Below are positions 1-64,000 of a stretch of 64,000 nucleotides of DNA, one piece after another (within the stretch, counting starts at the first letter, position 1; every line of letters starts with the position of its first letter). The stretch covers positions 310,001 to 374,000 of IMG/VR virus record IMGVR_UViG_3300027985_000918; one strand, written 5' to 3'. The notes beneath the pieces were generated by a model. That model was not told the DNA's origin. It saw nothing but the letters and a program-made list of their open reading frames with translations, and did not search any database. The translations under genes were made by a program, and so were the position numbers.

Positions 1-291
1 GAGTTGTCTCTTGATGCCCTCCAGGTCACCGTTCATCCTGGTGACCCGCTTGCTCGACCTCTTGATCACCTTCCGCTGAACCCTCAGCTCGTCCAAAGGA
101 ACCCCTTGAAGCTGCAAGGAGGAAGCGGGCTCGGAAGACTCCACTTCCACCACAACGATGGGATCTGCGGGGGCTGGCACTGGGGCAGATGCCGCTTCTT
201 CGTTGGGGTTCCCTGGGGGGGAAGAAGAGCTTGGGGTATCTGCCGCCACGCACCCCCCAAGGAACAGGAGAGCCAGGAGGCTACTGGCCAC
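1..291 (-). CDS. Predicted lipoprotein, partial (runs off window); possible o-spanin or lysis accessory
   Basis: Not in the ORF track. GTG at 291 opens a frame with no stop to base 1: MASSLLALLFLGGC (lipobox), Pro/Ser-rich linker, then coiled-coil-like sequence. Overlaps the end of 281..541. Confidence 0.7.
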   Translation of the reverse strand, partial: MASSLLALLFLGGCVAADTPSSSSPPGNPNEEAASAPVPAPADPIVVVEVESSEPASSLQLQGVPLDELRVQRKVIKRSSKRVTRMNGDLEGIKRQL

Positions 292-541
292 CTCTCTCCC
301 GAAGAAGCTCTTTGATTTCCCGGATGTTGGCCTCGACGCCATTGAACTTTTCCTCCATGCGGAACAGCGTTTTTGAGTTCTGGCGAACCTCGGTGACCAC
401 GTCAGCCGCCTCCGCCTGATCATCTTCCAGAACTGCCAACCTTACCTCCAGGCTCACTGCCCAGATCATAAGGGGGACGACAAGGGCCGAGAGGATCTTG
501 AAGACCCACTCCCAGGTATTGCTGGTGGATTCGTCTGCCAT
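281..541 (-). CDS. Single-TM coiled-coil membrane protein (holin or i-spanin-like)
   Basis: N-terminal hydrophobic helix WVFKILSALVVPLMIWAVSL followed by a heptad coil; AGGAGG RBS; class-I promoter upstream. Confidence 0.65.
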   Translation of the reverse strand: MADESTSNTWEWVFKILSALVVPLMIWAVSLEVRLAVLEDDQAEAADVVTEVRQNSKTLFRMEEKFNGVEANIREIKELLRERGGQ

Positions 542-570
542 TCCGTCCTCCTTTCACGGCGGGGGCTCTT

Positions 571-601
571 TTATCTGAAGTCGGAGTATAGTCAGAAGAA
601 C
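571..601 (-). promoter_or_regulatory. Putative class-I (late) promoter
   Basis: Minus strand GTT-CTTCTGAC-TAT-N13-ATAA, upstream of 281..541. Confidence 0.55.
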
Positions 602-622
602 GCAACCGCTAGGATAAGACCA

Positions 623-1591
623 ATGGCACTGCCACCCCACCTCCAAAAGTTCATGGACACCCCCATCCCCGTGCTCGATGACGGCCACGTTCAGCTTGTG
701 GACGTGATGGGGGACGACATGACCATCGTGAATGCTGCCCGGGTCAGCTACGGCGCCGGGACCAAACGGGTCTCTCAGGACCGGCACCTCATCCGGTACC
801 TCATGCGGCACCGGCATACCACCCCCTTAGAAATGTGCTCGATCACCTTCCGTGTTAGAGTCCCGATGGACACCTGGCGGCAGTGGATCCGGCATCGCAC
901 GGCGTCCGTGAACGAGTACAGCACCCGCTACTCCGAGGCCATCGGCAGTGCCCAGCATGTCACCGAGTGGCGTGCTCAGGCTACCAACAACAAACAAGGG
1001 TCCTCGGGGGTCATCACCGAATGGCCTACCGACGACGTGGGCGTCGGAACCTCCTGGCACGAGCAGTTCCCAGGCACAGACAACTACGAGAACCCCGGCC
1101 AGTACCTCTCCGAACGGGAGGCCGCCCTGCACAAGCTGGCCCGTGAGGTATACGAAGAGCGCCTGGCTTTCGGCGTCTCCCGGGAGGTGGCCCGCAAAGA
1201 CCTGCCGCTGAGCACCTACACTGAAGCGTGGTGGAAGATGGACCTCCACAACCTCTTCCACTTCCTCCGCCTCCGTTTGGACCCCCATGCCCAGCAGGAG
1301 ATCCGGGAGTACGCCAGTGCCATCGCCCAGATTGTGCAGTCGTGGGTGCCTTGGGCTTGGGAGGCATTCGAGGACTACCAGCTCAACGGCCTGTACCTCA
1401 CCCGCTTCGAGGTGGCAGGTCTGAAGGCCCTGCTTTCCGAGCTGGGCAACCTGTCGGGCGGTGATACCGAGGCTGCCACCCTCATGGCGCTCAAAGGTTC
1501 GGGTCTGCCCAAGGGCCGGGAGAAGCAGGAGTTCCAGGATAAACTGGTCAAACTCCTGCCCTGTGTCAGACGTGTTTCAACGAGTACCTGA
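623..1591 (+). CDS. thyX: Flavin-dependent thymidylate synthase ThyX
   Basis: AARVSY, HxTPLE, ThyX signature RHRTASVNEYSTRY, REVARKDLP, LRLDPHAQQEIR. Confidence 0.97.
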   Translation: MALPPHLQKFMDTPIPVLDDGHVQLVDVMGDDMTIVNAARVSYGAGTKRVSQDRHLIRYLMRHRHTTPLEMCSITFRVRVPMDTWRQWIRHRTASVNEYSTRYSEAIGSAQHVTEWRAQATNNKQGSSGVITEWPTDDVGVGTSWHEQFPGTDNYENPGQYLSEREAALHKLAREVYEERLAFGVSREVARKDLPLSTYTEAWWKMDLHNLFHFLRLRLDPHAQQEIREYASAIAQIVQSWVPWAWEAFEDYQLNGLYLTRFEVAGLKALLSELGNLSGGDTEAATLMALKGSGLPKGREKQEFQDKLVKLLPCVRRVSTST

Positions 1592-1917
1592 ACAACCGCC
1601 TCACTTCCTGCCCCCACCTCAAAATCACTTCCCTGCGGGACACCGCCCGAAGCAACGCCAAATCCCGTAAGGTCCCTTTCGACATCCCCCAAGGATCATC
1701 TGCACTGCTTGTGGGATTCCCAGGAAGGGCGGATACCTCCGTCAGCCTTGATCGCAAGATCCCCGAGCTTGGGTATGTTGAGGGGAATGTGGTGCTGGCC
1801 TGCTGGGCCTTCAACCGCATGAGGCAAGATTTCAAACTTGATGTTCTGGTGAACTGCCGCCGGTTCCTCGATCGGCATGAGGCGGAGCAGTGCAAGGCGG
1901 ACTACACCTTTACGTGA
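1561..1917 (+). pseudogene. Degraded HNH-type (homing) endonuclease
   Basis: No start codon. CQTC...AKSRKVPFDI in one frame, KDHLHCLWDSQEGR in the +1 frame (1691-1732), then SLDRKIPELGYVEGNVVLACWAFNRM in the first frame. Confidence 0.6.
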
Positions 1918-2276
1918 TCCAAAGCGCCACCACGGGTGCCATCAAAATAGGACGGTCCTCTGACCCGGAACGTCGCCTCCGAGACCTCCAAACCGGCTCC
2001 CCCTTCCGACTAAAGATCATCCTGGTCATTGAGGGCGGGGGATGGCGGGAGTCCGAACTCCACCAACGGCTTCGGCGCTATCGCTCCCAGGGCACTTACA
2101 AAGGGGAATGGTTCATCGAGCCCGCACTGGGAGAACTCCCCAACGACATCTACGAGCGCCTGGACCTCGATGATGTGAACACCTGGTGGGTGACCGATGC
2201 GGGGGCCGTTCACTTTCCGGGGCCCCCCCAGAATCAGGGATGGGCGCCCGGTTCGGGATGCCACCACCCCCGATAA
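1890..2276 (+). CDS. GIY-YIG family nuclease (T5orf172/MUG113-like)
   Basis: LYVIQ...IKIGRSSDPERRLRDLQTGSP...ESELH...GEWF. Confidence 0.88.
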   Translation: MQGGLHLYVIQSATTGAIKIGRSSDPERRLRDLQTGSPFRLKIILVIEGGGWRESELHQRLRRYRSQGTYKGEWFIEPALGELPNDIYERLDLDDVNTWWVTDAGAVHFPGPPQNQGWAPGSGCHHPR

Positions 2277-2302
2277 TCAGCCTATGGATCCCTCCCCAGT
2301 AG
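2272..2302 (+). promoter_or_regulatory. Putative class-I (late) promoter
   Basis: GAT-AATCAGCC-TAT-N13-GTAG, upstream of 2332. Confidence 0.6.
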
Positions 2303-2331
2303 GCTCTTCAGAAATAAAACGGAGATGAGGC

Positions 2332-2652
2332 ATGAGCACAAACATCAAGGAAATGCGGGCCACCTGGGCTCGGGCGAAGCAGGCTGGCCCGAGGCTCGAT
2401 CCGCAGACCATCGACACCATCCGCCAGTACACTAACCGCAATCTCCACACCGAAAGCCTCATTCTGGTAGCTGAGATCTTCGGGATGGATAGACTGGCAG
2501 AGCAGTACCGGCTCATCCAGAAGTTGGCAGGCACCTTCGGCCACACGCCCTCCGAGTTGATGGACCTCCGCTACCGCATCTCCAAGCCGCTGTACGACAG
2601 GGCCCGGAAGACCCCGTTGCCTACTGGAGAAACCCTCGTAGATCTGCTCTGA
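2332..2652 (+). CDS. Hypothetical protein (possible virion cargo)
   Basis: RBS GGAG/GAGG; has its own class-I promoter; basic N-terminal leader ending in KQA. Confidence 0.7.
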   Translation: MSTNIKEMRATWARAKQAGPRLDPQTIDTIRQYTNRNLHTESLILVAEIFGMDRLAEQYRLIQKLAGTFGHTPSELMDLRYRISKPLYDRARKTPLPTGETLVDLL

Positions 2653-2691
2653 GCTTTACCTTCCTCGGAAGTTCCCCTAAACCCGCCAGCA

Positions 2692-2717
2692 GGTAACCGA
2701 CCCTCTTCGGCAAGTAG
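2692..2717 (+). promoter_or_regulatory. Putative class-II (ECF-like) promoter
   Basis: GGTAAC-N16-GTAG, upstream of the radical SAM gene. Confidence 0.6.
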
Positions 2718-2741
2718 TGCTCCAGCAACATGGAGGAACAT

Positions 2742-3698
2742 ATGCGCCTGGAGAAGATTGGTTTCTACACACTAAGCGACAGCCGAGCCCACTCGGCCTC
2801 GGAAACCTCCCCCTTGATGCGCTGTGAGCTACTGCTCACGGATGCCTGCAATTTCCGATGCCCCTATTGCCGGGGCCTTAAGCCGGACCAGAAGGGCACC
2901 CTCCCTCTGAATCAGGCGATGTACACGGTGCAACTCTGGTGTGACCAGGGGCTCCAGAACGTCCGCTTCTCGGGAGGAGAGCCAACCCTGTACAAGGGTC
3001 TCCCGGAATTGGTCTCCTACTGCAAGACCCGAGGGGTCAATCGAATCGCCGTCTCCACGAACGGCTCCATGCCCCTCCAGCTCTACAAGGGGCTGATCCG
3101 GGCTGGAGTCAACGACTTCTCCATCTCCCTGGATGGGGGCTGCTGCGCTGTGGGCGACGAGATGTCCGGTGGTGTCACCGGCTCCTGGAGCCGAGTGGTT
3201 GAGAACATCCGGCAGATCTCCAAGCTCACCTATGTGACGGTAGGCATGGTCTTCACCGAGGCCAACGTAGAGCAGTGCGTCGAAGCGGTCATGTTCGCAC
3301 GCAGTCTAGGGGTGTCCGATGTGCGAGTCATCCCCTCAGCCCAGTTCAACCAGGCCCTGACGAAACTGGCAGATCTGCCGTCCGAAACCCTGGACACCTT
3401 GCCCATTCTAAAGTACCGCATCCAAAACCTACGGGAGGGACGCCACGTCCGGGGGTTTGACGACCACCCGAAGTGCTGGCTGGCCCTCGACGACATGGCG
3501 GTAGTCCAGGACAAGCACTACCCCTGCATCATTCACCTTCGTGAGGGCGGAGCCCCCATCGGGACAGTCGGCCCTAACATGAGGACGGAGAGAGCCCTCT
3601 GGGTCAGGAACCACGATCCCCACTCCGACCCTATCTGCCGGGCGAACTGCTTGGACGTGTGCCTCGACTACAACCGCAAAGCGGGGGAGGGGCGATGA
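2742..3698 (+). CDS. Radical SAM enzyme
   Basis: CNFRCPYC (CxxxCxxC), FSGGEPTL, STNG, ISLDG; Cys-rich C-terminus. GGAGG RBS before the ATG at 2742. Confidence 0.93.
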   Translation: MRLEKIGFYTLSDSRAHSASETSPLMRCELLLTDACNFRCPYCRGLKPDQKGTLPLNQAMYTVQLWCDQGLQNVRFSGGEPTLYKGLPELVSYCKTRGVNRIAVSTNGSMPLQLYKGLIRAGVNDFSISLDGGCCAVGDEMSGGVTGSWSRVVENIRQISKLTYVTVGMVFTEANVEQCVEAVMFARSLGVSDVRVIPSAQFNQALTKLADLPSETLDTLPILKYRIQNLREGRHVRGFDDHPKCWLALDDMAVVQDKHYPCIIHLREGGAPIGTVGPNMRTERALWVRNHDPHSDPICRANCLDVCLDYNRKAGEGR

Positions 3699-3787
3699 TC
3701 TCGGCAGAAAAACTAGGCTGGTCTCCCTTTGCTCGAAAAGGCGGGGAGCAGCAAAACCCATTGGAGAATGGCTGAGCCGGAGACGAC

Positions 3788-4147
3788 ATGAAAAGTGCTG
3801 ATTCGGACATCCTCTACTACGGAAACGGAAGAGGCGGGGCTGCGGTTTCCCTTGATGATGGGATCACCGTCATCGTGGCTACCGGAAGAACCCTCGACCG
3901 GACTGGGGTCCCCATGTGGGAGGAGACCGACTTGGAGGACATCGAGGCCCTTCTCACCGAGCCTCAGAAGAAGGCCATCCAGGACTATCGGAATCGTCCC
4001 CCGCTGACCCCTCTTCAGGAAATGGCTGAGCGCCTGCGAAGGAAAACGGCTCTCCGACTGCGGAGAGAGAATGCTCAGCCCAACTCGCACACCTACCTGG
4101 GGCAGCTCGGGGAGGAAGCCTTGGTAGTGATGTCCGAGGAAGACTGA
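3788..4147 (+). CDS. Hypothetical protein
   Basis: GGAG RBS and plausible composition; follows the radical SAM gene. Confidence 0.6.
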   Translation: MKSADSDILYYGNGRGGAAVSLDDGITVIVATGRTLDRTGVPMWEETDLEDIEALLTEPQKKAIQDYRNRPPLTPLQEMAERLRRKTALRLRRENAQPNSHTYLGQLGEEALVVMSEED

Positions 4148-4506
4148 GTCCACTTCGGGTCCCGCACCCACGGGTGAGAGGGACCTTCTCCCCTACACCA
4201 CTTCGAGTCGTCTGTGGACCACCTTGTCCTGGCTGTACCCCTTTTCCCCCTCTTCAGAGCCATCTCCGCCTTGAGCGCCTCCGAGCGGTTGGCATAGGGG
4301 CCGTACAGCGCCCTAGGCTCCCAGGGCCTGTGCTTGGACGTATACTTCCCGCCCCCCTGGATTTCTCCGTTGTGCTGACGAATTCTCCGAGAGGGATCCG
4401 TTGTGGACCCCACGTAATGGAACCCTGGGAGAGGCTTACCCCTCCGATCCACACGGAGTTCCTGACTTTGAATCACGTAAACCCACCAGTTTTTTTCGCT
4501 ATCCAT
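4093..4506 (-). CDS. SLX1-like GIY-YIG structure-specific endonuclease
   Basis: VYVIQS...YVGSTTDPSRRIRQHNGEIQGGGKYT...RPW...ALKAE. Confidence 0.88.
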   Translation of the reverse strand: MDSEKNWWVYVIQSQELRVDRRGKPLPGFHYVGSTTDPSRRIRQHNGEIQGGGKYTSKHRPWEPRALYGPYANRSEALKAEMALKRGKRGTARTRWSTDDSKWCRGEGPSHPWVRDPKWTQSSSDITTKASSPSCPR

Positions 4507-4508
4507 GT

Positions 4509-4534
4509 GGTAACTCGGAGATGTCTGCCAGTAG
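4509..4534 (+). promoter_or_regulatory. Putative class-II promoter
   Basis: GGTAAC-N16-GTAG, upstream of 4574. Confidence 0.6.
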
Positions 4535-4573
4535 GTAGGGTGAACTAGAGGACCCTATCACAGGAGAAGTCCC

Positions 4574-5989
4574 ATGAGAAGCATGAACCTGATCACCATC
4601 ACCATCTCCCTCATCCTGGCCTCTTTCCTCGGGGGCTGCCTCGAACCGGAACTGTCCCCCGAGTCCTACAGAACCTTCTCGGAAGGTCCTGCAGACACTA
4701 CCCCCCCGACCCCTGAGGAGGAGGATCTCGACAACCCAGTGGATGAGCCGGACAGCACGGTTCCCGAAGATCCCTTCAAGTACCCCGACCTTGGGGTATG
4801 GCAGCGCCAGCGAGTGCTGTCCTGGGAACCGGGAACCATGGAAGGTTGGAGCCCCGACCTGACAATCCCGGACTGGGCACTCCCGGACCCTGAGGACCCT
4901 GAGGACCCTGAGGACCCCGTTCCCAACCCGGTCCTTCCCCCAGCAGTGGATAGCGGGGACAACAACCCCTGCACCTGGGACTCCGGTGACGAACCCCCCG
5001 TCCCCCGCAGCGGGTTCGTGAGCGACCAGCCGGGCTCCCTGAGAGACCTGGTGGAGATGGCCGATGGATCCTTCATGTTCACGGGATCGAGTGGATTCGC
5101 CGCTGCTACCTACGGGTTCGGCTACCTGAGGGAGTGGGTCTCCGAGTACGAAGGCGACTACGGCGGGGCTATCCTGTCGGAGGGCACAAACCTCGTCAGT
5201 CTCGGACGGACCGATGGCGGAGATCTCCAAATCGTCCGGCAGGGTGGATCCGGGGAACTGCTCTCCTCCACAGTGGTGAATGGAGAGAACCTGCACGTCT
5301 ATGACTCGGTTCCCCACCCCAACGGTTACGTGGTGCTCTACTACCAGGCGGGGACCCAGATGCACTCGGTATCCCTCCTGACCCCGGAGGGAGAGACCAT
5401 GTGGGAACTTCCCCTGCGGAACGCCCACCAGCTCGTCCAGACAGAGAGGGGGTTCGCCGTGGTAGGGGCCTCCGAGGACTGGCTGTCCACATGGGTTCGG
5501 GAATACGACCTCGACGGAACTCTCGTATGGGAAGCCAGCATCGAGATGGGTGGGGTACGCCACCGCCGACTGGCCGTGACAGAGGGTGGGGAGTTCGTGG
5601 TGACGACGGCTTCCTACGAAGAAGCCTACGTATCTTTGCTGAGCCATGAGGGCGGTGTCCTCTGGACCTCGGTCCTCCAGTCCCCGTCGGACCAGTCCTA
5701 CGAGTTCAACGCAGTGGCCGTGGCAGTAGAAGGCATTTACGTGGGGGGACGTCGCTACAACGGGGACAACACCCAGACGGGGGTCCTGTTCCTTCTGGAT
5801 GCCGAGGGATCCCCCTTGGGTTCCTGGGATCTGGCTTCCCCCAACCCCTACAACGACACATCGGTGCTCGGGATTCACCCTCTCCCGGAAGGTGGGGCAG
5901 TAGCCCACGGGGTGTTCGACCACAAGGGGTTCTGGCAAATCGTCAGCCCCCTCGGGTTCTGCACTGAACCCGAGGGTGCCTCCGAATAG
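4574..5989 (+). CDS. Lipoprotein with Pro/Asp/Glu-rich linker and predicted beta-propeller
   Basis: Signal peptide with lipobox FLGGC, (DPE)x3 repeat, DNNPCTWD, repeated xGxxxW blade motifs (PEGETMW, LDGTLVW, HEGGVLW). Confidence 0.8.
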   Translation: MRSMNLITITISLILASFLGGCLEPELSPESYRTFSEGPADTTPPTPEEEDLDNPVDEPDSTVPEDPFKYPDLGVWQRQRVLSWEPGTMEGWSPDLTIPDWALPDPEDPEDPEDPVPNPVLPPAVDSGDNNPCTWDSGDEPPVPRSGFVSDQPGSLRDLVEMADGSFMFTGSSGFAAATYGFGYLREWVSEYEGDYGGAILSEGTNLVSLGRTDGGDLQIVRQGGSGELLSSTVVNGENLHVYDSVPHPNGYVVLYYQAGTQMHSVSLLTPEGETMWELPLRNAHQLVQTERGFAVVGASEDWLSTWVREYDLDGTLVWEASIEMGGVRHRRLAVTEGGEFVVTTASYEEAYVSLLSHEGGVLWTSVLQSPSDQSYEFNAVAVAVEGIYVGGRRYNGDNTQTGVLFLLDAEGSPLGSWDLASPNPYNDTSVLGIHPLPEGGAVAHGVFDHKGFWQIVSPLGFCTEPEGASE

Positions 5990-6946
5990 CTACCGGGGAA
6001 TCGAGACAACCCTGCCTGAAGTCTTCCTGGCCTGATACTCTTCGATGGCCTCCACGATGGCTGCTACCAGAGGATGCCGAACCACGTCCCGGGTTCCAAA
6101 CTCATGCACCCCGATTCCGGGGATATGGGACAGAACGCTCACCATCTCGGACAGCCCCGAAGACTTCCTTTCCAAATCGACCTGGGTCACATCCCCCGTC
6201 ACGATGCACCGGCTATCCTCCCCCAGGCGGGTCAGAAGCATAGTGAGCTGCTGCCAGGTGCAGTTCTGAGCCTCATCTAGCAGAACGAACGCATTGGAGA
6301 GGGTGCGTCCCCGCATGTAAGCCAGAGGAGCGATCTCGATTTTGCCTTCCTTCTTCAGGCGATCTACCCGGGCTTTGCCCATGAGGGTGTTGAGAGCATC
6401 GAACAGCGGCTGAAGGTACGGGTTCACCTTCTCATCAAATGTCCCCGGCAGGAAGCCCAGACTCTCGCCGGCCTCAACTGCCGGGCGGGTAAGGATGATC
6501 CTCTCCACCTCACCAGTGAGGAACGCATGAATGGCGGCGGCCACCGCCAAGTACGTCTTTCCGGTACCCGCAGGACCGATGCCGAAAACGATGTCATGGT
6601 CCCCGATCTTCTCCAGATACTCGGACTGTCCCTCCGTCTTCGGTTCGACGTTGCTGTAGGTGATGGGCTTCCGGCTGCTACGCTTCTTCATGTAGGCATC
6701 CATCATTGCGGAGCTAGTCGAGTGGCCCTGGTGTGCCTTCAGACTAATGAAGTTCACCAGATCCGTGACGTACTCCAGGTCATGCTCGGAGCGAGCGTTC
6801 AGCACGAGCTTCTTGGACTGAACCCGTATGCGGGTGCCAAGCCGCTGGAGAAAACGAATCGTGGCCCAGTCTGTCCCACAGAACAGGGCCAGTACGGACT
6901 CGTCCTGGAATTTGAATACACGCTTGAAGGGGAAAGGTTCGTTCAT
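5990..6946 (-). CDS. phoH: PhoH family ATPase
   Basis: [55 protein letters not shown]. Confidence 0.97.
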
Positions 6947-6970
6947 GGACAGGCCCCCACTCTAGTTCAC

Positions 6971-7001
6971 CCACCTTAGAGTGGATGATAGCGGCCCTAC
7001 C
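6971..7001 (-). promoter_or_regulatory. Putative class-I (late) promoter
   Basis: GGT-AGGGCCGC-TAT-N13-GTGG, upstream of phoH. Confidence 0.55.
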
Positions 7002-7062
7002 GAACAGAGAGAAGCCCCGAGAGGACGGAGGGAGTTGCAGGTGGGCGGGAGGTGTCAGCCTG

Positions 7063-9552
7063 TCATGCCGCTTTGCGATCCACCGTGAAGTGTTCCCCCG
7101 TGACGTACACGGTCAGCAGCAGCCCGTTGCCCAGGGGGAAGAAGGTACCCTCCTCCTTCTCCGCCTTGGCGAGCTTGATGTCCGGGAAATCCTGGGAGAT
7201 CTGCTCCGCCGTCCGGGCCGATGTGGTGAAGCTCTCCGGGAGGAGGCCGGTGGCCCCAACGTAGAACACCAAGGGGCAAACCTTCTGCTGGTAGATGTCC
7301 GAGATCGCCCGGTCCACCCTCTTCAGCGTCTCCGCCAGCACCTCAACCTGCTGATCCCGATCGGCCACCGGCTCCCGGATGGCGAACATGAACGCCTTCC
7401 GGTCGTCGTAGTCGAGCCCAGCCTCCTGGAGCACGTCGAGGATGTGGCCGTTGTCCTCCAGGCCGAGGAAATCGGCGTAGATGGGGTAAGCCAGGGCGTC
7501 CACGGCATCGAGCTTCGTGCGAGACGAGAGCTGCTTGATTCCCCAGATGTTGTTCTTCCCCAGCCACATGTCGAGAGTGGGCTTTTCCACCTTCTCCCGC
7601 TTGTCATCCTGGAGGCTCCCGTCTCCGCCTCGAACCAGAGTGAATCTCCTCTGGAGGTAGGCGTTGCCAGAGGCGAGCTTACCGAGGTTCGTGATCTCGG
7701 CCGTACCCACCTCGACCCTGTAGGACAGGCGAGTGTCCACCTCTCCCTTGGCGATGGCCTCTTGGAGGTCAGTGTAGGGCACCGTCGAGGGCGGGGAGAA
7801 GTACAGGGAAGGGGTCAGATGGTACTGCCCCAGCTCTGCGATCTGGTCCCCCGTCAAGCTGGTGGAGCTGGACTTGAGGACCCCCGACAGGATCTTGCTC
7901 AGGACCGTGAACTTCGCCAGCTTGTCGAAGGTGCTGGGCTGGATGTCGAACTCCTGGCTGAAGTCCACCAGCGGCAGGTTCGCCATGTCAATCACCAGCA
8001 TGGCCGCCGGGTCGAACTCCCCGTCCACCACCCCCAAGGCCTTCAGTGCCCGGAAGGCCCTCTTGTCGGAGGTCTGGATCGGGAGCTTGGTCGTAGTGAC
8101 CTCCCCGTCCCCGATGAGGGTGTAGTTGCGGAAGTCTTTGAGATCTAGAGGGATGCCGGCCACCTTCTCGATGATGGTGCCGGTCTTCTTCTCCACCAGG
8201 TTCACATCCCGGACGAGGCGGATGTTGGCCGTGGCCGTGTTCCGGTTGATCTCCACCGCCGACACCTGGACGAACCCGTCCTTGCCGTTCTTCGGGTGAA
8301 CATCGTACTTCGGCTCCGTGACCGTACCATCCTCGTTGCGGACCCCGGCGACACGCTTGATGCCCCGGCGCTTGTAGTTCTCCATCATCGTCGGGACGTG
8401 AACCCGGATATGGCTGCGGTACTCGTCAATGGTCTGGAGGACCGACAGTGCTGTCGGTCCTTCGAGAGAGAGGCCGTAATTGCCATCCCATCTCCGGGAC
8501 GTGCCCGGGAGACGATTGAAGAGGGACTGCTCCACCCCCTCGGCCATGGAAGCCACTGCGGTGGCCGTGAGAGCCCTGTAGTGAGCCTTCAGGAGGTCGT
8601 CGTCCCTGGCGGAGACCAGGGCGTACTTGGCGACGTTGAAGTTGCCCTCGGAGATGGCAGCACGGGCGTAGGCCAAAGCCAGATCTTCTGGGGCATCCTT
8701 CTCGATGGCCTCGTACTGTTCCTGGGTGATCCCGAACAGCCGGTAGACGGTGGCGTCATCGCTCGCCGAAAGCCCACAGACGTTGATGGTTTCGGTCGTC
8801 CCGAGGACCTTCCTGCCGCTCTTGCTGACGAAGATGCCGTAGTCTGCGTCCCCCAAGTCCAGCTCAATCGTCGGGCTCATGCTGCCCGTCAGAAGCTGCT
8901 GAGTGTCGTAGAACGCCTGGTAGACCTGCTTGATGCTCTTGGCCTGGATGCAGGTACCCGAGAGCTGGTTGGCGATGCCTGCCAGGAGGTTGAAGTCGGA
9001 CCAGTCTCGGTAGGCGACCGTGTTGACGAACACGTTGGGGTGAGCCTTGAGCTGGCCCACGGCCTCCTGAATGGCCTTGTTCTCTCGGCTGGGAGAGCGG
9101 TCGTTGGCGTACCCGTCCGAGTGCAGGGAGATACATGTGATCTCCCCATCGCTGATCAGCTTCTCCGCCGCCGAGAGTCCCTGGCTGATACAGGTGAGCC
9201 CACGGACCTGAAGGTTGCGGATCTCTCGGATCTGGGGAGAGTCCACGCCCATCACATCCTCGATGGGGGTCCGCTCGAAGTGAACCCGCACGTCCCCCAT
9301 CGAACTGTACGTGATGAGGCTAACCTTCAACCCTGGGTTGTTGAACTCGTCGAGAGTCAGCACCTTCTCTACGGTAGCCTTGAGATCCCTGAGATCATGG
9401 TACATGGATCCGGACACATCGAAGACGAAAATGTGGTGGCTGGGGGATGATGCCGGAGCCGACTTCGACGTGTCTTTGACCTCGGTCTCGACACGGTAGA
9501 ATTCGACAGGCTCTCCCTTGAAGTTCCGAAGGGCGAATCGGGTCTGACTCAT
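7063..9552 (-). CDS. Large vWA (MIDAS) domain protein
   Basis: HIFVFDVSGSM (DxSxS), GLTCIS, LHSDGY; 829 aa; GGAG RBS. Confidence 0.88.
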   Translation of the reverse strand: MSQTRFALRNFKGEPVEFYRVETEVKDTSKSAPASSPSHHIFVFDVSGSMYHDLRDLKATVEKVLTLDEFNNPGLKVSLITYSSMGDVRVHFERTPIEDVMGVDSPQIREIRNLQVRGLTCISQGLSAAEKLISDGEITCISLHSDGYANDRSPSRENKAIQEAVGQLKAHPNVFVNTVAYRDWSDFNLLAGIANQLSGTCIQAKSIKQVYQAFYDTQQLLTGSMSPTIELDLGDADYGIFVSKSGRKVLGTTETINVCGLSASDDATVYRLFGITQEQYEAIEKDAPEDLALAYARAAISEGNFNVAKYALVSARDDDLLKAHYRALTATAVASMAEGVEQSLFNRLPGTSRRWDGNYGLSLEGPTALSVLQTIDEYRSHIRVHVPTMMENYKRRGIKRVAGVRNEDGTVTEPKYDVHPKNGKDGFVQVSAVEINRNTATANIRLVRDVNLVEKKTGTIIEKVAGIPLDLKDFRNYTLIGDGEVTTTKLPIQTSDKRAFRALKALGVVDGEFDPAAMLVIDMANLPLVDFSQEFDIQPSTFDKLAKFTVLSKILSGVLKSSSTSLTGDQIAELGQYHLTPSLYFSPPSTVPYTDLQEAIAKGEVDTRLSYRVEVGTAEITNLGKLASGNAYLQRRFTLVRGGDGSLQDDKREKVEKPTLDMWLGKNNIWGIKQLSSRTKLDAVDALAYPIYADFLGLEDNGHILDVLQEAGLDYDDRKAFMFAIREPVADRDQQVEVLAETLKRVDRAISDIYQQKVCPLVFYVGATGLLPESFTTSARTAEQISQDFPDIKLAKAEKEEGTFFPLGNGLLLTVYVTGEHFTVDRKAA

Positions 9553-9586
9553 GGGTACTTCTCCGTTGGGTGTGGTTCCTGGGAGC

Positions 9587-9612
9587 TTACCCTTTTTTCA
9601 AATTTGGTTACC
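9587..9612 (-). promoter_or_regulatory. Putative class-II promoter (divergent pair, leftward)
   Basis: Minus strand GGTAAC-N16-GTAA, upstream of the vWA gene. Confidence 0.6.
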
Positions 9613-9617
9613 CCCTA

Positions 9618-9644
9618 GGTAACAACTCTCACATTGAGGGGTAG
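9618..9644 (+). promoter_or_regulatory. Putative class-II promoter (divergent pair, rightward)
   Basis: GGTAAC-N17-GTAG, upstream of 9674. Confidence 0.6.
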
Positions 9645-9673
9645 GGGAACCGCACCCCTAAGGAGGAAAAGAG

Positions 9674-10033
9674 ATGATCAACTTGACTATGCACAAGGCC
9701 ACCCCAGATCAGAGTGAAGCAGGAGTGACCGACCTTCCAGCCGAAAAGGTCGAGAAGGTCAAGTGCCTCCTCAACTTCCAGAATCTCCCCACATCGGAAG
9801 ATGTGGAAGAGAGAGCCGCTCGGCTGGCGGAGCTGGCAGCAGAAGAAGGGGCAACCTCTGCCATGATCGGGGGGGCTCCCTTCCTCATGGCACCCCTCGC
9901 ACAGCATCTGAAGCAGAGCCACATCACGCCCTTCTTCGCCTTCTCCCGACGGGAGGTCGTCGAAGGTGAGGGGGTGAACGGTGAGGTCGTGAAAACCAGC
10001 GTGTTCCGGCACGCCGGTTTTGTGGCAGCCTAG
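9674..10033 (+). CDS. Small Rossmann-like protein resembling Csx20/Csx15 (candidate ring nuclease)
   Basis: NLTMHKATPDQ, AMIGGAP, FAFSRRE...GEVVKTSVFRHAGF resemble Csx20-type motifs; strong AGGAGG RBS. Confidence 0.55.
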   Translation: MINLTMHKATPDQSEAGVTDLPAEKVEKVKCLLNFQNLPTSEDVEERAARLAELAAEEGATSAMIGGAPFLMAPLAQHLKQSHITPFFAFSRREVVEGEGVNGEVVKTSVFRHAGFVAA

Positions 10034-10066
10034 TCCCCCCTGTCCCCCCGCCTGAGGAAACTCACC

Positions 10067-11203
10067 TTGGACAAAAACACCACCCTAATGCGCCTGCTCT
10101 CCCGTTTCTGTGTGGATCACGAGGTTGGAGATCACACCTACGTTGTCGGCGGAGCCGTCCGGGACTTCTTGCTGGGGCGCCCTATCAAAGACGTGGACGT
10201 GGTCACGGACACCGTCAACGGAGGGCTGACCAGCGAGCTGCTGGCCCAGAGTCTGGCCCAGCAGTTCCAGGGATCTACCATCGTGACCAACAACTACGGG
10301 GTCGCCATCCTCACCCTGAGAGGCTGCGTCTACGAGGGGGTATGCCTAGACGGGATGGTCGTCGAAATTGCCAACGCCCGGAAAGAGTCCTATGGGGGGA
10401 AGACCGGAAAAGGCTACAAGCCTCACATGGTCGAACCGGCCTCCATTCAGGAGGATGTGGTCCGACGGGAGTTCCGGTTCAACACCCTCCTATGGAGGAT
10501 GGCCGACATCCAAGAAGGGCCGGTGGCGGCAAGAGTTCTTGACCTGACCGGCATGGGCCTGACGGACATCCGAGAGGGACAGATGGTGTGCCCGACGGAC
10601 CCCAACAAGGTGTTCACCGACGACCCCACTCGGATGCTCAGGGCGGTCAAGTTCGGCCTACGGCTCGGGTTCAACCTGGGGAGCCTGGAACTGGCCTGCA
10701 TCCAAACCCACGCCAGGGCGCTGCTGAACGTCCCCCCGAATGCGGTGGCAGTCATCCTGCTGAACGACATCTTCGGGGTGGACGTCCGGGAAGGTCTGAG
10801 GATGCTGGAACACATGGAGCTGCTTCCCGTGGTGAGAGAGATGGCGGATACCAACCCAGCCTTTCGCACCACCCTGACCCACTGGGCACGGCCCCGGGTC
10901 CATGCCATGCTGGATCTGGTCGAGGTGGGCCGCCTCCCCGTATCCGGGGGTCTGGAGATCATGCTGGGGGAGGAAGGAATGGGGAAGCTACGGCTCGCCG
11001 TTCATGAAATGGACGACCCGATGGCTCTGAGATTCGTCGAGGCGCTTCGCCAGCCGGGAAAGGTGATGGACACCCAAAAGGTGGCCATGCAGAGAGGCCT
11101 CACGGGGGCTCGGATGGGGGAGATCACGGTGGAAGCCCGGAACCTCCTACTGGAATCACCCAGCCTGTTCCGAGAGGGTCTCACGCAGGCGATGCTCCGG
11201 TGA
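10067..11203 (+). CDS. Class II tRNA nucleotidyltransferase (CCA-adding / poly(A) polymerase family)
   Basis: YVVGGAVRDFLLGRPIKDVDV, ARKESY, DVVRREFRFN, DDPTRMLRAVKF. Confidence 0.9.
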   Translation: MDKNTTLMRLLSRFCVDHEVGDHTYVVGGAVRDFLLGRPIKDVDVVTDTVNGGLTSELLAQSLAQQFQGSTIVTNNYGVAILTLRGCVYEGVCLDGMVVEIANARKESYGGKTGKGYKPHMVEPASIQEDVVRREFRFNTLLWRMADIQEGPVAARVLDLTGMGLTDIREGQMVCPTDPNKVFTDDPTRMLRAVKFGLRLGFNLGSLELACIQTHARALLNVPPNAVAVILLNDIFGVDVREGLRMLEHMELLPVVREMADTNPAFRTTLTHWARPRVHAMLDLVEVGRLPVSGGLEIMLGEEGMGKLRLAVHEMDDPMALRFVEALRQPGKVMDTQKVAMQRGLTGARMGEITVEARNLLLESPSLFREGLTQAMLR

Positions 11204-11849
11204 GTCGAGGGTCTTCCGGACCCTCGACTCGCTGGACAACCACCCCATGCTTTTCCAAGTACGACACCCCGTTCTCCCCAGCGTAGCCCCCCTCCACGAT
11301 GTACACACCCTTGATCCCAGCATGGTGGATCAGCTTCGAGCACATCATGCAGGGCTCTCCCGTCACAATGAGCCAAGCCCCCGCCGTTGCCACCCCTGCG
11401 GCTGCGGCGTTGCAAATGACATTCATCTCAGCGTGGTGGCAACCGATCTCCACCCGGGTCCCCGATTTGACACCGGGGTACTTGAAGGCCAGCTCTTGCC
11501 GGAACTCTTCCGCAGCTTCGGAGTTGCCGAAACTGAACTCCTGGTCCATCCCCCCGGGGGCCCATCCCCTAAGACGGCCCGTCGGGATGTGCTCAACGAG
11601 CCATTCCATAGGAGGATTCGAGACCGGGACCACCCTGGTATCCTTCAGAGGATAGCCGTCCCTCTCGCAGAAATGACCCCCACACAAGGGGCCGTCGGCC
11701 CCCCGAGGACCACCGTTGTAGCCGTCCATGAGGATGACGTTCCGCTTGATGTCGAGCAGAAAAGCGCCGAACTTCCTCCGGGGACAGTTACTGGCCTTGG
11801 CCAGAGAAAGGCACTGCTCAATGCGGATGGCAAGGTGCTTGGGGTTCAT
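11181..11849 (-). CDS. dCMP deaminase
   Basis: SNCPRRKFGA, GYNG, HAEMN, PCMMC zinc motifs. Confidence 0.93.
   Translation of the reverse strand: MNPKHLAIRIEQCLSLAKASNCPRRKFGAFLLDIKRNVILMDGYNGGPRGADGPLCGGHFCERDGYPLKDTRVVPVSNPPMEWLVEHIPTGRLRGWAPGGMDQEFSFGNSEAAEEFRQELAFKYPGVKSGTRVEIGCHHAEMNVICNAAAAGVATAGAWLIVTGEPCMMCSKLIHHAGIKGVYIVEGGYAGENGVSYLEKHGVVVQRVEGPEDPRLTGASPA
11202..11230. terminator. Perfect 12-bp hairpin at the junction of convergent genes
   Basis: GAGTCGAGGGTC-ttccg-GACCCTCGACTC; no U-tract. Confidence 0.45.
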
Positions 11850-11878
11850 GAGGATATCTCCCGGAGGTCTTGGGGGGT

Positions 11879-12229
11879 CTACCGACGGCCCTCAGTGGCT
11901 TCTACCACCTGCCAAGGCTCGGCCCCTGACAACGAACAGAGGGGCTCCCTTTGAAGGGAAGGGGTCTCCAGCAGGCCATCACACCGCTCGTTCAGGATGA
12001 ACAGAACCTCTTGGATGTCGATGTTGTGGGCTTTGAGCATTGAGAGCAGGACGAACAGTACGTCCCCCGCCTCTGCAGCAGGAGACGAGTCTCCCTTTCC
12101 CCGCAAAGATTCAATGAACTCAGAGACTTCGAGGTGGAGATAGCAACCCCCGTTGCTCCAGTTACGCTCCCACCGATGGTGGATGCAGACGGAGATACAC
12201 TTCTCGGCCACTTCCTCAACAGTTAGCAT
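11879..12229 (-). CDS. MazG-like nucleotide pyrophosphohydrolase
   Basis: LHLEVSEFIE...EAGDVLFVLL all-alpha NTP-PPase motif; GGAGG RBS. Confidence 0.75.
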   Translation of the reverse strand: MLTVEEVAEKCISVCIHHRWERNWSNGGCYLHLEVSEFIESLRGKGDSSPAAEAGDVLFVLLSMLKAHNIDIQEVLFILNERCDGLLETPSLQREPLCSLSGAEPWQVVEATEGRR

Positions 12230-12447
12230 AGGTCCTCCAGATGTTCCTGAGGGACATTACTCTCACTGGGGGAAGAGCCGAACCCCCCTGTGGGGCTTGT
12301 GGGCGTACTTGTTGGGCTCCTTGTGCATCGGGTGGCCTTGGGGGCCATTCCCCGGCAAAGGGGCCTCCAGCGCCTCCTATGAGGCTGTCCGATGGTTGTC
12401 CACCTGGGGATCGTTCGGAACCAGATCCCAGATGCTGCTCACAACCT

Positions 12448-12807
12448 TCATCCCGCCAGCCCCAAGGCTTCCCGCATCGACGGAGCCCTACGGCCCATCA
12501 ACTCGGACATCGAGCTGACCACCTTACGGGCGGCACTCTTCACCGGATTGTCCTTAGCCAAGATGGTCTGGAAGACTCCGCTGTTGATCTCATCCACATC
12601 GTGGATGGTCAGACCCTCGGGGTCCTCGAACCCCAACGCCGTCCTGGTCACGACCTGAGGAGACTGCGGCTGCGGCTGGGGATAGGGCTCCACCTGGCGG
12701 TAACCCTGCCCCTTGGCAGCATCGGCAGCAACGAGTTTTGCACGGTAGTCGGCCACACTGCCGACCCTGTAGGTATCCACTTCCGGGACCGGAATGCGCT
12801 TCTCCAT
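12448..12807 (-). CDS. Hypothetical late protein
   Basis: Start MEKRIP with GGAGG RBS, downstream of a class-I promoter. Confidence 0.6.
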   Translation of the reverse strand: MEKRIPVPEVDTYRVGSVADYRAKLVAADAAKGQGYRQVEPYPQPQPQSPQVVTRTALGFEDPEGLTIHDVDEINSGVFQTILAKDNPVKSAARKVVSSMSELMGRRAPSMREALGLAG

Positions 12808-12835
12808 TGGGGGATGCCTCCTTGTAAGCACACGC

Positions 12836-12866
12836 ACACCAATGGATTTTCTATAGGCCAATTATT
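12836..12866 (-). promoter_or_regulatory. Putative class-I (late) promoter
   Basis: AAT-AATTGGCC-TAT-N13-GTGT. Confidence 0.6.
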
Positions 12867-12970
12867 GGCTGGTGTTCCGAACCCCCCGGGATCACAAAAC
12901 AAAACCGTCGGTCCCGCACCTCAAGGAGAGGCGTATCGGACTTAGGCCTCTTGGGGGAACCCGTCAAGGA

Positions 12971-14359
12971 TCACAGGAAGTTGCGGGGACTGAGAACCCC
13001 ACGCCCGACATGGGGGCCGAAGGCGGAGCGGATGCCGAGTCCGTACTTAGGCTGCTGAAGCCCTCGGATGTACTTGACTGTCCGAGCCTTAGCCTCGGTA
13101 GCCTTGTCGAACTGGGACTCGGCATTCTGCTTCAGAGACTCGTACTTGCTAGACTTTTCAAGAGAGAGGCTCACCCCTCCGATGCTGTAATCGAACTCAT
13201 CGGCCACCCAATTCAGGGCCACAGCAAACAGGGCATGGACGATGGCCCCCCAAAGAACAGCGGTCTTCCACCCTGCGGTGGCGTTGGTGTTCACCAAGAG
13301 GTTGATGTTGCCGACGCTGAACGTGGACGGAGGGAACATGTTCCACCAGTCCAGAGCTGCGTCCAGGTACACCTTCAACTCGGCATCCTCCCAAATCTGA
13401 CCGAACACCCGGTCGTAGTTCCCCACCCTCCCCGAATGCTCTGGGGGCCGGAAATGGTAAAACTTGTCGGGGCTATTACTGACCACCACCCGACTCCGGT
13501 GGAGCACAAAATTGTGCCATTCCTCGGCAGTCATGTCGTACATGAACTGCCTTTTAGGAAGTTCACGCCTTGTTTGGACCGTGGGGGAAATAATACCCCC
13601 CATCTCACTCACACCCAGCAGGCATCCACCCGTGGAAAGATTCTGCGCCTCTTCTTTCCGGGTTGGCGTCATAAATACCCGGTGTCCTGCGGTGAGGACG
13701 AAAGGACCGAAATCCGTAGTGCCCTCGATGATAGTCTCCCAGGGGACCTCTGCCCGCTGCACATGGACCACCCGCCTCCACTCCACCACCCCCTCCGGGG
13801 ATACGGACTGGACCCGGAGGGTGCCCTTGAGAAAAGCGGCCCTGAGTTTCTCGCATCCGCCGGTGGACCCGAATTGCAGGATCTCCCACAAATCATCCAT
13901 GCGGACGACCATATACTCCCCGTCTACGTCCAGCTCTACGGTCTCCTCGCCTCCAACACACTGGTCCCTTAGCAAAACCCGGAGCTTGTCAATCATCTCC
14001 TGCTCGGCTGCCGAGTAGTACACCGTAGTCGCTTCTTCATTGGCAGCCACGGAGAACTCCTGGGTCACCGTCTGCTGGGCACTACTGGCATACTGGCGGA
14101 AAGTCCATCTGATCCGGTAAGTCCCGCTCTGAGCCGAAGGAGGGACCATGAGAGCTGCCCAGTATTCTCCAACCTGAGGGTTCACCGGAACCCTCTCGGC
14201 ACTGCCGATCAGAACCTCCACCTCAGGAGGTCCGGGGTCCACATAATACAGGGCGTAGCTGATCTCGTAAGCGTTCACCGGGTTCTCGTTGGAGTCCGCC
14301 AGAAACAGGGCAAGGTCCTTACGAGATGTGGTGTAGCCTGGGAAGAACTGGGTTGCCAT
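12971..14359 (-). CDS. Virion structural protein (neck or head-tail adaptor-like) containing a mini-intein
   Basis: Ig-like N-terminus, helical C-terminus (DYSIGGVSLS); intein inserted after LRDQ; lies in the late region. Confidence 0.75.
   Translation of the reverse strand: MATQFFPGYTTSRKDLALFLADSNENPVNAYEISYALYYVDPGPPEVEVLIGSAERVPVNPQVGEYWAALMVPPSAQSGTYRIRWTFRQYASSAQQTVTQEFSVAANEEATTVYYSAAEQEMIDKLRVLLRDQCVGGEETVELDVDGEYMVVRMDDLWEILQFGSTGGCEKLRAAFLKGTLRVQSVSPEGVVEWRRVVHVQRAEVPWETIIEGTTDFGPFVLTAGHRVFMTPTRKEEAQNLSTGGCLLGVSEMGGIISPTVQTRRELPKRQFMYDMTAEEWHNFVLHRSRVVVSNSPDKFYHFRPPEHSGRVGNYDRVFGQIWEDAELKVYLDAALDWWNMFPPSTFSVGNINLLVNTNATAGWKTAVLWGAIVHALFAVALNWVADEFDYSIGGVSLSLEKSSKYESLKQNAESQFDKATEAKARTVKYIRGLQQPKYGLGIRSAFGPHVGRGVLSPRNFL
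13475..13960 (-). mobile_element. Mini-intein (162 aa, no homing endonuclease)
   Basis: Cys1 (CVGGEETV), block B TAGH, block F MYDMTAEEWHNF, C-terminal VVVSN followed by Ser+1. Confidence 0.88.
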
Positions 14360-14362
14360 TGG

Positions 14363-14578
14363 TCAAGCTCCTGCAGCTTGGCAGCGATCGATAATCGAGG
14401 TCACGAAACCCCGGACGACACGAAGGCGGGATAGCACCTCAGCCTTCTCATCGTCAGCCTGGATAAAGTCCAGCAGAAAGTCAGGTCCGTCGGGGAATGC
14501 CCGGAAAGAGTTGACATCGACGGTCGGGATCCCCTCTCCGCCGACTACGTTAACCTCTACGTCGATTCGACCTGGCAT
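14363..14578 (-). CDS. Small hypothetical protein (DUF3467-like)
   Basis: VNSFRAF...FLLDF...VLSRLRV; apparent paralog of 24369..24632. Confidence 0.6.
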   Translation of the reverse strand: MPGRIDVEVNVVGGEGIPTVDVNSFRAFPDGPDFLLDFIQADDEKAEVLSRLRVVRGFVTSIIDRCQAAGA

Positions 14579-14586
14579 CCCCTACC

Positions 14587-14838
14587 TCACATGTGGGTCA
14601 GTGCCTTTAGAGTTTGAACTTCCCTGGCGTACAACAAGGGGGAAATTTTCACCTTCTCGGCACGGAACCAGACCCCCTTCAGTTCCTTGACCTCTGGTGT
14701 GTTCTCGAAGAGGAACACCTTCCGTCCCCCGAAACCTTCAGGGACGCAGTCCACAAACGGAACATCTGCGACCTTGAGAAAAGCGGCGAAGTACAGGTCT
14801 GTCGTCCTGAAACACAGGCTAGGGTCAATCTCAGGCAT
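14587..14838 (-). CDS. Small protein, DUF5659-like
   Basis: FRTTDLYFAAFL...KVFLFE; start MPEID with GGAG RBS. Confidence 0.65.
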   Translation of the reverse strand: MPEIDPSLCFRTTDLYFAAFLKVADVPFVDCVPEGFGGRKVFLFENTPEVKELKGVWFRAEKVKISPLLYAREVQTLKALTHM

Positions 14839-14869
14839 GATGTTCTCCACCAGCCCATTGGGGGCGGCT

Positions 14870-14900
14870 TTACCACAAGGAGGCCTATAGTCAGAACACC
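14870..14900 (-). promoter_or_regulatory. Putative class-I (late) promoter
   Basis: GGT-GTTCTGAC-TAT-N13-GTAA; shares TTCTGACTATA with the 571-601 site. Confidence 0.65.
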
Positions 14901-14910
14901 ATACCGACGA

Positions 14911-14945
14911 CAAAGCCCCGAGAACCTGGGGTTCTCGGGGCTTTG
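14911..14945 (-). terminator. Intrinsic terminator-like hairpin
   Basis: Perfect 16-bp stem CAAAGCCCCGAGAACC-tgg-GGTTCTCGGGGCTTTG after the structural gene triplet. Confidence 0.7.
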
Positions 14946-14965
14946 AGAGGTGGGGGGAGTCGGGA

Positions 14966-15901
14966 TCAGGGGATGCTGTTGCCCGCCGTGTCGTACACGA
15001 CGCAGATGGCGGCGTCCCCATCGGCCGGGAGGGTGGCCTTGGTGAAGGGGTTCACCGCTGCGGGGCGGAGGGCCGTGGGGGTCGTCCCGGTGTAAGACCG
15101 ATTCCTGTTCAGAACCGGAACACCCGTGATGAACCCCGCCAAAACCCCACCTGCGGCCGAGAGGCGCAATGCCTCGGTAACCACGAGCTGGGGCATAGGG
15201 CGGTACCCAGCGTCGTCCGAAGTCAGGAAGCCTCCGGAGGCATACACCTGGCTAGCGTAGGTGGAGTTTGCCACCCGACTGGCCCGGGTGGCGGCCGACA
15301 TGAAGGCGCCCGCCTGGTCGGCCAGGATGGTGTTCGTCCGAAGACGGTACACCTCTCCCGACAGAATCCGCATGATGTCATCCACCGCCCCAAACGACTG
15401 GGAGAGAGCCCCCGAACCGTCCAAATCGGTGTTGGCACCTGCCCGGGTCACCAGAAGGGCGTTGATGACAGCAAGGGTCAGATCCGAACCCGCCGCCACC
15501 AGAGCCACGATGTCGTCGTACAGGTTGTTGAGCTGAGCCTGATCCAGGGTATCCCCCGCACCACCCGGGTTGACGTGAACTCGGTCACGGAGGTACGCCT
15601 TGAGGCCAAACTCAGTGGCCTGGGTGAGGGACGAGTCATTGCCAGCCGGGGCCACCACGTCAGCCGCAGCCAGAGCGGTGATGGTATCGGTGGTGGCAGA
15701 CCCACTGAGCAAGCCCTCGGCCACGTCCACGGTCTGGTCATCGGCCTCAGCGTCGAAACTGAACTTCAGGTAGCTCGACTGCCCGTTCCCTTCCAGGACG
15801 TTGTTCTTCTGGGAGTTGTTGGGGCGAAGGTCGTAGACATACAGCCCCATCCCATTCAGGTCATTCCGCAAAGGAACGATGTAGGCACGATTCACAGCCA
15901 T
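14966..15901 (-). CDS. Virion structural protein (paralog 3)
   Basis: Ala/Gly/Thr-rich; shares N-terminal RAYI..RNDL..DLxPNxSQ and C-terminal VVYDxxG with its neighbours. Confidence 0.75.
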   Translation of the reverse strand: MAVNRAYIVPLRNDLNGMGLYVYDLRPNNSQKNNVLEGNGQSSYLKFSFDAEADDQTVDVAEGLLSGSATTDTITALAAADVVAPAGNDSSLTQATEFGLKAYLRDRVHVNPGGAGDTLDQAQLNNLYDDIVALVAAGSDLTLAVINALLVTRAGANTDLDGSGALSQSFGAVDDIMRILSGEVYRLRTNTILADQAGAFMSAATRASRVANSTYASQVYASGGFLTSDDAGYRPMPQLVVTEALRLSAAGGVLAGFITGVPVLNRNRSYTGTTPTALRPAAVNPFTKATLPADGDAAICVVYDTAGNSIP

Positions 15902-15913
15902 CGGACTCTCCTA

Positions 15914-16813
15914 TCAGGCGATGACAGTACCGTCAGCAGCATACACGGTGACAGCCCGGCCCACACCCGTTACCGGAATAGCCGTGCCCCCGATATCAGT
16001 GGCCGTCCCACCTGCACCGTAGGTGAACGCCGGGTTCAACCAAGTGTAGGTGGCCGAGGCCAACTCGCTCAGGACCCCATCGAGAGCCGAAAGCTGGAGG
16101 GCTCCCGTGTCCACGATGGGGAGAACGAAGTTGTGGTTCACATCCTGGGTACCCGTCTGCACGGGAGCCGTCGAGGAAAGCACACTCCCGACAAAGGGAT
16201 TGCGTCCACGAACTGGAGCACCGTTAGCAGCGTAAACCGACTCGGGCCGGAGGACATTGGGGGCCGAAGTGAAAAACCCCCGCTGGGTAGCATCGAACGT
16301 ACCGGCCGCTGCTCGAACCTGAGAGTTGTCCGGCAACTTGAACCGCTCCCCTGCCAAAATGCGGAGGACTTCCCCCACCGTGCCCGTCGAGTTGCCAAGG
16401 GTCCCATCGAGATCGGAACCCGCCACACCTGCGGGTGTGTTGATGTGGATGTTGATACGGGCAAGAGTCAATGCCGTACCCGCTGCCACATCTGCCTCGA
16501 TAAGAGCGGCAATGGCGATAGCTTCTGCCGCCGTCAGGCTCTCATTGCCGCCCGTGTCCTCGACACGGTCGAGCAGATATGCTGACAGCCCGTAGGTGTC
16601 CCCGTCCACGTCCAGGGAGGCGCCGCCGCCGGCACCCGCCTGTGTGGCGACGTTACCGTTGACCCCATCCAGGAGGAAGTAGGTCTGGTAGTGGGTCTGT
16701 CCAGTGCCATCGTAGATGGCGCTCTTCTGCGATGTGTTGGGCTGGAGATCCAGGACCTGGAGAAGGCTGTCGTCCAGATCGTTTCGGGCCAGCACGATGT
16801 ATGCACGAGCCAT
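15914..16813 (-). CDS. Virion structural protein (paralog 2)
   Basis: ARAYIVLARNDL...LQVLDLQPNTSQ...LSAYLLDRV...ILAGE...VTVYAADG. Confidence 0.75.
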   Translation of the reverse strand: MARAYIVLARNDLDDSLLQVLDLQPNTSQKSAIYDGTGQTHYQTYFLLDGVNGNVATQAGAGGGASLDVDGDTYGLSAYLLDRVEDTGGNESLTAAEAIAIAALIEADVAAGTALTLARINIHINTPAGVAGSDLDGTLGNSTGTVGEVLRILAGERFKLPDNSQVRAAAGTFDATQRGFFTSAPNVLRPESVYAANGAPVRGRNPFVGSVLSSTAPVQTGTQDVNHNFVLPIVDTGALQLSALDGVLSELASATYTWLNPAFTYGAGGTATDIGGTAIPVTGVGRAVTVYAADGTVIA

Positions 16814-16828
16814 GTTGCAGTCTCCTTC

Positions 16829-18802
16829 TCAGGCCAGGGTGCCGTCGTTGTTGTAGACGGTTACGATTCGAGTGGGGGTGACTTCCGCTGTGACCGGACC
16901 CGGCTGATACCAGGTAGCCTGGAACGGCAAGAGGTCGGAATCCGGGAACAGGGTGACCGAGCCATCCTGAAGAGCAGACAGGTGTCCGTCCAGAAGGCTC
17001 TGCTGGAAACTGGAGCCGTCTACGGTGGCCCGGATGGGCTTGTTCTCCACGTTCTCAGTGTCACCCCCACGGGTGATACCCAGACCGGGATGTCGCTTCC
17101 AGGGGATGCTTGCCGTGATGACTCCACCGATCATCACGGAGTCGAACACCGTGTTGGCAGAAGTGAAAGCTCCCGCAGCCGTGGTATCCCAATCGAACCC
17201 GGACGGGTTCTTGGACGTGCCGGCTGGCACCACGTACCCACGCCCCGCCAGGATCTCCAGAATGTCCAGGACACTGGACGTGCCTGCTCCGGCGACCGAG
17301 ATACCAGACACACCGACAATGGCATTCATTGCGGCATTCATGTTGGCTGCCGCCAAAGCAGCACCAGCATCCACACGAGCGATGAGGGCTGCCGCCGCTG
17401 CGGACAGAAGAGCCGTCGTCCAAGTCTCCATCGTCCGAGCCAGGTGGTCATCGGACAGAATCTCCCGGGCAGCGTCCGTAGAGGTCAGCGTCATGGAACC
17501 CGGGGATCCCGTGGTGTCCGCAGTGATGGTAACAGTGTCCGTACCACCATTGGCTGCAGTCACCGTCGAGCCAACCGCTGCCAACAGAACATCCGAGGCG
17601 GCATTGTTCAGCGTGGTCGCCAGAGAGCCGGCAGCCAGGACATTGGTCCCCATCTGGATCAGGGATCCCCACTCCTGAGAGGCAGCAACCGGAGCGGCCA
17701 ACGTCAAAGTGGCGGCGCTCAGGACCAGCTCGGCAGCTTCCGTAGTGGCCATATCGAGCTGGCCCGAGAACCCCGGCAATGTCGCCGTCAGAGTCACCGT
17801 GTCCGTGGCAGCCACAGCAGTCATGCTGCCATCCAAGGCACCCGGGGCAGGGCCGGCATAGGCAGCACCGATCAGAGCCTGAGTGGCAACATCGTTCACC
17901 GTAGCGGCGATGGACGCAGCAACCTGAACCGAGGGATCCGTCTGGCCCTCGTAATGAGCAGCCGAACCGAACTCCTGAGCGGCAGGGTTCGGATCGGTGT
18001 GGGTCATTGCTGCGCCGGAAAGAACAACACGGAGGCCGCCGGTGCTCTCTGCCAAGGTGGCGTCGCCCCAAGCACCCAACACACTGGGGGTCAGGGTGAC
18101 AGTATCCGTACCACCGCTTGCCCCAGTCAGGGTACCACCAGTGGCGGCGGGGACCAGTGCGTCCAGGGCTGCCGTCAACAGAGCCTGCGTGGCGGCGTCG
18201 TTGATGGCCTGCGCCAAGAAACCGGCAGATGCAATGTCACTACCCGCTGTAGCCGAATCCTGGAACACCTGGTTGGGGAAATCGTTTGCGCCGTTGGTCG
18301 CCGTGAACAACACCCCAGCGATAGTGATGGTATCTCCGTTCTGGATACCAGCAACCTGGATGGTCCCTGTGGCCGCACCCTCGACGCAGTCAAAAGCGAC
18401 GAGACCCAGGGTGAGCCGGCCCACCGCAGCAGTCGGATCATTGACGGTGACCGTGCCCTCTGCCGTGTTCTCCACAGCAGTGAAAGCCACCCCCCCAAGA
18501 GTGACCAGGTCACCAACAAGAGGTCCGACCATCTGGACGGTCCCCACGGCGGCTTCCGAACCCCCTGGGTCCACCCGATCCGCCAGGTAAGCCGACAGGC
18601 CTCGCAGGGAAGCATTCGGGTCGTTCTGGCGCAGAAGGGCTCCGCTGGCGGTCACGATCACAGGATCGTTTTGCACCCGGTTGACGTAGCGGGTCTGTCC
18701 CGGCGGGTCCAGGTTGCTGCGTAGACTGGTGTTGGGCACCAGATCTAGAACCTGAAGGGTGCCGTCGGGGATGTCTGTCCTTGCAAGGCAAATGTACGGC
18801 AT
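16829..18802 (-). CDS. Virion structural protein (paralog 1) with internal repeated modules
   Basis: YICLARTD...LQVLDLVPNTS...LSAYLADRV...ILAGR...VTVYNNDG; about three AIND.A.QALL...TDTVTLT modules. Confidence 0.75.
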   Translation of the reverse strand: MPYICLARTDIPDGTLQVLDLVPNTSLRSNLDPPGQTRYVNRVQNDPVIVTASGALLRQNDPNASLRGLSAYLADRVDPGGSEAAVGTVQMVGPLVGDLVTLGGVAFTAVENTAEGTVTVNDPTAAVGRLTLGLVAFDCVEGAATGTIQVAGIQNGDTITIAGVLFTATNGANDFPNQVFQDSATAGSDIASAGFLAQAINDAATQALLTAALDALVPAATGGTLTGASGGTDTVTLTPSVLGAWGDATLAESTGGLRVVLSGAAMTHTDPNPAAQEFGSAAHYEGQTDPSVQVAASIAATVNDVATQALIGAAYAGPAPGALDGSMTAVAATDTVTLTATLPGFSGQLDMATTEAAELVLSAATLTLAAPVAASQEWGSLIQMGTNVLAAGSLATTLNNAASDVLLAAVGSTVTAANGGTDTVTITADTTGSPGSMTLTSTDAAREILSDDHLARTMETWTTALLSAAAAALIARVDAGAALAAANMNAAMNAIVGVSGISVAGAGTSSVLDILEILAGRGYVVPAGTSKNPSGFDWDTTAAGAFTSANTVFDSVMIGGVITASIPWKRHPGLGITRGGDTENVENKPIRATVDGSSFQQSLLDGHLSALQDGSVTLFPDSDLLPFQATWYQPGPVTAEVTPTRIVTVYNNDGTLA

Positions 18803-18827
18803 GGTTGATTGCTCTCCGTTTCCGCTT

Positions 18828-18890
18828 CGGGCGAGCCTCTACTCGCCTATCAGGTCCGGGCGAGCCTCTACTCGCCTATCAGGTCCGGGC
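18828..18890. repeat. Perfect 29-bp tandem repeat (2.2 copies), each unit containing a hairpin
   Basis: CGGGCGAGCCTCTACTCGCCTATCAGGTC twice plus CGGGC; GGCGAG/CTCGCC stem in each unit. Confidence 0.95.
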
Positions 18891-18905
18891 TATAGGCTCT
18901 CTATC
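18876..18905 (-). promoter_or_regulatory. Putative class-I (late) promoter
   Basis: GAT-AGAGAGCC-TAT-N12-ATAG. Confidence 0.6.
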
Positions 18906-20094
18906 AAACCCCGCCCTTAGCCCCCAGGCCCAGGTTGGCGAGGATGGCGAACGCTGGGTTCCCCCCACCCGTACCACTGGACACGAAAATCTCCTTCACC
19001 GAGCCGAAGGTAGTGATCTCTCCCCCTGCGGGGATTTCCACATAGGGCTGGGACCACCCAAAGCTCGCTGCCAGCACAACTCCCCCCGCATCCAAGTTAC
19101 GAACCGTGATCGAAGTGGTAGGCCGGGGGAGTACCACCACATAGGGGGGGCCGTTCGGGTCCGTCAGCGCCCGGTTGAACTGGTCGGGGGTATCCCCCGA
19201 AACCACGCCGAAATCGGGAGATGTCCCCGAGATCACTACAGTCCCCTCTGGCATCCACATGACAGGAAGGTTCGGAATCACCAAAGTGGGGCCCAGTACG
19301 GGAAGCCCTACGTTGGCGGGGAGAGCCAAAGCTGCTCCCGAGAGAGTAACTCGGGCACCTGCCGTGTTCTCCGCCAACGTGACCAGCTCCCCGTCCGTGC
19401 CGAGCACCGAGGCAGTAATGGTCACCGTGTCCGAAGTCCCTCCTGCGTTATCAGCAGCCACAGTCACCCCAACGGGTACGGCTGCCAGCAACAGAGCCTG
19501 GGAAGCGGGATCGTTGATTGCAGCCACCAAACTGGTGGCGGTGGCGGTAGCAGACCCCGAAGCAGCCACATCGTCGAACTGCTGGAGGGCCGGGTTGGCC
19601 GGTCCGGGATTCACTGCTGTGAAAGGAACGCCTGCGATAGTGATGATGTCGCCTGCGGCACAACCGCCCAGGATCTGAGCAGTCCCGTCAGCGTACCCCT
19701 GAATCACCAGGGGTACCCCGTTCCGGACCTGCTGAACAGCCACGTACATCTGACCATTGGGGGCGGCGATGCCGTACTCCGCCAGGTCAAACAGGGCTCG
19801 GGTCGTCCCCCGCATAGACTCGTCGATGACCCCAAAACCCTTACGGCGAAGTCCCGGGCTAATGAACTTCTGTCCCTTGGTGACCTGGAACATCATCTGC
19901 CGGTTAGCAATCGTCCCACCTACACCAGAGCCCGCCGGGTTGCCGTACAGGTCGTCGGGGTTGGGGGAGCCCCATACCCGATAAGCCGTGACCTCGGGGT
20001 CATTCCAAATCTGGATGTCAATCCGGCGATCCGTTCGCAGGACCAACCCCGCAAATTGGCCCCAAGGACCGATATCGGAGTGGTACAGGCTCAT
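18904..20094 (-). CDS. Virion structural protein
   Basis: Contains the same GDIITIAGVPFTA...LVAAINDPASQALL...GGTSDTVTITA module as 16829..18802. Confidence 0.7.
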   Translation of the reverse strand: MSLYHSDIGPWGQFAGLVLRTDRRIDIQIWNDPEVTAYRVWGSPNPDDLYGNPAGSGVGGTIANRQMMFQVTKGQKFISPGLRRKGFGVIDESMRGTTRALFDLAEYGIAAPNGQMYVAVQQVRNGVPLVIQGYADGTAQILGGCAAGDIITIAGVPFTAVNPGPANPALQQFDDVAASGSATATATSLVAAINDPASQALLLAAVPVGVTVAADNAGGTSDTVTITASVLGTDGELVTLAENTAGARVTLSGAALALPANVGLPVLGPTLVIPNLPVMWMPEGTVVISGTSPDFGVVSGDTPDQFNRALTDPNGPPYVVVLPRPTTSITVRNLDAGGVVLAASFGWSQPYVEIPAGGEITTFGSVKEIFVSSGTGGGNPAFAILANLGLGAKGGV

Positions 20095-20465
20095 GCGCTC
20101 TTCTCCTGCTGGATCTTGCTGTCGTAGGCGCTTGTGTCGTGGCCCTTGGAAGCAGCCAGCCTCTTGGCCTCATCCCAAGAGTCCACCCGCTCCCCCCCGA
20201 CATTGGGGACCAGGGTCACACCTGGAGCTTCCTTGAGCTTCGCCCGGCCCTTTTCAGACAGGCGACGGTTTTTTTCCGCCATCTGCCCCTTAATCTTCAT
20301 GTTCTTCCCAATCCAGTTGTCTCCCTTTTGGAGGAAGGCAACCTGCCCCACAACCCGCCTGGCGAGCAAACCGCAGGTGCAAGGCTGGGGGGCAGTGCAG
20401 GCGGACCGTTCGACGTTCACTCCGAACGTCTCGCCGCAGGAGCATTTGTACGAGTAGGTCGGCAT
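20091..20465 (-). CDS. FmdB-family zinc ribbon protein
   Basis: MPTYSYKCSCGETF...CTCG...RVV. Confidence 0.8.
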   Translation of the reverse strand: MPTYSYKCSCGETFGVNVERSACTAPQPCTCGLLARRVVGQVAFLQKGDNWIGKNMKIKGQMAEKNRRLSEKGRAKLKEAPGVTLVPNVGGERVDSWDEAKRLAASKGHDTSAYDSKIQQEKSA

Positions 20466-20602
20466 TCAATTCTCCCCTCGGGTGAAAACCCACCCGCACC
20501 GGGTCCTCTTTGCCCGCCCGCTCAAGATGTTGCCCACAGACCTATGCCCCAGACGAGAGGCCTCCTCTCTTACCGAGGCGAACACGTAGATCTCGCACAA
20601 CC

Positions 20603-22519
20603 TCACCATCCCGCTCTCCTTCCCTTCAGCTCCATATACCGAGAAACCACCGCCCGAATCGAAACCTCAGGGATGATGTGGATGGCCCACATCTCACCGT
20701 TCTGGAGAATATCGGAGAGATACCGAAGACCCCCTTCCTCCACGGACCCTCGGCGTCCCTTCGAGTCTTTCCCAGGCACGTTCCAATCCATTCCGAGGGC
20801 GTGGTTCAGTACGGCGAGGGCATGCTGGCACACCCCGTGACGGTGCTCCGGGTCCTTGACCACCGGAACGCTGGCGGTCCCCACCGGCTTCCCATACAGG
20901 TACCCAAGGTTCCTTGCCCAATGCTCAGGACCTTGCCACCTCCAATAAGGGCAAGAGCAAGACAGAAACACGTCAGCCTTGGACAGCCTGCGGGCAGTTC
21001 CCCTCACCTTCCCCTGAACCTTCACCTGGTGTACCCCGGATTTCCCTGTCACGTTGAACACCCACATCCCGTTTTTGGTGTCCACCCTCTTGAGCTTGAC
21101 AGGAAGACCCTGGGACTTGCTCCGAATAGTATCGTCCACATTCGCCATGATGTCCGAGATACGGTAGGCCACCTTGGCGAACCTCTTCTCGTCCCTGTTC
21201 TGGAAAGAATGGCCCTCGGGAATGACCTTGGCAGAACCTGGGTTGTCTGTGACAGGGGTCAGATTATCGAGGGTCCTCTCACCACGATCCCTCTTCTCCT
21301 TCCGGTCCTTCCGGTCCACAGCCCGGTCGAATTTCTGACCCGAGTCATCCTTGCGGTCCTGCTTCTCGTACAGCATCTCGGCCTTGCGGGCGAGTCTTTC
21401 GGGCAGGCTGACGGCCACCAGGATGTCCTCGGTATCCTCCAACTCGGGGATGGTCTCGTCAACGTCCTCCTCTTCGTCGTACCCCAGAACCTGATCCAGG
21501 TACTCGAAGAAATAGTCATCATCCACTGCCGCCTCATTGAAGAAGTCCTCCAAAGAACGGCTCATGTACATGCTGCCAACGTGGAACGTCACAGACCCGG
21601 TGAGGGGAGAAACATCCGTGATGAACCCCCACTGCTGGGTGGGAATGTGGTAGAACTCAACAGGATTGATCAGGGCCTGAGCCTTCTTATCCGGGCTCTT
21701 GCTCACCTCTTTCCGGTAGTCTTTGCTCCGTTGTTTGATGCTGCGGGCCCCCCCCGGCCACCTGGTGAACTTGGCGGGTTGATCTCTGCGACGCCGCTGA
21801 TCCCTCTTGTACTTTCCCCGATTCTTGAAGCGGGTGTACCACTTCCTCATCCGAGTGCGGACCTTTCCCCGGTTCCGCCGGTACCACTTCTGGTAGTACC
21901 TCTTGGCCTGCCCACGCTGGTTCCGCTGCCGGTTGGCACCCGGGTACGGGGGGCCGTTGATAGCGGCAGACTTCATCCCCAGCAGCTCCCCGATCTCATC
22001 AAACTGCTGCTCTTCCTCGGTGGGCTGCTGGAACACATCGTGAATGCCCACCCCGTCGGAGCCTCGGCAGTAACCCCCCGCCTTCCTGGGGGTGGCGTTG
22101 TACTTCCGAAGGACCGCCAAGATCTCTTCCTGCGTCGGCATGATGGAGTCATAGCTCTGACCCTCATCGTCGGCGTAGACTCCCGGACGGCGAGTGTTCA
22201 TCCCTGGGCCAGTCTGGGCCGGTTGGGGGTCCTGACCTGGGTGTTTGTCCCCAGGCTTTCCCTGAGTCCGGGCCTTGTCCTTGTGGACAGACTTGCCATC
22301 CTGCCCCGTGCCACTAGGGCCGGGGGTGTTGAAGTTATGCGGCCCCGTCTTCGTGGTGTTGGTCCACTGGGGGCTGGGGAGGGCCTGGGGCTTCCGCTCA
22401 TGTTCCCCCGGGGTACTGGACCCAGGAGAGGGATTCGTATCCTTGACGACGGTCTTGACCCCCCCAAGGTCCTGCGTGCGGTATGCCTGTACGACGTTCA
22501 GGACTCCGTTGCTCATCAC
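20603..22519 (-). CDS. Multi-segment late protein with a highly basic helix and C-terminal SWIM zinc finger
   Basis: CSCPYWRWQG...CQH; R/K/Y/W-rich segment; acidic segment. Confidence 0.75.
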   Translation of the reverse strand: MMSNGVLNVVQAYRTQDLGGVKTVVKDTNPSPGSSTPGEHERKPQALPSPQWTNTTKTGPHNFNTPGPSGTGQDGKSVHKDKARTQGKPGDKHPGQDPQPAQTGPGMNTRRPGVYADDEGQSYDSIMPTQEEILAVLRKYNATPRKAGGYCRGSDGVGIHDVFQQPTEEEQQFDEIGELLGMKSAAINGPPYPGANRQRNQRGQAKRYYQKWYRRNRGKVRTRMRKWYTRFKNRGKYKRDQRRRRDQPAKFTRWPGGARSIKQRSKDYRKEVSKSPDKKAQALINPVEFYHIPTQQWGFITDVSPLTGSVTFHVGSMYMSRSLEDFFNEAAVDDDYFFEYLDQVLGYDEEEDVDETIPELEDTEDILVAVSLPERLARKAEMLYEKQDRKDDSGQKFDRAVDRKDRKEKRDRGERTLDNLTPVTDNPGSAKVIPEGHSFQNRDEKRFAKVAYRISDIMANVDDTIRSKSQGLPVKLKRVDTKNGMWVFNVTGKSGVHQVKVQGKVRGTARRLSKADVFLSCSCPYWRWQGPEHWARNLGYLYGKPVGTASVPVVKDPEHRHGVCQHALAVLNHALGMDWNVPGKDSKGRRGSVEEGGLRYLSDILQNGEMWAIHIIPEVSIRAVVSRYMELKGRRAGW

Positions 22520-22923
22520 TCGTCCCCCTGCCGCTCCATCCAGGCAGAGGCCACCCGGAACACTGCCTCCGGGTCCGAGCTGCGATTCATGCCCCCGCCA
22601 AACGCAGGAGACAGAGCCTCATCCACGAGCTGCTTTTGGGAGAATGGGAGGCGAGCTTCGAGGAAGGTTTCCCCCATTCGGGAAAGGACCAAGGCCGTGC
22701 GATCTAGCACTTCCTCCAGAGCGGCCATTCGGGAGGGGGCATCTACGATCATGTCCCCAGCCACCTGGTACAAGTGCTCCTTCTGGTCGGAGTGCTCCAC
22801 CAGATCCTGTGCCCGGTTGATCAGGTGCCGGAGGCGGTGAGCCTCCAGGCGTGCCTGGGTCACCCCCTCGGTGATCAGTGCCCAGGCAGCCTGAGAACTG
22901 GCGGTTTTTGCGATCTTGCTCAC
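22516..22923 (-). CDS. Hypothetical late (virion) protein
   Basis: KIAKTAS at the N-terminus, RVASAW tag at the C-terminus; GGAGG RBS. Confidence 0.7.
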   Translation of the reverse strand: MSKIAKTASSQAAWALITEGVTQARLEAHRLRHLINRAQDLVEHSDQKEHLYQVAGDMIVDAPSRMAALEEVLDRTALVLSRMGETFLEARLPFSQKQLVDEALSPAFGGGMNRSSDPEAVFRVASAWMERQGDE

Positions 22924-22947
22924 GTTGCAGCCCTCCAGTGGCAGACT

Positions 22948-22978
22948 TCACTCAGGGGCCGCCGATAGGCGAGCAACC
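22948..22978 (-). promoter_or_regulatory. Putative class-I (late) promoter
   Basis: GGT-TGCTCGCC-TAT-N13-GTGA. Confidence 0.6.
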
Positions 22979-22981
22979 GAA

Positions 22982-24301
22982 TTAGCCCTGGAGCTTGGAG
23001 ACCTCGGAGCGAATACGCTTGACGATACCCGGGGACTCGATAGCGTAGATAGCCTCAAGAATATCCGGAGAGTCGGCGTAGAAATCCACCGCTTCGGACA
23101 CCCGATTCCGCCAATGCTGCGACTTGTCCCAGGTGCTCACGATCTCCTGGATCGCTGCCTGACGGTCCAGCCTCTGGGGGGCGTTGCCAATCACGACTCC
23201 CGGGATGAGAGCCGGAGTAGACACCGCTTGGCTCCCCATCGCCTCACCGATGGAAGTGTCGATGGTGACCTCCAGGTCATCCCCACTCTGGACCGGGAAC
23301 CGCCTCGCCTGGTTCATGTGGGAAGGGTTCACCCCGTCGTCGATGACCGGAGCCTGAGGAGCCGACCCGACGATAACCTGGGGGGTCTCCCACTGCGGCG
23401 TAGCCCCAACCTCCGCCTGAAGGTTGCGGATAGCCCCATCATCCCGGATGAGAGTTCCGGCGGGCTCCCCGTGCATGGGATCGATGCTGATCGGACGATC
23501 CGTTCGGCCCGTCCACTCCCGGAGCTGAGGGTCCCCCTCGGCACCGACGGCCGCTGCCTTGCTGCTGGTCCGCACATGACCGATAACGTCACCCTGCTGT
23601 CCATCCATCATATGAACGGCGTACTTGCCCCCCCCGACCTTCCGAACCCCCCCCTCATCATCCGCCGAATTGTGCCGCTGCCCACCGAAGCTGTCCGGCT
23701 TCACGAGCTGCTGGTTGTAAGCGATCTGCTGGATGACGGCATTGTTGTATTCGTCCGTGGCGAAACTGAACTCCTTTTCGCTCGGGTAGTCCCTACGATT
23801 CGGCCAGGGCGGAAGGGCGCTCTCGTCCACCCAGGCCGGGACGATCTGCCCGCTGGGTAGCTGCTTCCGTCCCCGGACCACCTGAGCAGACGCCTGGTGC
23901 TGAGCGGCAGCCTGGGTCTGCGGACTGCGGGTCGGAGTCGGCTGCGGAGCCTGGGGTTGGCGACGAACACCCACCTGGCCTACCACCTGCTCTTCATGGG
24001 ACACCACCGCAGTGTGTACGGCCTGACGATCCCGGTTACCAGAGTCGGCTGCATGAACCTGCACCCCGGCGGGCTGAGGCCGGTAGATGGACTGGGTGTC
24101 GGCCACGGGAACAAGCCACCCGCCGAGGATGCCGCCTTTGAGGGTGGGCATCGAGAACGTCTCCCCGCCCATTTTGAGGGTGACACCATCAAACTCGACC
24201 TCCACGTCCTTGACGAGGTCTCGTTCGATGGGACCAAGGTGGACGGTGGTGGTTGCACGGAACTTGAGAAATGTGCCGGGTTTGAACTGGATCTGGCTCA
24301 T
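22982..24301 (-). CDS. Hypothetical protein
   Basis: Start MSQIQF with GGAGG RBS; long Pro/Gln-rich linker; C-terminal WDKSQHWRNRV domain. Confidence 0.7.
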   Translation of the reverse strand: MSQIQFKPGTFLKFRATTTVHLGPIERDLVKDVEVEFDGVTLKMGGETFSMPTLKGGILGGWLVPVADTQSIYRPQPAGVQVHAADSGNRDRQAVHTAVVSHEEQVVGQVGVRRQPQAPQPTPTRSPQTQAAAQHQASAQVVRGRKQLPSGQIVPAWVDESALPPWPNRRDYPSEKEFSFATDEYNNAVIQQIAYNQQLVKPDSFGGQRHNSADDEGGVRKVGGGKYAVHMMDGQQGDVIGHVRTSSKAAAVGAEGDPQLREWTGRTDRPISIDPMHGEPAGTLIRDDGAIRNLQAEVGATPQWETPQVIVGSAPQAPVIDDGVNPSHMNQARRFPVQSGDDLEVTIDTSIGEAMGSQAVSTPALIPGVVIGNAPQRLDRQAAIQEIVSTWDKSQHWRNRVSEAVDFYADSPDILEAIYAIESPGIVKRIRSEVSKLQG

Positions 24302-24368
24302 CGTATGTATCCTCCATGAGATGTGGGCCCACAGCCCATACCGCCACAATACCCTTCGGTTCTCGGGA

Positions 24369-24632
24369 TCAGTTCAAAGGGAGAGAACCGGGAGGCATAT
24401 TGAGCAAAGACAGGGTCGCCTGAAGGTGGGTGACCATAATGGGGAGAAGTTTCCGGGGAGCCCGCACTCTCGATACCACCGTTGCTCGGTTGACAGTTGG
24501 GCTGTACAGCAGAAACTCCAGGAACACCTTTGCGGGGATATCACTGTCCAGGACTCGGAAAGCATTAGCATACATTCCGAGTTCCAAACGGGGGTCGATA
24601 CTCACCTGGGCCATATTCCGGCTGCCGGTCAT
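24369..24632 (-). CDS. Small hypothetical protein (DUF3467-like)
   Basis: YANAFRV...VFLEF...VVSRVR. Confidence 0.6.
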   Translation of the reverse strand: MTGSRNMAQVSIDPRLELGMYANAFRVLDSDIPAKVFLEFLLYSPTVNRATVVSRVRAPRKLLPIMVTHLQATLSLLNMPPGSLPLN

Positions 24633-24699
24633 TCAGGACGCCTCCTGGAGTCACACCTTGACAGTACCAGGGTACTCTTGTCAGATGCTGGAGGTTCTA

Positions 24700-25122
24700 A
24701 TGCAGAGATACGTGGCCGGCTTCATGTTCAACCCTTCGATGGACCATCTCGCCCTGGTGCGGAAGAAGCGCCCCCCGTGGCAAGAAGGACGCCTGAACGC
24801 CATTGGGGGGGAAATCGCTGAGGGAGAGGAGCCTCTGGAAGCAATGGTAAGAGAGTTCCAGGAAGAGACGGGGGTCTTCCATACGGAGTGGGAACCCACG
24901 GTCATCCTACACAAGGAAAATGTGTTCGAGGTCCACTTCTTCCGAGCGTTCTCCAAAAGAGTCTACGAAGTTAGGACGATTGAAGATGAGGCCATCGAAC
25001 TGCACCCTCTGACCCACCTGAATGCGGGACCCTCCTTCAGGACCATCCCGAATCTAAGCTGGCTCGTACCTATGCAGCTCGACCTCCACTTGGACTTCCC
25101 AGTCACCCTCTCCGAGAGATAA
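24700..25122 (+). CDS. Nudix hydrolase
   Basis: Nudix box GGEIAEGEEPLEAMVREFQEETG; GGAGG RBS before the ATG at 24700. Confidence 0.92.
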   Translation: MQRYVAGFMFNPSMDHLALVRKKRPPWQEGRLNAIGGEIAEGEEPLEAMVREFQEETGVFHTEWEPTVILHKENVFEVHFFRAFSKRVYEVRTIEDEAIELHPLTHLNAGPSFRTIPNLSWLVPMQLDLHLDFPVTLSER

Positions 25123-25203
25123 ACCGAAACTACCCAAGAAGAGAGCCCCCCCCACAGCAGTGTGGAAGGGGCTCACGAAAGTAGCGGAGCCCTTCTGTCG
25201 GGT

Positions 25204-26469
25204 CTACTCCGGAATCACGTTCTCCCGGCGCATTTCCTGCCTGGCCTTGACGAGAGGAGGGACATCCCCCGAAACGAGAGGAGGGAGGTTGTCGATGGAG
25301 GCCCTCAACTCGGCCTCCAGTGCCACCAGTCGGGCCTTGGCTTCCCTCTCCTGGGCTTCATGGAGGCTGCGGGCGGTCTCCAGCTCCGCCTGGGCCTTTT
25401 GAATTCTCTCCCCGGTCTCATCGAGATCAGAAAGGGCGGCCTCCAGCTCTTCCCTACGACGGGCGAACTTATGACGGATCATCGCCTGTCGCTGCTCTTC
25501 CCGTCTGTTCTGGGTAGCCTCCAGACCTGGCCCCCACTCCTTGTTCAGGTAGTAGGACAGAACCTCGCCCTGGCCTCGAAGTCCCAGGTACTGAGCCTCC
25601 TTATCCAGGATGGGGAGGAACTTCTCATCAAGGAAGAACAGCCGGGCCGAGCCGGAGGGCATCACTTCATCGGGGACTGTTTCCGAGTCGAGCGCATGCC
25701 GGGGAGGCTTCCGAACCGGACGTCTGTCATCGAGCAGGGTGTCCAGATCCAGCTCTGTGACATCATCGTGACGTCCGATCCCCAAAGAATCCAGGGGTAC
25801 CCCGTCCACCACCACCACAGGAGGACTAGGGTCGGCTGTCGCCACGAGGGGCTTCTCCGTAGTGACCCCACTCCTTTCTTGGAGGGGAAGGGAGAGCTGA
25901 CGGTTCCGCACCCAAGACCTGCCGAAGCGCCTAACGGTGTTGGTTGCCACCACAAGCTGGGCCCCCGTCTTCGGGCAGCGGACCGAAAAACCATTGCGGA
26001 GATCCCGCAAAACATACTGAGCCTGGCTCTCACTGAAAGGCAGGGTGTACAGTTTGATAGGCTCCAACTCCCCGTAGTCCTCCACGTTGATGGCCGCCAG
26101 AGTGATCAGGGCATACCCCCTCCTCTTGGACTCCGGAGACATGAGGTACGGGAGCCAGCCATTCTCCCGGAGCCACCGGCCGAGCTTGAACGCTCTGTCC
26201 CCCAAAGAAAACAGGGGCTCCGCCCCGGAAGCGTCCACCCGCACCAAGCCGAACTCAACCAGACGCATGAGGTGCGCAAACACCCGGTTGTAATTTCCCG
26301 ACGCCCGGAACGACTTGCCCGTGACCTCCGAAACCCGCTGGCCTACCTTCGGCATGTCGATGACGTCGTCGGGGCCGTACTCGAAGCAGGCCCCCAAGGT
26401 CAGAATGGTGCTCCATGTTGTACTCTCGACATTTTTCTCAATCCCAAATTTTCTGAAGATGTCCACCAT
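25204..26469 (-). CDS. Hypothetical protein (wHTH-like N-terminus, coiled-coil C-terminus)
   Basis: 421-aa ORF with GGGAG RBS and a class-II promoter upstream. Confidence 0.65.
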   Translation of the reverse strand: MVDIFRKFGIEKNVESTTWSTILTLGACFEYGPDDVIDMPKVGQRVSEVTGKSFRASGNYNRVFAHLMRLVEFGLVRVDASGAEPLFSLGDRAFKLGRWLRENGWLPYLMSPESKRRGYALITLAAINVEDYGELEPIKLYTLPFSESQAQYVLRDLRNGFSVRCPKTGAQLVVATNTVRRFGRSWVRNRQLSLPLQERSGVTTEKPLVATADPSPPVVVVDGVPLDSLGIGRHDDVTELDLDTLLDDRRPVRKPPRHALDSETVPDEVMPSGSARLFFLDEKFLPILDKEAQYLGLRGQGEVLSYYLNKEWGPGLEATQNRREEQRQAMIRHKFARRREELEAALSDLDETGERIQKAQAELETARSLHEAQEREAKARLVALEAELRASIDNLPPLVSGDVPPLVKARQEMRRENVIPE

Positions 26470-26526
26470 GTTGCTCCCCCTGCTGGTATTCCTGGAGGGT
26501 CTACCCTTTCAGCTCTCCTACGGGGG

Positions 26527-26552
26527 CTACCGGAAGCCGAAAGTTCGTTACC
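26527..26552 (-). promoter_or_regulatory. Putative class-II promoter
   Basis: Minus strand GGTAAC-N16-GTAG. Confidence 0.6.
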
Positions 26553-26701
26553 CCCTAGGCCCCTCACCGCCTATAGGCTGATCCTGATACTCCGGCTATC
26601 CGTTGCGGGTAGAGGGAACGCCGGGGTCATCGGTTTCGATGTCAGGCAGCACCCCGCTTCTGGTGCTCACTGGCCTGCAAAACGACTTCCAGGGAGTCAC
26701 G

Positions 26702-28222
26702 ATGAAGAACTGGTGGGAAGAGTACGCTGACATGTACTCCGACAAAATCGTTCGGGGAAAAATGTCCAACCCCCGCATCGCCACAATGTCTGGGCTTCCC
26801 CTAACCCATGCTGTATCCTTGGCCAAATACTGCCGGAAGGGGACGATCCCCAATCTCGACCTGGATGATCCTCGGGGAGACCACGACTCCTTCGAGGATC
26901 GGCTCCCCCCCGGAAACGACAGCCCCCTCAACCCGGAAATGGATGTCGATATCTCCGAAAAAGAGGCGTCCCAGTACCTCCTAGATGCGGACTACGTCTA
27001 CAACAAGGAAGACGACAGCTACGTCACATTCCTCCCCGGCATCCCCCGCCCGCTGAATCTTCCGGGTGAGGTTCATCGGGAGATCGTCCGGGCCTACAGC
27101 AACTATGACGACCAGCCAGCGAGCATCAACCAGATTGCCCGGACTGTGGGCATCCCCCGGAGCTGGCTGGTCAAGTACCTAAGGGTCCACGGGATCACCC
27201 ACGACTCTGAACCCTTCACCCCCGAAGAGTTGATGGTCCGCTCAGACGATGAGTTGGTCGAAGACGCACTCCAGCTCCGCCGCATGGCGATCTACAAGAA
27301 GCTGGAGAAGGCCAAATGGGCCGACATCCGGCGGGACGCCCTCAAGTGGAGGGACTTGGAAGCCCACTTCATCCTCCCCCTCCAGGCAGCTCTCACCGGA
27401 CGGAAAAACCCTGAGCCTAAACCCCTCAGCCTGAAACAGCCAACCTCCCCCTTTGCGGGGGTCGTTGGTCTCACCGACTTCCACTGGGGCAAATACAGCG
27501 ATCCTGAAGAGAACTTCGAGGCGTTCGACAAGGTCATCGCCCGGGAGAGGCTGTTCGCCGCCACTGAGGACCTGATCTCCAGGCTCCAGGTATTCGGCAG
27601 GCCCGAGAGGCTGTTCATCCCCATCGGCTCCGACTTCCTCCACATTGACAACCTCAAAGGCACCACCACAGACGGAACCGCCCAGGACATGGATGGAACC
27701 CCCGCTGAGATGCTGGTGTCGGGTTGCCAACTCTTGGAGGAGTGGGTGCTCACCCTCACCCAGGTGGCTCCCGTGGAACTAGTCCTCATGAGCGGGAACC
27801 ACGACCGGCTCACAGGGCTCGCCATCCTCTTGTACCTGGAAGGGGCTCTCCGCAACAACCCCCTTGTCACCGTAAAGCTCGACAGGACACCCAGAGTCTA
27901 TCGGTCCTATGGCAAGAACCTTCTGGGATTCGTCCACGGGGACGGAGTCAAGAAAACCACTGACATGGCGGGGCACATGGCCCGGGAGGCATCCCGCTGG
28001 TGGCACTCGGCCCCACACAAGACGGTGTACTCAGGTCACCTACACCATGAGAGAACTGAGACAGACGTGGCTTTTGGTGTGACCCGGAGGCAGGCCCCCT
28101 CCCTAGCAGGGGGGGACCGCTGGCACGCCCTTAACGGCTACGTAGGGGCCCCCAAAGCCATGCCCCTGTACCTCCACGACAAGGAGAAAGGGTTGGTCAC
28201 CGTGCTCTACAGCCCCGCCTGA
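26702..28222 (+). CDS. Calcineurin-like metallophosphoesterase with N-terminal HTH
   Basis: TDFHWG, GSDFLH, SGNHD, VHGD, SGHLHHE; SINQIARTVGIPRSWL HTH. Confidence 0.88.
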   Translation: MKNWWEEYADMYSDKIVRGKMSNPRIATMSGLPLTHAVSLAKYCRKGTIPNLDLDDPRGDHDSFEDRLPPGNDSPLNPEMDVDISEKEASQYLLDADYVYNKEDDSYVTFLPGIPRPLNLPGEVHREIVRAYSNYDDQPASINQIARTVGIPRSWLVKYLRVHGITHDSEPFTPEELMVRSDDELVEDALQLRRMAIYKKLEKAKWADIRRDALKWRDLEAHFILPLQAALTGRKNPEPKPLSLKQPTSPFAGVVGLTDFHWGKYSDPEENFEAFDKVIARERLFAATEDLISRLQVFGRPERLFIPIGSDFLHIDNLKGTTTDGTAQDMDGTPAEMLVSGCQLLEEWVLTLTQVAPVELVLMSGNHDRLTGLAILLYLEGALRNNPLVTVKLDRTPRVYRSYGKNLLGFVHGDGVKKTTDMAGHMAREASRWWHSAPHKTVYSGHLHHERTETDVAFGVTRRQAPSLAGGDRWHALNGYVGAPKAMPLYLHDKEKGLVTVLYSPA

Positions 28223-28388
28223 TTAGTCGAGAACGACCAACTTCGGATCCGGCCTGAACCCCACCGTGATCTCCCACATCTCCCTGCGACCTCCATGCCC
28301 TTCGGGGAGCAGACTTTCGGAGGAACCCTCAGCTCATCCTCAGCATCCTTGTGGGCTGCATAGGCGGCCTGGATGGCCCCAAGCTCCT

Positions 28389-28802
28389 TCAGTAAGCCAC
28401 AACCCCTTTCTCTCGGGGACGTTTTTCGATGTCGGAGATCCAGAAGACATGCTCGTCGCCCCCAACCTCATCCAAAGGCAAGCAGATGATCTTCTCGTAG
28501 TACGGGAAAGGCGGGGCGTTTACGCCCCCGCACTCCCGATCCCACCACTCCTGGAAGTTGCTGCCGCTGCTGTGAACTTGTGCCGATTTGACTTCTTCAC
28601 AGTCCAAAAAGGCCTTCGCCTTCTCATACCCGGCGAGGGACTTGAACAGGAAATATGCGTTGTACCACCCCGGAGAGGGATACGGGCCATTGTCGCCGCC
28701 GCCACACGCATTGGAGTGGTACTGGGTGATTACCTGAACCTCCACCCCCTGATCCCGTATCCTTTGCGCCCAGCCCACGATCTTTTTCTTCGAGTAATTC
28801 AT
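28389..28802 (-). CDS. Hypothetical protein
   Basis: AAGGA RBS; 137 aa; lies downstream of the capsid terminator. Confidence 0.6.
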   Translation of the reverse strand: MNYSKKKIVGWAQRIRDQGVEVQVITQYHSNACGGGDNGPYPSPGWYNAYFLFKSLAGYEKAKAFLDCEEVKSAQVHSSGSNFQEWWDRECGGVNAPPFPYYEKIICLPLDEVGGDEHVFWISDIEKRPREKGVVAY

Positions 28803-28970
28803 GCTAGACTTCCTTAGACGGGAAGGCCGTCGTTGATGATCAATCCCCCCACTCTATTGTTTTCACAGGAGATCCTGTATCAGGGAATGCCCCAGAAGGC
28901 AACATCTTTTTTGACCCTTCCGAGCAAGCCTTTCAATCGGAAAAGGACGGGGGGCGGGTCTTGAAAACAC

Positions 28971-29005
28971 AAAAAAGCCTCCCCAGCCATGAGGCCGGGG
29001 AGGCT
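28971..29005 (-). terminator. Rho-independent terminator after the major capsid gene
   Basis: AGCCTCCCC...GGGGAGGCT stem followed by T6 on the minus strand. Confidence 0.85.
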
Positions 29006-29048
29006 CCTTGCAGGCCCCCTTTTCAGGGAACCTTAGTCAGGCCGCCGA

Positions 29049-29921
29049 TCAGCGGGTGACGGTCAGGCGGGCCAGGCCACGGGGGTTGTAGGCCCCGATG
29101 CCGAGGTTCTCAAACACAGAGAACCCGATGGTGCGGGCCTTGGGGTCGTCCGCCGAGAGGACGGTCAGCTCGGTACGGACCGGAATGCGACCGAAGTGCT
29201 CGGCTTCGCAGCACAGGTACACGGTCCCGACCGGAACGAGGCGGCTGACGACGATCTGGGCGCCGTAGATGACACCCATGAGACCCGTCTTCAGCAGGAC
29301 CGCCTGGGTTTCGATGTCCAGAATGTCCCGACCGAACTTACGGATGTCGGCATAGTCACGGGCATTCATGTACACCCGGGCCACACGGAGGTCCCAGCGT
29401 TCGATCAGGGCAAAGGCATCGGCCAGCACCGCACCGGAGATCGGAGCGATGACGGGGATGTCCGGGTTAAGCTGACCCGGCAGGCTGTCGAACCCGGCGG
29501 TGGCGATGGAGTCCATGATGGCGAAGACACGCTCGTCCTCGGCAGCCTGGACCTGCGCCCGAGCCAGATCCTGAGCACGCTCGATGAGATCGAAACGGCG
29601 CTCCTTGATCTGGGTGAGCGGGATCTCCGGGTTCGAGGCGATCTCGAACAGGGGGAAGATCACACGCCTGGGCTTCGTGATCGCCAGGATGTTCTGACCC
29701 TCTTCCCCTAGGACAAAGGCGGTGACATCCGGGTCCTTGTCGTAGATGGGGAGGGCCCCATCCGGAAGCTGTTCCACAAGGAACGTCTTGCGCCCGACGG
29801 CAGCGTAGTCACGCCGGGTGCGGAGGGGCGACGTCATGCTGGCGGCCAACTTCGCCCGTCCCATCGGGGTCTGGATCAGCTCGCCAATCAGACGCTGCTT
29901 AACTGCGTTGGTGATGGCCAT
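29049..29921 (-). CDS. Major capsid protein (HK97 fold, no delta domain)
   Basis: Position after protease, scaffold and decoration genes; PLRTRRDY...LPDGALPIYDKD...FEIASNPEI...AEDERVF...NPRG; strong RBS and terminator. Confidence 0.88.
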   Translation of the reverse strand: MAITNAVKQRLIGELIQTPMGRAKLAASMTSPLRTRRDYAAVGRKTFLVEQLPDGALPIYDKDPDVTAFVLGEEGQNILAITKPRRVIFPLFEIASNPEIPLTQIKERRFDLIERAQDLARAQVQAAEDERVFAIMDSIATAGFDSLPGQLNPDIPVIAPISGAVLADAFALIERWDLRVARVYMNARDYADIRKFGRDILDIETQAVLLKTGLMGVIYGAQIVVSRLVPVGTVYLCCEAEHFGRIPVRTELTVLSADDPKARTIGFSVFENLGIGAYNPRGLARLTVTR

Positions 29922-29947
29922 GGTAGTTCTCTCCTTCTCCCGTCGGG

Positions 29948-30643
29948 TCAGATACGCTGGTCATAGACCAGTTCGTTCTGGGTGGCGTCCGGGGCCATCT
30001 TCAGCAGGCCCACGAGAGTGGCGCTGGCGTTGGCGTTATGGACGAACGACTCGGCGGACATGGCGATCACGTCTGCGTTGTCACGGCCCCCATCCGTACC
30101 GATCACCTCGGTCGGCATGAGGAAACCGTTGCGGCTGCTCATGAGCCTCATCCCGGCGATGTAGGTGATAGCCGCACCGGCCGGGCTATTGACAGCGTCG
30201 GCAGAGTTGGCGATCAGAGCCGTCTCGAACAGACCGTTCCCGTGTGTTCCGTTGCTGGACACGTAGGTGTTCTTGCCGGAGGCGGTCCCGGGGGTGTTCT
30301 CGAAGGCGTTCCCGTTGGCCGAGTTGATGAACACGCCGAGCGCCCGGAAACCGATGGCCTGGGCGTTGGCGGCTGCAAGGGCGACCTGGACGGCGTTAGA
30401 GCCGGGGCCACCGATGAAGTTGGAGCCGCCGTCCGGACGGACGAAGGCGACGGAACCGGAGAGGACTCCGGTGAGGGTGGTGTCCACCTGATCCGAGACG
30501 TTGGTCGCCACGGCGGTGGGATTGGCCTGGGTGAACGCATCGGCCGTCAGGACGCCAATTGCGTTCCGCACACCAATGTGCAGGGGACGCAGCGCCGAAG
30601 ACGACTCGGTCCAACCACCGCTGGCCTGTCCGAGAAGGGGCAT
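29948..30643 (-). CDS. Capsid decoration/cement protein
   Basis: Immediately upstream of the MCP; LGVFIN...TASGKNTYV; small and beta-rich. Confidence 0.65.
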   Translation of the reverse strand: MPLLGQASGGWTESSSALRPLHIGVRNAIGVLTADAFTQANPTAVATNVSDQVDTTLTGVLSGSVAFVRPDGGSNFIGGPGSNAVQVALAAANAQAIGFRALGVFINSANGNAFENTPGTASGKNTYVSSNGTHGNGLFETALIANSADAVNSPAGAAITYIAGMRLMSSRNGFLMPTEVIGTDGGRDNADVIAMSAESFVHNANASATLVGLLKMAPDATQNELVYDQRI

Positions 30644-30714
30644 GATTTCCTCCGTTCTCCTTGTTTACAGGAGTTGGGTGATACAGAGCCGCCACCCACC
30701 TCGGATGGCAGCGC

Positions 30715-30747
30715 CTACTGATATGTGGGGTGCATAGGCACTCTATT
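30715..30747 (-). promoter_or_regulatory. Putative class-I (late) promoter for decoration + MCP
   Basis: AAT-AGAGTGCC-TAT-N12-TCAGTAG; the variant downstream element is shared with 35309-35338. Confidence 0.6.
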
Positions 30748-30761
30748 GAGCAACCCCCCAG

Positions 30762-30798
30762 AAAAAAGAAGGCCCGGCCGAGAAACGGCCGGGCCTTC
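30762..30798 (-). terminator. Rho-independent terminator after the scaffold gene
   Basis: Perfect 13-bp stem GAAGGCCCGGCCG-agaaa-CGGCCGGGCCTTC followed by T6 on the minus strand. Confidence 0.9.
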
Positions 30799-30834
30799 GA
30801 GGATTCCAAAAGGAGGTTGGAACCCCTTGGGAGA

Positions 30835-32361
30835 TCAGTCCTCGATCCCAAACGCCTTGTTCACGTTGGGGGCGGACTTCCACAAATCGGACAGGTTATC
30901 CACCCTGCTGGAGGCAGTACGAGTCTGGTGACCCAGGCTCGTCACCCCCGTGCTAGCACGGCGGGGCTGCGGGAGCAGATCCAGATCCTCGCTCGCCTGG
31001 TGGCCGGGAAGGCCAGACGAGAAAATCTCGTCCAACAGGGCTTCGTCTGCGGCGGAGAGATGGATGCCCTGACCTTTGCTCAGACCCATCGGGTCGTGGC
31101 CGGAAACGTCGAAGAGGCTGGCGGTCTTGCCGTCTTCGCCCTCGTCTTCGCCTTCGCCCTCGCCCTCGCCCTCGTCTTCGCCTTCGCCCTCGCCCTCGTC
31201 TTCGCCCTCGTCTTCATCCTCCATGGACTTCTTACCGGCCTTCTTGTCCTTCTCCCAGGGCTTCTCGTCCTTATCGTCGTCGTCCTTGTCGTCGTCCTTT
31301 TTCCAGTTCTTCTTGAAGGCCTCGGGAACCTCGCCCGCCAGGACCATCTCCCCGCAAGCGTTCAGCATCCCGACTTCACCCTCAGTGAAGTCTTCCGCCA
31401 TCGCCAACAGGTCCTCCGACGGATCGAACATGGAACCCATCATCTCGTCGCAGGCCACGATGCCGTCACGATCGGTGTCCAGAGCAGCGAACAGAGCCTT
31501 CGAGCCGGTCCAGTCGGCGCCGAGAACGAACCCATCCTCGCCACCGCCGTGCTGGGCGAAGTAGGTGGCGATGCGGTTCTTGAGACTGGCAAATTTCCGG
31601 GAACCCGACTTGGGCTCACCCTTGCCAGGGGCGTCCGCCTCGTCACGCTCCTCCTTCTCCTCCTCCTCGGACTCCGCCGGAGGGTCGTTCTGGTCGGCGC
31701 CCTTGAGCTGAGCCTTCAGGCTGCGAAGCTCCGCCGCCATGTGCTGCAGCATGCCCATGACGTCGTCTCCGGGACCCTCGAAATCGTCGGCATACATGCC
31801 ATCATCAATGTCCATCACACCCAGGTCGTCATCCATCATGCCCATGTCGTCGTCGAACATGTCGTCGTCGTCGTCGAACCCGCCGAGGAACATGTCATCA
31901 TCCATCGCCATGAACCCGCCGCCGAGGCGCTTGAGGCTCGACTCGATGAACTTGTCCGGCAAATCCATCATGTCGAGGGCCTGGGACTCTACCTTGTCCT
32001 GGGAGGCCGCCTTGCCGAGCTGGTGCCGGGCGAGGACGAGACACTTAGCCGCCTTACTCGTGATCTGAGCGGACAGAGCAGCATCCTTCGGGACCCGGGG
32101 GTTCCGCTTGTGGGCGGGATGATCCTGGTCCTCGGAGTCATAGCCCGGAACCGCCGGGGGGTTGCCCTCAGGGTAAGGAGGCCGGCGAACGTCCTCATTC
32201 CAGGATGACGTGTCCCCGTTCTCGTACTGGTGGACGCCCGGATCATCCTGCGAGTGTGCAGGGTGGTCCTGGTCTTCCTTGCCGTAGCCGGGGACTGCGG
32301 GAGGGGCAGACGCCTTGCGGCTCGCCTGACCCCACGTAGTGCGATTGCGCTTGAAGCTCAT
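30835..32361 (-). CDS. Acidic capsid scaffolding protein with an EF-hand
   Basis: Between protease and capsid genes; D/E-rich low complexity; duplicated PPAVPGYxxEDQDHPAH; EF loop DTDRDGIVACDE; many K/R-x-A-S sites. Confidence 0.7.
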   Translation of the reverse strand: MSFKRNRTTWGQASRKASAPPAVPGYGKEDQDHPAHSQDDPGVHQYENGDTSSWNEDVRRPPYPEGNPPAVPGYDSEDQDHPAHKRNPRVPKDAALSAQITSKAAKCLVLARHQLGKAASQDKVESQALDMMDLPDKFIESSLKRLGGGFMAMDDDMFLGGFDDDDDMFDDDMGMMDDDLGVMDIDDGMYADDFEGPGDDVMGMLQHMAAELRSLKAQLKGADQNDPPAESEEEEKEERDEADAPGKGEPKSGSRKFASLKNRIATYFAQHGGGEDGFVLGADWTGSKALFAALDTDRDGIVACDEMMGSMFDPSEDLLAMAEDFTEGEVGMLNACGEMVLAGEVPEAFKKNWKKDDDKDDDDKDEKPWEKDKKAGKKSMEDEDEGEDEGEGEGEDEGEGEGEGEDEGEDGKTASLFDVSGHDPMGLSKGQGIHLSAADEALLDEIFSSGLPGHQASEDLDLLPQPRRASTGVTSLGHQTRTASSRVDNLSDLWKSAPNVNKAFGIED

Positions 32362-32393
32362 CGTGGTTCTCCTGTGGCGTACTGCCAGGGTTC

Positions 32394-33944
32394 TCAGTGC
32401 TGTCCCCGGAGGGCCTGGCCCCTCCGAGACATGATGTTGCCGAGCCGCAGGAACACCCTGGCCTCAGCGGTACTGGGCTTGCGCCCAAGGGCGGAGGCAC
32501 AAGCCCCCAGGTAATCACGACCCGTACTGTACCCACTGGGGGCTCCCGCCCTCAGAACGGCCCGGTACAAGTTCCTATCGATCTCGATGCCAGCAGCCTT
32601 GTCCAGCGTTGCCACCCCCTCAATGAGAGCGATGTCCGAGCTGGCCGTCCTGGCCAATACCCGGATAGCAGCTTCGTGCTGGACGGTATCGTTGGGTGCC
32701 GTGGAGTCGTTGACCGCACGGGATGTGTCTTCCTCCCGCATCTGGTCCTTGATCTTCCGCTTCACCCGATCCTGCATGTACTGGGTGAGCTCTTCCTCGG
32801 TCTCCTGGAGGGGAGACCCAGACTGAGCCGGGGCAACAGCGCCACCCTCACCTTCGTCCTCACCCACCTCGTCGCCCTCATCCTCCCATCCGGCAATGAA
32901 ACTGTCTCTCCCCACCGCAAGAACATCCGAGTCCGTCAGAGGACCAGATGTGACCCTTCCCACCACACGAGCGTCCTGGTGGAAACGATCCTCCAAGATG
33001 CTAATGTCCGTGGCGGAACGCCCCATTGTGGCAGCACGCTGCATCTGGTTGGCATCCCACTCCGGGGGCGGGGAGTTGAGAACCTTGGCAGCCCTGTCGA
33101 GCATAACCTGGGTAGGTTCCAACACGTTCCGCAGGACTGCTCCCGTGAACGCTGGAGTTTCCACCCAACTTGCCTCGATGAACCGCACACCGCCAGTGGG
33201 ATCGATGCTATCGTGCCCACACAACTCCGCCACACGGTGCTGGCGGCCCAACTCGTCATAGAACACGGTGCCCTTGGCATACTTGATATGGGCACACATC
33301 TCAGTTTCGTCGGCAGCCCAGTGTCCACACTTGGTACAAATCGTGCCATCCACCGTACAGCCCATGGACATAGTGCCCATCTTTCCGGACTCAATGGCCT
33401 TAACCAGCTCAGTGTGCTTGCGGTCCGTGGCAACGAGGATGTCAATGTAAATGCTATCCCCGATATCACGGGCCACGGCGTCGATGATCCGACCCCGGGA
33501 CTGTGATTCGATCTGAACGTGCTCAACGAAGTTGTGCCCGCCCACAAACGTCTCGAACGCCTTGAGCAAAACCGGGCGGCTCCAGGCATCGAGGTTGTTG
33601 TTGATGAACTTGTCGCAGACCGGCTTTACCCGGTAATCCCCATACCTGCGGTTCACTCGGAACCCATCCTCCATCTGGTGGCCGAGCTTAACCCCCTGGG
33701 GGGACTCGACATCGACCGACGCCACAATGGTGGCATGGGTCAGGAGGAAATTCTTGGGGTTGAACGGCTTACCCAAGAGTTGAGTGGCCCGTTCCACCAG
33801 GTTGCTGGCCATGGCGACCTTGGTGGGCCTGAAATCCTTGGCGATCTTCCCGCTCTGCCTTGCAGCAGCTCGGACATTGCCCCACTGCTTCCGCCCAATT
33901 GACGGATTGGCGATTGTGGCATAGGCGTACTTCATCATCGGCAT
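32394..33944 (-). CDS. Prohead (capsid maturation) serine protease with Zn-finger insert
   Basis: NNNLDAW, NFVEH, GRIID, TMSMGC, CTKCG...CAH, EASWVETPAF; canonical gene position. Confidence 0.8.
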   Translation of the reverse strand: MPMMKYAYATIANPSIGRKQWGNVRAAARQSGKIAKDFRPTKVAMASNLVERATQLLGKPFNPKNFLLTHATIVASVDVESPQGVKLGHQMEDGFRVNRRYGDYRVKPVCDKFINNNLDAWSRPVLLKAFETFVGGHNFVEHVQIESQSRGRIIDAVARDIGDSIYIDILVATDRKHTELVKAIESGKMGTMSMGCTVDGTICTKCGHWAADETEMCAHIKYAKGTVFYDELGRQHRVAELCGHDSIDPTGGVRFIEASWVETPAFTGAVLRNVLEPTQVMLDRAAKVLNSPPPEWDANQMQRAATMGRSATDISILEDRFHQDARVVGRVTSGPLTDSDVLAVGRDSFIAGWEDEGDEVGEDEGEGGAVAPAQSGSPLQETEEELTQYMQDRVKRKIKDQMREEDTSRAVNDSTAPNDTVQHEAAIRVLARTASSDIALIEGVATLDKAAGIEIDRNLYRAVLRAGAPSGYSTGRDYLGACASALGRKPSTAEARVFLRLGNIMSRRGQALRGQH

Positions 33945-33947
33945 GGA

Positions 33948-34583
33948 TCAGCCCTCCATCATGCGCTGGCGGGCCAACCGGATACTGGCGAACGGCTTAG
34001 AGGCTGCCTCTGCCTCAGCCACATCGTCGATGTACTCCGGGTGACCGATGATGTCACACTCCTTGACCAAGAACAGGCACTCCGGGCACCCAAGCAGCCG
34101 CTCGCTCACCCCCCCCTGCCTCTTGTAGGAGGCGGGGCGGAGGATGGCTTCCTTGCACTTTGGGCAGTTGAAATTGCCTGCATCAATCTCCGTCTGGGTT
34201 GCCTTGTAGTGGCGATCCTTGGCGGCCCAGTAGAGGGACTTCTTGACGAACGCCTGGGCAACCCGGGCGGCGCTCTCAGGGGTGAGACTGGCGGCCTTGG
34301 GGCCGCCGGGGACGCTGACCGTCCCGGCACCCCCGGGCACGTTATCATGCTCGGGGTCTGCGGGGATCACGTCCTTCTGCTCATACCGCTGAAGCTCTTC
34401 GACTGGTTTGCGCTCGGACCCGTGAGGCCACTCCACATCCACCATGCCAATGGCGGGATAGACCGTCGTGACACGGCCGATTAGGTCATGGTTGCCGCTC
34501 AGGAATGGGTATACCCGGTCACCAACCTCAAACTCCAAAGCCCGCTGTTGGTAATCCACATATGCAGAGCGGTCGTTACTCAC
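33948..34583 (-). CDS. Hypothetical virion protein (SH3-like plus zinc ribbon)
   Basis: FEVGDRV...GRV...VDVEW; CPKC...CPEC; RVAQAF tag between the two domains. Confidence 0.7.
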   Translation of the reverse strand: MSNDRSAYVDYQQRALEFEVGDRVYPFLSGNHDLIGRVTTVYPAIGMVDVEWPHGSERKPVEELQRYEQKDVIPADPEHDNVPGGAGTVSVPGGPKAASLTPESAARVAQAFVKKSLYWAAKDRHYKATQTEIDAGNFNCPKCKEAILRPASYKRQGGVSERLLGCPECLFLVKECDIIGHPEYIDDVAEAEAASKPFASIRLARQRMMEG

Positions 34584-34607
34584 GATGACCTCTCCCGGAT
34601 TCTCTGA

Positions 34608-35243
34608 TCAGGAGAACAGGTTGAACCCGTGGCTGGCCTTCTTGCCGGCGTCCTTCTCGTCGTCCTCGTCCTCGCCGTCAGAAGCCCAACGGCTACCGGC
34701 CTTCTTGCCAGCGTCCTTCTCGTCGTCCTCGTCCTCGTCGTCTGAAGAAGACTTGATGACGCCCGTGGCGAGTTCGAGAGCCTTGGCAGCCTTGGCAGCC
34801 CCTGCGGGGGTCAACTTGGCGCTCTTCAGAGCGGCCAACAGAGCCTTGAAGTTGGCCTGGACACCAGGGTTGGCGGGCTGAGGATCGAGGTCCGGTGCGG
34901 CGATGTTGCCACTCTCGACCTCCTCTCGAAGCTCCCGGCGCTCCTGCTGGGAAAACTCACCCCTCATGTAGGACTCATCCGAGTCACCCTCCAGGGGGCC
35001 GGCCTTCTCGACACCAATCTCGGAGGGATTGAAATCGGCGTTCTTGAGATTGCCCTTCTGATCTCGCACCAGCCCGGCGGTCCGCTCGATGCGGTCGGCC
35101 AAAAGGTCGCACCGATGAGCGAAATCGGAAGCCACCTTCTCGGGGATGCCGAGAGAAGTGTGCTCCATCTGGATGAGGGTGGCAATGCGATCCAGAGCGG
35201 CGCTAGCCTGGAATGCGCCCTTCTTTGTGATGCTCTTGGGCAT
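34608..35243 (-). CDS. Hypothetical head-assembly protein
   Basis: Start MPKSIT with AGGAG RBS; tandem EDEDDEKDAGKKA repeat. Confidence 0.7.
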   Translation of the reverse strand: MPKSITKKGAFQASAALDRIATLIQMEHTSLGIPEKVASDFAHRCDLLADRIERTAGLVRDQKGNLKNADFNPSEIGVEKAGPLEGDSDESYMRGEFSQQERRELREEVESGNIAAPDLDPQPANPGVQANFKALLAALKSAKLTPAGAAKAAKALELATGVIKSSSDDEDEDDEKDAGKKAGSRWASDGEDEDDEKDAGKKASHGFNLFS

Positions 35244-35308
35244 GTCTTCGTGCTCCTGTTCCATCAAGACCTCAACCAAGTATCAGCTCGGGCATTCCAA
35301 GCCCTCCG

Positions 35309-35338
35309 CTGATATGGTCAAGGTATAGACGAAAGATT
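35309..35338 (-). promoter_or_regulatory. Putative class-I (late) promoter
   Basis: AAT-CTTTCGTC-TAT-N12-TCAG, followed by a TATCAGC...GCTGATA leader hairpin. Confidence 0.55.
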
Positions 35339-35362
35339 GAGAATCAGTGGTTCAAAACCCGT

Positions 35363-38300
35363 TCAACTGGGTAGTTCCTTGTCCTCTGTTACGGCCCTCA
35401 TATACGCCCGGAACGCATCCGGTCTCATCTCCCGGATGCGCTTCCTCTCCTTGGGGTCGGTGACGTTTTTGAGCCATTCCTGCTTCTTCTGTTCCGGGGT
35501 CTTCTCAGGATTCTGCTTGTCTTCCCGGACCTTCCGACCGTCATCCTTCGGCTCGACCTTCTGATCGAGAACCGAGAGGTCTCCAGTCTCACTCACATGG
35601 CGGACCCGAGCTACGTTCGGATTCATCTTGTCGGGCACCGTTCCCGACAGCTTCTCTGCGGTAGACATCGTCAAACGCAGATCCTGAACCTGGACTCCCT
35701 CCCCTGCCTTTAGGCAGCTCTCCAGATCCTCCTGGGTCACAGCCTTGGCGATGCAGTGTGCCAGCTCATCGGCGGCCCCCTTGAGGGCCTTGTCGTCTGT
35801 CTTGGCCTGGCGTACCCTTTCGGCCAGACTCTCAGGGTCTGTGGTAGGCTTAGAAGTGGGCTTGGTTTTACCCTTCCCCTTCTCATCGGTCTCCTTCCCC
35901 TTGTGGAAAGCGTTCAGGAACCCTTGGGTTACAGTCATGTCGTTTAGGGCCAGCATCTTGAGCACATCTCGGGCGAACGCTCTCCCCTCTGCCGTGATGT
36001 GGTTGTCCTCATCATCATCCGTAAGAACCCTACCGATGGCCTCATAGGGGCTATTATCCCCTGCCACAGTTTCCACCAATTCATCGTCCGACATGATGTC
36101 CAGAGCATCCCTGACCTTGACCCTCCCCTCAGGGCTGTACAAATCAGAAGCCCCCTTCAACAGTACGTCTTCGTCCCCAAGGACAGCCAGAGACTGAGCC
36201 ATCCTCTGGAAGCTCTTAGACATCTCCTCCGTGCCGGAGAGCTGGCGACCTTGTACAGCAGCGGCCAACATCATCCCCGACTTGATAGCATCCAGCTCGA
36301 TGTACTCGTCTGATTCGGGGTCGGCCTTATCCAATTCCTGCTTGAGCTGGTCGGCAGCAGCATCCAGAAGCCCCGGCCCCGCCTTACGGAACTGGTGGTA
36401 AGCCTCAAGAGACCGCCCATGCAGCTCCTCCGCCGTTTTGTTGTTGTTGTTGACCGCCCGGCCACCAACAAGACGAGGGTTAGCCACCACCTTCGTGGCG
36501 AACACATACTCAGCCAGGCGCTTCGCTCGCACCTGGGGGGCAGCCTCCGCCAACCCCTTGGTCCCCCTCTTGAGAGCAGACTGAGCCCTCTTCAAGACAT
36601 CCACAGTCAACCCCCCATCCTCCGCACGAGCGCTCAGAAGCTGTCCCATGTGAGAAGCATAAGCCTCTGCCAGCTCCTGCTTAGCGGAGGCCACATTCTT
36701 CTCGTACTCTGCCTTAAGCCTCTGGATATGATCCCGAACCCCCTGAGCACTCTCCTGATCTTCCGGAACCTCTGGGTACTCCGGCTCTTCCGGCCACAAA
36801 TCACCCAGGTCCATTCCCTGGACGGCCTTGTCGAAATCAGCAAGCTGTCTCTGCTGCTTGGCCCTCTGCTGTTCCCGTTCCTTAACCTTTCGCTCTTCCG
36901 CTTGCTGGGCAGCGACCTCTGGATCTTCTTCCTCCTCACCTTCCCCGCCCCCTTCAGCCCTCCTCTTAGCGGATTCTTCATCGGGAGCCGACGTGGGCTG
37001 CTTGGACTTGGGAGGCCAAACACCCCAGCCGTTCTCCGTCTGCCAGTAGTCTCCCTCTTTGTGTTCAGCATCCTGTGGGACCTTCCCAGCAATGCGAATA
37101 GGAGGACCTGACAAGACCATCAACATCCGGTCACCGGCATCCGTGATAGCGGCAACCTTCTTGTAGTTCAGGGAGAGATCGGGATCCTTCTCAGCCTTCC
37201 CCGTGTCGTCCACGTCCGGGTCATACTCGTCCATCCGATTGCGACGAAGGTCCTGCCGGGGAGGCTTCTTCGATGGCTTCGGACGATTCATCCGCTCTAC
37301 TTCCTCGTTCTCCTTCTCCCCCTCATCTTTGGTCGCCTGCCGGTACAGGTAAGCCGAAGCCACTCTCCCGGCTGCCTTCCTGATCCACTCTGCAGCCAGG
37401 CGGAGGGACGTACTTGCCCCCTTGCCCAGCCGGACCGGATCTTCGTCAGAGCCCTTCTTGTCAAGACGTTTCATGACCTCGCCGGAGGCGAGGTACTTGT
37501 CGGCCAAACCGGGGACCAGGTACTGGCTCTTAAGGGTCGAGGGTTCATGGCCCACCGCCTTGGCGGTCTCTTTTAGAGCCTGCTCAAATTCCTTCTTGAG
37601 CAGCTTCCCCCGCTCCTTCTTATCCTCGGGCAGCTCCCCACCCTTGGAGCGGATATCCTTGAGACGGCTCTGCATCTCGGCATTGGCGTGGTACCCCCGC
37701 ATGTCCTTAGCGGTGATGCCGAAAGGCTCCAGGTACTCGTTCACGTCTTCGGCAGAGATATCCCCCGTTAGGCTGTCATTCTCCCCCTTTCCCTCTTTGG
37801 CGGCCTTGAGAGCCGACACCAAAGCCGGATCACTGACAACCTTCTCGTGACTCACGCCGGACTTGCCGACGTACTTGACGGTGACTTTGTTGCCGGAAAA
37901 GGTCAGATGCTTGACCTTCCAACCTGTGACCCCATAGTGCCCATCCTCAGCAGACTCCTCATTGCCGACCCGCTCGTATGTCTCGTCCATGAGGCCAACA
38001 ATCAGGGCCTTTAGCCGGGTGTCCTCGTCCTTGGACTTCAAATCCTTCGACACCTGCGCCCTCAGCTTGGTGATGGATCCACGTAGCTTCTCTACCTGCT
38101 TAGCCTTCTCTCGGTTCCGGAGTTCAATCTGGCCCTCGCTGTACTCGTAGACGGTCGTGGTCCCTTTGCCATCGGCCTTGGGGACCTCCTTCTTCTTCTG
38201 ATACTTGGCGGACACCCGAAGAACGGCCTCCTTAGAAAGCCCCCCCGCTGTTGCGGCGGCCTCATCGTAGCGGAGCTTGAACAGTTTGATCTCCATGTCC

Positions 38301-40483
38301 TGCTTGCGCCCCTTGGGCACTGGCTCCACGATCACCACAGGTTCCCCAGACTTCTCGTCAGTCTTGAACTCTTTGATAACCCCCTTCTTATTCTTGTACT
38401 TGCCGTACAAGACGGGGTCACCGACATTCAGGGTGAAGGTTTTGGCGATCCGCAGAGCTGCCTCCTTCATCCACTCGTTATCCTCCGGGGGGTACAGCTC
38501 CTGGAGGTGTGGCATCTCATCCTGGAGGCCCGTGTAGACCCCCTTGAGCAAAGTCTTCTTCGCCTGGGTGTTCAGGGCCCTATGGACCCTGTTCCATGTG
38601 GTGGAATTCTCCAGGGCACGGTCCAGGAGGGACATCGAGGCTCCCGCCCAGAGGTTTCCGGCCCCCCCCTGCTCATGGACGTAATCAATCACTTCGTCCA
38701 CGATCTGCTGCATGAACGCCCGGATCTCAGTCGCTTCGTTGTGGTAGGTGTCCTCGTCAAGGTGACTGATTCCCCCTGGGGCAAGAAGGTCCCGGAGGTG
38801 GGTGATTTCATGAATCAGAACCGAGTACACCTCCTTGGCGACCCGGGCCTCATTGTCCAGAAACGCCTTGGGGGACTTGGCAGCATCGAGAGTGACCGTC
38901 ATCTGGTACTTGAACGCATGGCTCCCCTGAACCCTCTGCGTAACTGCCCCCCCTACCACATACTGCCGGGGACCGCTGAAACCCAAGGCCTTGTTTCTGG
39001 ACTCAACCTTGACATCCACAGCCACAAGGGCGCCCTTCACATCCTGGACGACGTACTTAGCGACGACAAAACCCCATGTGTCCGGCCGGAACCCCCGCTG
39101 GGAGTACAGAGAGTCAGAAGGGTCATCTCGAAACCGTAGGTGCTGGGGCAGCACCTGCATGATCTTGTCCGTCAGCCCCTTGGCCTCGACCTTGTTGATC
39201 GGAATAGGACGAGCAGCCCTCTTCTTGGTGTACGCCTGTGCCACTCGGAACACTGCCCCAGCGGTACGCTGCCAGCTTTCTGAGGTCATCCCCATCCGCT
39301 TAGCCGGCACCTGTCCTTTGCCCACCGTCCCCTGTCCCCGGGCAAGCCTCATAAGGGGCTTGCCATACAAACCGGACATGCTCAGCGCCCTCTGCATCCT
39401 GAACTTGCCCACATCGGACAGCTTCTCGGGGGCCGACATGAAGGCAACGAAAGACTCTGCAAAGTCCTCCCTCTCGTTGGTCTTGGCGTACTCAGTGGGC
39501 ACATGTAGGGCTTCGATAGCCTGGGCCACCGCAGAGTCACCCTGGGCATACTCTGCCACCTGCTCTTCGGTGAGAACAGGGTGGTGGTAGCTAGAGTACG
39601 AGTCCAGCACTCCCATCTTGTCCTGCTTCTGGCGCCATGCCCGGGAAAGAACCTGGTCGAACCTCTCAGTCCCAGGAGTCACCCCCTGGTTCTCCTCGAC
39701 GTGCTTCTGGAACCAGGACCGCAGAGCCTTATTCCGGCTGAGCCGCTTAGCGATCTGCTTCAGATGGTAGACGTTAGCATTCCCCATCCAGAAGGTCAGA
39801 TCTTCTATGAGCCCCCGAAAATCCTGCTGGGCCTCGGAGCCCATCTCCAGAAAGGGGTCGGAGCTGCTGTACTTCTCCATGCCTGCACGGAGCTTGTGAA
39901 CCTGAGGCATCCCCCAGACCTCAATCTCGTCGAAGGACCAGGAACCAGTCGGGATCGGACCCTCCCACTCAGTGTCGAGACCGTCGAGGTATTCAAGGGT
40001 GGTGTGGGGGCGGTAAACCGTCCAGCTATCCGTTACCTCGACCCCAATGTCCTGGATAGCCGACTTGAGACGGTCCCGAAGCTCTGCCATGCGGTGACTG
40101 AATCGAATGGGGAGAATAGCAACCCGCCGCTGCTGGGATTCATGGGTGAAGTAGTCCAACCCCTCCAGTTTGGCCTGTACGGGCCCCCTCAGTTCTTCGG
40201 ACACCACCCGCTGGCAGGTCTCGATGAACTCGTCCTCATGACCCTTGACGTTGCCAACGTAGAGCAGAGTGACGTGGGGCGGACTCTTGTCGTTACCCGA
40301 CTTTTTCACCGGAAACTGGCTGGAAATCCCCCGGGGTAGAGGAATGAACAGCCCTGTCCACTCCGTGCTGTCGCCGGTCTTTTTGCCGTCATCGGGACCG
40401 GCGTGCCTTTTAGCCCAATCAGCCTTGACCTGCTGCCGGACGGCCAATCTGCGAGCCTGTGCTTGAAGAATAGGGTGCTCCAC
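35363..40483 (-). CDS. 1706-aa multidomain virion protein: 2H phosphoesterase, zincin metallopeptidase(s), SH3-like, topoisomerase IB, helical C-terminus
   Basis: PHVTL and PHTTL; TEYAKTNEREDFAESF; HEITH...EIRAF; VGDPVLYGKYKNKKG; YERVGN, VGKSG, AKDMR, VGH, SQYL. Directly downstream of portal. Confidence 0.88.
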   Translation of the reverse strand: MEHPILQAQARRLAVRQQVKADWAKRHAGPDDGKKTGDSTEWTGLFIPLPRGISSQFPVKKSGNDKSPPHVTLLYVGNVKGHEDEFIETCQRVVSEELRGPVQAKLEGLDYFTHESQQRRVAILPIRFSHRMAELRDRLKSAIQDIGVEVTDSWTVYRPHTTLEYLDGLDTEWEGPIPTGSWSFDEIEVWGMPQVHKLRAGMEKYSSSDPFLEMGSEAQQDFRGLIEDLTFWMGNANVYHLKQIAKRLSRNKALRSWFQKHVEENQGVTPGTERFDQVLSRAWRQKQDKMGVLDSYSSYHHPVLTEEQVAEYAQGDSAVAQAIEALHVPTEYAKTNEREDFAESFVAFMSAPEKLSDVGKFRMQRALSMSGLYGKPLMRLARGQGTVGKGQVPAKRMGMTSESWQRTAGAVFRVAQAYTKKRAARPIPINKVEAKGLTDKIMQVLPQHLRFRDDPSDSLYSQRGFRPDTWGFVVAKYVVQDVKGALVAVDVKVESRNKALGFSGPRQYVVGGAVTQRVQGSHAFKYQMTVTLDAAKSPKAFLDNEARVAKEVYSVLIHEITHLRDLLAPGGISHLDEDTYHNEATEIRAFMQQIVDEVIDYVHEQGGAGNLWAGASMSLLDRALENSTTWNRVHRALNTQAKKTLLKGVYTGLQDEMPHLQELYPPEDNEWMKEAALRIAKTFTLNVGDPVLYGKYKNKKGVIKEFKTDEKSGEPVVIVEPVPKGRKQDMEIKLFKLRYDEAAATAGGLSKEAVLRVSAKYQKKKEVPKADGKGTTTVYEYSEGQIELRNREKAKQVEKLRGSITKLRAQVSKDLKSKDEDTRLKALIVGLMDETYERVGNEESAEDGHYGVTGWKVKHLTFSGNKVTVKYVGKSGVSHEKVVSDPALVSALKAAKEGKGENDSLTGDISAEDVNEYLEPFGITAKDMRGYHANAEMQSRLKDIRSKGGELPEDKKERGKLLKKEFEQALKETAKAVGHEPSTLKSQYLVPGLADKYLASGEVMKRLDKKGSDEDPVRLGKGASTSLRLAAEWIRKAAGRVASAYLYRQATKDEGEKENEEVERMNRPKPSKKPPRQDLRRNRMDEYDPDVDDTGKAEKDPDLSLNYKKVAAITDAGDRMLMVLSGPPIRIAGKVPQDAEHKEGDYWQTENGWGVWPPKSKQPTSAPDEESAKRRAEGGGEGEEEEDPEVAAQQAEERKVKEREQQRAKQQRQLADFDKAVQGMDLGDLWPEEPEYPEVPEDQESAQGVRDHIQRLKAEYEKNVASAKQELAEAYASHMGQLLSARAEDGGLTVDVLKRAQSALKRGTKGLAEAAPQVRAKRLAEYVFATKVVANPRLVGGRAVNNNNKTAEELHGRSLEAYHQFRKAGPGLLDAAADQLKQELDKADPESDEYIELDAIKSGMMLAAAVQGRQLSGTEEMSKSFQRMAQSLAVLGDEDVLLKGASDLYSPEGRVKVRDALDIMSDDELVETVAGDNSPYEAIGRVLTDDDEDNHITAEGRAFARDVLKMLALNDMTVTQGFLNAFHKGKETDEKGKGKTKPTSKPTTDPESLAERVRQAKTDDKALKGAADELAHCIAKAVTQEDLESCLKAGEGVQVQDLRLTMSTAEKLSGTVPDKMNPNVARVRHVSETGDLSVLDQKVEPKDDGRKVREDKQNPEKTPEQKKQEWLKNVTDPKERKRIREMRPDAFRAYMRAVTEDKELPS

Positions 40484-40501
40484 CGGGTGTTCCTCCAGTC
40501 T

Positions 40502-40532
40502 CTACCTTCGGCAGAGCTATAAACAAATCACA
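40502..40532 (-). promoter_or_regulatory. Putative class-I (late) promoter
   Basis: TGT-GATTTGTT-TAT-N13-GTAG, upstream of the giant protein. Confidence 0.6.
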
Positions 40533-42435
40533 GCGCCGGTGATGGCCTGTGCCCCTTGAAGCGGGCCTCCTTCCCGGACACTGGCTTAGTCAGGCCACTC
40601 TCCAGCTCACCCTGAAGCTCGGGATCAATGTGGGTGTCGCTCGCCAGAGCTTCCTCAGCGGCCTCTCGGATAGCTCTCTTGATGGCTTCCTGGAAAGTAT
40701 CCTTGAGGAAACGGTGAATCTCGTTCTGCTGTACTGAGCCAAACCGGGACATGCCCTCTTCCTTCGGTTTGGTATACTTCAGACCCAGGACATCGGCCAC
40801 TCGCTGGACAGCGTCGGAGGACTCCGCCAAGGCGTCCCCGACACGGCTGTAGACCGCCCGCAAGACTTCATTGAACGTAGCGTCCTGGAGTGTAAAAGTG
40901 TCCCTCTCCAGCTTCTCTCGGACGGTGTCGGCATCAAGGTTCAGCAAATCCAGAATGGTCTCGATGTCCAAACTCCCCTTCTGGTAGAGATTGAACAATG
41001 TGTCGAATGTCTCCTGGTTATCCCGCAAAGCCAAACGGGTGAACGACAGCCTCGGATGGATGACCACCTCTTCGCCGTCTTCGTCGTACTCGATGAACCC
41101 CATGCGGCGGCACATCGGCTCCAAAAGTTGCCGGTCTACGAAATCCTGAAGCAGCTCACGCAGCAACAGATAGCGGACGTTGATCACCTCCAAGTGGATG
41201 CGGTCCCCACTGTAGCTCGACTCACCGGACAGCAAAGATTCAGTGACCCCGAGACCGGCATAAAGCTGCCGGTCAGTGAGGTCGTACTCGGAGGACAGGT
41301 CCAGCAAGCGGGAGTCCGCCCCCCCGCCCCGCTCTTCCCAGTTGACCTGGAAGTTCGTGATGACACTATAGTCCGGGTCCTGAAGAGCCAGATCCACCTG
41401 GTCCCGCAGCTCTTCCGTCTGCTCGGCGTTCATGTCCTCCGCCCAGATGATGCGGTAGGGGGTCATGTGCCGGGAGGCGATGGATGTCTGGGCCTGGCGG
41501 AGTTTATCCCGGAACACCAGGACTCGGAGACACCGCTGAAGGATAGACTTCCCCCGAGCCTCGTACTGACTCTTCTTGCGGGCCAGGTAGTGGCAGAAGC
41601 TGCCCGCCTCAGGGGTGGTGTTCAAGGGGATGTTCTCACCCCGGAGGACGTAGTCCACAACCTCGGTAGGCATGGACTCGACCACCTCTCGGGCTCGGAG
41701 ATCTCCCTGAGTAGCCCTCTCGATGATGGCCTTGGTCTTGCTATCGGGAATCAGCTCAATGAGGCGCTTGTCCGTGAAGGGGAACGCCTCCATCTGAATC
41801 TGCTCGGGGGGAAGAACTCGGAGAGCCGACCAGCCCTTGTAATTCTTCTTCACCCACTGGACCATCCTCTTTCGGGCATCCGGGTAAGGCCGCTCTTCCT
41901 CTACCAGGGACCCGTCAGCAGCAATCTCACGATATGTCTCATGAGTCACCTCCCGGGGCATATCTGGACTCGTGTCCTCTGCGAACACGAATACCTCCCC
42001 GACGAGGTAATATTCGTGGACCACCTCCAAAAGACGGTGCAGCAGACCAATATAGCGAACCCACCGCTCACAGAACCTCATGGACGCCTCAGCCAGCTTC
42101 TTGTTCTTGGCCTTAGGCTTGCGGAGGCGTAGCTTGGAAAGGGGGAGTTCCCCGTGCAGATCGATGGCCTGACCCACAAAGGGGTCGTTGTCGTAAAAGA
42201 AGCGGAAATAGTTCCGCATCTCATCTACGGACTGAGGCAGCTCCAGGAAATCTGGGCTCAGCTCGGGACTGTAGAAGTTGCCCCCCGAGCCAACCATGGC
42301 CCCACCCGTAGCAGGGTAGGCCATCTTGAGGCGGGCTGTTCCGGTAACGAGCTTGCCGGGTTTGCCTACCTTGACCTTGTCCCGCTCGGGAAGGGTAGCC
42401 ACCTTGACTGTATGCTTGGGATCGTTCTTCTTCAT
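40528..42435 (-). CDS. Portal protein
   Basis: FYDNDPFVGQAIDLHGELP, GEVFVF, YEARGKSILQRC, LYAGLGV; downstream of terminase. Confidence 0.82.
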   Translation of the reverse strand: MKKNDPKHTVKVATLPERDKVKVGKPGKLVTGTARLKMAYPATGGAMVGSGGNFYSPELSPDFLELPQSVDEMRNYFRFFYDNDPFVGQAIDLHGELPLSKLRLRKPKAKNKKLAEASMRFCERWVRYIGLLHRLLEVVHEYYLVGEVFVFAEDTSPDMPREVTHETYREIAADGSLVEEERPYPDARKRMVQWVKKNYKGWSALRVLPPEQIQMEAFPFTDKRLIELIPDSKTKAIIERATQGDLRAREVVESMPTEVVDYVLRGENIPLNTTPEAGSFCHYLARKKSQYEARGKSILQRCLRVLVFRDKLRQAQTSIASRHMTPYRIIWAEDMNAEQTEELRDQVDLALQDPDYSVITNFQVNWEERGGGADSRLLDLSSEYDLTDRQLYAGLGVTESLLSGESSYSGDRIHLEVINVRYLLLRELLQDFVDRQLLEPMCRRMGFIEYDEDGEEVVIHPRLSFTRLALRDNQETFDTLFNLYQKGSLDIETILDLLNLDADTVREKLERDTFTLQDATFNEVLRAVYSRVGDALAESSDAVQRVADVLGLKYTKPKEEGMSRFGSVQQNEIHRFLKDTFQEAIKRAIREAAEEALASDTHIDPELQGELESGLTKPVSGKEARFKGHRPSPAL

Positions 42436-42803
42436 TCAGCCCACCCCAAACGCTCCATCACCTTCTGATCCTCCCTACGCTGCTCCCGACGTTTCTGCTC
42501 AGCAGCTTCACGGCGTGCTCGGGCAGGAGGAACCTTACTGGACTCGGGGGTCAGATCGGGATCTGAGGAAACACCAGAGTCGAGATAACCCAAAGAGTTG
42601 ATCTGGGAGAGGACCGCCCGAAGAGAAACCTCCTGAGCCTTAGCCCGGAGTCTGAGCGGGGCGAGTTCAGGATCACGACTGCGGGCGACACGGCGGCAGA
42701 CGTCCATTGCCCGATCTAGGCTCTTCCTGGCAGCCGCCAGATGCCCCTGAAGCTCATGGTCGGAGGCGTTCCTCGCCAATGCTGCTTTTGTCCCACTGGC
42801 CAT
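42432..42803 (-). CDS. Hypothetical protein
   Basis: Start MASGTK coupled to the upstream stop; ATGA overlap with portal. Confidence 0.65.
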   Translation of the reverse strand: MASGTKAALARNASDHELQGHLAAARKSLDRAMDVCRRVARSRDPELAPLRLRAKAQEVSLRAVLSQINSLGYLDSGVSSDPDLTPESSKVPPARARREAAEQKRREQRREDQKVMERLGWAE

Positions 42804-43057
42804 CAAATCCAGTCCTTCTCCCTCTTGGTCAAAAAGCCGTGCTTTGCTGCCGCCTTGATGATCCTCTTCAGGAGTGCAACGTCCAGGGGAGAGCCTTTGA
42901 AGACCCTCTCCCAAGATCCACCCAGTAGAGAGAATACCCGGGAAATCCGAGCGAGTTCCGACCCACGCACCTCCACCTTGTTTCCGACTGTCACGTCGAT
43001 CAGCTTCGTTAGGAACCGCTGGTCAGCTCGGACAGGATGAATGGGTCCAGGAGTCAT
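42803..43057 (-). CDS. Hypothetical protein
   Basis: Start MTPGPI one base after the terminase stop. Confidence 0.65.
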   Translation of the reverse strand: MTPGPIHPVRADQRFLTKLIDVTVGNKVEVRGSELARISRVFSLLGGSWERVFKGSPLDVALLKRIIKAAAKHGFLTKREKDWI

Positions 43058-43058
43058 A

Positions 43059-45056
43059 TCACCTTCCTCGGATACTTCCCCGGTTGGACCGGGAGGGTTG
43101 GCGATCCGGGCTCGATCCGCCCCCCTGCATGGCACGGATGCGAGCCTTGCGGGCCTGCTTAGCGGTCAAAGCCCTCTGGGGGAGCATCCCCGGCGGCAAG
43201 TTGTTGTTCCGGCCAGCAATGTGCTTGGGCTTGATGATGTGCTGGCTGGCACACCAGACCATGCGAACAAGTGCATCCGACATGTCGTCGTGCTTACCTT
43301 TGATGTTTGGAGCCTCCACAGTCACCAGATACTTGGTTTGGTACTCTGCCTGGAGTTCCAGCAGCTCTTCGATGTACGGGCAATGCTCAGCGGCTTCGGG
43401 GTCCCCCGTCTTTGACGGCTTGGGCCAGTCGTACAACCTCAGCCTCTTGTCCCACATGAAGTCCTTGAAGTTACGGAACATCTGGGAGCTGAGCTGCTTG
43501 GTGAAATGCTCAGACTGGAGCATCTTCAAACCCCGGTTATGGAGGGCCTGCTCAAACACGATCCCCGCCCACTGATCGAAAATCCCCTCTGCGAACATGA
43601 ACCGCTTGGAAAAGCCGGTAACCCAGTCGGCCACATCGTCGAACTCCAGCCTCTCCAAATGGGCGTACTCACCCTCCCCAGCCCGAATCTGTTCAACGAC
43701 ATCCAGCTCGATCGTACCGTCGTCCCCCAGATGCCCGATGGCAATGGCGCTGCCATCCCCCGCAAGAGCGAAGTCGAGACCAATGTAATGGGGCTGGCGA
43801 GACCGCCCCCGGAGCTTCGGGCGAAGCTCAGTGTCCACACAGGCCAGGAGGTCGTCCTCGTCCTCAATCCACCCCCGGGTGCGATCCGTGAAGTGCCCAC
43901 CGTATTCGGTGAAAAACACAACGGGGTCGGCCCGGTATGCCTGCTCCAACTCATCCCCATCCACGAAAGGGTTGACCTCCCAAGTTGGAGCCTGGATGGC
44001 GATCATGTTGGGGGCGCCACTCATAGCAAGTTGGAATTGCTTGTAGAACTCCCCCTGCCTTCCCAGAGGAGAGCTGATCCCGATCATGCGGCCTTCGACC
44101 GGACCGCCCGCAGCGGGAGAAAAAGCAGACATGGACGGTTTTACAGCGTTCCACACCTCGGTGGCCGAGGACTGGCCCGCATCCGTAAAGTGGGCCATCT
44201 CATCAAGGATAATCACAATGTTACCGGCACCCCGGAGACCTTTGGCTCGGCAGGGACGGAACGTCACACGGATGGTAGCATTGGCCTTTTCATCATCCAC
44301 ATACCGGCCATACCTCTCGATGTCCTTCGGGGTCTGGAACCTGGCATAGGACATGGTATTGTTGGCGGTATACGGGGCAAAGAAAGCACAGTCTTTGTAA
44401 TACCCTGCCACCTTGCTATAAAGGATGCCAGCCTGTTCCTTATCGGTCGCTACCGAAATTAGCTGGATGGGTTCACCTGCGGGCAGTCCATAGTATTCCT
44501 GGGGATCGCCTTTGGAAATCAGCTTATATGTCTCGTAAGCACCGATGATTGAAGCCAACTGGGTTTTGCCCGAACGACGGCCCACCGACAAGATCATGAC
44601 CCGCAGCTCCGTTCCCGGAGCCGTCCTTACACTGCATTGTCCCTTCTCAAACAGGTAATTTAGGTACTCAACCTCCGACATGAACTTCCACTTGCGGCGC
44701 TTCCAGTCAGAGACCATCACCACGTTCTCGTACAGACCCCCCCAATCATCCTGGCTCATGACGTGAGGGAACGTGTTCGCCAGACTGAGGGCCTGCCTCG
44801 GGCGACGGTTCTTGAGGGTGATCTCATCGTACTGGGGGTGACTCCGGGGAACGGGCTTGGAAAGATCCAGACCGTAGGGGTTGTCGTCCAGGGGCATCCC
44901 ATAGTGCAACTTGAGGATGATCCTCTGCACTGGGTACAGCTCCATCCCCAGACCCCATCGGGACTCAGCAAACGTGAGGATGTCTGCTACAGAGGTAGAC
45001 CCGGTGCCCTTCTGGGCGGCACCAATGTCAAGGGCTAGGCTGGCGAGATTCGGCAT
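43059..45056 (-). CDS. terL: Terminase large subunit
   Basis: LYPVQ, Walker A GRRSGKT, Walker B IILDEMAHF, ISSP, nuclease motifs IGLDFA and HDDMSDA. Confidence 0.93.
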   Translation of the reverse strand: MPNLASLALDIGAAQKGTGSTSVADILTFAESRWGLGMELYPVQRIILKLHYGMPLDDNPYGLDLSKPVPRSHPQYDEITLKNRRPRQALSLANTFPHVMSQDDWGGLYENVVMVSDWKRRKWKFMSEVEYLNYLFEKGQCSVRTAPGTELRVMILSVGRRSGKTQLASIIGAYETYKLISKGDPQEYYGLPAGEPIQLISVATDKEQAGILYSKVAGYYKDCAFFAPYTANNTMSYARFQTPKDIERYGRYVDDEKANATIRVTFRPCRAKGLRGAGNIVIILDEMAHFTDAGQSSATEVWNAVKPSMSAFSPAAGGPVEGRMIGISSPLGRQGEFYKQFQLAMSGAPNMIAIQAPTWEVNPFVDGDELEQAYRADPVVFFTEYGGHFTDRTRGWIEDEDDLLACVDTELRPKLRGRSRQPHYIGLDFALAGDGSAIAIGHLGDDGTIELDVVEQIRAGEGEYAHLERLEFDDVADWVTGFSKRFMFAEGIFDQWAGIVFEQALHNRGLKMLQSEHFTKQLSSQMFRNFKDFMWDKRLRLYDWPKPSKTGDPEAAEHCPYIEELLELQAEYQTKYLVTVEAPNIKGKHDDMSDALVRMVWCASQHIIKPKHIAGRNNNLPPGMLPQRALTAKQARKARIRAMQGGGSSPDRQPSRSNRGSIRGR

Positions 45057-45063
45057 GGAATCC

Positions 45064-45747
45064 TCACACGGCGCTTCGGATTCGAGCCTTGGCCTCGGCT
45101 TCCCATGTGGGGTCGCTCGTCAGAGCGGCGAACTTGGCGAACACCGTCTCGATCATCTCGGGGCGGGAACCCACTGCCGACATAGCCTCTTTGAAAGTGC
45201 TCATGACGTGGGAGAAATACGCCTGAACAGCGGGGCTCTCTGGGTTGAACGACCTCTCCCGATTACGGTCAATGCGCCTCTGAAGGGTGTCTGCCAGAGC
45301 CTTTAGACCCTGGACCCTTCGGGTAGAGATGTTGGCCGTCTCAGCAATCTTCCCAGACCGCTCCAGCTCTTTCCGGGCAAAGGCCAAAGAAGCCTGCTCT
45401 TCACCGAGGGCGAGGATGATGGCAGTCATCAAATCTTCCTCGGTGTCCTGACGGGCTGCCCGAAGAACGTTGTCCTCCGAGAGAGCCTGATCCTTCTTGC
45501 TGAGGATGGCGGCTACAGTATCGTTGGCCGGCTCGACCTCAATCTTCTTCTTGCGGCCAGGCCTCCCCATCATGCAAATGGGAGACCCGTCCGATTTGGT
45601 CTGGATCTCATCCGAGGTTGCCAGATCTTCGATGGCCTTGTACTTCAGCTCACCCAGTTCAGTACGGACCTGCACCCGACGGGCACCCTCGGGAGCCTTA
45701 GAAAGCACAACCTCATGGTCTTGACCCTGGTGCGTCTTCCGTGCCAT
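45064..45747 (-). CDS. Probable terminase small subunit
   Basis: Helical 227-aa protein immediately upstream of terL; GRPGRKK. Confidence 0.5.
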   Translation of the reverse strand: MARKTHQGQDHEVVLSKAPEGARRVQVRTELGELKYKAIEDLATSDEIQTKSDGSPICMMGRPGRKKKIEVEPANDTVAAILSKKDQALSEDNVLRAARQDTEEDLMTAIILALGEEQASLAFARKELERSGKIAETANISTRRVQGLKALADTLQRRIDRNRERSFNPESPAVQAYFSHVMSTFKEAMSAVGSRPEMIETVFAKFAALTSDPTWEAEAKARIRSAV

Positions 45748-46316
45748 TAGGTCAACTCCGGTGCTCCGAATGTGGGAACCCCATCGGCCATGAACCCGTT
45801 ACTGGGGGTGATCGTTCCGAAATTCACCACCGAGCTGGACCCCAGGAACTCGAAACCCACCTGCATCATTGGGTTGCCGTAGGAGATAGACACTGTAGTC
45901 GACGTACCCGAAGAGTTGTCCGCTGTGAACCCCCCTCCTAGGGCATTGATGGCAGCCACCAGGTAATTCGCTGTGACCTGTGCTGTGGGGCCCGGGAGCC
46001 AGTCCACACCCTGGCGTAGGGCATAGTCCCCCAGAACGAGCCTCCAGTCGGCGGCCGAGAAGTCGTTGTTAGCCACTACGAATGAGGCCGTAAGATCTGC
46101 ACGGAGGGTGGTATCCAGGAGGACATTCCCCTTGGGGTCATTGCCCACAAACCCAACATGGCTGCGGACAGTGTCCGTGTACCGATTGGTTGGGGGTCCT
46201 CCCACCTGTGCGGGATCCTCCCCGTGAGTGAGGGTGCCCGCTAGAGTCGTGAACCCCTTCCCCAAGACGAACCGAGGGGTGATACCAGTATTCGGCTGGT
46301 ACACGGGTTTTGCCAT
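45747..46316 (-). CDS. Virion structural protein
   Basis: TANYLVAAINA...TADNSSGTSTTVSI module shared with the 16829 and 18904 proteins. Confidence 0.65.
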   Translation of the reverse strand: MAKPVYQPNTGITPRFVLGKGFTTLAGTLTHGEDPAQVGGPPTNRYTDTVRSHVGFVGNDPKGNVLLDTTLRADLTASFVVANNDFSAADWRLVLGDYALRQGVDWLPGPTAQVTANYLVAAINALGGGFTADNSSGTSTTVSISYGNPMMQVGFEFLGSSSVVNFGTITPSNGFMADGVPTFGAPELT

Positions 46317-48298
46317 CACTTGCCCTCCCCGACATTCAACAAAATGCCATCGAACAGTAGCTCTCCCAGCTTTTCGATGTCGGGGGTGTTGTCCAGCGTA
46401 ACGTCCATGTTGGCCACCAACCCGAACTCCGAAACGATACTGGTGTGCTGATTGGTGAACAGAGAGGCGGTGGCCTCAGCATCCGAAGCGTTGGCCCCCT
46501 TGATGGCCTCTTCCTGAAGAGCCCTGAGATCGACCCCCTCCAAAGCGGCGGCCTCGATGAGCGGCTTATTGTAGACGGAGCAGTGACCACTCCCATCCAA
46601 CATGGCTTTCTTGTGGACACAGGACCCGCAGCGCCCCATCGCCAACACCCGCTTGACCTGGTTGGTCCGATGCTTGCTGGCAGCTTCCTTGCAGCCCGTG
46701 TACCCCGTCGGAGAGGCATAGGCTGCAGCGTCCACGTAGACGTGTCCCGCCAACCCCTCATGCTGGGCACGAAGCTCTCGGATATCCTGGGCAGCCTTCC
46801 GCAAAAGGTCAGTGTTCCAACGGGCCTGGATTAGCTGGTCGAGATCCTTCCCCATCCATCCCTCATTCATCGCCCTCCGAGTCCAAAGAGCCAGCCGCTC
46901 AAACTCCGCCGTCTTCGTGGTCCCGCTGCCCTCCTTCCGGCTCAGCTCAGCACCCTTTTTGACGGCCAGGCCGGCACCCTCATAGGTTCCCGTCTTTGGG
47001 GCGGAAACCCACTCGGAGGCCCTCTTGAGCATATCGTCGGTACCGAGCTTCCGCAGCTCATACACCTGGCGAGAGGTCAGATCTCCAGATGCCAGCCACT
47101 GAGAGACCTTCGCCAGAGCCTTGGCCCGACGGGCCTGGGACCCATCGTTGACCCGGATCTCCTCCATCACCTCGGGGGTAGACGCCTGAAACTGGCGTAC
47201 CGCCTCGGCCAGGGTGACAGTGTCAGCAGGTCGGACCTCGACCGGCTTGGGCCTCTCGACATGGAAAGCATAGGCGGCCGTGGGGCCCTTCTTGAACGCC
47301 CCCCGCAGAGCCTCCTGAGGACCCTTGGACAAATCCAGCTCGTAGCCCGCTGCCTTGAGGAGAGGGCCATAGTGCCGGAGAGCCTGCTCCCACGGGACAG
47401 CGGGAACGGCCTGCATCCCTAGCTTGGTCCCGATGGAGGGGTCATCGGTGATGACGTACCGGGCTCCCCGAGCCCGCCTCTTGATCTCCTGAACCCACTT
47501 GCCGTTCTTGATTCCGGGGAAAGCGTTGGCCCGGATGAACACGTTGCCGGCGAGGCCGATGTCCCTGCTCAGGTGAGCCACGACACCTCTGGTGTTGGAT
47601 GCGTCATCACCCAGAGCAGCCACCAAATCCCGCTTGATCTCGTCAAGCGGCTTACCAAAGTGAGCGTCCCGGACAGCCTTCATGGCAGCAGCCCGGACCA
47701 GGTGCTCATCGGAATCCTGCTTGGGGCCGGGAGTTGCCGGATGTGGACTGTTGTTCATCTGCTGGTGGTAGCGCTCCGCCTCCAGGTCCTTAGCCGGGAT
47801 ACGAGAAACGCCATCCGTCCTTCGGTTTACCCCCCAGGCTTCCTCCAGCTCTGCGATACCCTTGTCAACGGGGTTATCGGGGAGTCTGTTCGGGTCCTGA
47901 CCCTGAGTCGGGTCAAGCCAAAGCAGATCCATGATAGCGGCGTTCTTGTCGTGCCCTTCCTCGACAGTGAACATGGTCCCCAGGTGGAGGCCTCCCTCGT
48001 TGTCCTGCATAAGGGCGGCCTCGTCCAAAGGAGCCTCGACGGAAGCACCCATGATGGAAGCCACCATGTCCTGTGGGCGCTTGTAGCTACCCCGATGGGC
48101 ACCACTCCCCGGTGCGGGTCCTGGAGAGGCCCCAGGCAGACCAGGCCGCTCCTTAACTCCCTCACCCATCGTTTGGTCGAAATGGTATCCGTCCAAGCCG
48201 TAGTTCGAGCCCAGACTCCACTGGAAATCTTCGCTAGGCATGTTGGATTCGGCCAGGATCTCGGCCGCCCAATCGAGGGCCTTCTTCTTGTTGCTCAT
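46316..48298 (-). CDS. Large hypothetical virion protein with a Cys cluster
   Basis: 660 aa; GC...CGSC...CSVYNKPL near the C-terminus; in the late operon. Confidence 0.7.
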   Translation of the reverse strand: MSNKKKALDWAAEILAESNMPSEDFQWSLGSNYGLDGYHFDQTMGEGVKERPGLPGASPGPAPGSGAHRGSYKRPQDMVASIMGASVEAPLDEAALMQDNEGGLHLGTMFTVEEGHDKNAAIMDLLWLDPTQGQDPNRLPDNPVDKGIAELEEAWGVNRRTDGVSRIPAKDLEAERYHQQMNNSPHPATPGPKQDSDEHLVRAAAMKAVRDAHFGKPLDEIKRDLVAALGDDASNTRGVVAHLSRDIGLAGNVFIRANAFPGIKNGKWVQEIKRRARGARYVITDDPSIGTKLGMQAVPAVPWEQALRHYGPLLKAAGYELDLSKGPQEALRGAFKKGPTAAYAFHVERPKPVEVRPADTVTLAEAVRQFQASTPEVMEEIRVNDGSQARRAKALAKVSQWLASGDLTSRQVYELRKLGTDDMLKRASEWVSAPKTGTYEGAGLAVKKGAELSRKEGSGTTKTAEFERLALWTRRAMNEGWMGKDLDQLIQARWNTDLLRKAAQDIRELRAQHEGLAGHVYVDAAAYASPTGYTGCKEAASKHRTNQVKRVLAMGRCGSCVHKKAMLDGSGHCSVYNKPLIEAAALEGVDLRALQEEAIKGANASDAEATASLFTNQHTSIVSEFGLVANMDVTLDNTPDIEKLGELLFDGILLNVGEGK

Positions 48299-48978
48299 GC
48301 CGTCCTCCTTGCCGAGTACCGAGCTGCAAGGCGAGATGCCTGCACATGGATATTACCGTCGGCAGAGGCCAGTCTGGGCTTTCCGTCGGTCACCTTATCA
48401 TCGTCCCGATCCGCCTCGGACTCTTCCTGCTCCGCCCACTCCTCCGGGTCCTCCCGAATTTCCTCCACTTCGTCCATGATCTGCTTGACCTCATCCCGAT
48501 CACGGGGGTCTCCACCAGAGTCATCGACCCGAGGATTCCAATGGACGGCCTGCATCTCGTCGTACATCGAGTCGGAAACAGCGCTCAACGCCTCCAGGAC
48601 GTTCGTGTAGAGCTTACGGATGTCCTTAATTGTCAGAATATAACCCTTCCCACCAATGGACCCGTCGGGGCTGATCCGCTGACTCTTGATCTTGTTGAAA
48701 ATGGTGTAGGCACTCTGGGCATGCCCCAGTGCCATCAAAGTAGCTCTCAGGGACTTGGCCAGGGGCTCCAGGTTCTTGGGGTTGAACTCGTAATCGGGGT
48801 CAATCATCCGCTCAGATGCCCCGGCGGGATTCCACGCCCATTCCTTGGAGTCCCCCCCACGATCCTTGATGAAGCGGACTTCACCGGCCGTGCGGTCCAT
48901 GGCGGCACGTTTCATATGTGCCGAAGCCACCCGGCGGATGGCTTCGGCGTCAAGCTGTGGAGTCCTCGTCGTGGACAT
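48295..48978 (-). CDS. Hypothetical virion protein with tags at both ends
   Basis: RRVASAHMKRAA...RTA at the N-terminus; RLAARY...RRTA at the C-terminus. Confidence 0.72.
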   Translation of the reverse strand: MSTTRTPQLDAEAIRRVASAHMKRAAMDRTAGEVRFIKDRGGDSKEWAWNPAGASERMIDPDYEFNPKNLEPLAKSLRATLMALGHAQSAYTIFNKIKSQRISPDGSIGGKGYILTIKDIRKLYTNVLEALSAVSDSMYDEMQAVHWNPRVDDSGGDPRDRDEVKQIMDEVEEIREDPEEWAEQEESEADRDDDKVTDGKPRLASADGNIHVQASRLAARYSARRTA

Positions 48979-48996
48979 ACTGTGGAACCTCCAACC

Positions 48997-49026
48997 CTAC
49001 TGAGCGAAACCTATAAACCAAATACC
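48997..49026 (-). promoter_or_regulatory. Putative class-I (late) promoter
   Basis: GGT-ATTTGGTT-TAT-N12-GTAG. Confidence 0.65.
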
Positions 49027-49034
49027 CGCCGGAA

Positions 49035-49454
49035 TCAGTGGGGCATCTGCTTGAACGGAATACGACTACGCAGGCTAAACCCCTCCATCGCCTGATCTAC
49101 TTCATCCGACCCGATAGACCGGGTGTTCACCCCGACACGAAAACCGTAGTTAGCCACCATGACTCTCGGATTCGACTTCGGGCAGAAAAACGTCGTCCCC
49201 AGGCCAGTCCCGCCCGCCCAGGCGTCTCCCGACTCCAGATCCTTCTGAAGCTCCATAAACAGGCCGAAGAGTTTCTTGTCCCATGTCTGGATGGGTTGGA
49301 TCAGATGGTTGGCAGTGCCGTAGCCGGAGAAGCTCGTCCACAGCCAGTAGTCCCCCCCACCGGATTGGTGGAGGTACACCTTAGGGGCTTCTCCTTCTGC
49401 TGCCTGCTTACGAGTATGGGCCTCTGCGACCCTTTTGATTGCTGCACGGTTCAT
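49035..49454 (-). CDS. Hypothetical protein with N-terminal tag
   Basis: MNRAAIKRVAEAHTRKQA leader. Confidence 0.7.
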   Translation of the reverse strand: MNRAAIKRVAEAHTRKQAAEGEAPKVYLHQSGGGDYWLWTSFSGYGTANHLIQPIQTWDKKLFGLFMELQKDLESGDAWAGGTGLGTTFFCPKSNPRVMVANYGFRVGVNTRSIGSDEVDQAMEGFSLRSRIPFKQMPH

Positions 49455-49457
49455 CGC

Positions 49458-50051
49458 TCAGATCTCCTTCAGGGGATTCCCGTCATAGTCGAAAAGGCGC
49501 TCGATGACAAAGCCGGCCGAGTCCTGACGAAAAGACCAGAGGTCCTTAGTCGCCATGTGGACCAGCTCATCATCGGCATTGACAGCGCCGGCCTGAGCGA
49601 AAAATCCCGCCAGGCTGTTCAAATCGGCCGTTCGGATAACCACGTTGTAGGCCATCCTGCGGTTCGACTTTGCCGGTGCCAGGTGGGAAGCCAAGATGGG
49701 ACGGAAAACCCCATCGTCCCACTTGACGAAAACCATCCCATCCTCAGAGGCCGTGACCTTGCCCTCAGCCGCCTTGACCTTGATCACCGTCCCTTCAATG
49801 CCGGGATCGGGAAGGGAGTCGTAGGTCAGCACAGATCCCGTATTGTACTTGAACGACACTCGGGTCCCTGCCTCGACGGGCAGCCCGATTCCGCCAGCCT
49901 GACGACCCCGGTCGGTCAGGCCGACCATGACAGACATCTCGGGGCCCTCCATGTTCTTCGCCTGAAGCAGACGGTCGATGGCCGAGGGAACACTCGGGTT
50001 GGCGTTCAGGTGGCCATTAGCATCGGCCCATTTGTCCCAGAAATCACTCAT
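49458..50051 (-). CDS. Hypothetical virion protein (SH3-like)
   Basis: GTRV...GTVIKV...VFVKWDDG; C-terminal LVHMATKDLW...IERLFD. Confidence 0.7.
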   Translation of the reverse strand: MSDFWDKWADANGHLNANPSVPSAIDRLLQAKNMEGPEMSVMVGLTDRGRQAGGIGLPVEAGTRVSFKYNTGSVLTYDSLPDPGIEGTVIKVKAAEGKVTASEDGMVFVKWDDGVFRPILASHLAPAKSNRRMAYNVVIRTADLNSLAGFFAQAGAVNADDELVHMATKDLWSFRQDSAGFVIERLFDYDGNPLKEI

Positions 50052-50054
50052 GAT

Positions 50055-50456
50055 TCACCACCTGCTCTGCTTCACAGAGTCGAGCCAATACACCATATCC
50101 TTCTCCAGGTTGGCGCTCGGCCCAAACTCCTTGTCCTGGTTGTACAGAGAAACCTTGAACTTCCTCGGGGTGCCCTTCACAGTGATCGTGAAAGGCTCCT
50201 TGGTGTCGTGGATCGTGATGATGAGCTGGTAGGGGCCCCGCTTGACAGTATTCTTGCTGAAGCTCCACCACTCCGTGATGACCTTCTCCACGTCCACCCA
50301 CCAGTCTCGAACCACCGCCTGCATCCGGGTCTCGAACGGGGTCGTGTTGACCCCAGCGAAATTCGTCCCCCGGGCCTCACGCAGGAAGGGGACCAGAAGG
50401 GAGCGAGTCTCCGGACGCTCCGCAGCCAGCTTCTTCAGATCGTTGTACAAACTCAT
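50055..50456 (-). CDS. Hypothetical protein with N-terminal KLA-P tag
   Basis: MSLYNDLKKLAAERPETRSLLVPFLREA; ATGA coupling. Confidence 0.7.
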   Translation of the reverse strand: MSLYNDLKKLAAERPETRSLLVPFLREARGTNFAGVNTTPFETRMQAVVRDWWVDVEKVITEWWSFSKNTVKRGPYQLIITIHDTKEPFTITVKGTPRKFKVSLYNQDKEFGPSANLEKDMVYWLDSVKQSRW

Positions 50457-51709
50457 CGTCGGATCCTCCACCTCACGTTCAAAGTCTGAGCGGTGTTGAA
50501 CTCGATGTCGAAACCGCTGGCGCCCTTGTTCGTGACCCAGGGGGGCTCATCATTAGCTGGGTGGGAATCCAGCTCCAAGGCCACGTCATAGCTGTCGTCC
50601 GGCTGGGGGATGCCGAATGTTACCGTCTCGGTAGCAGAGGCGGCGAACCCCTGAGTCCCACCCAGAGAGCCGTTGAACTCGGCGTTCAGGTTCCCCGCCA
50701 GCAGCGAAGAGTAGGTGCTGTTGAGCAGAGCCAATGTGGAAGTCTCCAGCAGGGAGACCACCCCCAGTACCGAGTTGGTAGCCTGCCCAGACTGGTCCCC
50801 GCTGAGCTGGAGCCGCTTGGCAGAACCCATACTCATGCCCAGAAGCAGTAGGCTCCCACCCCCATCCAGGTCCACCGAGACCGCCGGGGACAATCCCGTC
50901 TCCGAAGCCACCTGGTGACTGTTCTCGATGATGTACGCCTCATGGGCCTGAGAGGGGAGATCCTGGGCGGTATCCCACCGGAGAGACACGGCGGCCTCGC
51001 AGACCGCAGAGCGCAAACACAGCCGGGCCGCTTCTTCCCCAACCACCAGGGAGCCAAGGCCCCCTCCGAATCGGCAGAGGTCCGTCTCGACGAAGTTGCA
51101 TGCCGTAACCCACAGGGGGCGTCCGCCCCCCAGAGAATCGTCCCAGAGGGTGCAGCTCTTGATGTAGATCCCCACCTCCCCCACCGTCGAGGCAGCCCCG
51201 CCGACGATGCGGAGAGCGGCCTTGTTGTCGTGGGCGTTGTGGATCTCGAACCCCTCAATGAGACAAAACTCCGGGGTGGTCCCAAGCTGGGAGGACAGGA
51301 TGACCGTATGGTCATTCCCCGGGGCATTCGGGGTGGCGTTCAGAGGGTCCTTGAGGGTGGGTCGTCCGAGACCCACCAGACTCACCCCGTTCCGCACAAT
51401 GTTGATCGTCTCTTCGTACACCCCAGGCATCACCAGGATGATGTACGGGTTGGTCGGGCTGGCGAGACTTGGGACTGCGTCGATAGCCGACTGGATAGTC
51501 GTGTACGCAGCCCCCGTCCCCGACTTACCAACAACCAGCACATTTCCGATAGACCGAAGACCAGCGAGCTGATTCAGCAAAATGCCCCCCGTCACGACAG
51601 CGTCGGTGAACTTGAGGGCACCCGTGACAGCGTCCCGCTCGATGAGCAGGGTGTCGCCGGAGCCGGGCTCCACCTGTAGGGAATCTGCCTTGAAGGGAGG
51701 CTGTGCCAT
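50453..51709 (-). CDS. Pectin-lyase-fold (beta-helix) tailspike-like protein
   Basis: YTTIQSAIDA...ILVMPGVYEETI cap; C-terminal VTFGIPQPDDSYDV lectin-like module. Confidence 0.7.
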   Translation of the reverse strand: MAQPPFKADSLQVEPGSGDTLLIERDAVTGALKFTDAVVTGGILLNQLAGLRSIGNVLVVGKSGTGAAYTTIQSAIDAVPSLASPTNPYIILVMPGVYEETINIVRNGVSLVGLGRPTLKDPLNATPNAPGNDHTVILSSQLGTTPEFCLIEGFEIHNAHDNKAALRIVGGAASTVGEVGIYIKSCTLWDDSLGGGRPLWVTACNFVETDLCRFGGGLGSLVVGEEAARLCLRSAVCEAAVSLRWDTAQDLPSQAHEAYIIENSHQVASETGLSPAVSVDLDGGGSLLLLGMSMGSAKRLQLSGDQSGQATNSVLGVVSLLETSTLALLNSTYSSLLAGNLNAEFNGSLGGTQGFAASATETVTFGIPQPDDSYDVALELDSHPANDEPPWVTNKGASGFDIEFNTAQTLNVRWRIRR

Positions 51710-51717
51710 CGTCTACC

Positions 51718-52356
51718 TCACTCCCCATCCCGCAGGAGTGGGGCCAGGTGCTGCCGGAGTTCGGGAACCTCGGCTGCGAGCTTCTTTAGGTCGGCCTCCA
51801 AAGAAGCTCGGTGCCCGCTCCGATGTGCCGCATTGACGATGTCGTCAATCTGGTCCACCACCTGCTGGGCACGGTCAGCCAGGGCCACCGCCACGGGGCG
51901 GATCTTCTTTTCAAGCAGGGTAGGGGCCTCGATGTAGTGGCTCCCGAACCTCTCCAGACCCTTGAGCTGGCTCTGAACACTCTTGATGGCGTCCACTACG
52001 GACTTCACGTCAATGAACTGGGAGAAGCTCTTGTCGTTCTGGATCAGCTCGTATGCCTGGACGTAGGGGTCATCCCCAATATTTGCCGCCTTGTCCCTCA
52101 TTGCGAATCTCCGCTCGTTCAGCTTAACCTTGGCCCAAACCGCACCTGCGTGTCGGATGAACTTCTCTGCCGTGGATTTGTCCGGAAACCTCAGAGGGTC
52201 CCTCTGATTGTTGGTCGGAGACAACCAGGCCCCTTGGGCATCCCGGATGTACCAGCTCCGGGGGGTACTGATACCAACGGGAACCGCCTCGTAAGGTCCC
52301 GGGAAAGTGTACTTTTTGATCAGGTCGTAAACCCGCTGGATCTCAGGAGTAGCCAT
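51718..52356 (-). CDS. Hypothetical protein with C-terminal KLA-P tag
   Basis: Start MATPEI; ends RASLEADLKKLAAEVPELRQHLAPLLR. Confidence 0.7.
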   Translation of the reverse strand: MATPEIQRVYDLIKKYTFPGPYEAVPVGISTPRSWYIRDAQGAWLSPTNNQRDPLRFPDKSTAEKFIRHAGAVWAKVKLNERRFAMRDKAANIGDDPYVQAYELIQNDKSFSQFIDVKSVVDAIKSVQSQLKGLERFGSHYIEAPTLLEKKIRPVAVALADRAQQVVDQIDDIVNAAHRSGHRASLEADLKKLAAEVPELRQHLAPLLRDGE

Positions 52357-52357
52357 A

Positions 52358-53041
52358 TCACACCACCACGTCGTAGCCAACATCAACGGTTTCGGCTGGC
52401 TGCAGCTCGATGCCGAGGGCAACCGTGAACCCGGTCTTGGTCTTACTGGTGACCCTAACGGGAAAAAACCCTGAAGGCTCCAGAAGAACCCGGTAAGTCG
52501 CCGTCGGGAGAGCCGACGTGAATGTCACCGTTTTTGAGCTATTGTCCGCCTGAGCGAACGTCAGAGTTCCCCCCAGAGCGCTCGCTGCAGATGTCGAGAC
52601 CAGAATCGCCCAGTCCACATCCTTCTCATCCCCGACAGCCCCGTAAGTTGAAGGGGCCACCAAGAGGAAGGACGTGATGGTCTTGTTCTCGACCCGCATG
52701 GGGGTTCCGTCGGGGGTTGTTACCTGAACCCGGTAATCGGTGTTGTTCAGAAGCCCGGGGGCCACCGCTACCGTGCGGGAGGCCTGCCCGTTGAACGTCT
52801 CAGTGCCGCTGGTCACGGACGACTCGGTGGTCAGGAGCTGGGCCAGATCCACCGAGTCGTACATGTCCTGGAGGACCTCTTCGGGCACCCCCGTCATCGA
52901 GTCTGTAATCAGCCCCCGAGGCCCACGAATATTGCGAACCGACGATGCGGACTGCTCATTGATGACGATGTCCCACACGTACTCCTGTCCCCCTCGGGAG
53001 GACTTGTATGTGAGGACTGTCTGGACTCGGGAGAGGGCCAC
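52358..53041 (-). CDS. Virion fibre or lectin-like protein
   Basis: Two xxYRV...KTxTxF beta modules; GGAGG RBS. Confidence 0.6.
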   Translation of the reverse strand: MALSRVQTVLTYKSSRGGQEYVWDIVINEQSASSVRNIRGPRGLITDSMTGVPEEVLQDMYDSVDLAQLLTTESSVTSGTETFNGQASRTVAVAPGLLNNTDYRVQVTTPDGTPMRVENKTITSFLLVAPSTYGAVGDEKDVDWAILVSTSAASALGGTLTFAQADNSSKTVTFTSALPTATYRVLLEPSGFFPVRVTSKTKTGFTVALGIELQPAETVDVGYDVVV

Positions 53042-53055
53042 AGATCACCTCCGGC

Positions 53056-54141
53056 TCAGCTCCAGACCGAGAACTGGTACTTGTACTTGATGCCGCCCTG
53101 GTCCATCTTCGCCTGGAGCTGCTTCCCCGTCATGCGCTTGATGTCGTCCTGGTTGGCCTTGGCCCACAGGAACATCTTGCGGGCGCCCGCAGGACTGGTA
53201 CTCACCAACTTGGTGTAGTGGGGGTCTCCACCGAAGGCGTACTCATCAAGCTGCTTGTCGGTGTAGCCATTGTTGAGGGTGACGTCGAACGAGGTCCACT
53301 CAGCCTTGATATAGAACTCATCCTTCGCCTTGATCTCGACGGGGGCATAGTCCACCGGCTCAACCTGGAGGTAGTTGACATCCTCTTCTTTAGGCATCCA
53401 ACGACCCGTGAGGGACTGGGAAACCCAATCGGGGTACTCCAAACCCTCTTTATCCAGATCCTTGAACGCCTTCTCGATGGCCTTCTTGAGGCCAGCAGCA
53501 GAGGCTTCGGCGGTCTGGGAGGCGTTGGGCTTCCAGTCCCGCTCCAGGTTCTCGATCATGAAGTAGTCGTAGATCTTCCCCAACGGTCCCGTCCCGTTGA
53601 GACTCTGGATCTGACCACCAATGCCAAACGTGAACCGCTTGAGGCTCCGCTTACCCTTCTGGGGCAGTTCCTCGATGACGACGTAGTGCCGGGGGTGCCC
53701 GGAGATACGGATACGGGTCTTGTCGCCGACGAGAATCTTGTCCCACTTCTCACGGGCGATTCGAGCAGCGGCCCACCGCCCCATGAAGTCCTCATCGGCC
53801 CTGGCTCCCTCAAACTCCCGCCATGCCTGCTCGGCAGCCTTGCCGGTCAGAATGCTCTTGGTCTGGGGGTAGTAGAGGACCCGGTCACCCGCCCGGAAAG
53901 GGATTCCCTTCTCATCCACGCCGGGGCGCCGGGCGTTGATCCAGCGGGGGTCTCCCCCCTGACCACGGCTCCGGCCGGACCAGCCGGCCGACTTATCGTC
54001 GTTGCCCTCAACATACCCGAGCCCCGGGTCCTCCGCTGACTCCACGTTGAGGTGGGCGTGCTTCCGAAGGAGAGGAACCAGGTGCTTGCGGATGGACGGC
54101 ACGTCCACTGCCAACTTGCTCAGCTTGCTGTAGAGATTCAT
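53056..54141 (-). CDS. Hypothetical multi-segment protein with N-terminal KLA-P tag
   Basis: MNLYSKLSKLAVDVPSIRKHLVPLLRKHA; internal KSA, RWA and RIA sites. Confidence 0.72.
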   Translation of the reverse strand: MNLYSKLSKLAVDVPSIRKHLVPLLRKHAHLNVESAEDPGLGYVEGNDDKSAGWSGRSRGQGGDPRWINARRPGVDEKGIPFRAGDRVLYYPQTKSILTGKAAEQAWREFEGARADEDFMGRWAAARIAREKWDKILVGDKTRIRISGHPRHYVVIEELPQKGKRSLKRFTFGIGGQIQSLNGTGPLGKIYDYFMIENLERDWKPNASQTAEASAAGLKKAIEKAFKDLDKEGLEYPDWVSQSLTGRWMPKEEDVNYLQVEPVDYAPVEIKAKDEFYIKAEWTSFDVTLNNGYTDKQLDEYAFGGDPHYTKLVSTSPAGARKMFLWAKANQDDIKRMTGKQLQAKMDQGGIKYKYQFSVWS

Positions 54142-54172
54142 GTTGTTACCTGCCTGGAACTACTGGGTTAGG

Positions 54173-54481
54173 TTACCAAACCCCTGTTGTCTCAAAACCC
54201 CGCCTCTCGAACCAGCTCTGAAGAGACAGCATAGCTTCCCGATTCGAGGACCACAGAGTCACACAGTCGAAACTCTCTCGGATGCCGAGGTCTGGGATGG
54301 TAGGCACCCCCGCCATCGCCACCTTGCCATCTCTCTGGGATCGGAGCAGCCCGGGGATGTAGCGGTAATCCTTCGCCCCGTACAAGACCGAGAATCGAAA
54401 CTCAGCGGTGGCGATGCGGCTGACCCACCTCCGGGCCACTCGCCTTGCCATGACGATCCTCTTCTCGTTATCCTGGGACAT
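54173..54481 (-). CDS. Hypothetical protein, first gene of the late operon
   Basis: RRVARRWVSRIA leader; AGGAG RBS. Confidence 0.7.
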   Translation of the reverse strand: MSQDNEKRIVMARRVARRWVSRIATAEFRFSVLYGAKDYRYIPGLLRSQRDGKVAMAGVPTIPDLGIRESFDCVTLWSSNREAMLSLQSWFERRGFETTGVW

Positions 54482-54512
54482 GCTGCTCCTACGGTAAAAC
54501 CGGGGCTTTGCT

Positions 54513-54542
54513 CTACCGATAGCCTCACATAGGCGATCTACC
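54513..54542 (-). promoter_or_regulatory. Putative class-I (late) promoter heading the morphogenesis operon
   Basis: GGT-AGATCGCC-TAT-N12-GTAG. Confidence 0.65.
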
Positions 54543-54553
54543 GGGGAGCCGCT

Positions 54554-55180
54554 TCAGTCCAGAATAAGCGGAAGGGGAAACAGCCGCTCGCCGGATCGGC
54601 GGACTTCTCGGAGGATGTTCAGGTTGGCGGCGATGAACTCAAACAACCGGATGTACAGGTCGTAAGTGTCGGTCTTGGGACCACCCAGCTTGACGGCCTC
54701 CTGAAGGTGCTTGATGGTCCGCAGGAACCGATGTCGGACCAAACCCTGGGTAACCCCAAGCTGTTTGGCGACTTCCGACTGGCAGGTGGTCTTCCACATG
54801 CCAAGCATAATCTGGACATCCAGATCATTGCCCAGGAACCCCTGGAGATCTGCCAGAAGGGTTTCCTCTTCGACACGGGGGAGCTGGAATAGAAACTGGA
54901 TGCGGGCGGTCGCCCTCTGGAGACGATAGTGAACTGTGGGCTGGGAGCACTCAAACAGCCCGGCGATCTCCGTTTGCTTGAGCTTTTTGAAGAAGTACAG
55001 ATCCACGAAGTCTGCTTCCAATGGAGGCAGGAACTCCATGTACTCCTTGACCACCTCAATCTGAGCCAGATCCTCGTCGGAGGGTTCGGTGAAGATGGAG
55101 TCCAGGAACCCCATCCCATCTTCGATAGAGAACCTGGTCTCGATGTCGCTAGGATCGATCATGTGTCCTGTCCAAGCCAT
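54554..55180 (-). CDS. Transcription regulator with two sigma70 region-4-like HTH domains
   Basis: LKQTEIAGLFECSQPTVHYRLQRA and CQSEVAKQLGVTQGLVRHRFLR; no region 2 visible. Confidence 0.75.
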   Translation of the reverse strand: MAWTGHMIDPSDIETRFSIEDGMGFLDSIFTEPSDEDLAQIEVVKEYMEFLPPLEADFVDLYFFKKLKQTEIAGLFECSQPTVHYRLQRATARIQFLFQLPRVEEETLLADLQGFLGNDLDVQIMLGMWKTTCQSEVAKQLGVTQGLVRHRFLRTIKHLQEAVKLGGPKTDTYDLYIRLFEFIAANLNILREVRRSGERLFPLPLILD

Positions 55181-55275
55181 GCGTGCTCCCCGGCTAAACC
55201 CCCAAGAAGGGCTTTCTGCACAGCTCAAACAGACCAACCGACCTTCCAACCATACCCGACAACCGGGCACTGGCC

Positions 55276-55821
55276 CTATGCCGGGGCGGGCTCCAGTTGC
55301 TCCAGGAAGATTCGAGGGATGGAGGCAATACGTCGCCAGGACCTCAGCTCAAACTCAATGTACGCATTGTCTCCGTCGAGACCGATGACTTTCCCACTCA
55401 TACTGCGGAACTTCCCCTCCATGACCGTCACCACCGAACCGATCTCCACCTCTGCGGCGATCATCTGTTGGAGCTGACGTCGTAGGGATTCGATTTCCGA
55501 ATCGGGGAGGACGGAGAGGGTTCTCATACGGTGAGGGCCGGATGTGGTAGACATCACGGAGGAGACATAGGGACGTCTCTCCAGGGCAAAGTACGTGGCC
55601 TCAGGGAGCCCCGAGGCCACGAACACATAGCCCTCCATCAAGTGGATGGTGATGACCTTGGACTGCTTCCGGTAGATAGCCGTGGGGATGAAGATGGGGA
55701 AGTCCGCATCGACGCCGAGGTCCATCCTCAAACAGGTACTGAGGATTCCTTCCTCAACCTTCTGCTCACCAAGCCGACTCAGCTCAATGGCGATCCAAGT
55801 TGTCCCATCCCGTGTGTCCAC
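55276..55821 (-). CDS. nusG: NusG/RfaH-family transcription elongation or antitermination factor
   Basis: NGN domain (IFIP...LMEGYVFV) plus KOW EIGSVVTVMEGKFRSMSGKV. Confidence 0.85.
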   Translation of the reverse strand: MDTRDGTTWIAIELSRLGEQKVEEGILSTCLRMDLGVDADFPIFIPTAIYRKQSKVITIHLMEGYVFVASGLPEATYFALERRPYVSSVMSTTSGPHRMRTLSVLPDSEIESLRRQLQQMIAAEVEIGSVVTVMEGKFRSMSGKVIGLDGDNAYIEFELRSWRRIASIPRIFLEQLEPAPA

Positions 55822-57256
55822 CTGCGGCTACCCCGTCAAGTTCGACGATTCGCAGTGCAAGAAGCCGGGCGAACAGCATTGCATCAAAGGACGAAAGTTT
55901 CCCCGATGGCGAAGTTTGGCCTTGGGTTCCCTTGCTCTTCTTTGCGACAGCACGGTAGTCTACGTGAACTCCGTTCCCGGTCAACTCCGAAAGTTTACCG
56001 GGCCGTTCAGAACTTTTAGCAGATTTGTGGTGAGTTTGGGAAGTTTCTTCTTCCCGCACAGGAGCCGGGGCTTGGGCTGAAGGCTGCGGAACCCCAGTAA
56101 TCATGGCCTGGGGGATTCCCACGGGAACCTGCTGGACGATCACCGTAGGAACCCCAGAACCAACCACCCCGTGATGCAATGAAGCCAGATCGCACTTGAG
56201 CATCGCCCCCGAAGGTCTCCCGGGTCGGGAAGCCAGTCGGCTGGCATACCCCATGAGGACCTCGCCCCTCTTCGCCACCTCAGCGATCTTCTCAGGCTTC
56301 CAGTACACCACCGGACGGGGACCTCCCAGGTACACCTGATAGGCCAGCATGCTGGCCTCGGCCAGACGCTGGTAGATGGTGGAAGGGCTGACCCTCTCCA
56401 GCAGAAGGTCTACCGCTTGGTAGGCCATCGAGAGCCCCCAGTTGGGAGAGGGTTCCCCCTGGGGGTTCACCTTGATCCCCAGAGAGTTGATGACCGTCAG
56501 ATACAACCCAATCTGGTCCAAGCGGAGGTACTGGCTGACGTTATCCTCGTTGATGACCCCCAGCATCGAGACCCCCTCGACAGCCTTGAGGGCATCTCGG
56601 ATGTGGCACTCGGTGACAGTGGCGATAGTCGTGAGGGCGTCAAAATCTGCCTCGATCCCCTCCTGCTCGCAGATCTCCTGGAGACGCCTGGAGATCACAT
56701 CGGGGGTCAGAGCCTCTATGACAAAGGCCGGGGCGCACCGGGACAGCACCGTGTCCCGCATCTTCTCCGGCTCAGTGGTGCAGAAGATGCAAACAAGCTG
56801 TTTGTCGTCGCTCCCCGAGACCTTGTCCTCCAACGGCTTCAGGAGGGCATCCAGAGCCTCCTTGCTGAGCTGGTGGGCCTCATCAAACAGGTACACCCTT
56901 CTCTTGCCCGAGAAAGTATCGTACTTGATCTCTTCCTTCAGCCGGTTGATGTCGTCCTTGCCGCTGTTCGTAGCGGCGTCGACCTCGGAGAAGCAGTCCG
57001 AAGAGCCATTATCCAGGATGGACCGGCAGGAGGGGCACTCGTTGCAGGGCCCCCCTTCCTGAGGGTTGTCACACAGCAGAGCCCGAGCCAGGATACGCCC
57101 CAAGGTGGTCTTCCCGGAGCCGAAACCCCCAGCAAAAAGGTACGACTGCTGGAACCCCCTACCAGACGCCACGAAGCGGCGGAGGATGGTCTTGGTCGCC
57201 TCTTGACCCAGAACTTCGTCATAGGATGTGGGGCGGTATTTGAGGTCGAGGCTCAC
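55784..57256 (-). CDS. dnaX: DNA polymerase III gamma/tau clamp-loader subunit
   Basis: KYRP, GQE, GSGKTT, C..PCNECPSC, EVDAA, DEAH, LLKPLE, CTTE, SRC. Confidence 0.95.
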   Translation of the reverse strand: MSLDLKYRPTSYDEVLGQEATKTILRRFVASGRGFQQSYLFAGGFGSGKTTLGRILARALLCDNPQEGGPCNECPSCRSILDNGSSDCFSEVDAATNSGKDDINRLKEEIKYDTFSGKRRVYLFDEAHQLSKEALDALLKPLEDKVSGSDDKQLVCIFCTTEPEKMRDTVLSRCAPAFVIEALTPDVISRRLQEICEQEGIEADFDALTTIATVTECHIRDALKAVEGVSMLGVINEDNVSQYLRLDQIGLYLTVINSLGIKVNPQGEPSPNWGLSMAYQAVDLLLERVSPSTIYQRLAEASMLAYQVYLGGPRPVVYWKPEKIAEVAKRGEVLMGYASRLASRPGRPSGAMLKCDLASLHHGVVGSGVPTVIVQQVPVGIPQAMITGVPQPSAQAPAPVREEETSQTHHKSAKSSERPGKLSELTGNGVHVDYRAVAKKSKGTQGQTSPSGKLSSFDAMLFARLLALRIVELDGVAAGGHTGWDNLDRH

Positions 57257-57263
57257 GGTGCTC

Positions 57264-57542
57264 CTACCTGCGGATCTCCCAGAGGATCAAGGTACCGTCG
57301 TCTTCCCGAGCAGCCAGGAAAGGGCCGTTCTCCCGGAAGAACACCTTCAAGGTCTCCGGAGTCCACTCCTTCAGGGTTGCCAACCTCTTGTGGCTCTGGT
57401 CGACCTTGCCAGGTCCCTCAGACAGATAGGGGACCGGAGCACAATCCTCCCCGTTGCTGTAGGCATACGGCAAATCCCGGGTCAGGGACTTACGGATCTG
57501 CTCTTCCGAGTTCAGATGGTGGATGACTTCCAAAGGCCACAT
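57264..57542 (-). CDS. Hypothetical protein
   Basis: Fills the operon gap between tightly packed genes. Confidence 0.55.
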   Translation of the reverse strand: MWPLEVIHHLNSEEQIRKSLTRDLPYAYSNGEDCAPVPYLSEGPGKVDQSHKRLATLKEWTPETLKVFFRENGPFLAAREDDGTLILWEIRR

Positions 57543-57545
57543 GGC

Positions 57546-58028
57546 TCAGTCCCCTTCGGGATCGTCGTCCCCGAACAGCTCCGTGATGATGTCATCATCG
57601 GGCTTGGCCCCGGAGGTACGCCAGAACCCGTGGCGCTCGACCTCGTCCTTGTAGAAGGCCACGTCGGGAGGTTGAACAAAGAACCTGCACTCACCGCCGG
57701 GCTCCTTCTCCACAGCCCGGCACCCGCAGAGATGATGATCCAGGAGGGCGATCTGCTGCTCTGTGCTGTACTCCTGCCACACGTCGTGACCGAGGGTGAT
57801 GATGAACTTGTAGTCCACCTCTCCCAGAATGCCGAACAGCTTGTTGGCCTTGGAAGTCTTGCCGCTGATCACGGCATCTCCGCTCTTGCTGGCCTTCTCC
57901 TTGAAGATCACGGCGATCTCATCCACGCACACAATCAGGTCAGGGTGGTAGTTTGCCACCAGGTCCTTCAGGGTCTGGTAGACCTCAGGCGGGGCATTCC
58001 AGGTGGTCTGGGTGTTCTCTTCGGACAT
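57546..58028 (-). CDS. Putative phage metallopeptidase-like protein (degenerate HExxH)
   Basis: YHPDL...FIITL...W...ALLDHHLCGC...PDV...VERHG. Confidence 0.65.
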   Translation of the reverse strand: MSEENTQTTWNAPPEVYQTLKDLVANYHPDLIVCVDEIAVIFKEKASKSGDAVISGKTSKANKLFGILGEVDYKFIITLGHDVWQEYSTEQQIALLDHHLCGCRAVEKEPGGECRFFVQPPDVAFYKDEVERHGFWRTSGAKPDDDIITELFGDDDPEGD

Positions 58029-58042
58029 AGCAATCCCTCTCG

Positions 58043-58822
58043 TCAGTAGGTGATCTCGAAGGCTCTCCTGAGCCCTTCCGGTCCTTGTCGGTCCCACAAC
58101 TCCCCCGGGTCTTTCACCCCGTGGTATGGGACCTGGCGGTTATCAATACCCGCATATGTCAGTTTTCGGAGCGCCCCCCAGCGCTCCTTCCCCGTCTTCT
58201 CGTCCAGGTACCCAAACGTACCCTTCTTCCCATCCTCATCATTGTCGTAGACAACGTGGACGGTAGCCCCCACCCCCATCTGGGTGAGGCGTGCCCCCTG
58301 ACGAGACTTCGTGACAGCGCAGAACCTCTTGAGGAACGCCAGATGGCGGGGGCCCAGGAAGCTCCTTCCGGTCGCCAGGGACACGTCCGAAGAGGGGATG
58401 GCCCACTCCAGAGGGGACGAATCGAAGAACCCCTTGGAGACCCAGACGTCCCCACCGGCCCAGATCTTCTCCATCACCGATGGCCGCATCCCCAACCAGA
58501 TGGGGTTCCAGGCGGCCTCGGGCAAATAGAACTGGCTGGACTTGTACTCCTTGCTCGGGTTGGGGTTCCGGGCCTCGAACCCAATCAAATGACCCCGGGG
58601 GCTATAGAGGGGGATGACGGCCCAGCCGTCAATCCACTCGCCTCGGCCCTCAGGGCCATAGCGGTGCTTCCACGCTGGATCGTCGTGGGGAGTCTTGAGG
58701 GGGCTCCAGGTTTTGATGCCCAGCTCTGCGATGGTGGTTTCCCGAGCCCCCCGCCCAAGGAGATAGCCCTCGATGTCCTCGGACAGCTCTAGCCTACTTA
58801 GGGCGGTCTCCAGAAACGACAC
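58043..58822 (-). CDS. DnaG-like Toprim primase (no Zn-binding domain)
   Basis: YLLGRG, IPL...GFEAR, VSKGFFD, YDNDEDG, KDPGE; GTG start with GGAGG RBS. Confidence 0.78.
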   Translation of the reverse strand: MSFLETALSRLELSEDIEGYLLGRGARETTIAELGIKTWSPLKTPHDDPAWKHRYGPEGRGEWIDGWAVIPLYSPRGHLIGFEARNPNPSKEYKSSQFYLPEAAWNPIWLGMRPSVMEKIWAGGDVWVSKGFFDSSPLEWAIPSSDVSLATGRSFLGPRHLAFLKRFCAVTKSRQGARLTQMGVGATVHVVYDNDEDGKKGTFGYLDEKTGKERWGALRKLTYAGIDNRQVPYHGVKDPGELWDRQGPEGLRRAFEITY

Positions 58823-59360
58823 TTGGTCCTCCCGTGGCGATGGCAATTCCTCGGGCGGGGTTGTGGACCACCGCCACCAGGTCCCCTCGGGATACCCTTC
58901 CCCAGCCTCCGACGAACTCCCTATCCCGGGGAACAACCACTACGGTCCCCTGGGGGACCCAAGGGGCCTTGGAGACGGGGGTACCATCACTGAGAGTGAT
59001 GTCCAGCTCCATGGACGTGATCGCTTCAACCTCCCCCAGCTCATACAGGCGGACGTGCTGAAGAGCAGCCTTGATGCCCTCACTGGACAAGGGGTGGATG
59101 TTCCCCCAGTCGTACTCCCTACCCGCCCCCACAACAGCCAGCACCACCTCATGGAAAAGCTGATCTGCCGATGTGTCCAGGCGGAAGGCGGCATTCACCG
59201 TGTTGTCCTGGGAGCACTGAGGAATCCAAACCAGGCTCCGGCTGGCGGTTACCAGGTAGGGTCCAGTCTCCGGGTTGACATGAAAAGTCAAGATCCCCAC
59301 CCGCCCCTCAGGCGGGAGGTCCTTCTTGGCGAATCGAATGCGGTGTAGAAGGTTGCTCAT
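58794..59360 (-). CDS. Hypothetical protein with capsid-like C-terminus
   Basis: WVPQGTVVVV...EFVG...HNPARGIAI resembles the MCP LVPVGTVYL...EHFG...YNPRGLAR. Confidence 0.6.
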   Translation of the reverse strand: MSNLLHRIRFAKKDLPPEGRVGILTFHVNPETGPYLVTASRSLVWIPQCSQDNTVNAAFRLDTSADQLFHEVVLAVVGAGREYDWGNIHPLSSEGIKAALQHVRLYELGEVEAITSMELDITLSDGTPVSKAPWVPQGTVVVVPRDREFVGGWGRVSRGDLVAVVHNPARGIAIATGGPSVVSGDRPK

Positions 59361-59911
59361 CGAAACCAGTTCCATGGCCAGGCGGGGTGATCCCAGGAAG
59401 ACCTCACAATCGGGTCTGCTGGAGGTTCCCCTTCCTCGTCATCCTCATCCCCAGTGCTGCTCTTAGAACCCCCTTCAGAGGGGGTCTCCGACTCCATTGG
59501 AGGAGGCTCAGGGAGGTCATCCCCCAGAACCCACATCAATGCCGAAGCCACTGGGAACTCGGGGTGTTTTTCTCCCCTCCGAGACCCGATCACCAGATCT
59601 CGGTAGTCCTCTGCGAACTGAGCCCTGATCTCGTCCTTGGTCTGGCGGGAAATCCAGAAAGGGCATTCCCTTGCCAAATCGACACCCCCGTGCATCTCGT
59701 CACAAATCCACCCACCTCGGTCATGGTGAATACACACCGCTGGCGACGCTGCGGGCCTGCTCCGTCCCGGGTCGTCGGGCTCGATGTGGTAGGGCTTCCG
59801 GTTGAAACCACAGGTATCCGGCTTCTGCTTGAAGTTGTCCTTCATCCGCCGCTGGAGCTTACGGTAGAGGACCTGCTTGAGCTTCTGACGGATCTGTCCT
59901 TCGGTCTTCAT
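59357..59911 (-). CDS. Hypothetical Cys-containing protein
   Basis: Start MKTEGQ with GGAGG RBS; four spaced Cys. Confidence 0.65.
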   Translation of the reverse strand: MKTEGQIRQKLKQVLYRKLQRRMKDNFKQKPDTCGFNRKPYHIEPDDPGRSRPAASPAVCIHHDRGGWICDEMHGGVDLARECPFWISRQTKDEIRAQFAEDYRDLVIGSRRGEKHPEFPVASALMWVLGDDLPEPPPMESETPSEGGSKSSTGDEDDEEGEPPADPIVRSSWDHPAWPWNWFR

Positions 59912-59942
59912 AGGTGTCCTCCCCGGCTCTCGGGCCGTCTTG

Positions 59943-60584
59943 TCACCGTACCCGCTGGAAAGTGGCTTCTCCACCCTTCTTGACGATCCGATAGGAGCGG
60001 TCCGCCGCCTCGAACAGTGCCGGGTTGTGGGTCACCATGAGGATGTCGATGTCGAGCCTCTTGCACAGCTCAGACAGGAAAGACCCCATGTTGGAGATGT
60101 AGTTGGAGTCAAACGCAGGGAGTGCTTCGTCCAGCAGGATGAACCGCCGAAGATCCCGCCGCATCATCACGATGATGCGTAGGAGAATGCTCTGGACGGT
60201 AAGCACGGATCCCCCAAAGGCATCCGTGGGGAGCCCTTCAATGGTGGTCCCGTCGGGGAGCTTCTGGACAGTCAGAAGGTCCACCGACACCTTCCCCCGC
60301 TGGATGTCGATGCTGGCTTTGACGGAAAGATCCTGGTCATCGAACACGGCCTGGAGGCCTTCGGTCTGAAGATCTTCGACAGCCTTGACCCCCGCCTCCA
60401 CCTCCTTGTCGATGAGGGTGCGGAGAAGGGAGCTGGTCATCTCCAGCAGCTCTTCCTCATCCTCCAGAGCACGGATCTTGCCCTGGAGCAACTGGAGGGC
60501 TCGCCGCAGGCCGTCCCTCAGTCCCTTGGCCTCAGAGGCTTGGGACTGAAGACGACTCAAATCTGGGAGAGGTTGCAACATCAC
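59943..60584 (-). CDS. SbcC/Rad50-like ABC ATPase, C-terminal half only
   Basis: Coiled coil, signature-like FGGS, Walker B ILLDEA, H-loop VTHN; no Walker A. Confidence 0.82.
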   Translation of the reverse strand: MMLQPLPDLSRLQSQASEAKGLRDGLRRALQLLQGKIRALEDEEELLEMTSSLLRTLIDKEVEAGVKAVEDLQTEGLQAVFDDQDLSVKASIDIQRGKVSVDLLTVQKLPDGTTIEGLPTDAFGGSVLTVQSILLRIIVMMRRDLRRFILLDEALPAFDSNYISNMGSFLSELCKRLDIDILMVTHNPALFEAADRSYRIVKKGGEATFQRVR

Positions 60585-61747
60585 TTCCGCAGCCAGGCCA
60601 TGACCACCAGGTACTTATCATCTCCCCGGTCCTCACGGAAACGAACGAACCCACTGGTCTTCCGAGTGTTGACACCGAATCGGAGAGTCGCACCGCTCGA
60701 ACCGGAAAGGACCTTCTGGAGACAAGTCACCGAGAGCTGGAACTCAGGGATGACAGCGTCGGGCTTGGTCTTAGACCCCCGCCCCTCTTCGGCCGGGGTG
60801 ATGTCGAGGGTCTTGAGATTTCCCGTCGTGGCAATCATCCCGAGTTGGATCGGGCTGTCGTTGTCCACCCGAGAGAAGAACAGCCGGTTGTCATCCTTGT
60901 CCGACCCGGACTCCAGGAACATGATGGCCGACTTCAGCTCGTCTCGGGGCAGCTCCCACCACCACTCGTCGTCCCAGTGCATCGGGAGAGACATCGTGGG
61001 GAACTGAGCCTGGTACTTGCTCTCCCCGAACACGGCACCATCCTTGCGCCGCAACAGGAACCCCCTGGGATGCTCCAAAATCTCCACCACTTCATCCGAA
61101 GGGAAAGACGCCAGGAACTTCAGAATGGGGCCAATGTCCTTGACGAACACCCGCAGGGTGCAGTTCTCCAACCCCTTGACAGAAATCTCACACCCCGCCT
61201 TCTTGTCGTTGGCGAGAAAAGACCCCTGGCGAATCTCCGTCACGCAGTGCTGGGGGCTGGAAGATTCCATCTTCAGGTCTCCCACGAACTGCCGGGAGAA
61301 GCTCAGGGCGTCTGCCAGGCGGCCCGCCTCGATGGTTGACGTAACCGTGACTTCCTCCATGAGGCCATCCCAGTAAGGAAACGCCTTGGGGTCCAAGGAG
61401 CGGAACTCCTGAGACCCCCTGGGAGCCTTGGCGGTGACCACCTTCTCATCGGAGTCGTAGATGAACTCCAATGTGGCATCCGACACCGACCTGAGCCACT
61501 GCTTCAGCCGCTCCCCCTCGATAGTGAACGCCTTGTCGGAGTCATCATCCAAATCCCCAACGGTGGCGACAAACGGGCAAGAGCTGGACAAGCGCCCCGA
61601 GAAGGTCAACACTTCGGCCTTCCCGTCCGTCCCCGCCAGAGGGCGGAAGACAAACTGAGAGGACAGCTCAGTGTCTGTCCCGGACATAGAGCTGGACACC
61701 ACAGTGAGGGCAGCATCCAGGTCCCTCTTGGCTACGCTGATCTTCAT
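60581..61747 (-). CDS. dnaN: DNA polymerase sliding clamp (beta subunit-like)
   Basis: MKISVAKRDL..AL..V, about 388 aa three-domain size, FPY, QFP, YLVVM C-terminus; close to dnaX. Confidence 0.75.
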   Translation of the reverse strand: MKISVAKRDLDAALTVVSSSMSGTDTELSSQFVFRPLAGTDGKAEVLTFSGRLSSSCPFVATVGDLDDDSDKAFTIEGERLKQWLRSVSDATLEFIYDSDEKVVTAKAPRGSQEFRSLDPKAFPYWDGLMEEVTVTSTIEAGRLADALSFSRQFVGDLKMESSSPQHCVTEIRQGSFLANDKKAGCEISVKGLENCTLRVFVKDIGPILKFLASFPSDEVVEILEHPRGFLLRRKDGAVFGESKYQAQFPTMSLPMHWDDEWWWELPRDELKSAIMFLESGSDKDDNRLFFSRVDNDSPIQLGMIATTGNLKTLDITPAEEGRGSKTKPDAVIPEFQLSVTCLQKVLSGSSGATLRFGVNTRKTSGFVRFREDRGDDKYLVVMAWLRK

Positions 61748-62022
61748 CACCCATCCTCCCGAAGGAATGGCGCCAGGTCCTTCTCTGCCTGAGACACCTT
61801 GTTTTCCAACTCTTCTACAGCGGTGTCGTATCGCTTCTGGAGCTTCGTAATGCTGTCGTCCAGATTGTCGGGCTCCAGGCCCTTGGAGCGGCACTCCTCC
61901 TCGATACGGGCCACTTCCTCCCGAGCTGCTTCAAGGCGGCCCTGGAGACGCTGGGTTTCCTTTGCCACGGCATCCCGCCTGGCAATTGCCTGGCTTAGAC
62001 GCTTCTTCCGGTCGTCACTCAT
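61747..62022 (-). CDS. Small coiled-coil protein
   Basis: Heptad-rich, 91 aa, translationally coupled. Confidence 0.65.
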   Translation of the reverse strand: MSDDRKKRLSQAIARRDAVAKETQRLQGRLEAAREEVARIEEECRSKGLEPDNLDDSITKLQKRYDTAVEELENKVSQAEKDLAPFLREDG

Positions 62023-62240
62023 TCCGCCCCCTGAAACCTTGGCACCCCGTACTTGTCGCACAGGGCGTCATCTTCTTCCTGGTTGAATGGGACCCCCATC
62101 GCAGAACGAATCTTCCTCATCTCGGACACCTTGTGACACCCCAGGCCGCAGAACTCTCCCCCATAGGGAGTGCTCGGGGCCGGAGTCACTAGCTGAGGCT
62201 TGCCGCACGCCATGCAGAATCTAGGTTGCCTACCCCACAT
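62019..62240 (-). CDS. Small zinc-finger protein
   Basis: CMACG...FCGLGC; start MWGRQ. Confidence 0.6.
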   Translation of the reverse strand: MWGRQPRFCMACGKPQLVTPAPSTPYGGEFCGLGCHKVSEMRKIRSAMGVPFNQEEDDALCDKYGVPRFQGAE

Positions 62241-62247
62241 GGTCCCT

Positions 62248-63357
62248 CTACCCCTCGACCGCCTTGGTACGACCCCCCGAACCGAAGGTGAAACGCTTGA
62301 CCCCATCCTTGGAAGGAAGGCTATCCAGGAGACCCGGGGCCTTGACCCTACGGTTGTCCTCCTTCTGGGCCTGACGAGCGGGACAGACTGACTCATAGTC
62401 ACACAGGTGGCAGTTGTCCGGCGACGGGCGGGCCTCAAACAGTTCCTTGTCCATACTCGTCCGAGCCTCCTTGGCTCGGTGGGCCAAACCCTTGAGGTCT
62501 TCCTTCGTGAAGGGAACCCAGATGACCCCCGGAGCGGGGTCCCGGCCCTCGTAATGGGCCAAGGCAATCCGCTTGCTCTTTCGGGTGTCCTCGGTGACGG
62601 TCATGTCCCCCGCCTCAGCCTTGTAGCGCTCGATCTCTTCCGCCCAGTCGTACCCCTCAGGGTAACGGAAATAGATGAACCCTAGCTTGTCGGGCATGAC
62701 CTTGTGGAACAGGTAGAAGCATAGGGCATACCAACGGAGCTGGTCGGGGTTCGTGTATGTGATGGGGACCTTCTTAGTGCGGTCCCAGTATTCCCGTCCG
62801 TTCTTGCCGTCGAGGATGATGATCCCCTTGTTCGGTTCGGAGTCTCGCCGGATGAGGAAGTCCATGCGCCCACCGACAGGGATAGAGTAGGGATTCCCCG
62901 CCTTATTCCTGGTCTTAAGTGTCCCCAGGTAGTTGACCTCGGACTGAGCGTAGGGTCCGATCAGCTTGTGGGCCTTGAACGTCCGCAGAAACCCCTTCAC
63001 CCCGTCGTTCACGATACGGAACATCTCCTCCCGGGTCATGTTGGCAACCCGCCAATCTACAAACCTCTGGGAGAGAGCCAGCTTGAACTGCTTCTCGATC
63101 TCCAGGTCCAGCCAATTCTTCAACTCAGCGGGGTACTGCCACCTCTTCTCGTTGTAGAACAGCTCCAGCACACCCTGGATAGCATCCCCCATCAAAGCGT
63201 GGTGTTCCGATTTCTTGACAGGGACCGGCTTCTTACGGCCCGGACCCCCACCCACGTCGATGTTGCCCCAGCCACGTCCCCAGAGGAAGCTCTGGGGGCA
63301 CTTCTCGTAGGTGTCGAGGCTGGACCAGTACAGAGTGAAAGGGCGCCGATCCATCAC
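62248..63357 (-). CDS. PD-(D/E)xK nuclease (RecB/AddB/Cas4-like, Fe-S staple)
   Basis: SSLDTYEKCP, GRMD...ILDGK, QLRWYA, CHLCDYESVC. Confidence 0.9.
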   Translation of the reverse strand: MMDRRPFTLYWSSLDTYEKCPQSFLWGRGWGNIDVGGGPGRKKPVPVKKSEHHALMGDAIQGVLELFYNEKRWQYPAELKNWLDLEIEKQFKLALSQRFVDWRVANMTREEMFRIVNDGVKGFLRTFKAHKLIGPYAQSEVNYLGTLKTRNKAGNPYSIPVGGRMDFLIRRDSEPNKGIIILDGKNGREYWDRTKKVPITYTNPDQLRWYALCFYLFHKVMPDKLGFIYFRYPEGYDWAEEIERYKAEAGDMTVTEDTRKSKRIALAHYEGRDPAPGVIWVPFTKEDLKGLAHRAKEARTSMDKELFEARPSPDNCHLCDYESVCPARQAQKEDNRRVKAPGLLDSLPSKDGVKRFTFGSGGRTKAVEG

Positions 63358-63986
63358 TTATCCTCCGACACGTCCAGGAGGACTGGGCCGGTCCTTCTGG
63401 TCTTAGCCACCGGGATGACATGCCTTCCCTGATCATCACGGAAAGGGTTGTGCAGCTTGATCTCGGAGGCTTCCTTCATGAGGGTCATAAGAACCATGCG
63501 GTTGGGGATCTCGGTGGGGTACTCCCCTCTCTCCGAGACCACCTCGTACCCGTCAATGTCCCTGGCCGTAAGGGTACCCAGACGAGTTACCTGCCGGAAC
63601 TCCATCGACACCTGGAAGCCGGCACGCCCGCTTGGGAGCGGCTCTGCCATGAGCTTCCGGTATACGTAGGTGATGAGGGATGTGTCCTGACCGGCAGCGT
63701 GGGCCTGGTTGTCTGAGAGAGACCGGAACTCCTTTTGGAGGGAGTCACAGGTGTCCATGAACGCCTGCTCGGCGTCCTCCACAGACTGGCCCTCCTGCCA
63801 GGAGGAACGGCGGACCAAGACCCGGGGGGTCGAAGGGGCCTTCCCCAACACAAGATGGTCCTTGAACTCATCTGCATCGAAAGCGGGGCGGACTCGCCCG
63901 ACAATGACGGCATCGGGGATCAGCATGTCCTCGGGGAGGGCGATCTCCCCAGACTCCATCTGCTTGACCATGCTGTCCCCGTACAC
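63354..63986 (-). CDS. Hypothetical protein
   Basis: 210-aa ORF coupled to the nuclease gene; start uncertain near the window edge. Confidence 0.6.
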   Translation of the reverse strand: MYGDSMVKQMESGEIALPEDMLIPDAVIVGRVRPAFDADEFKDHLVLGKAPSTPRVLVRRSSWQEGQSVEDAEQAFMDTCDSLQKEFRSLSDNQAHAAGQDTSLITYVYRKLMAEPLPSGRAGFQVSMEFRQVTRLGTLTARDIDGYEVVSERGEYPTEIPNRMVLMTLMKEASEIKLHNPFRDDQGRHVIPVAKTRRTGPVLLDVSEDK

Positions 63987-64000
63987 CGAGCGCAGGGTCT

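What the first reader, a model, noticed from the sequence alone, without database searches (positions are those of the whole stretch)
571..54542. Phage-specific tripartite late promoter RRT-N8-TAT-N12/13-RTR at 12 sites
Seen: the same spaced motif, correctly oriented, lies just upstream of genes at 571, 2272, 6971, 12836, 14870, 18876, 22948, 30715, 35309, 40502, 48997 and 54513. The T nine bases before TAT is invariant. Two sites have TCAG as the last element. Most sites head structural or lysis genes, and two directly follow terminators. The layout is not sigma70 (-35/-10, 17 bp) and not T4 TATAAATA. Inference: a late promoter class read by a phage-encoded factor.
Basis: partly seen in the sequence, partly recalled or inferred. 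Interest (0 to 1): 0.75.

Follow-up and report, generated by a model that had tools for sequence, protein, structure and literature searches.

The report
Conserved three-box late promoter, huge phages
The motif is real: a three-part DNA signal (CGGTAG, 5 bases, CCTATAG, about 10 bases, GTAG-like box) sits just upstream of virion and other genes in this 402-kb vent phage and at the same genes in related huge phages, so it is very probably a phage-specific promoter class, although no transcription start has been mapped.

Summary
All 12 named sites are intergenic and point at the next gene, and I found a 13th.

- **Refined motif:** U box CGGTAG (T fixed 9 bases before TAT), core gCCTATAG, and D box cAGTAGAG about 14-16 bases after the core's T.
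- **Specificity in this genome:** a three-block matrix gives 22 hits at 18 bits or more in the 402-kb genome. All are intergenic and gene-directed, and none lies in the 91% that is coding.
- **Replication in a relative:** trained on this genome only, the matrix finds 16 of 20 hits intergenic and gene-directed in a relative with about 50% protein identity. Ten orthologous gene pairs share the site.
- **Wider conservation:** four more huge-phage contigs (159-536 kb) keep it at two tested orthologous positions.
- **Genes headed:** tail sheath, baseplate and head-module genes, and nine obligatory transcription-unit starts.
- **Second class:** GGTAAC-N14-GAGTAGG dominates the other half of the genome.
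- **Likely reader:** no phage RNA polymerase was found. The phage encodes sigma-like proteins and a NusG-like protein.

Best reading: a late promoter for host polymerase redirected by phage factors. The start site, the timing and the factor are inferred, not shown.

The parts
566..602 (-). Class B site (weak, about 16 bits): U CGTTCT, core TGACTATAC, D AGATAAAA. Lies 49 nt upstream of gene 281-541(-) in a divergent intergenic region.
   Evidence: The ortholog in relative G001 carries a TATAC...GGTAGG site. The gene has a weak holin match.
2271..2307 (+). Class B site: U CGATAA, core AGCCTATGG, D CAGTAGGC. Upstream of gene 2332-2652(+).
   Evidence: (24.6 bits)
6966..7002 (-). Class B site (weak core CCGCTATCA, good U CGGTAG). 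Upstream of PhoH gene 5990-6946(-).
12831..12867 (-). Class B site: U CAATAA, core GGCCTATAG. Upstream of gene 12448-12807(-).
   Evidence: (19.2 bits)
14865..14901 (-). Class B site: U TGGTGT, core TGACTATAGG, D TGGTAAAG. Upstream of gene 14587-14838(-) and just after a hairpin terminator.
   Evidence: 22.8 bits. The ortholog in G001 keeps a site.
18870..18906 (-). Class B site: U TGATAG, core AGCCTATAGC. Upstream of gene 16829-18802(-). The D region lies in a perfect 29-bp tandem repeat (18828-18890).
   Evidence: (22.2 bits). The G001 ortholog has the best-scoring site of that genome (27.0 bits).
22943..22979 (-). Class B site: U CGGTTG, core CGCCTATCGG, D GAGTGAAG. Upstream of gene 22516-22923(-).
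   Evidence: 25.3 bits. The G001 ortholog site scores 24.4 bits.
26551..26587 (-). Both face gene 25204-26469(-) in a divergent intergenic region.
30712..30748 (-). Class B site: U CAATAG, core TGCCTATGC, D CAGTAGGC. Upstream of gene 29948-30643(-), directly after terminator 30798-30768.
   Evidence: (23.1 bits)
35303..35339 (-). Class B site: U CAATCT, core CGTCTATAC, D CAGCGGAG. Upstream of gene 34608-35264(-).
   Evidence: (21.1 bits). Nearly the same three boxes lie before the G001 ortholog.
40497..40533 (-). Class B site: core TGTTTATAGC, D AGGTAGAG. It fills the 44-nt gap between the portal gene (40528-42435) and the 1706-aa gene 35363-40483(-). The ribosome-binding site starts 8 nt after the T of D.
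   Evidence: (19.2 bits)
48991..49027 (-). Class B site: U GGGTAT, core GGTTTATAGG, D CAGTAGGG. Upstream of gene 48295-48978(-). The ribosome-binding site starts 7 nt after the T of D.
   Evidence: (22.7 bits). Conserved before the ortholog in G001, L044, L048, L046 and L069.
54507..54543 (-). Class B site: U CGGTAG, core CGCCTATGTG, D CGGTAGAG. Upstream of gene 54173-54481(-), immediately downstream of the sigma-region-4 gene.
   Evidence: 26.0 bits. Conserved at the same place in G001, L044, L048, L046 and L069.
54554..55180 (-). Candidate reading factor (inferred): a 208-aa protein with a sigma-70 region 4 domain, a second helix-turn-helix domain and a disordered tail with a hydrophobic-acidic end.
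   Evidence: Pfam Sigma70_r4_2 39.8 bits. PHROG sigma factor families. AF2 model pLDDT 81; residues 34-102 match sigma region 4 of many sigmas with Z 9-11. 982 homologs, on contigs up to 536 kb.
55276..55821 (-). NusG-like protein (NGN + KOW). Candidate elongation or antitermination partner (inferred).
   Evidence: Pfam NusG 23.3 bits and KOW. PHROG transcription antiterminator. Synteny clamp loader / NusG-like / sigma-r4 gene is kept in relatives.
2690..2720 (+). Class A promoter (context): GGTAAC-N14-CAAGTAGT, before gene 2742-3698(+).
4507..4537 (+). Class A promoter (context), before gene 4574-5989(+).
9584..9647 (.). Two divergent class A promoters (context): 9584-9614(-) for gene 7063-9552 and 9617-9647(+) for gene 9674-10033.
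26524..26554 (-). Class A promoter (context), immediately downstream of the class B core at 26575, before gene 25204-26469(-).

Best explanation
The sites are a genuine, phage-specific promoter class ('class B'). It drives mostly virion (late) genes of a 402-kb tailed phage from a hydrothermal-vent metagenome.

Anatomy, in the direction of transcription:
- U box CGGTAG, with its T fixed 9 bases before TAT.
- Core gCCTATAG.
- D box c(A/G)GTAG(A/G)G, whose T lies mostly 14-16 bases after the T of TAT.
- The start codon lies 37-66 bases after the T of TAT at 19 of the 22 sites.

Proposed mechanism (inferred): the host's multisubunit RNA polymerase is redirected by phage-encoded sigma-family proteins. 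U and core are one helical turn apart at a rigid distance, so they look like the docking site of a factor with two helix-turn-helix domains. The best candidate is the conserved sigma-region-4 protein encoded at 54554-55180.

The TATAG core most likely acts as the -10-like melting element. Transcription would then start about 12-14 bases after its T, at the purine just before GTAG. That puts D in the first transcribed bases. D has the same sequence as the -10 box of the genome's other promoter class (class A, GGTAAC-17 bp-TAGGTG). It may therefore be a sigma-contact or pause box, possibly used to load the neighbouring NusG-like protein.

Shown: the motif, its specificity, orientation, conservation and gene association. 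Inferred: the timing, the factor, the start site and the role of D.
For: Specificity:
- GCCTATAG occurs 10 times in intergenic DNA and never in coding DNA, which is 91% of the genome.
- The three-block matrix gives 22 hits at 18 bits or more, all intergenic and gene-directed. At 16 bits or more the counts are 29 gene-directed, 5 coding and 0 wrong-way.

Independent replication:
- A matrix trained on this genome alone finds 16 of 20 hits (16 bits or more) intergenic and gene-directed in relative G001, whose proteins are about 50% identical.
- Ten orthologous gene pairs carry the site in both phages.
- The site after the sigma-r4 gene and the site before the 48295-48978 ortholog are also kept in contigs of 223, 159, 536 and 357 kb.

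Promoter rather than internal signal:
- Nine of 49 strand-run heads carry it (one of them together with class A), including the head of a 53-gene block.
- It follows a strong terminator.

Gene class:
- It heads tail sheath, baseplate and head-module genes.
- Class A heads DNA ligase, a PARP-like enzyme, VWA and OmpA-like proteins, and lies mostly at 5-183 kb. Class B lies mostly at 169-394 kb.

Start-site inference:
- In class A the ribosome-binding site mostly starts at or beyond +16 from the T of D and never before about +13. That fits D as a -10 box with a start near +12.
- In class B it begins only 7-10 nt after that T at several sites. This arrangement is conserved in relatives, so transcription must start upstream of that point.

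Factors:
- A sigma-r4 protein, a NusG-like protein and a second divergent sigma are present.
- No RNA polymerase was found.

Boxes tested separately:
- U is independently significant.
- D scored with the class A matrix is enriched after class B cores (p 9e-7). With loosely defined cores the result is p 3.5e-4 against coding DNA and 0.06 against other intergenic DNA.
Against: - No transcription start is mapped. No RNA run holds this DNA.
- The matrix was trained on intergenic sites, so the counts in this genome are partly circular. The G001 scan and the plain-word counts are not.
- D is the weakest box, with variable spacing (13-20). In one relative it coincides with the ribosome-binding site.
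- Not all downstream genes are structural (PhoH, several unknowns). Two good sites lie in the 'class A' half of the genome, at 44 kb and 57 kb.
- The sigma-r4 protein has no region 2, so it cannot be the whole sigma. Its link to the motif rests on adjacency, co-conservation and geometry only.
- The gene calls are my own simple caller, although the callers of the public records place the relatives' sites between genes too.
Confidence: 0.6

Rival explanations
1. Same promoter class, different geometry. D is the -10 element, as in class A, with the start about 12 nt after its T. U plus core, at about -40 to -23, form the binding site of an activator that replaces the missing -35 contact. This would resemble sigma appropriation at T4 middle promoters (MotA box at -30) or a class II activator.
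For: D resembles the class A -10 box and is enriched at a fairly fixed distance. Class A has textbook sigma geometry, a 17-bp spacer. U and core are rigidly spaced one helical turn apart, which suits a two-domain DNA binder.
Against: At several sites the ribosome-binding site starts 7-10 nt after the T of D: window 40521 and 49015, genome 304265, G001 61778, 8521 and 124889, and L044 and L048. On this model it would be cut out of the transcript. The arrangement is conserved across phages. Class A never shows this.
Confidence: 0.2
2. Promoter for a phage-encoded single-subunit (T7-like) RNA polymerase. The core CTATAG equals positions -5 to +1 of T7, SP6 and K11 promoters (from memory), U falls at about -16 to -11, and transcription starts at the G after TATA.
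For: The core is identical to the T7-group initiation region, and the conserved span of about 20 bp has the right size (the promoter consensus is from established knowledge).
Against: A six-frame search for PF00940 finds nothing. The T7 motif C pattern is absent, and the only motif-B-like hit is in a polymerase-A-like protein. The giant unknown proteins match no polymerase in PHROGs or PDB. The phage instead carries sigma-family and NusG-like genes, which act on multisubunit polymerase.
Confidence: 0.05
3. Not an initiation signal but a protein-binding or elongation signal. It could be an operator for a regulator, or an ops-like loading or pause site for the NusG-like protein. U and D both read CGGTAG, the core of the E. 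coli RfaH ops element GGCGGTAGnnTG (from memory). It could also be an RNA processing site.
For: A NusG-like gene is conserved next to one of the sites. The GTAG box occurs up to three times per site. Many sites lie inside long same-strand gene blocks.
Against: Nine sites stand at strand-run heads and in divergent intergenic regions, where a promoter is required and nothing else conserved is present. One follows a strong terminator. Short gaps of 44-60 nt contain nothing else. There is no Rfam match.
Confidence: 0.1
4. Compositional artefact: TA-rich words are simply rare in GC-rich coding DNA and pile up between genes.
For: Many TA-containing words are several-fold enriched in intergenic DNA.
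Against: GCCTATAG is about tenfold above the expectation from intergenic base composition alone (my own estimate, about 1 expected; counts). Orientation is 22 of 22 toward genes. T at -9 is tied to gene-directed cores only. The site is conserved before orthologs in five other genomes.
Confidence: 0.02

Closest known systems
T4 late promoters (TATAAATA at -10; gp55 + gp33 + sliding clamp gp45)
   Same: Both are phage-specific TATA-like cores without a -35 hexamer, present in many copies before virion genes. Both are read by host polymerase with phage sigma-like pieces. gp33 is a sigma-region-4 mimic with a variable linker and a hydrophobic-acidic clamp-binding end (PMC2988020). The protein here has a sigma-4 domain and a disordered tail ending in LILD, VLD or similar, and its gene sits one gene (the NusG-like gene) away from a clamp loader.
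   Different: The core is CCTATAG in a GC-rich setting, flanked by two further conserved boxes. gp33 does not read DNA sequence, whereas here an upstream box is conserved. No gp55 or gp33 homolog was identified, and clamp dependence is untested.
T4 middle promoters (MotA box at -30 plus sigma-70 -10; AsiA/MotA sigma appropriation)
   Same: The -35 hexamer is replaced by a different box closer to the -10, bound by a phage activator, while a -10-type box is shared with another promoter class.
   Different: The position of the ribosome-binding sites argues that D is not the -10 here. MotA and AsiA homologs were not sought.
Phage sigma cascades (Bacillus phage SPO1 gp28, then gp33/34; sigma-carrying 'group 2' jumbo phages, PMC7824862)
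   Same: There are successive promoter classes with unusual boxes, phage-encoded sigma-family proteins, no phage polymerase, and spatial separation of the classes on the genome.
   Different: The consensus sequences are different. Class B has three boxes and no 17-bp -35/-10 geometry.
T7 / SP6 / K11 single-subunit polymerase promoters
   Same: CTATAG matches -5 to +1, and there is a further specificity region about 10 bp upstream.
   Different: No such polymerase gene was found. A further conserved box lies 10 bp downstream.
Sigma-28 (FliA) promoters, TAAA-N15-GCCGATAA (from memory)
   Same: The core GCCTATAG matches the long sigma-28 -10 box GCCGATAA at 6 of 8 positions. The sigma-4 domain's best sequence matches in PDB are SigF and FliA.
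   Different: Nothing is conserved 15 bp upstream. U lies only 3 bp from GCC.
RfaH ops element / lambda Q-type promoter-proximal loading sites
   Same: A CGGTAG-like box probably lies in the first transcribed bases. It is -10-like, as sigma-dependent pause elements are. A specialised NusG paralog is encoded nearby.
   Different: Nothing is shown about pausing or loading. The box also occurs upstream of the core, and the sites number in the dozens rather than one per operon.

Membership tests
Sigma-70-type promoter (-35 TTGACA / 16-18 bp / -10 TATAAT) | Two hexamers resembling the consensus, 16-18 bp apart | tested here: not met
   No sigma-70-like site in window 12.5-32 kb, against 4.0 expected in shuffles. 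In class B nothing conserved lies 17 bp upstream of either TATAG or D.
T4-type late promoter | TATAAATA core at -10 with no upstream element | tested here: not met
   The core is gCCTATAG, and a conserved U box lies at a fixed -12 from it.
T4-type late promoter | gp55, gp33 and gp45 homologs encoded by the phage | tested here: inconclusive
   A sigma-4-domain protein with a gp33-like tail and a clamp loader are present. No region-2-only sigma was identified, and only selected proteins were scanned.
T7-group single-subunit polymerase promoter | Conserved block of about 20 bp ending in CTATAG at the start site | tested here: met
   The U box and the CCTATAG core span about 20 bp. The start site itself is unknown.
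T7-group single-subunit polymerase promoter | A single-subunit RNA polymerase gene in the genome | tested here: not met
   PF00940 six-frame search found nothing. The T7 motif C pattern is absent. Giant unknown proteins have no match. These are negative results from sequence methods only.
Sigma-54 promoter (GG-N10-GC at -24/-12) | GG and GC 12 bp apart, start to start | tested here: not met
   GG of U and GC of the core are 8 bp apart.
Sigma-28 promoter | TAAA about 15 bp upstream of GCCGATAA | tested here: not met
   The core resembles the -10 part, but positions -22 to -18 are unconserved.
RfaH-type ops / NusG-paralog loading site | Element lies in the transcribed leader and causes a pause where the paralog binds | not testable with these tools
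   Only the CGGTAG similarity and the presence of a NusG-like gene are known.
Functional promoter (any class) | Primary transcript 5' ends just downstream | not testable with these tools
   No RNA run holds this DNA.
Functional promoter (any class) | Enriched, gene-directed and conserved upstream of orthologous genes | tested here: met

The most novel reading that the evidence does not exclude
A whole clade of uncultivated huge phages (contigs of 140-536 kb, from many habitats) may share a late-transcription system not yet described. Its parts would be a conserved cassette (clamp loader, NusG paralog, and a sigma-region-4-only protein with two DNA-binding domains and a gp33-like clamp-binding tail) and a three-box promoter.

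In this reading the two-domain protein docks on U and core. The TATAG core is melted. The transcribed, -10-like D box holds the complex for loading of the NusG paralog. Late transcription would thereby be coupled to the sliding clamp or to antitermination.
Probability: 0.15. Interest if true: 0.8.

Novelty: new variant of a known kind. Interest (0 to 1): 0.55.

Why it matters
Huge phages are known almost only from metagenomes, and nothing is known about how this group times its genes. This work gives two promoter classes that can be recognised from sequence alone. One is shared across at least six genomes, together with a conserved set of sigma-like and NusG-like genes.

That allows several things:
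- Split such genomes into transcription units and probable temporal classes.
- Assign unknown genes to the virion module.
- Pick a small set of proteins and 40-bp DNA fragments for direct biochemical tests.
- Obtain new orthogonal promoter and factor pairs for GC-rich hosts.

Tried and rejected
- **Matrix iteration on whole-genome hits** drifted into a family of about 69-bp coding repeats at 87-110 kb and was abandoned.
- **EM seeded with the core** drifted to the ribosome-binding site.
- **Megablast of 20 kb against the phage collection:** no match.
- **RNA evidence:** no run holds this DNA. Only relatives' proteins are seen in unrelated metatranscriptomes.
- **Complex prediction of the sigma-r4 protein with a 42-bp site:** not folded, no verdict. 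It is not evidence either way.
- **One mistaken family-search call** failed for being too short, and one scan exceeded the size limit.
- **Phage polymerase searches** with PF00562, PF00940, motif greps, PHROGs and PDB sequence searches of the 3900-, 1969- and 1748-aa proteins were all negative. Three D-x-DGD matches are what chance predicts.
- **Clamp-binding tails:** a look for clamp-binding-like C-termini in other proteins gave a few acidic-hydrophobic tails, but none on the DNA polymerase, and no conclusion.
- **Rfam:** nothing in the window.
- **Sigma-54 and sigma-28 geometries** were considered and rejected on spacing.
- **One relative's contig** had no DNA available.

Full report
**Context.** The window is bases 310,001-374,000 of a 402,383-bp virus record with 107-bp terminal repeats, about 60% G+C. 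DNA runs that hold it come from hydrothermal-vent metagenomes. No gene caller was available, so I wrote a codon-usage caller. It gives 405 genes and 91% coding. The window holds the large terminase (43059-45056), portal (40528-42435), a head protease (32394-33938), PhoH (5990-6946), a clamp loader, a NusG-like gene and a sigma-region-4 gene, nearly all on the minus strand.

**The observation.**
- Eight of the twelve named sites match literally. The other four carry the same core and the T at -9 but deviate in an outer triplet.
- All twelve are intergenic and point at the next gene. Eleven are on the minus strand.
The site there precedes PhoH on the minus strand.
- I found a thirteenth site at 26551-26587.
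- A 13-pair terminator with a T-run ends ten bases before the site at 30712-30748.

**What the motif is.** Aligning the sites on TAT shows three blocks.
- The core is gCCTATAG.
- D is c(A/G)GTAG(A/G)G, with its T mostly 14-16 bases after the T of TAT.

Evidence that it is specific:
- The plain word GCCTATAG occurs ten times between genes and never in coding DNA. CCTATAG is 42-fold enriched between genes.
- A three-block matrix gives 22 hits at 18 bits or more in the whole genome, all intergenic and all directed at the next gene. At 16 bits the counts are 29 directed, 5 coding and 0 wrong-way.
- With a loose core pattern and no matrix, T at -9 is tied to gene-directed intergenic cores (53% against 19% and 25%).
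- D, scored with a matrix from the other promoter class, is enriched after the cores, though it is the weakest block.

**A second class.** Unbiased word counts and EM found a larger family, GGTAAC-N14-GAGTAGG (class A). This is a GGTAAC box, a 17-bp spacer and a TAGGTG-type box, which is classical sigma geometry.
- It precedes about 77 genes, mostly between 5 and 183 kb, including a DNA ligase and a PARP-like enzyme.
- Class B lies mostly between 169 and 394 kb. It precedes the tail sheath, three baseplate-like proteins and head-module genes.
- Of 49 strand-run heads, where a promoter is obligatory, 20 carry class A and 9 carry class B (one carries both). These include the heads of blocks of 53, 15 and 13 genes.

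**Conservation.**
- A 143-kb contig (G001) is syntenic with the window at roughly 30-89% protein identity.
- A matrix trained on the first genome only finds 16 of 20 hits there between genes and gene-directed. Ten orthologous gene pairs carry the site in both genomes.
- The sigma-region-4 protein has 982 homologs, many on contigs of 200-536 kb, within a conserved order: clamp loader, NusG-like, sigma-r4.
- In four such contigs (223, 159, 536 and 357 kb; 51-63% G+C in the three measured) the site directly after that gene and the site before the ortholog of 48295-48978 are both present. GGT(A) at -11 to -8, TAT and a GTAG box at +16 are kept.

**How it probably works.** No phage RNA polymerase was detected:
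- six-frame Pfam searches were negative;
- catalytic-motif greps were negative;
- PHROGs and PDB searches of the giant proteins gave no polymerase match.

The phage has a divergent 373-aa sigma-like protein. It also has the 208-aa protein whose residues 34-102 are a sigma region 4 domain (Z 9-11), followed by a second helix-turn-helix. And it has a NusG-like protein. Host polymerase redirected by phage factors is therefore the economical reading. This matches what is described for sigma-carrying jumbo phages (PMC7824862).

Where transcription starts can only be inferred:
- In class A the ribosome-binding site mostly starts at or beyond +16 from the T of the GTAG box and never before about +13, once mis-called starts are set aside. 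This is what is expected if that box is the -10 element.
- In class B the ribosome-binding site begins only 7-10 bases after that T at several sites, and the arrangement is kept in relatives.
- So D cannot be the -10 element there. The start must lie upstream, most simply 12-14 bases after the T of TATAG, at the purine before GTAG.
- On this view TATAG is the melting element, as TATAAATA is in T4 (established knowledge; T4 factors in PMC2988020). U plus core, one helical turn apart at a rigid distance, form a docking site for a two-domain DNA binder. D is a transcribed, -10-like box.

The rival geometry (D as -10, with U and core as an activator site, like the T4 MotA box) remains possible. 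A T7-like reading is suggested by the CTATAG identity but lacks an enzyme.

**Limits.**
- There are no RNA data.
- The complex prediction with DNA was not run by the tool.
- The matrix counts in the first genome are partly circular.
- Gene calls are mine.
- 'Late' rests on gene content and map position only.

**Verdict.** The interpretation as a phage-specific, probably late, promoter class is supported. The motif and its conservation across a clade of huge phages appear undescribed in the two papers on huge and jumbo phages that I read from the searches. It belongs to a known kind of system.

Noticed in passing
window 2690-2720(+), 4507-4537(+), 9584-9614(-), 9617-9647(+), 26524-26554(-); about 77 genes genome-wide: A second, larger promoter class: GGTAAC, 14 bases, GAGTAGG. 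This is sigma-like geometry with a 17-bp spacer. It shares the GTAG box with the reported motif and dominates the left half of the genome.
   Followed up: yes
window 54554-57256(-) and loci L044-L048, L069: The gene order clamp loader / NusG-like / sigma-region-4 protein, followed by a class B site, is conserved in huge-phage contigs up to 536 kb. The sigma-r4 family has 982 homologs and a variable tail ending in hydrophobic-acidic residues, reminiscent of T4 gp33 and gp55 clamp-binding ends.
   Followed up: partly
window 18828-18890: A perfect 29-bp tandem repeat (2.2 copies) directly downstream of the TATAG core of site 18876. It duplicates the GATAGG/GAGTAGAGG boxes, and each copy can form a GGCGAG/CTCGCC hairpin.
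   Followed up: partly
genome 86,137-86,687, about 83,600 and about 392,400-392,650 (outside the window); window about 26,540: Clusters of AAACTTT / AAAGTTT (and GAAACTT) words in a few long intergenic regions, including the region upstream of the 373-aa sigma-like gene. They look like operator repeats near TTGAC-type boxes.
   Followed up: no
window 35363-40483(-): A 1706-aa protein combining a 2H phosphoesterase (LigT-like) domain with a type IB topoisomerase catalytic core. It lies in the head module just after the portal gene, and its ortholog in G001 is 2806 aa.
   Followed up: no
genome about 86.7-110 kb (outside the window): A 49-gene plus-strand block full of about 69-bp coding repeats (23-residue units with WW-x-NG and HR-x-DGPA). 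They captured my first matrix iteration.
   Followed up: no
window 12500-32000: No sigma-70-type promoter match at all, where shuffles give 4.0 +/- 2.2.
   Followed up: no
   Followed up: yes
genome 265,186-276,888(-) (outside the window): A 3900-aa protein with no match in PHROGs or PDB sequences. Several other unknown proteins of 1000-2100 aa lie in the same minus-strand virion region.
   Followed up: partly

What the first reader, a model, noticed from the sequence alone, without database searches (positions are those of the whole stretch)
2692..26552. Second promoter class GGTAAC-N16/17-GTAR (ECF-sigma-like) in front of non-structural genes
Seen: five intergenic matches (2692+, 4509+, 9587-, 9618+, 26527-) upstream of the radical SAM, lipoprotein, vWA, Csx20-like/CCA and 421-aa genes. 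I saw none before structural genes. Two sites share GTTACCCCCTAGG. Known: ECF sigma promoters usually have AAC at -35 and GT-containing -10 elements with about 16-bp spacing. Inference: an early or middle regulon, giving at least a two-tier transcription program.
Basis: partly seen in the sequence, partly recalled or inferred. Interest (0 to 1): 0.65.

Follow-up and report, generated by a model that had tools for sequence, protein, structure and literature searches.

The report
Huge-phage promoter class for its own sigma
The five sites belong to about 100 near-identical two-block promoters (GGTAAC, 16-17 bases, GTAG) in a 402-kb uncultivated phage, most likely read by an ECF-like sigma factor that the phage itself encodes to switch on its non-structural genes.

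Summary
The window lies in a 402,383-bp IMG/VR phage genome. The pattern occurs 5 times in the window (0.14 expected) and 88 times genome-wide. Of these, 84 lie in the 8.5% of DNA that is intergenic. The spacer is only ever 16 or 17 bases, and the median distance to a same-strand start codon is 33 nt. The sites precede RNA/DNA ligases, ADP-ribosyltransferases, vWA proteins, a radical SAM enzyme, a CCA-adding enzyme and tRNAs, never an identified structural gene. No phage RNA polymerase was detected, but there are three sigma-like genes. One of them (sigA, outside the window) has an ECF-like sigma2+sigma4 domain. SigA homologues occur in 19 other, mostly huge, phage records, and none carries this motif. 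Four of the five relatives examined instead have a private dyad with the same spacing, a GTAG or ATAG -10 and a different -35, in front of orthologues of the same genes. SigA's sigma2 is conserved and its sigma4 is divergent. Best reading: a middle (delayed-early) regulon driven by a phage sigma, with a separate CCTATAG-type candidate late class. No RNA data exist, so start sites, timing and the sigma assignment are inferred. This is a new member of a known kind.

The parts
2692..2717 (+). Class A promoter: GGTAAC-N16-GTAG. It lies 24 nt upstream of the start of the radical SAM gene.
   Evidence: Pfam Radical_SAM 2.9e-20 for window 2742-3698
2742..4147 (+). Transcription unit served by the 2692 site: radical SAM protein (2742-3698) and a 119-aa protein (3788-4147).
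4509..4534 (+). Class A promoter: GGTAAC-N16-GTAG. It lies 39 nt upstream of the 471-aa gene at 4574-5989, which has a hydrophobic N-terminus and no Pfam family.
9587..9612 (-). Class A promoter, variant -10 (GGTAAC-N16-GTAA). It lies 34 nt upstream of the 829-aa vWA gene (7063-9552, minus strand), which is followed by PhoH (5990-6946, minus strand). It sits back-to-back with the 9618 site.
   Evidence: VWA 5.7e-8 and PhoH 1.2e-86
9618..9644 (+). Class A promoter: GGTAAC-N17-GTAG. It lies 29 nt upstream of a 119-aa gene (9674-10033), followed by a CCA-adding/poly(A) polymerase-family enzyme (10067-11203).
   Evidence: PolyA_pol head domain 3.7e-16
26527..26552 (-). Class A promoter: GGTAAC-N16-GTAG. 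It lies 57 nt upstream of the 421-aa gene at 25204-26469 (minus strand), which has no family hit.
26569..26576 (.). Palindromic CCTATAGG, a copy of the second (class B) upstream element. It lies in the same divergent intergenic region, 87 nt upstream of the exonuclease gene (26663-28222, plus strand).
   Evidence: phrog_704 DNA repair exonuclease 1e-44
18890..18897 (-). Class B element GCCTATAG, upstream of the 657-aa gene at 16829-18802 (minus strand). Candidate late-type promoter, shown for contrast with class A.
30733..30738 (-). Class B-like CCTATG, 89 nt upstream of gene 29948-30643 (minus strand). That gene heads the unit containing the major head protein gene (29049-29921, minus strand). 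There is no class A site here.
54554..55180 (-). sigB: a 208-aa protein with two sigma-70 region-4-like helix-turn-helix domains and no sigma2. It is one of the phage's three sigma-like genes and has no class A site in front.

Best explanation
The five sites are members of a single promoter class (class A, about 100 copies) of a 402-kb phage.

Proposed mechanism:
- The phage has no detectable RNA polymerase of its own, so it uses the host core enzyme.
- An ECF-like, two-domain sigma factor encoded by the phage (sigA, genome 85015-86136, minus strand, outside the window) is made first from a promoter of another type.
- SigA region 4 then binds GGTAAC at -35 and region 2 binds the C-R-R-G-T-A-G block at -10, across a rigid 16-17 nt spacer.
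- Transcription starts at a purine about 8-10 nt after GTAG, giving leaders of roughly 15-40 nt.
- This switches on a middle (delayed-early) regulon of host-takeover, RNA-repair, nucleotide and tRNA genes.
- Large virion genes use a different, single-block CCTATAG-type element.

What is shown: the motif, its strict geometry, its position and direction, the gene sets, the sigma gene and its fold, and the replacement of the motif in relatives in front of orthologous genes.

What is inferred: that sigA rather than another factor reads it, the start sites, and the timing.
For: Promoter nature:
- 84 of 88 sites are intergenic. Sixty-three lie within 150 nt upstream of a same-strand start (median 33 nt), 2 lie in front of tRNA genes, and 12 lie in a repeat array.
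- The spacer is only 16 or 17, and one-mismatch -35 variants are almost absent.
- Purines are preferred at +8 and +10 after GTAG.

Dependence on the host core enzyme:
- Pfam beta, beta-prime and T7-type polymerase profiles find nothing in the genome.

SigA:
- TIGR02937 sigma70-ECF scores E 1.4e-10, 41.0 bits against a 42.9 cut-off (43.5 when read in frame). PF07638 scores 21.0 against 21.1.
- The AlphaFold model of the C-terminal 208 aa has pLDDT 82.
- All structural matches are sigma factors. ECF sigmas H and E head the Foldseek list and sigma L heads the VIA-align list. Sigma2 matches at Z 7.7 (rmsd 2.9) and sigma4 at Z 8.1 (rmsd 2.5).

Comparison with relatives:
- Nineteen other IMG/VR records carry a sigA homologue, and none has the motif enriched.
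- Four of the five relatives examined have their own strictly spaced dyad: GTA[AT]AC-N17-GTAG, G[GT]CTTA-N17-GTAG, GACTTA-N17-GTAG (114 sites) and TAAAAA-N17-ATAG.
- SigA sigma2 is 59-76% identical among these phages, while sigma4 is 25-53% identical. This matches a conserved -10 and a variable -35.
- Orthologues of class A genes sit behind the other phage's own dyad: 28/41 against 4/108, 56/63 against 3/55, 11/26 against 10/80, and 7/22 against 0/86.

Cascade:
- In all five phages the sigA gene lacks its own genome's dyad upstream.
- In LR745208 sigA is preceded by TTGACA-N16-TATATT, and in G005 by TTGACA-N17-TAGGAA.

Gene content:
- RtcB, RNA ligase, NAD-dependent DNA ligase, two PARP-like enzymes, an ADP-ribosylglycohydrolase, CoaE, vWA proteins, a radical SAM enzyme and a CCA-adding enzyme.
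- No identified structural gene.
Against: - No transcript data exist. Only DNA runs of a hydrothermal-vent metagenome hold the sequence.
- The phage has a second complete sigma-like gene (sigC, genome 394592-396115). It is also conserved in relatives, and its region 4 varies about as much as sigA's, so the sigma assignment is not exclusive.
- Region-4 similarity tracks -35 similarity only partly. G000 and G003 fit; G005 and G006 do not.
- SigA scores just under both curated family cut-offs, and it has a conserved 170-aa N-terminal extension of unknown role.
- The sixth genome, G013, showed no clean GTAG dyad.
- The orthologue test is inflated, because early and late genes are spatially clustered.
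- The negative search for a phage polymerase rests on Pfam profiles, which can miss very divergent enzymes.
Confidence: 0.6

Rival explanations
1. The same sites are promoters, but they are read by the phage's other complete sigma-like protein, sigC (507 aa, genome 394592-396115, plus strand). SigA would then serve another class, for example the CCTATAG elements.
For: - SigC has a weak full-length match to the sigma-70/ECF profile: residues 314-498, E 1.3e-3.
- It is conserved in G005, G006, G013 and LR745208, with moderate divergence in region 4.
- A TTGACT-N16-TATGGT match lies 99 nt upstream, so it could be an early gene.
Against: - Its family match is far weaker than sigA's.
- SigA lies in the densest part of the class A region, next to a 13-site cluster.
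- From memory of sigma E and sigma W, the sigA recognition helix (V-S-R-x-L-x-x-L-R) resembles the ECF pattern more closely. This was not tested here.
- No sigC orthologue was seen in the fetched part of G003.
Confidence: 0.17
2. The sites are read by a host sigma factor, either an ECF-type or another alternative sigma of an unknown host. They would then be immediate-early promoters, and the phage sigmas would act later.
For: - The architecture is that of cellular ECF promoters (PMC5758882).
- Canonical sigma-70-type promoters are not enriched in the phage's intergenic DNA (3 of 36 matches), so some other class must start the infection.
- Class A is the most numerous class.
- Weak sigA-like genes occur in Planctomycetota MAGs.
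Against: - Relatives carry different -35 hexamers in front of orthologous genes while keeping the -10. This parallels the conserved sigma2 and divergent sigma4 of a phage-encoded protein.
- Cellular ECF sigmas are normally held inactive and serve small regulons (general knowledge).
- Near-invariance of the ten fixed positions over about 90 sites is typical of phage-specific promoters.
Confidence: 0.1
3. The dyad is recognised by an unrecognised phage-encoded RNA polymerase or a non-sigma DNA-binding regulator, not by a sigma-70-family protein.
For: - Most large proteins of this phage have no family assignment.
- Divergent phage polymerases can escape Pfam profiles.
Against: - Two short blocks separated by a fixed 16-17 nt, ending about 8 nt before a purine and 25-50 nt before start codons, is the geometry of sigma-dependent promoters.
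- Promoters of known single-subunit polymerases are continuous, and those of phiKZ/AR9-type polymerases are single A+T-rich blocks (general knowledge; PMC5449584 is listed).
- No polymerase profile matched.
Confidence: 0.06

Closest known systems
Cellular ECF (group 4) sigma promoters, for example Bacillus subtilis sigma W (TGAAAC-N16-CGTA)
   Same: - The -35 ends in AAC, the spacer is a rigid 16-17 nt, and the -10 is short and contains GTA.
- The cognate candidate is a two-domain sigma2+sigma4 protein (PMC5758882).
   Different: - The -10 is RGTAG rather than CGTx.
- There are about 100 promoters, not a small stress regulon.
- The sigma gene is not autoregulated, and no anti-sigma partner was recognised next to it.
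- The sigma is phage-encoded, has a 170-aa N-terminal extension, and scores just under the curated cut-offs.
phiEco32 gp36 / phage 7-11 sigma and their middle and late promoters (TAATGTATA)
   Same: - A lytic phage encodes a divergent sigma that redirects host core polymerase to phage-specific promoters.
- Those promoters were found as over-represented intergenic motifs, after a host-sigma early phase (PMC4331800).
   Different: - Those promoters are a single 9-bp block. Here there are two blocks with fixed spacing.
- That genome is about 77 kb with a handful of sites. This one is 402 kb with about 100.
- Sequence relatedness of the sigmas was not tested here.
Bacillus phage SPO1 gp28 (middle) and gp33/34 (late) sigma cascade
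   Same: Host sigma for early genes, then phage sigmas reading two-block promoters unlike the host consensus (general knowledge; PMC13401047 abstract).
   Different: - Different promoter sequences.
- SPO1 sigmas are not ECF-like in promoter architecture.
- No experimental timing is available here.
T4 gp55/gp33 late transcription (TATAAATA)
   Same: The second class in this phage (CCTATAG, a single block about 40-60 nt before start codons) resembles the T4 late design. The sigA sigma2 fold also matches gp55 (Z 7.5).
   Different: Class A has a strong -35 block, which T4 late promoters lack. Clamp dependence was not tested.
Sigma factors of 'group 2' jumbo phages (Iyer et al. 2021)
   Same: Jumbo phages without their own polymerase that encode sigma factors to recruit host core enzyme (PMC7824862).
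   Different: That survey describes minimal single-HTH and RpoD-like versions and gives no promoter motifs. This clade has an ECF-like version plus two further sigma-like genes.

Membership tests
ECF-type (group 4 sigma) promoter | -35 element ending in AAC | tested here: met
   GGTAAC is invariant in 88/88 exact sites by definition of the search. One-mismatch -35 variants with a good -10 are nearly absent in intergenic DNA. The criterion comes from PMC5758882.
ECF-type (group 4 sigma) promoter | Short, rigid spacer (14-17 bp) between the -35 and -10 blocks | tested here: met
   Only N16 (52 sites) and N17 (31) occur before GTAG. There are none at N13-15 or N18.
ECF-type (group 4 sigma) promoter | -10 element of the CGT type | tested here: inconclusive
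   The -10 is C-[G/A]-[A/G]-G-T-A-G. It shares GTA with the sigma W CGTA, but the preceding base is a purine, not C.
ECF-type (group 4 sigma) promoter | Transcription start a few nt downstream of the -10 | not testable with these tools
   No RNA run holds the sequence. The only indirect sign is a purine preference at +8 and +10.
ECF sigma factor family (for sigA) | Sigma2 and sigma4 domains only, without regions 1.1 and 3 | tested here: met
   The AlphaFold model (pLDDT 82) shows two helical domains joined by a disordered linker. Sigma2 residues 15-103 match EcfG and SigE. Sigma4 residues 133-208 match CnrH, SigD, SigR and SigW. Full-length matches are to M. tuberculosis sigma H and sigma L. 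An extra conserved N-terminal 170 aa is atypical.
ECF sigma factor family (for sigA) | Score above the curated profile cut-off | tested here: inconclusive
   TIGR02937 scores 41.0 bits against 42.9 (43.5 when read in frame). PF07638 scores 21.0 against 21.1.
ECF sigma factor family (for sigA) | Autoregulation from its own promoter type | tested here: not met
   There is no class A site on the coding strand upstream of sigA in G000, and none of the genome's own dyad upstream of the orthologue in G003, G005, G006 or LR745208.
ECF sigma factor family (for sigA) | Adjacent cognate anti-sigma factor | tested here: inconclusive
   The two neighbouring proteins (290 aa and 91 aa) have no Pfam family. 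Anti-sigmas are often unrecognisable by sequence.
Housekeeping sigma-70 promoter | TTGACA-N16-18-TATAAT-like hexamers | tested here: not met
   Class A has no T at the sixth -10 position and no TTG at -35. Canonical matches are not enriched in intergenic DNA (3 of 36).
T4-type late promoter (gp55) | Single -10-like block with no -35 requirement | tested here: not met
   Class A has an invariant -35 block at fixed spacing. The separate CCTATAG class fits this design better.

The most novel reading that the evidence does not exclude
A clade of huge phages carries an ECF-like sigma whose -35-reading domain and 25-115 cognate promoters per genome have been rewritten together in each lineage, while the GTAG or ATAG -10 and the regulated gene set stay the same. 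Each phage would then own a private, mutually orthogonal transcription channel on the host polymerase.

In this phage the channel may also be self-limited. Two cognate promoters fire antisense inside the sigma gene, and a tandem array of 13 sites lies beside it.
Probability: 0.4. Interest if true: 0.7.

Novelty: new member of a known kind. Interest (0 to 1): 0.5.

Why it matters
- It gives a sequence-level transcription map for an uncultivated 402-kb phage. About 100 promoters mark the non-structural half of the genome, and a second element marks the virion genes.
- It proposes a specific sigma-promoter pair that can be tested in vitro without the unknown host.
- Across relatives the same regulon is served by different -35 hexamers. 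That is a natural series of candidate orthogonal sigma/promoter pairs, and a case for studying how a regulon of about 100 sites changes specificity without collapsing.
- The general principle, a phage sigma redirecting host polymerase, is textbook. The value lies in the detail and the comparative pattern, not in a new mechanism.

Tried and rejected
- **Rfam** on the 13-kb sigA neighbourhood gave nothing meaningful.
- **PDB sequence search** with sigA gave only weak HTH hits. The fold search was needed.
- **Single-protein locus searches** found only the genome itself. An alignment was needed.
- **Motif finding inside the 6.5-kb loci of relatives** was uninformative. Whole-genome stretches were fetched instead.
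- **A home-made Gibbs sampler** for further classes timed out.
- **A possible third class around GGTATGG**, shared by the sigB and sigC upstream regions, did not hold up.
- **Residue-level covariation** of sigma4 with the -35 is inconclusive with five genomes, and it cannot separate sigA from sigC.
- **G013** gave no clean dyad.
- **Literature.** Searches found no description of this motif or clade's promoters.

Full report
**Where the window lies.** The window is bases 310001-374000 of a single 402,383-bp contig with 60% G+C. This is the IMG/VR record IMGVR_UViG_3300028422_000919. Its 'direct terminal repeat' is only 107 bp, so it is probably an assembly overlap of a circular or permuted genome. 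A simple codon-bias gene caller gave 404 genes covering 91.5% of the DNA. The sequence occurs only in DNA runs of a hydrothermal-vent metagenome.

**The observation.** All five sites exist at the stated places (0.14 expected, none of 100 shuffles reached 5). Each is intergenic and points at a same-strand start codon 24-57 nt away. Genome-wide the pattern occurs 88 times, although GGTAAC itself occurs only 200 times on both strands.
- 84 of the 88 sites lie in the 8.55% of the genome that is intergenic (P about 3e-84).
- 63 sit within 150 nt upstream of a same-strand coding start (median 33 nt, interquartile range 26-50).
- 2 sit 33 and 38 nt before tRNA genes, 12 form a repeat array, and 11 are unassigned.
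- The spacer is 16 (52 GTAG sites) or 17 (31) and nothing else. Single changes in the -35 hexamer are almost never seen.
- The -10 block extends to C-[G/A]-[A/G]-G-T-A-G, and purines are preferred 8 and 10 nt after it.
- A further 22 intergenic sites differ at one fixed position, among them the window's 9587 site, which ends in GTAA.

This is the signature of a two-block, sigma-type promoter, not of a palindromic operator or a terminator.

**Distribution and gene content.** Class A sites are dense from 0 to 185 kb and again at 300-337 kb, which includes the first 27 kb of the window. They are essentially absent from 185-300 kb (genes averaging 300-1000 aa) and from 337-402 kb. Genes directly behind them include:
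- RtcB, an Rnl-type RNA ligase and an NAD-dependent DNA ligase;
- two PARP-like ADP-ribosyltransferases and an ADP-ribosylglycohydrolase;
- a CoaE/cytidylyltransferase fusion and an AAA ATPase;
- several vWA proteins and an OmpA-domain protein;
- in the window, a radical SAM enzyme, a vWA protein followed by PhoH, and a CCA-adding-type nucleotidyltransferase.

The major head protein gene (window 29049-29921, minus strand) has no class A site. However, the long minus-strand block of the window also holds a clamp loader, a topoisomerase IB domain protein and a PD-(D/E)XK nuclease. It is therefore not simply 'structural'.

**A second class.** A CCTATAG/CCTATG block lies 37-62 nt before the start codons of many large genes (1969, 1007, 756 and 657 aa, among others). 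It also lies 89 nt before the unit that contains the head gene. Thirteen of 16 CCTATAG copies are intergenic. In the window it occurs at about 12851, 18890, 26569, 30733 and 54528. Its single-block design recalls T4 late promoters. Canonical sigma-70 promoters are not enriched in intergenic DNA (3 of 36 matches).

**What could read class A.** Pfam profiles for the beta and beta-prime subunits and for T7-type polymerases find nothing in the genome, although the beta and beta-prime profiles hit all 14 control genomes. Three sigma-like genes exist.
- **sigA** (genome 85015-86136, minus strand, 373 aa). Its C-terminal 170 aa match the sigma-70/ECF profile (E 1.4e-10; 41.0 bits against a 42.9 cut-off).
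- **sigB** (window 54554-55180, minus strand). It has two region-4-like domains and no region 2.
- **sigC** (genome 394592-396115, plus strand). It has only a weak full-length match.

An AlphaFold model of the sigA C-terminal 208 aa, built on 18 homologues, has pLDDT 82. Every structural neighbour is a sigma factor. ECF sigmas H and E lead the Foldseek list and sigma L leads the VIA-align list. The separate domains match EcfG sigma2 (Z 7.7, rmsd 2.9 over 80 residues) and CnrH sigma4 (Z 8.1, rmsd 2.5 over 65 residues). The language-model atlas places sigA among viral clusters annotated Sigma70_ECF. Among 185,579 species genomes only 11 contigs, all from MAGs, carry a relative. The close ones sit on short contigs that may be mis-binned phage, and the weak ones are mostly in Planctomycetota.

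**Comparative test.** An alignment-based scan of IMG/VR found sigA homologues (32-51% identity, both domains) in 19 other records, many of 200-620 kb. None has GGTAAC-N16/17-GTAG above background, and neither does GenBank LR745208. I fetched most of five of these genomes and repeated the gene calling and k-mer analysis. Four have a dominant upstream dyad with the same geometry and a related -10, but a different -35:

| Genome | Dyad | Sites |
|---|---|---|
| G003 | GTA[AT]AC-N17-GTAG | 26 (25 intergenic) |
| G005 | G[GT]CTTA-N17-GTAG | about 52 |
| G006 | CTTACT-N15-GTAG (equivalently GACTTA-N17-GTAG) | 114 (102 intergenic, one spacing only) |
| LR745208 | TAAAAA-N17-ATAG | about 40 |

G013 gave no clean dyad.

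Among these phages sigA region 2 is 59-76% identical, region 4 is 25-53% and the linker 12-29%. The conserved part of the protein thus parallels the conserved -10, and the divergent part parallels the divergent -35.

Reciprocal-best orthologues of G000 genes in class A units lie in units headed by the other phage's own dyad far more often than orthologues of other genes:

| Genome | Orthologues of class A genes | Orthologues of other genes |
|---|---|---|
| G005 | 28/41 | 4/108 |
| G006 | 56/63 | 3/55 |
| G003 | 11/26 | 10/80 |
| LR745208 | 7/22 | 0/86 |

. Because early and late genes are clustered, the P values are inflated. The qualitative point stands: one regulon, different promoter words.

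**Order of events.** In none of the five phages is sigA preceded by its own genome's dyad. In LR745208 it is preceded by TTGACA-N16-TATATT, in G005 by TTGACA-N17-TAGGAA, and in G000 by the weaker TTGCAC-N17-TAGAAG. This fits expression of sigA by host holoenzyme, followed by class A transcription. I therefore call class A middle or delayed-early rather than immediate-early. This is inference; there are no expression data.

**What remains open.** SigC is also a complete sigma-like protein. It is also conserved and also has a moderately variable region 4. Region-4 similarity tracks -35 similarity for G000/G003 but not for G005/G006. I put sigA at about 0.6, sigC at about 0.17, a host sigma at about 0.1, and other readers at about 0.06.

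Set against the ECF family definition, class A meets the AAC and spacer criteria, and the sigma meets the two-domain criterion. The profile scores are borderline, autoregulation is not met, and no anti-sigma was recognised (criteria from PMC5758882). 'ECF-like' describes how it probably works. Membership of the cellular ECF family is not established.

**Comparison with what is known.** Phage sigma cascades are classical: SPO1, T4 and phiEco32/7-11 (PMC4331800). Jumbo phages without their own polymerase are known to encode sigmas (PMC7824862; PMC7162821). I found no description of this motif or of promoters in this clade. The finding is therefore a new member of a known kind. The clade-wide turnover of the -35 word over a conserved regulon is the more interesting observation.

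**Side observations near sigA (outside the window).**
- A 126-bp tandem repeat (about 5 units, genome 82.19-82.87 kb) consists of back-to-back divergent class A promoters. Neighbouring units converge on a short GC hairpin. It has no Rfam match and no counterpart in the four relatives checked.
- Two class A sites lie antisense inside the sigA linker, in a gene whose full length is conserved.
- Clusters of GAAACTT boxes sit immediately upstream of three class A promoters.

These suggest extra control layers (titration, antisense feedback, an accessory regulator), but none was tested.

Noticed in passing
Outside the window: genome 82,190-82,870 (L010 about 9270-9950): A 126-bp tandem repeat of about 5 units. 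Each unit holds two back-to-back divergent class A promoters, a conserved CGTAAGGA about 10 nt after the plus-strand GTAG, and a short GC hairpin onto which neighbouring units converge. With flanking sites, 13 class A sites lie within 0.9 kb, 2.2 kb from the sigA gene. It has no Rfam match and no counterpart in four relatives. It could be a small-RNA factory or a sink for the sigma.
   Followed up: partly
Outside the window: genome 85,669-85,694 and 85,744-85,769 (plus strand), inside sigA (85,015-86,136, minus strand): Two perfect class A sites point antisense within the low-complexity linker of the sigA gene. These are two of only four 'coding' sites in the genome. The full-length ORF is conserved in relatives, so the sites are truly intragenic. 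This may be negative feedback by antisense transcription.
   Followed up: partly
Outside the window: genome 83,265-83,328, 84,570-84,662 and 183,067-183,169: Clusters of 5, 7 and 4 GAAACTT/AAGTTTC boxes lie immediately upstream of class A promoters 83345+, 84690+ and 183180+. More copies sit around the sigA promoter region. These are probably binding sites for an accessory regulator.
   Followed up: partly
Window about 12851, 18890, 26569, 30733 and 54528; genome-wide list: A CCTATAG/CCTATG single-block element lies 37-62 nt before the start codons of large genes, and 89 nt before the unit that holds the major head protein gene. It is a candidate late promoter class. CCTATAG is also enriched upstream of genes in G003 and CTATAG in G013.
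   Followed up: partly
Window 54554-55180 (minus strand): sigB is a 208-aa protein with two sigma region-4-like HTH domains and no region 2. It is the most conserved of the three sigma-like proteins (47-58% identity in five relatives) and lies next to the clamp-loader gene (55784-57256). It could be a late co-factor or an anti-sigma-like adaptor.
   Followed up: partly
Outside the window: genome 158,402-158,477 (minus strand): One of the 30 tRNA genes has a CUA anticodon (amber suppressor; ARAGORN calls it Pyl). It sits 38 nt behind a class A site. TAG still ends 81 of 404 called genes and coding density is 91.5% under the standard code, so no general recoding is evident.
   Followed up: no
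Window 35363-40483 (minus strand): A 1706-aa protein combines a eukaryotic-type topoisomerase IB catalytic core (E 3e-30) with an N-terminal 2',5' RNA ligase/LigT-like phosphoesterase domain.
   Followed up: no
Outside the window: genome about 87.1-90.8 kb (L010 1380-4983): Long runs of 69-bp (23-aa) tandem repeats lie inside coding sequence just beyond sigA, indicating a large repeat protein.
   Followed up: no
Outside the window: class A genes at genome 118,414-119,334, 149,854-151,683 and 168,722-169,627: Two PARP-like ADP-ribosyltransferases and an ADP-ribosylglycohydrolase are all under class A promoters. This suggests ADP-ribosylation-based host takeover or counter-defence.
   Followed up: no
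Relative LR745208.1, 74.4-75.0 kb (L058 2735-2762): The sigA orthologue of this 485-kb phage is preceded by a near-consensus sigma-70 promoter (TTGACA-N16-TATATT). Its about 40 private promoters are long and almost invariant (CGATTTC-n-CTAAAAA-...-CCGATAGGGT).
   Followed up: partly
Genome ends (1-107 and 402,277-402,383): The 'direct terminal repeat' recorded for the contig is only 107 bp. It is more likely an assembly overlap of a circular or permuted genome than a physical terminal repeat, so coordinates carry no information about injection order.
   Followed up: no

What the first reader, a model, noticed from the sequence alone, without database searches (positions are those of the whole stretch)
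9674..10033. Csx20/Csx15-like protein outside any CRISPR locus: candidate phage ring nuclease (anti-type III CRISPR)
Seen: a 119-aa protein with N-terminal NxxxHxxTPDQ, central hhhGG and C-terminal FAFSRRE...GxVxKTSVFRHxxF. From my recollection of the families, Csx20 ends in YAxxxR...KxSxFxHxxF, and Csx15/16/20 are linked to cyclic oligoadenylate degradation. No cas genes are present, and the gene has a strong RBS and a class-II promoter. Inference: an anti-CRISPR ring nuclease unrelated to AcrIII-1 (DUF1874).
Basis: partly seen in the sequence, partly recalled or inferred. Interest (0 to 1): 0.7.

Follow-up and report, generated by a model that had tools for sequence, protein, structure and literature searches.

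The report
Phage-borne Csx20-like ring nuclease candidate
A 119-residue gene in a 402-kb phage genome is a real but distant relative of the CRISPR ring nuclease Csx20, from a large, mostly viral sister branch, so it probably destroys the cyclic-oligoadenylate alarm signal of type III CRISPR, an idea already in print but untested for this branch.

Summary
The ORF at 9674-10033 (+) exists as described, with every quoted motif and a rare AAGGAGG ribosome-binding site. It also has a copy of a phage-specific bipartite promoter motif, AGGTAAC-N16/17-GTAG (40 copies in the genome; control heptamers give 0-2).

It is a true Csx20-family homologue:
- NCBIfam CAS_Csx20 matches full length at E 1e-7, 32 bits, below the 70-bit equivalog cut-off.
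- It carries the same precomputed Pfam family, PF27247 (MJ1673), as named Csx20 proteins.
- hhalign against 32 locus-type Csx20 sequences gives 97.7% probability, E 1.5e-12.
- H7, Q13, R93 and H113 are invariant in both groups.
- The AF2 model has pLDDT 95.7 and matches 'CRISPR-associated'/Csx16 fold clusters.
- A symmetric homodimer model passes its controls.

It is not an orthologue of the CRISPR-locus protein. It sits in a deep sister clade (2,671 clusters at 50% identity match the clade profile at E <= 0.001) found mostly in phages. That clade gives 180 IMG/VR contigs, against 2 for the CRISPR type. It also occurs in CPR/DPANN chromosomes.

The 402-kb phage has no Cas10 and no CRISPR array.

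Best reading: a dimeric cA4 ring nuclease used as counter-defence. Phage csx20 homologues were already reported as candidate anti-CRISPRs (2025, 2026), so this is a new member of a known kind. No Csx15 link was found.

The parts
9617..9644 (+). Phage-specific promoter-like bipartite motif AGGTAAC-N17-GTAG. AGGTAAC begins 57 nt upstream of the ATG.
   Evidence: The motif occurs 40 times in the 402-kb genome, all with 16/17-nt spacers, against 0-2 for control heptamers. 25 copies are co-oriented and <= 160 nt upstream of called genes. In the window there are 2 matches against 0.02 expected.
9660..9666 (+). Shine-Dalgarno sequence AAGGAGG, 7 nt before the start codon.
   Evidence: Read directly from the sequence. 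The full heptamer is found before only 9 of 387 called genes.
9674..10033 (+). Csx20-like (PF27247/MJ1673 family) gene, 119 aa. Candidate homodimeric cyclic-oligoadenylate ring nuclease.
10067..11203 (+). tRNA nucleotidyltransferase (CCA-adding type), 33 nt downstream on the same strand. Probably co-transcribed with the Csx20-like gene (inferred).
   Evidence: Pfam PolyA_pol head domain E 3.7e-16 and PHROG tRNA nucleotidyltransferase E 3e-24. The only terminator-like hairpin, at 9999-10014, lies inside the Csx20-like CDS and is weak.

Best explanation
The gene encodes a small CARF-like (derived Rossmann) protein of the Csx20/MJ1673 family. The proposed mechanism has three steps, each inferred from homology:
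1. It forms a symmetric homodimer.
2. The dimer binds cyclic tetra-adenylate (cA4), and perhaps cA3.
3. It cuts the ring without metal, using the family-invariant His/Arg/His set (H7, R93, H113, with Q13).

The gene is carried by a 402-kb phage that has no CRISPR-Cas of its own. It is expressed from a phage-specific promoter. In the host cell it would drain the cA4 made by Cas10, so that cA4-activated effectors (Csx1/Csm6, Can1/2 and the like) stay off. That makes it an anti-type III CRISPR ring nuclease, working like AcrIII-1 on a different scaffold.

Shown here: family membership by homology, the fold, a dimer model that passes its controls, the phage context, and the absence of cas genes. 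Inferred: substrate, cleavage, and the anti-CRISPR role.
For: **Homology to Csx20**
- NF040559 CAS_Csx20 is the only family hit: E 1.1e-7, residues 1-116 against model positions 1-121 of 124.
- 33 of 34 clade members hit the same model.
- hhalign of the clade (A1) against 32 homologues of a Csx20 taken from a type III-D locus (A2): 97.7% probability, E 1.5e-12, 115 columns.
- The reference Csx20 (157 bits) sits beside a CRISPR array, a TM1812 CARF gene, Cas10, Csx10, Csx7 and Csx19.
- Both groups carry PF27247.

**Conserved residues**
- H7, Q13, a Gly of the central motif, R93/R98, F111/F116 and H113/H118 are invariant in both alignments and pair up in the hhalign alignment.

**Structure**
- AF2 model pLDDT 95.7.
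- AlphaFold DB cluster hits named 'CRISPR-associated protein' and 'Csx16', E 4e-7 to 3e-4, TM up to 0.73.
- Homodimer model: score 0.60, best control 0.00. That mark was reached by 20 of 30 proteins solved as pairs of one chain and by 1 of 23 proteins solved as single chains. The three runs agree in 100% of contacts, and partner pLDDT is >= 90.
- The interface uses the conserved IGGAP and AFS segments.

**Published biochemistry**
- A CRISPR-associated Csx20 degrades cA4, and cA3 at high enzyme concentration (PMC12409355).

**Counter-defence context**
- The clade is overwhelmingly viral: 180 IMG/VR contigs against 2 for CRISPR-type Csx20.
- The nearest ESM Atlas clusters are 81-82% viral.
- The csx20-aca14 anti-defence operon of Pasteurella (PMC13551039) is of the window type, as shown by the Pm86 remnant followed by an RHH ORF.
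- One clade member lies in a type III locus, in frame with a WYL regulator.
- In this phage the same promoter class drives RtcB, a Macro domain protein, two PARP-like ADP-ribosyltransferases and an HD_4 hydrolase.
- The gene sits just upstream of a CCA-adding enzyme.
Against: - No member of this viral clade has been assayed in any paper I could find in the library. The clade is separated from CRISPR-locus Csx20 by a very long branch (about 9 substitutions per column, SH-aLRT 100). It scores 32 bits against a 70-bit equivalog cut-off.
- K107, N3 and T5 are invariant in the clade but not in Csx20. Y93 and the QGDFG motif of Csx20 are replaced. Substrate or chemistry may therefore differ.
- Many members sit in CPR/DPANN chromosomes among housekeeping genes (NusA, RNase Y, ClpP, pyrophosphatase, and a TrmB-like regulator). 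Those genomes give no Cas10 match; overall 38 of 50 host genomes have none. That does not fit a purely anti-CRISPR or CRISPR-regulating job.
- No Aca-type regulator lies beside the gene in the window.
- The host, and whether it carries type III CRISPR, is unknown.
Confidence: 0.6

Rival explanations
1. It binds cyclic oligoadenylate but acts mainly as a sponge or a very slow nuclease, as reported for Csx15. It would sequester the signal rather than destroy it.
For: It has the same fold class and a dimeric pocket. Csx15 is a good cA4 sponge and a very slow ring nuclease (PMC13148439). Phage sponges are a known strategy against other signalling defences.
Against: The polar residues invariant across both clades (H7, R93, H113) look catalytic rather than merely binding. 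The Csx20 that was characterised turns over a 100-fold substrate excess. The Csx15 paper argues that sponging suits type III poorly, because much signal is made.
Confidence: 0.12
2. The viral/CPR clade has moved to another nucleotide substrate. Candidates are cA3 or other CBASS-type signals, cA6, or a housekeeping cyclic or 2',3'-cyclic-phosphate nucleotide. It would then counter a different defence, or serve nucleotide or RNA-end metabolism.
For: - A deep split from Csx20, with clade-specific invariant residues N3, T5 and K107.
- Chromosomal copies among housekeeping genes in CPR/DPANN genomes that have no Cas10 match.
- Csx20 already shows minor cA3 activity.
- In this phage the gene sits just upstream of a CCA-adding enzyme, and RtcB shares its promoter class.
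Against: The core invariant residues and the dimer geometry are kept. One clade member is embedded in a type III locus. Another sits in an acr operon next to an AcrIF6 homologue.
Confidence: 0.2
3. It is a ligand-sensing or regulatory module with no enzymatic role. For example, it could be a small CARF-like sensor that partners with another phage protein.
For: CARF-like domains often act as sensors. Tandem repeats and longer ORFs containing the domain exist. One copy lies in frame with a WYL-WCX regulator.
Against: Most members, including this one, are stand-alone proteins of about 120 aa with no effector or DNA-binding part. The extra regions in long ORFs carry no recognisable domain. No conserved partner gene is found across phage loci.
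Confidence: 0.06

Closest known systems
Csx20 (NCBIfam NF040559; Pfam PF27247 'MJ1673'), a CRISPR-associated cA4 ring nuclease
   Same: - Same Pfam family (precomputed).
- Full-length profile-profile homology (97.7%).
- Same size, about 120 aa.
- Shared invariant residues: His7, Gln13, Arg93/98, Phe111/116 and His113/118.
- CARF-like alpha/beta fold and a predicted symmetric dimer.

   Different: - Scores 32 bits against the 70-bit equivalog cut-off.
- Deep sister clade.
- The central motif is IGGAPFLM instead of VQGDFGA.
- Clade-specific N3, T5 and K107.
- Not encoded beside cas genes; found in phages and CPR/DPANN chromosomes.
- Activity untested.
Phage 'csx20 homologues' in anti-defence operons (the csx20-aca14 operon of Pasteurella multocida; PMC13551039) and the four phage Csx20 hits of PMC12409355
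   Same: The same viral clade. The Pasteurella phage Pm86 remnant carries the window-type motifs (GGAPFF, AFSQRE, K..IFKHAGW) and is followed by an RHH ORF. Rhodothermus phage RM378 gp002 is 42.5% identical to the window protein. The proposed role, counter-defence by ring cleavage, is the same.
   Different: The window gene has no Aca-type regulator next to it. It is driven by a phage-specific promoter in a 402-kb phage and sits just upstream of a CCA-adding enzyme. I could not see which four phages the 2025 paper listed, because the supplement is not held.
AcrIII-1 / Crn2 (DUF1874), a viral cA4 ring nuclease
   Same: The proposed job and logic are the same: a small, dimeric, metal-independent viral enzyme that destroys cA4 to disarm type III CRISPR (established knowledge).
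   Different: No sequence or fold match was found here. It uses a different scaffold.
Csx16 and Crn1 (CARF-type ring nucleases)
   Different: No sequence-level match. The Foldseek/VIA matches to solved Crn1 are not above background.

Membership tests
Csx20 (NCBIfam NF040559 equivalog) | Score at or above the curated 70-bit cut-off of the equivalog model | tested here: not met
   32.2 bits, E 1.1e-7, full length. All 33 clade members that match are also sub-threshold. A locus-borne Csx20 scores 157 bits.
Csx20/MJ1673 superfamily (Pfam PF27247) | Membership of the Pfam family, with full-length profile-profile homology to named Csx20 proteins | tested here: met
   Precomputed PF27247.1 is on the window protein, on all 91 homologues, and on proteins that NCBI names Csx20. 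hhalign 97.7%, E 1.5e-12, 115 columns. The local Pfam copy lacks this model.
Csx20/MJ1673 superfamily (Pfam PF27247) | Conserved polar residues of the putative cOA site (His after beta-1, Gln, Arg, C-terminal His) | tested here: met
   H7, Q13, R93 and H113 are invariant in the clade. They align with the invariant H7, Q13, R98 and H118 of Csx20.
Csx20/MJ1673 superfamily (Pfam PF27247) | CARF-like alpha/beta fold forming a symmetric homodimer | tested here: met
   AF2 pLDDT 95.7. AFDB clusters 'CRISPR-associated protein'/'Csx16', TM up to 0.73. Dimer score 0.60 against best control 0.00; the mark was reached by 20 of 30 proteins solved as pairs of one chain and 1 of 23 solved as single chains. 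PDB matches are non-discriminating.
Csx20 as a CRISPR-associated (cas accessory) gene | Encoded in or next to a type III CRISPR-Cas locus | tested here: not met
   No Cas10 and no array in the 402-kb phage. 38 of 50 cellular genomes carrying the clade have no Cas10 match. Arrays lie near only 1-3 of 142 loci. There is one exception, L030.
Ring nuclease (functional class) | Binds and cleaves cyclic oligoadenylate | not testable with these tools
   Shown only for a CRISPR-associated Csx20 in the literature.
Anti-CRISPR (functional class) | Phage-encoded, often in an acr-aca operon, and inhibits CRISPR immunity | tested here: inconclusive
   Phage-encoded: yes. No Aca-like neighbour in the window. 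A clade member lies in the Pasteurella csx20-aca14 operon. Inhibition is not testable here.
AcrIII-1 / Crn2 (DUF1874) | Match to the DUF1874 profile or fold | tested here: not met
   No Pfam hit at E <= 10 apart from a chance DUF7526 match. Absent from the listed matches to solved structures.
Csx15 | Sequence or profile similarity to Csx15 | tested here: inconclusive
   No family other than Csx20 is reported by NCBIfam at E <= 10, and none by Pfam. I did not confirm that a Csx15 model is in these libraries. No Csx15-named structure was matched.

The most novel reading that the evidence does not exclude
The window protein may represent a very large sister family of Csx20 (2,671 clusters at 50% identity match the clade profile at E <= 0.001). 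The family is essentially viral, and is also fixed in the chromosomes of CPR/DPANN episymbionts that lack Cas10. If its members are active, this could be the most widespread viral ring-nuclease family. AcrIII-1, for comparison, was found in 36 of 28,114 phage genomes. In this 402-kb phage the gene may belong to a co-regulated 'signal-and-damage' counter-defence set: the Csx20-like gene sits just upstream of a CCA-adding enzyme, and RtcB, a Macro domain protein and PARP-like enzymes share its promoter class. Alternatively, the clade has a new substrate.
Probability: 0.3. Interest if true: 0.65.

Novelty: new member of a known kind. Interest (0 to 1): 0.45.

Why it matters
Type III CRISPR defence depends on cA4-type signals, and phages that destroy the signal escape it. 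So far only AcrIII-1 is well established as a viral ring nuclease family.

If this clade is active, several things follow:
- A second scaffold, derived from Csx20, would be widely used by phages, including very large ones.
- It would be a compact tool for switching off cA4 signalling.
- Its presence in CPR/DPANN chromosomes without Cas10 would raise the question of whose signal those cells are degrading.

For this particular gene the value is mostly a secure annotation and a clear, cheap experiment. The concept itself is already published.

Tried and rejected
- **Local Pfam and PHROGs:** no useful hit. The family model PF27247 is newer than the local Pfam copy.
- **PDB by sequence profile:** nothing.
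- **Extra regions of long ORFs containing the domain:** no Pfam domain.
- **Sigma-70 promoter scan:** none.
- **Recurrence of the upstream GGTTACCCCCTAGG or the AT-rich stretch elsewhere in the genome:** none beyond chance. The real recurrent element is AGGTAAC-N16/17-GTAG.
- **Crude CRISPR-array scan of the phage genome:** its only hit was a 69-bp MORN-type coding repeat.
- **tblastn for aca14 homologues next to the other 142 loci:** none.
- **Supplement of PMC12409355 listing the phage Csx20 hits:** not held. PMC12730640 is not held either.
- **Contig numbering for Cas10 hits:** I first assumed that Cas10 hits in L018, L014 and L041 lay on the same contig as the gene. The contig numbers could not be mapped. 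L014 turned out to be a terminase-bearing (phage) contig. Only L030 is confirmed as lying near type III genes.
- **A 'conserved' antisense ORF over the gene in 40 loci:** this is a by-product of the conserved sense frame.

Full report
**1. Observation**

The window is bases 310,001-374,000 of a 402,383-bp IMG/VR virus record with direct terminal repeats.

It is a real gene:
- 91 homologues at E <= 1e-11 in the 5.8-billion-protein set.
- 2,671 representative clusters at E <= 1e-3, of which 962 are at <= 1e-30, in the exhaustive HMMER search.
- A family alignment with 15 invariant columns.
- An AlphaFold2 model with mean pLDDT 95.7.

The RBS AAGGAGG (9660-9666) is the strongest class in this genome, found before 9 of 387 called genes.

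No sigma-70-type promoter is present. The intergenic region does carry AGGTAAC-N17-GTAG at 9617-9644. This bipartite motif occurs 40 times in the genome, always with a 16- or 17-nt spacer, while six control heptamers followed by GTAG give 0-2. Twenty-five copies lie <= 160 nt upstream of, and co-oriented with, a called gene. In the window it occurs twice against 0.02 expected.

**2. What the protein is**

The local Pfam copy and PHROGs give nothing. NCBIfam gives a single hit, CAS_Csx20 (NF040559): E 1.1e-7, 32 bits, covering residues 1-116 against model positions 1-121 of 124, but below the 70-bit equivalog cut-off. Thirty-three of 34 homologues hit the same model, all below threshold.

To test homology properly I needed a Csx20 from a CRISPR locus. 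A Thermoanaerobacter genome that also carries a window-type copy has a 157-bit Csx20. That gene lies directly downstream of a CRISPR array and upstream of a TM1812-type CARF gene, Cas10, Csx10, Csx7 and Csx19, which is a type III-D locus. Its homologues include proteins that NCBI names 'CRISPR-associated protein Csx20'. They carry the same precomputed Pfam family, PF27247.1, as the window protein and all its relatives. The ESM Atlas gives the family name as MJ1673.

Profile-profile comparison of the two alignments gives 97.7% probability, E 1.5e-12, over 115 columns. In that alignment, residues invariant in the window clade pair with residues invariant in Csx20: H7-H7, Q13-Q13, R93-R98, F111-F116 and H113-H118. 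A glycine of the central motif is also shared.

On structure, AlphaFold DB fold clusters named 'CRISPR-associated protein' and 'CRISPR-associated protein Csx16' match at E 4e-7 to 3e-4, with TM up to 0.73. BFVD holds a near-identical viral fold at TM 0.96. Solved structures give only generic Rossmann-like matches; Crn1 Sso2081, SAVED and CARF chains appear at background level. No Csx20 structure is in the PDB by sequence.

A homodimer model passes its controls:
- Score 0.60 against a best control of 0.00.
- That mark was reached by 20 of 30 proteins solved as pairs of one chain, and by 1 of 23 proteins solved as single chains.
- The three runs agree in 100% of contacts, and partner pLDDT is >= 90.
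- The symmetric interface uses the conserved F35-P39, I65-F70 (the IGGAP motif), F88-R92 and C-terminal segments.

The invariant residues that are not in the interface are N3, L4, T5, H7, Q13, R93, K107, F111 and H113. These are the candidates for the ligand site. This is an inference, because I could not inspect coordinates.

**3. It is a sister clade, not the CRISPR-locus orthologue**

In a tree of 52 window-type and 32 Csx20 sequences, the two groups are split by one branch with SH-aLRT 100 and a length of about 9 substitutions per column. One caveat applies: both sets were gathered by similarity to their own query, so intermediates may exist.

The clade has its own signature: NLTQH-x2-T-x2-Q, IGGAPFLM, AFSRRE and K-x3-F-R-H-x-G-F. 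Csx20 proper has FSH-x-LT-x2-Q, VQGDFGA, YSTTKR and F-x-H-V-R-F.

Distribution:
- The clade's motifs find 180 IMG/VR contigs. The equally conserved Csx20 motif finds 2.
- The nearest ESM Atlas clusters are 81-82% viral.
- In the isolate phage collection, members are Rhodothermus phage RM378 gp002 (42.5% identity) and a truncated, unannotated copy in Pasteurella phage Pm86.
- Recurrent neighbours in phage loci are SNF2 helicase, SSB, terminase, portal, a DNA methylase and a ParB-like protein. None is a cas gene.
- Of 50 cellular genomes carrying the clade, 38 have no Cas10-like match, including every genome of 1.6 Mb or less, bar one marginal sub-threshold match in G034.
- A CRISPR array lies within 10 kb in only 1-3 of 142 loci.
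- The phage itself has no Cas10, no array and no paralogue.
- There is one clear exception. In a Synergistaceae MAG (L030) the domain follows, in frame and with its own RBS and GTG start, a WYL-WCX regulator a few kb from Csx7 and Cas10.

A second habitat is the chromosome of CPR/DPANN organisms (Saccharibacteria, Paceibacterota and others). There the gene lies beside a TrmB-like HTH gene, ClpP, RNase Y, NusA and pyrophosphatase.

**4. How it most likely works**

Csx20 from a CRISPR locus has been shown to degrade cA4 completely at 100-fold substrate excess, and cA3 at higher enzyme concentration. It was modelled as a dimer with a conserved face at the nucleotide site (PMC12409355). The window protein keeps the fold, a dimer model that passes its controls, and the invariant polar set. 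It is made by a phage that has no cOA signalling of its own as far as tested. The best explanation is therefore a dimeric, metal-independent cA4 ring nuclease used to blunt the host's type III CRISPR. Confidence is 0.6.

Context supports a counter-defence role:
- The published csx20-aca14 operon of Pasteurella multocida lies next to an AcrIF6 homologue (PMC13551039). It is of the window type, as the Pm86 remnant followed by an RHH ORF shows.
- In this phage the same promoter class drives RtcB RNA ligase, a Macro domain protein, two PARP-like ADP-ribosyltransferases, an HD_4 hydrolase, a vWA protein, DUF4419 and a radical SAM gene at window 2730-3698.
- The Csx20-like gene sits 33 nt upstream of a CCA-adding tRNA nucleotidyltransferase.

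A set that removes the signal and repairs RNA ends would make sense against cA4-activated HEPN RNases. That link is my inference only.

**5. Rivals**

- Sponge or very slow nuclease, as for Csx15 (0.12).
- Shifted substrate or a non-CRISPR role (0.2). The points in favour are the deep split, the clade-specific N3, T5 and K107, and above all the housekeeping-like CPR/DPANN copies without Cas10.
- Sensor or regulatory module (0.06).

Nothing links the protein to Csx15 or to DUF1874/AcrIII-1.

**6. Novelty**

Csx20 as a ring nuclease was established in 2025. The same paper found Csx20 in four of 28,114 phage genomes. A 2026 paper calls phage csx20 homologues a likely co-opted counter-defence gene. 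I found no assay of a viral-clade member in the library.

This gene is therefore a new member of a known kind. The less appreciated points are the size and viral bias of the clade, its presence in CPR/DPANN chromosomes, and its place in this large phage's promoter-defined gene set.

Interest 0.45.

Noticed in passing
window 9617-9644 and 2691-2717; 38 further copies elsewhere in the 402-kb genome, mostly between 5 and 162 kb (G000 coordinates): A phage-specific bipartite promoter-like motif, AGGTAAC-N16/17-GTAG, with 40 copies against 0-2 for controls. Genes behind it include RtcB, a Macro domain protein, two PARP-like ADP-ribosyltransferases, an HD_4 hydrolase, a vWA protein, DUF4419 and a radical SAM protein. 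The set has a host-takeover or counter-defence flavour. Timing and the polymerase or sigma factor that reads it are unknown.
   Followed up: partly
L012, L024, L028, L029, L037, L042, L043, L049, L062 and other CPR loci (gene at about 10001 or as listed): CPR/DPANN genomes (0.5-1.6 Mb) carry the Csx20-like gene in the chromosome. It lies next to a TrmB-like HTH gene and near ClpP, RNase Y, NusA and pyrophosphatase. None of these genomes gave a Cas10 match above threshold. It is unexplained why episymbionts without type III CRISPR keep a putative ring nuclease.
   Followed up: partly
L030:8660-10384 (+); Csx7 at L030:4543-5469; Cas10-like at L030:2-1573: In a Synergistaceae MAG, a WYL-WCX regulator ORF runs in frame, without a stop, into a complete window-type Csx20-like domain. 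That domain also has its own GAGGAGG RBS and GTG start. The ORF lies a few kb from type III genes. It is either a fusion or a tightly coupled gene pair.
   Followed up: partly
P0092-P0109: Proteins with two or three tandem Csx20-like domains (261-668 aa) exist. These could be covalent pseudo-dimers, which would fit a dimeric working unit. An ESM Atlas cluster of 740-aa Bacillota proteins combines PF27247 with PF27248 (MJ1674_2nd).
   Followed up: no
L146:309-509 and 484-699 (Pasteurella phage Pm86, MH238467.1, about 55.3-55.7 kb): An unannotated, N-terminally truncated Csx20-like ORF (66 aa) is followed by an unannotated 71-aa RHH ORF. This matches the csx20-aca14 arrangement published for P. 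multocida.
   Followed up: yes
G002 (Thermoanaerobacter sp. A7A): L145:5997-6368 and L031: One genome holds both a locus-borne Csx20 (157 bits, type III-D locus) and a window-type copy on a short separate contig. The two clades therefore coexist and are not simple replacements of each other.
   Followed up: partly
G000:C1, about 88,500-89,700 (outside the window): Arrays of 69-bp (23-aa) coding repeats of MORN type (..GxxHREDGPAxEWxxGxKEWW..). A crude CRISPR scan picked them up; they are not CRISPR.
   Followed up: yes
window 623-1591, 5990-6946, 7063-9552, 11181-11849, 11879-12229: The neighbourhood is an auxiliary-metabolism block: ThyX, PhoH, an 829-aa vWA protein transcribed divergently from the Csx20-like gene, dCMP deaminase and a MazG-like pyrophosphatase. 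A second vWA gene elsewhere in the genome has the same promoter class as the Csx20-like gene.
   Followed up: partly
window 9607-9623: The -35-like AGGTAAC element is the right arm of a short inverted repeat, GTTACC-N5-GGTAAC, which encloses a CCTAGG palindrome. It could be an operator or chance. It does not recur elsewhere in the genome.
   Followed up: partly
L134:12421-12760 (viral contig) and L056:5348-5547: Short regularly spaced repeats (6 and 3 copies) lie 2-5 kb from the Csx20-like gene. I did not inspect whether they are mini-CRISPR arrays or coding repeats.
   Followed up: no
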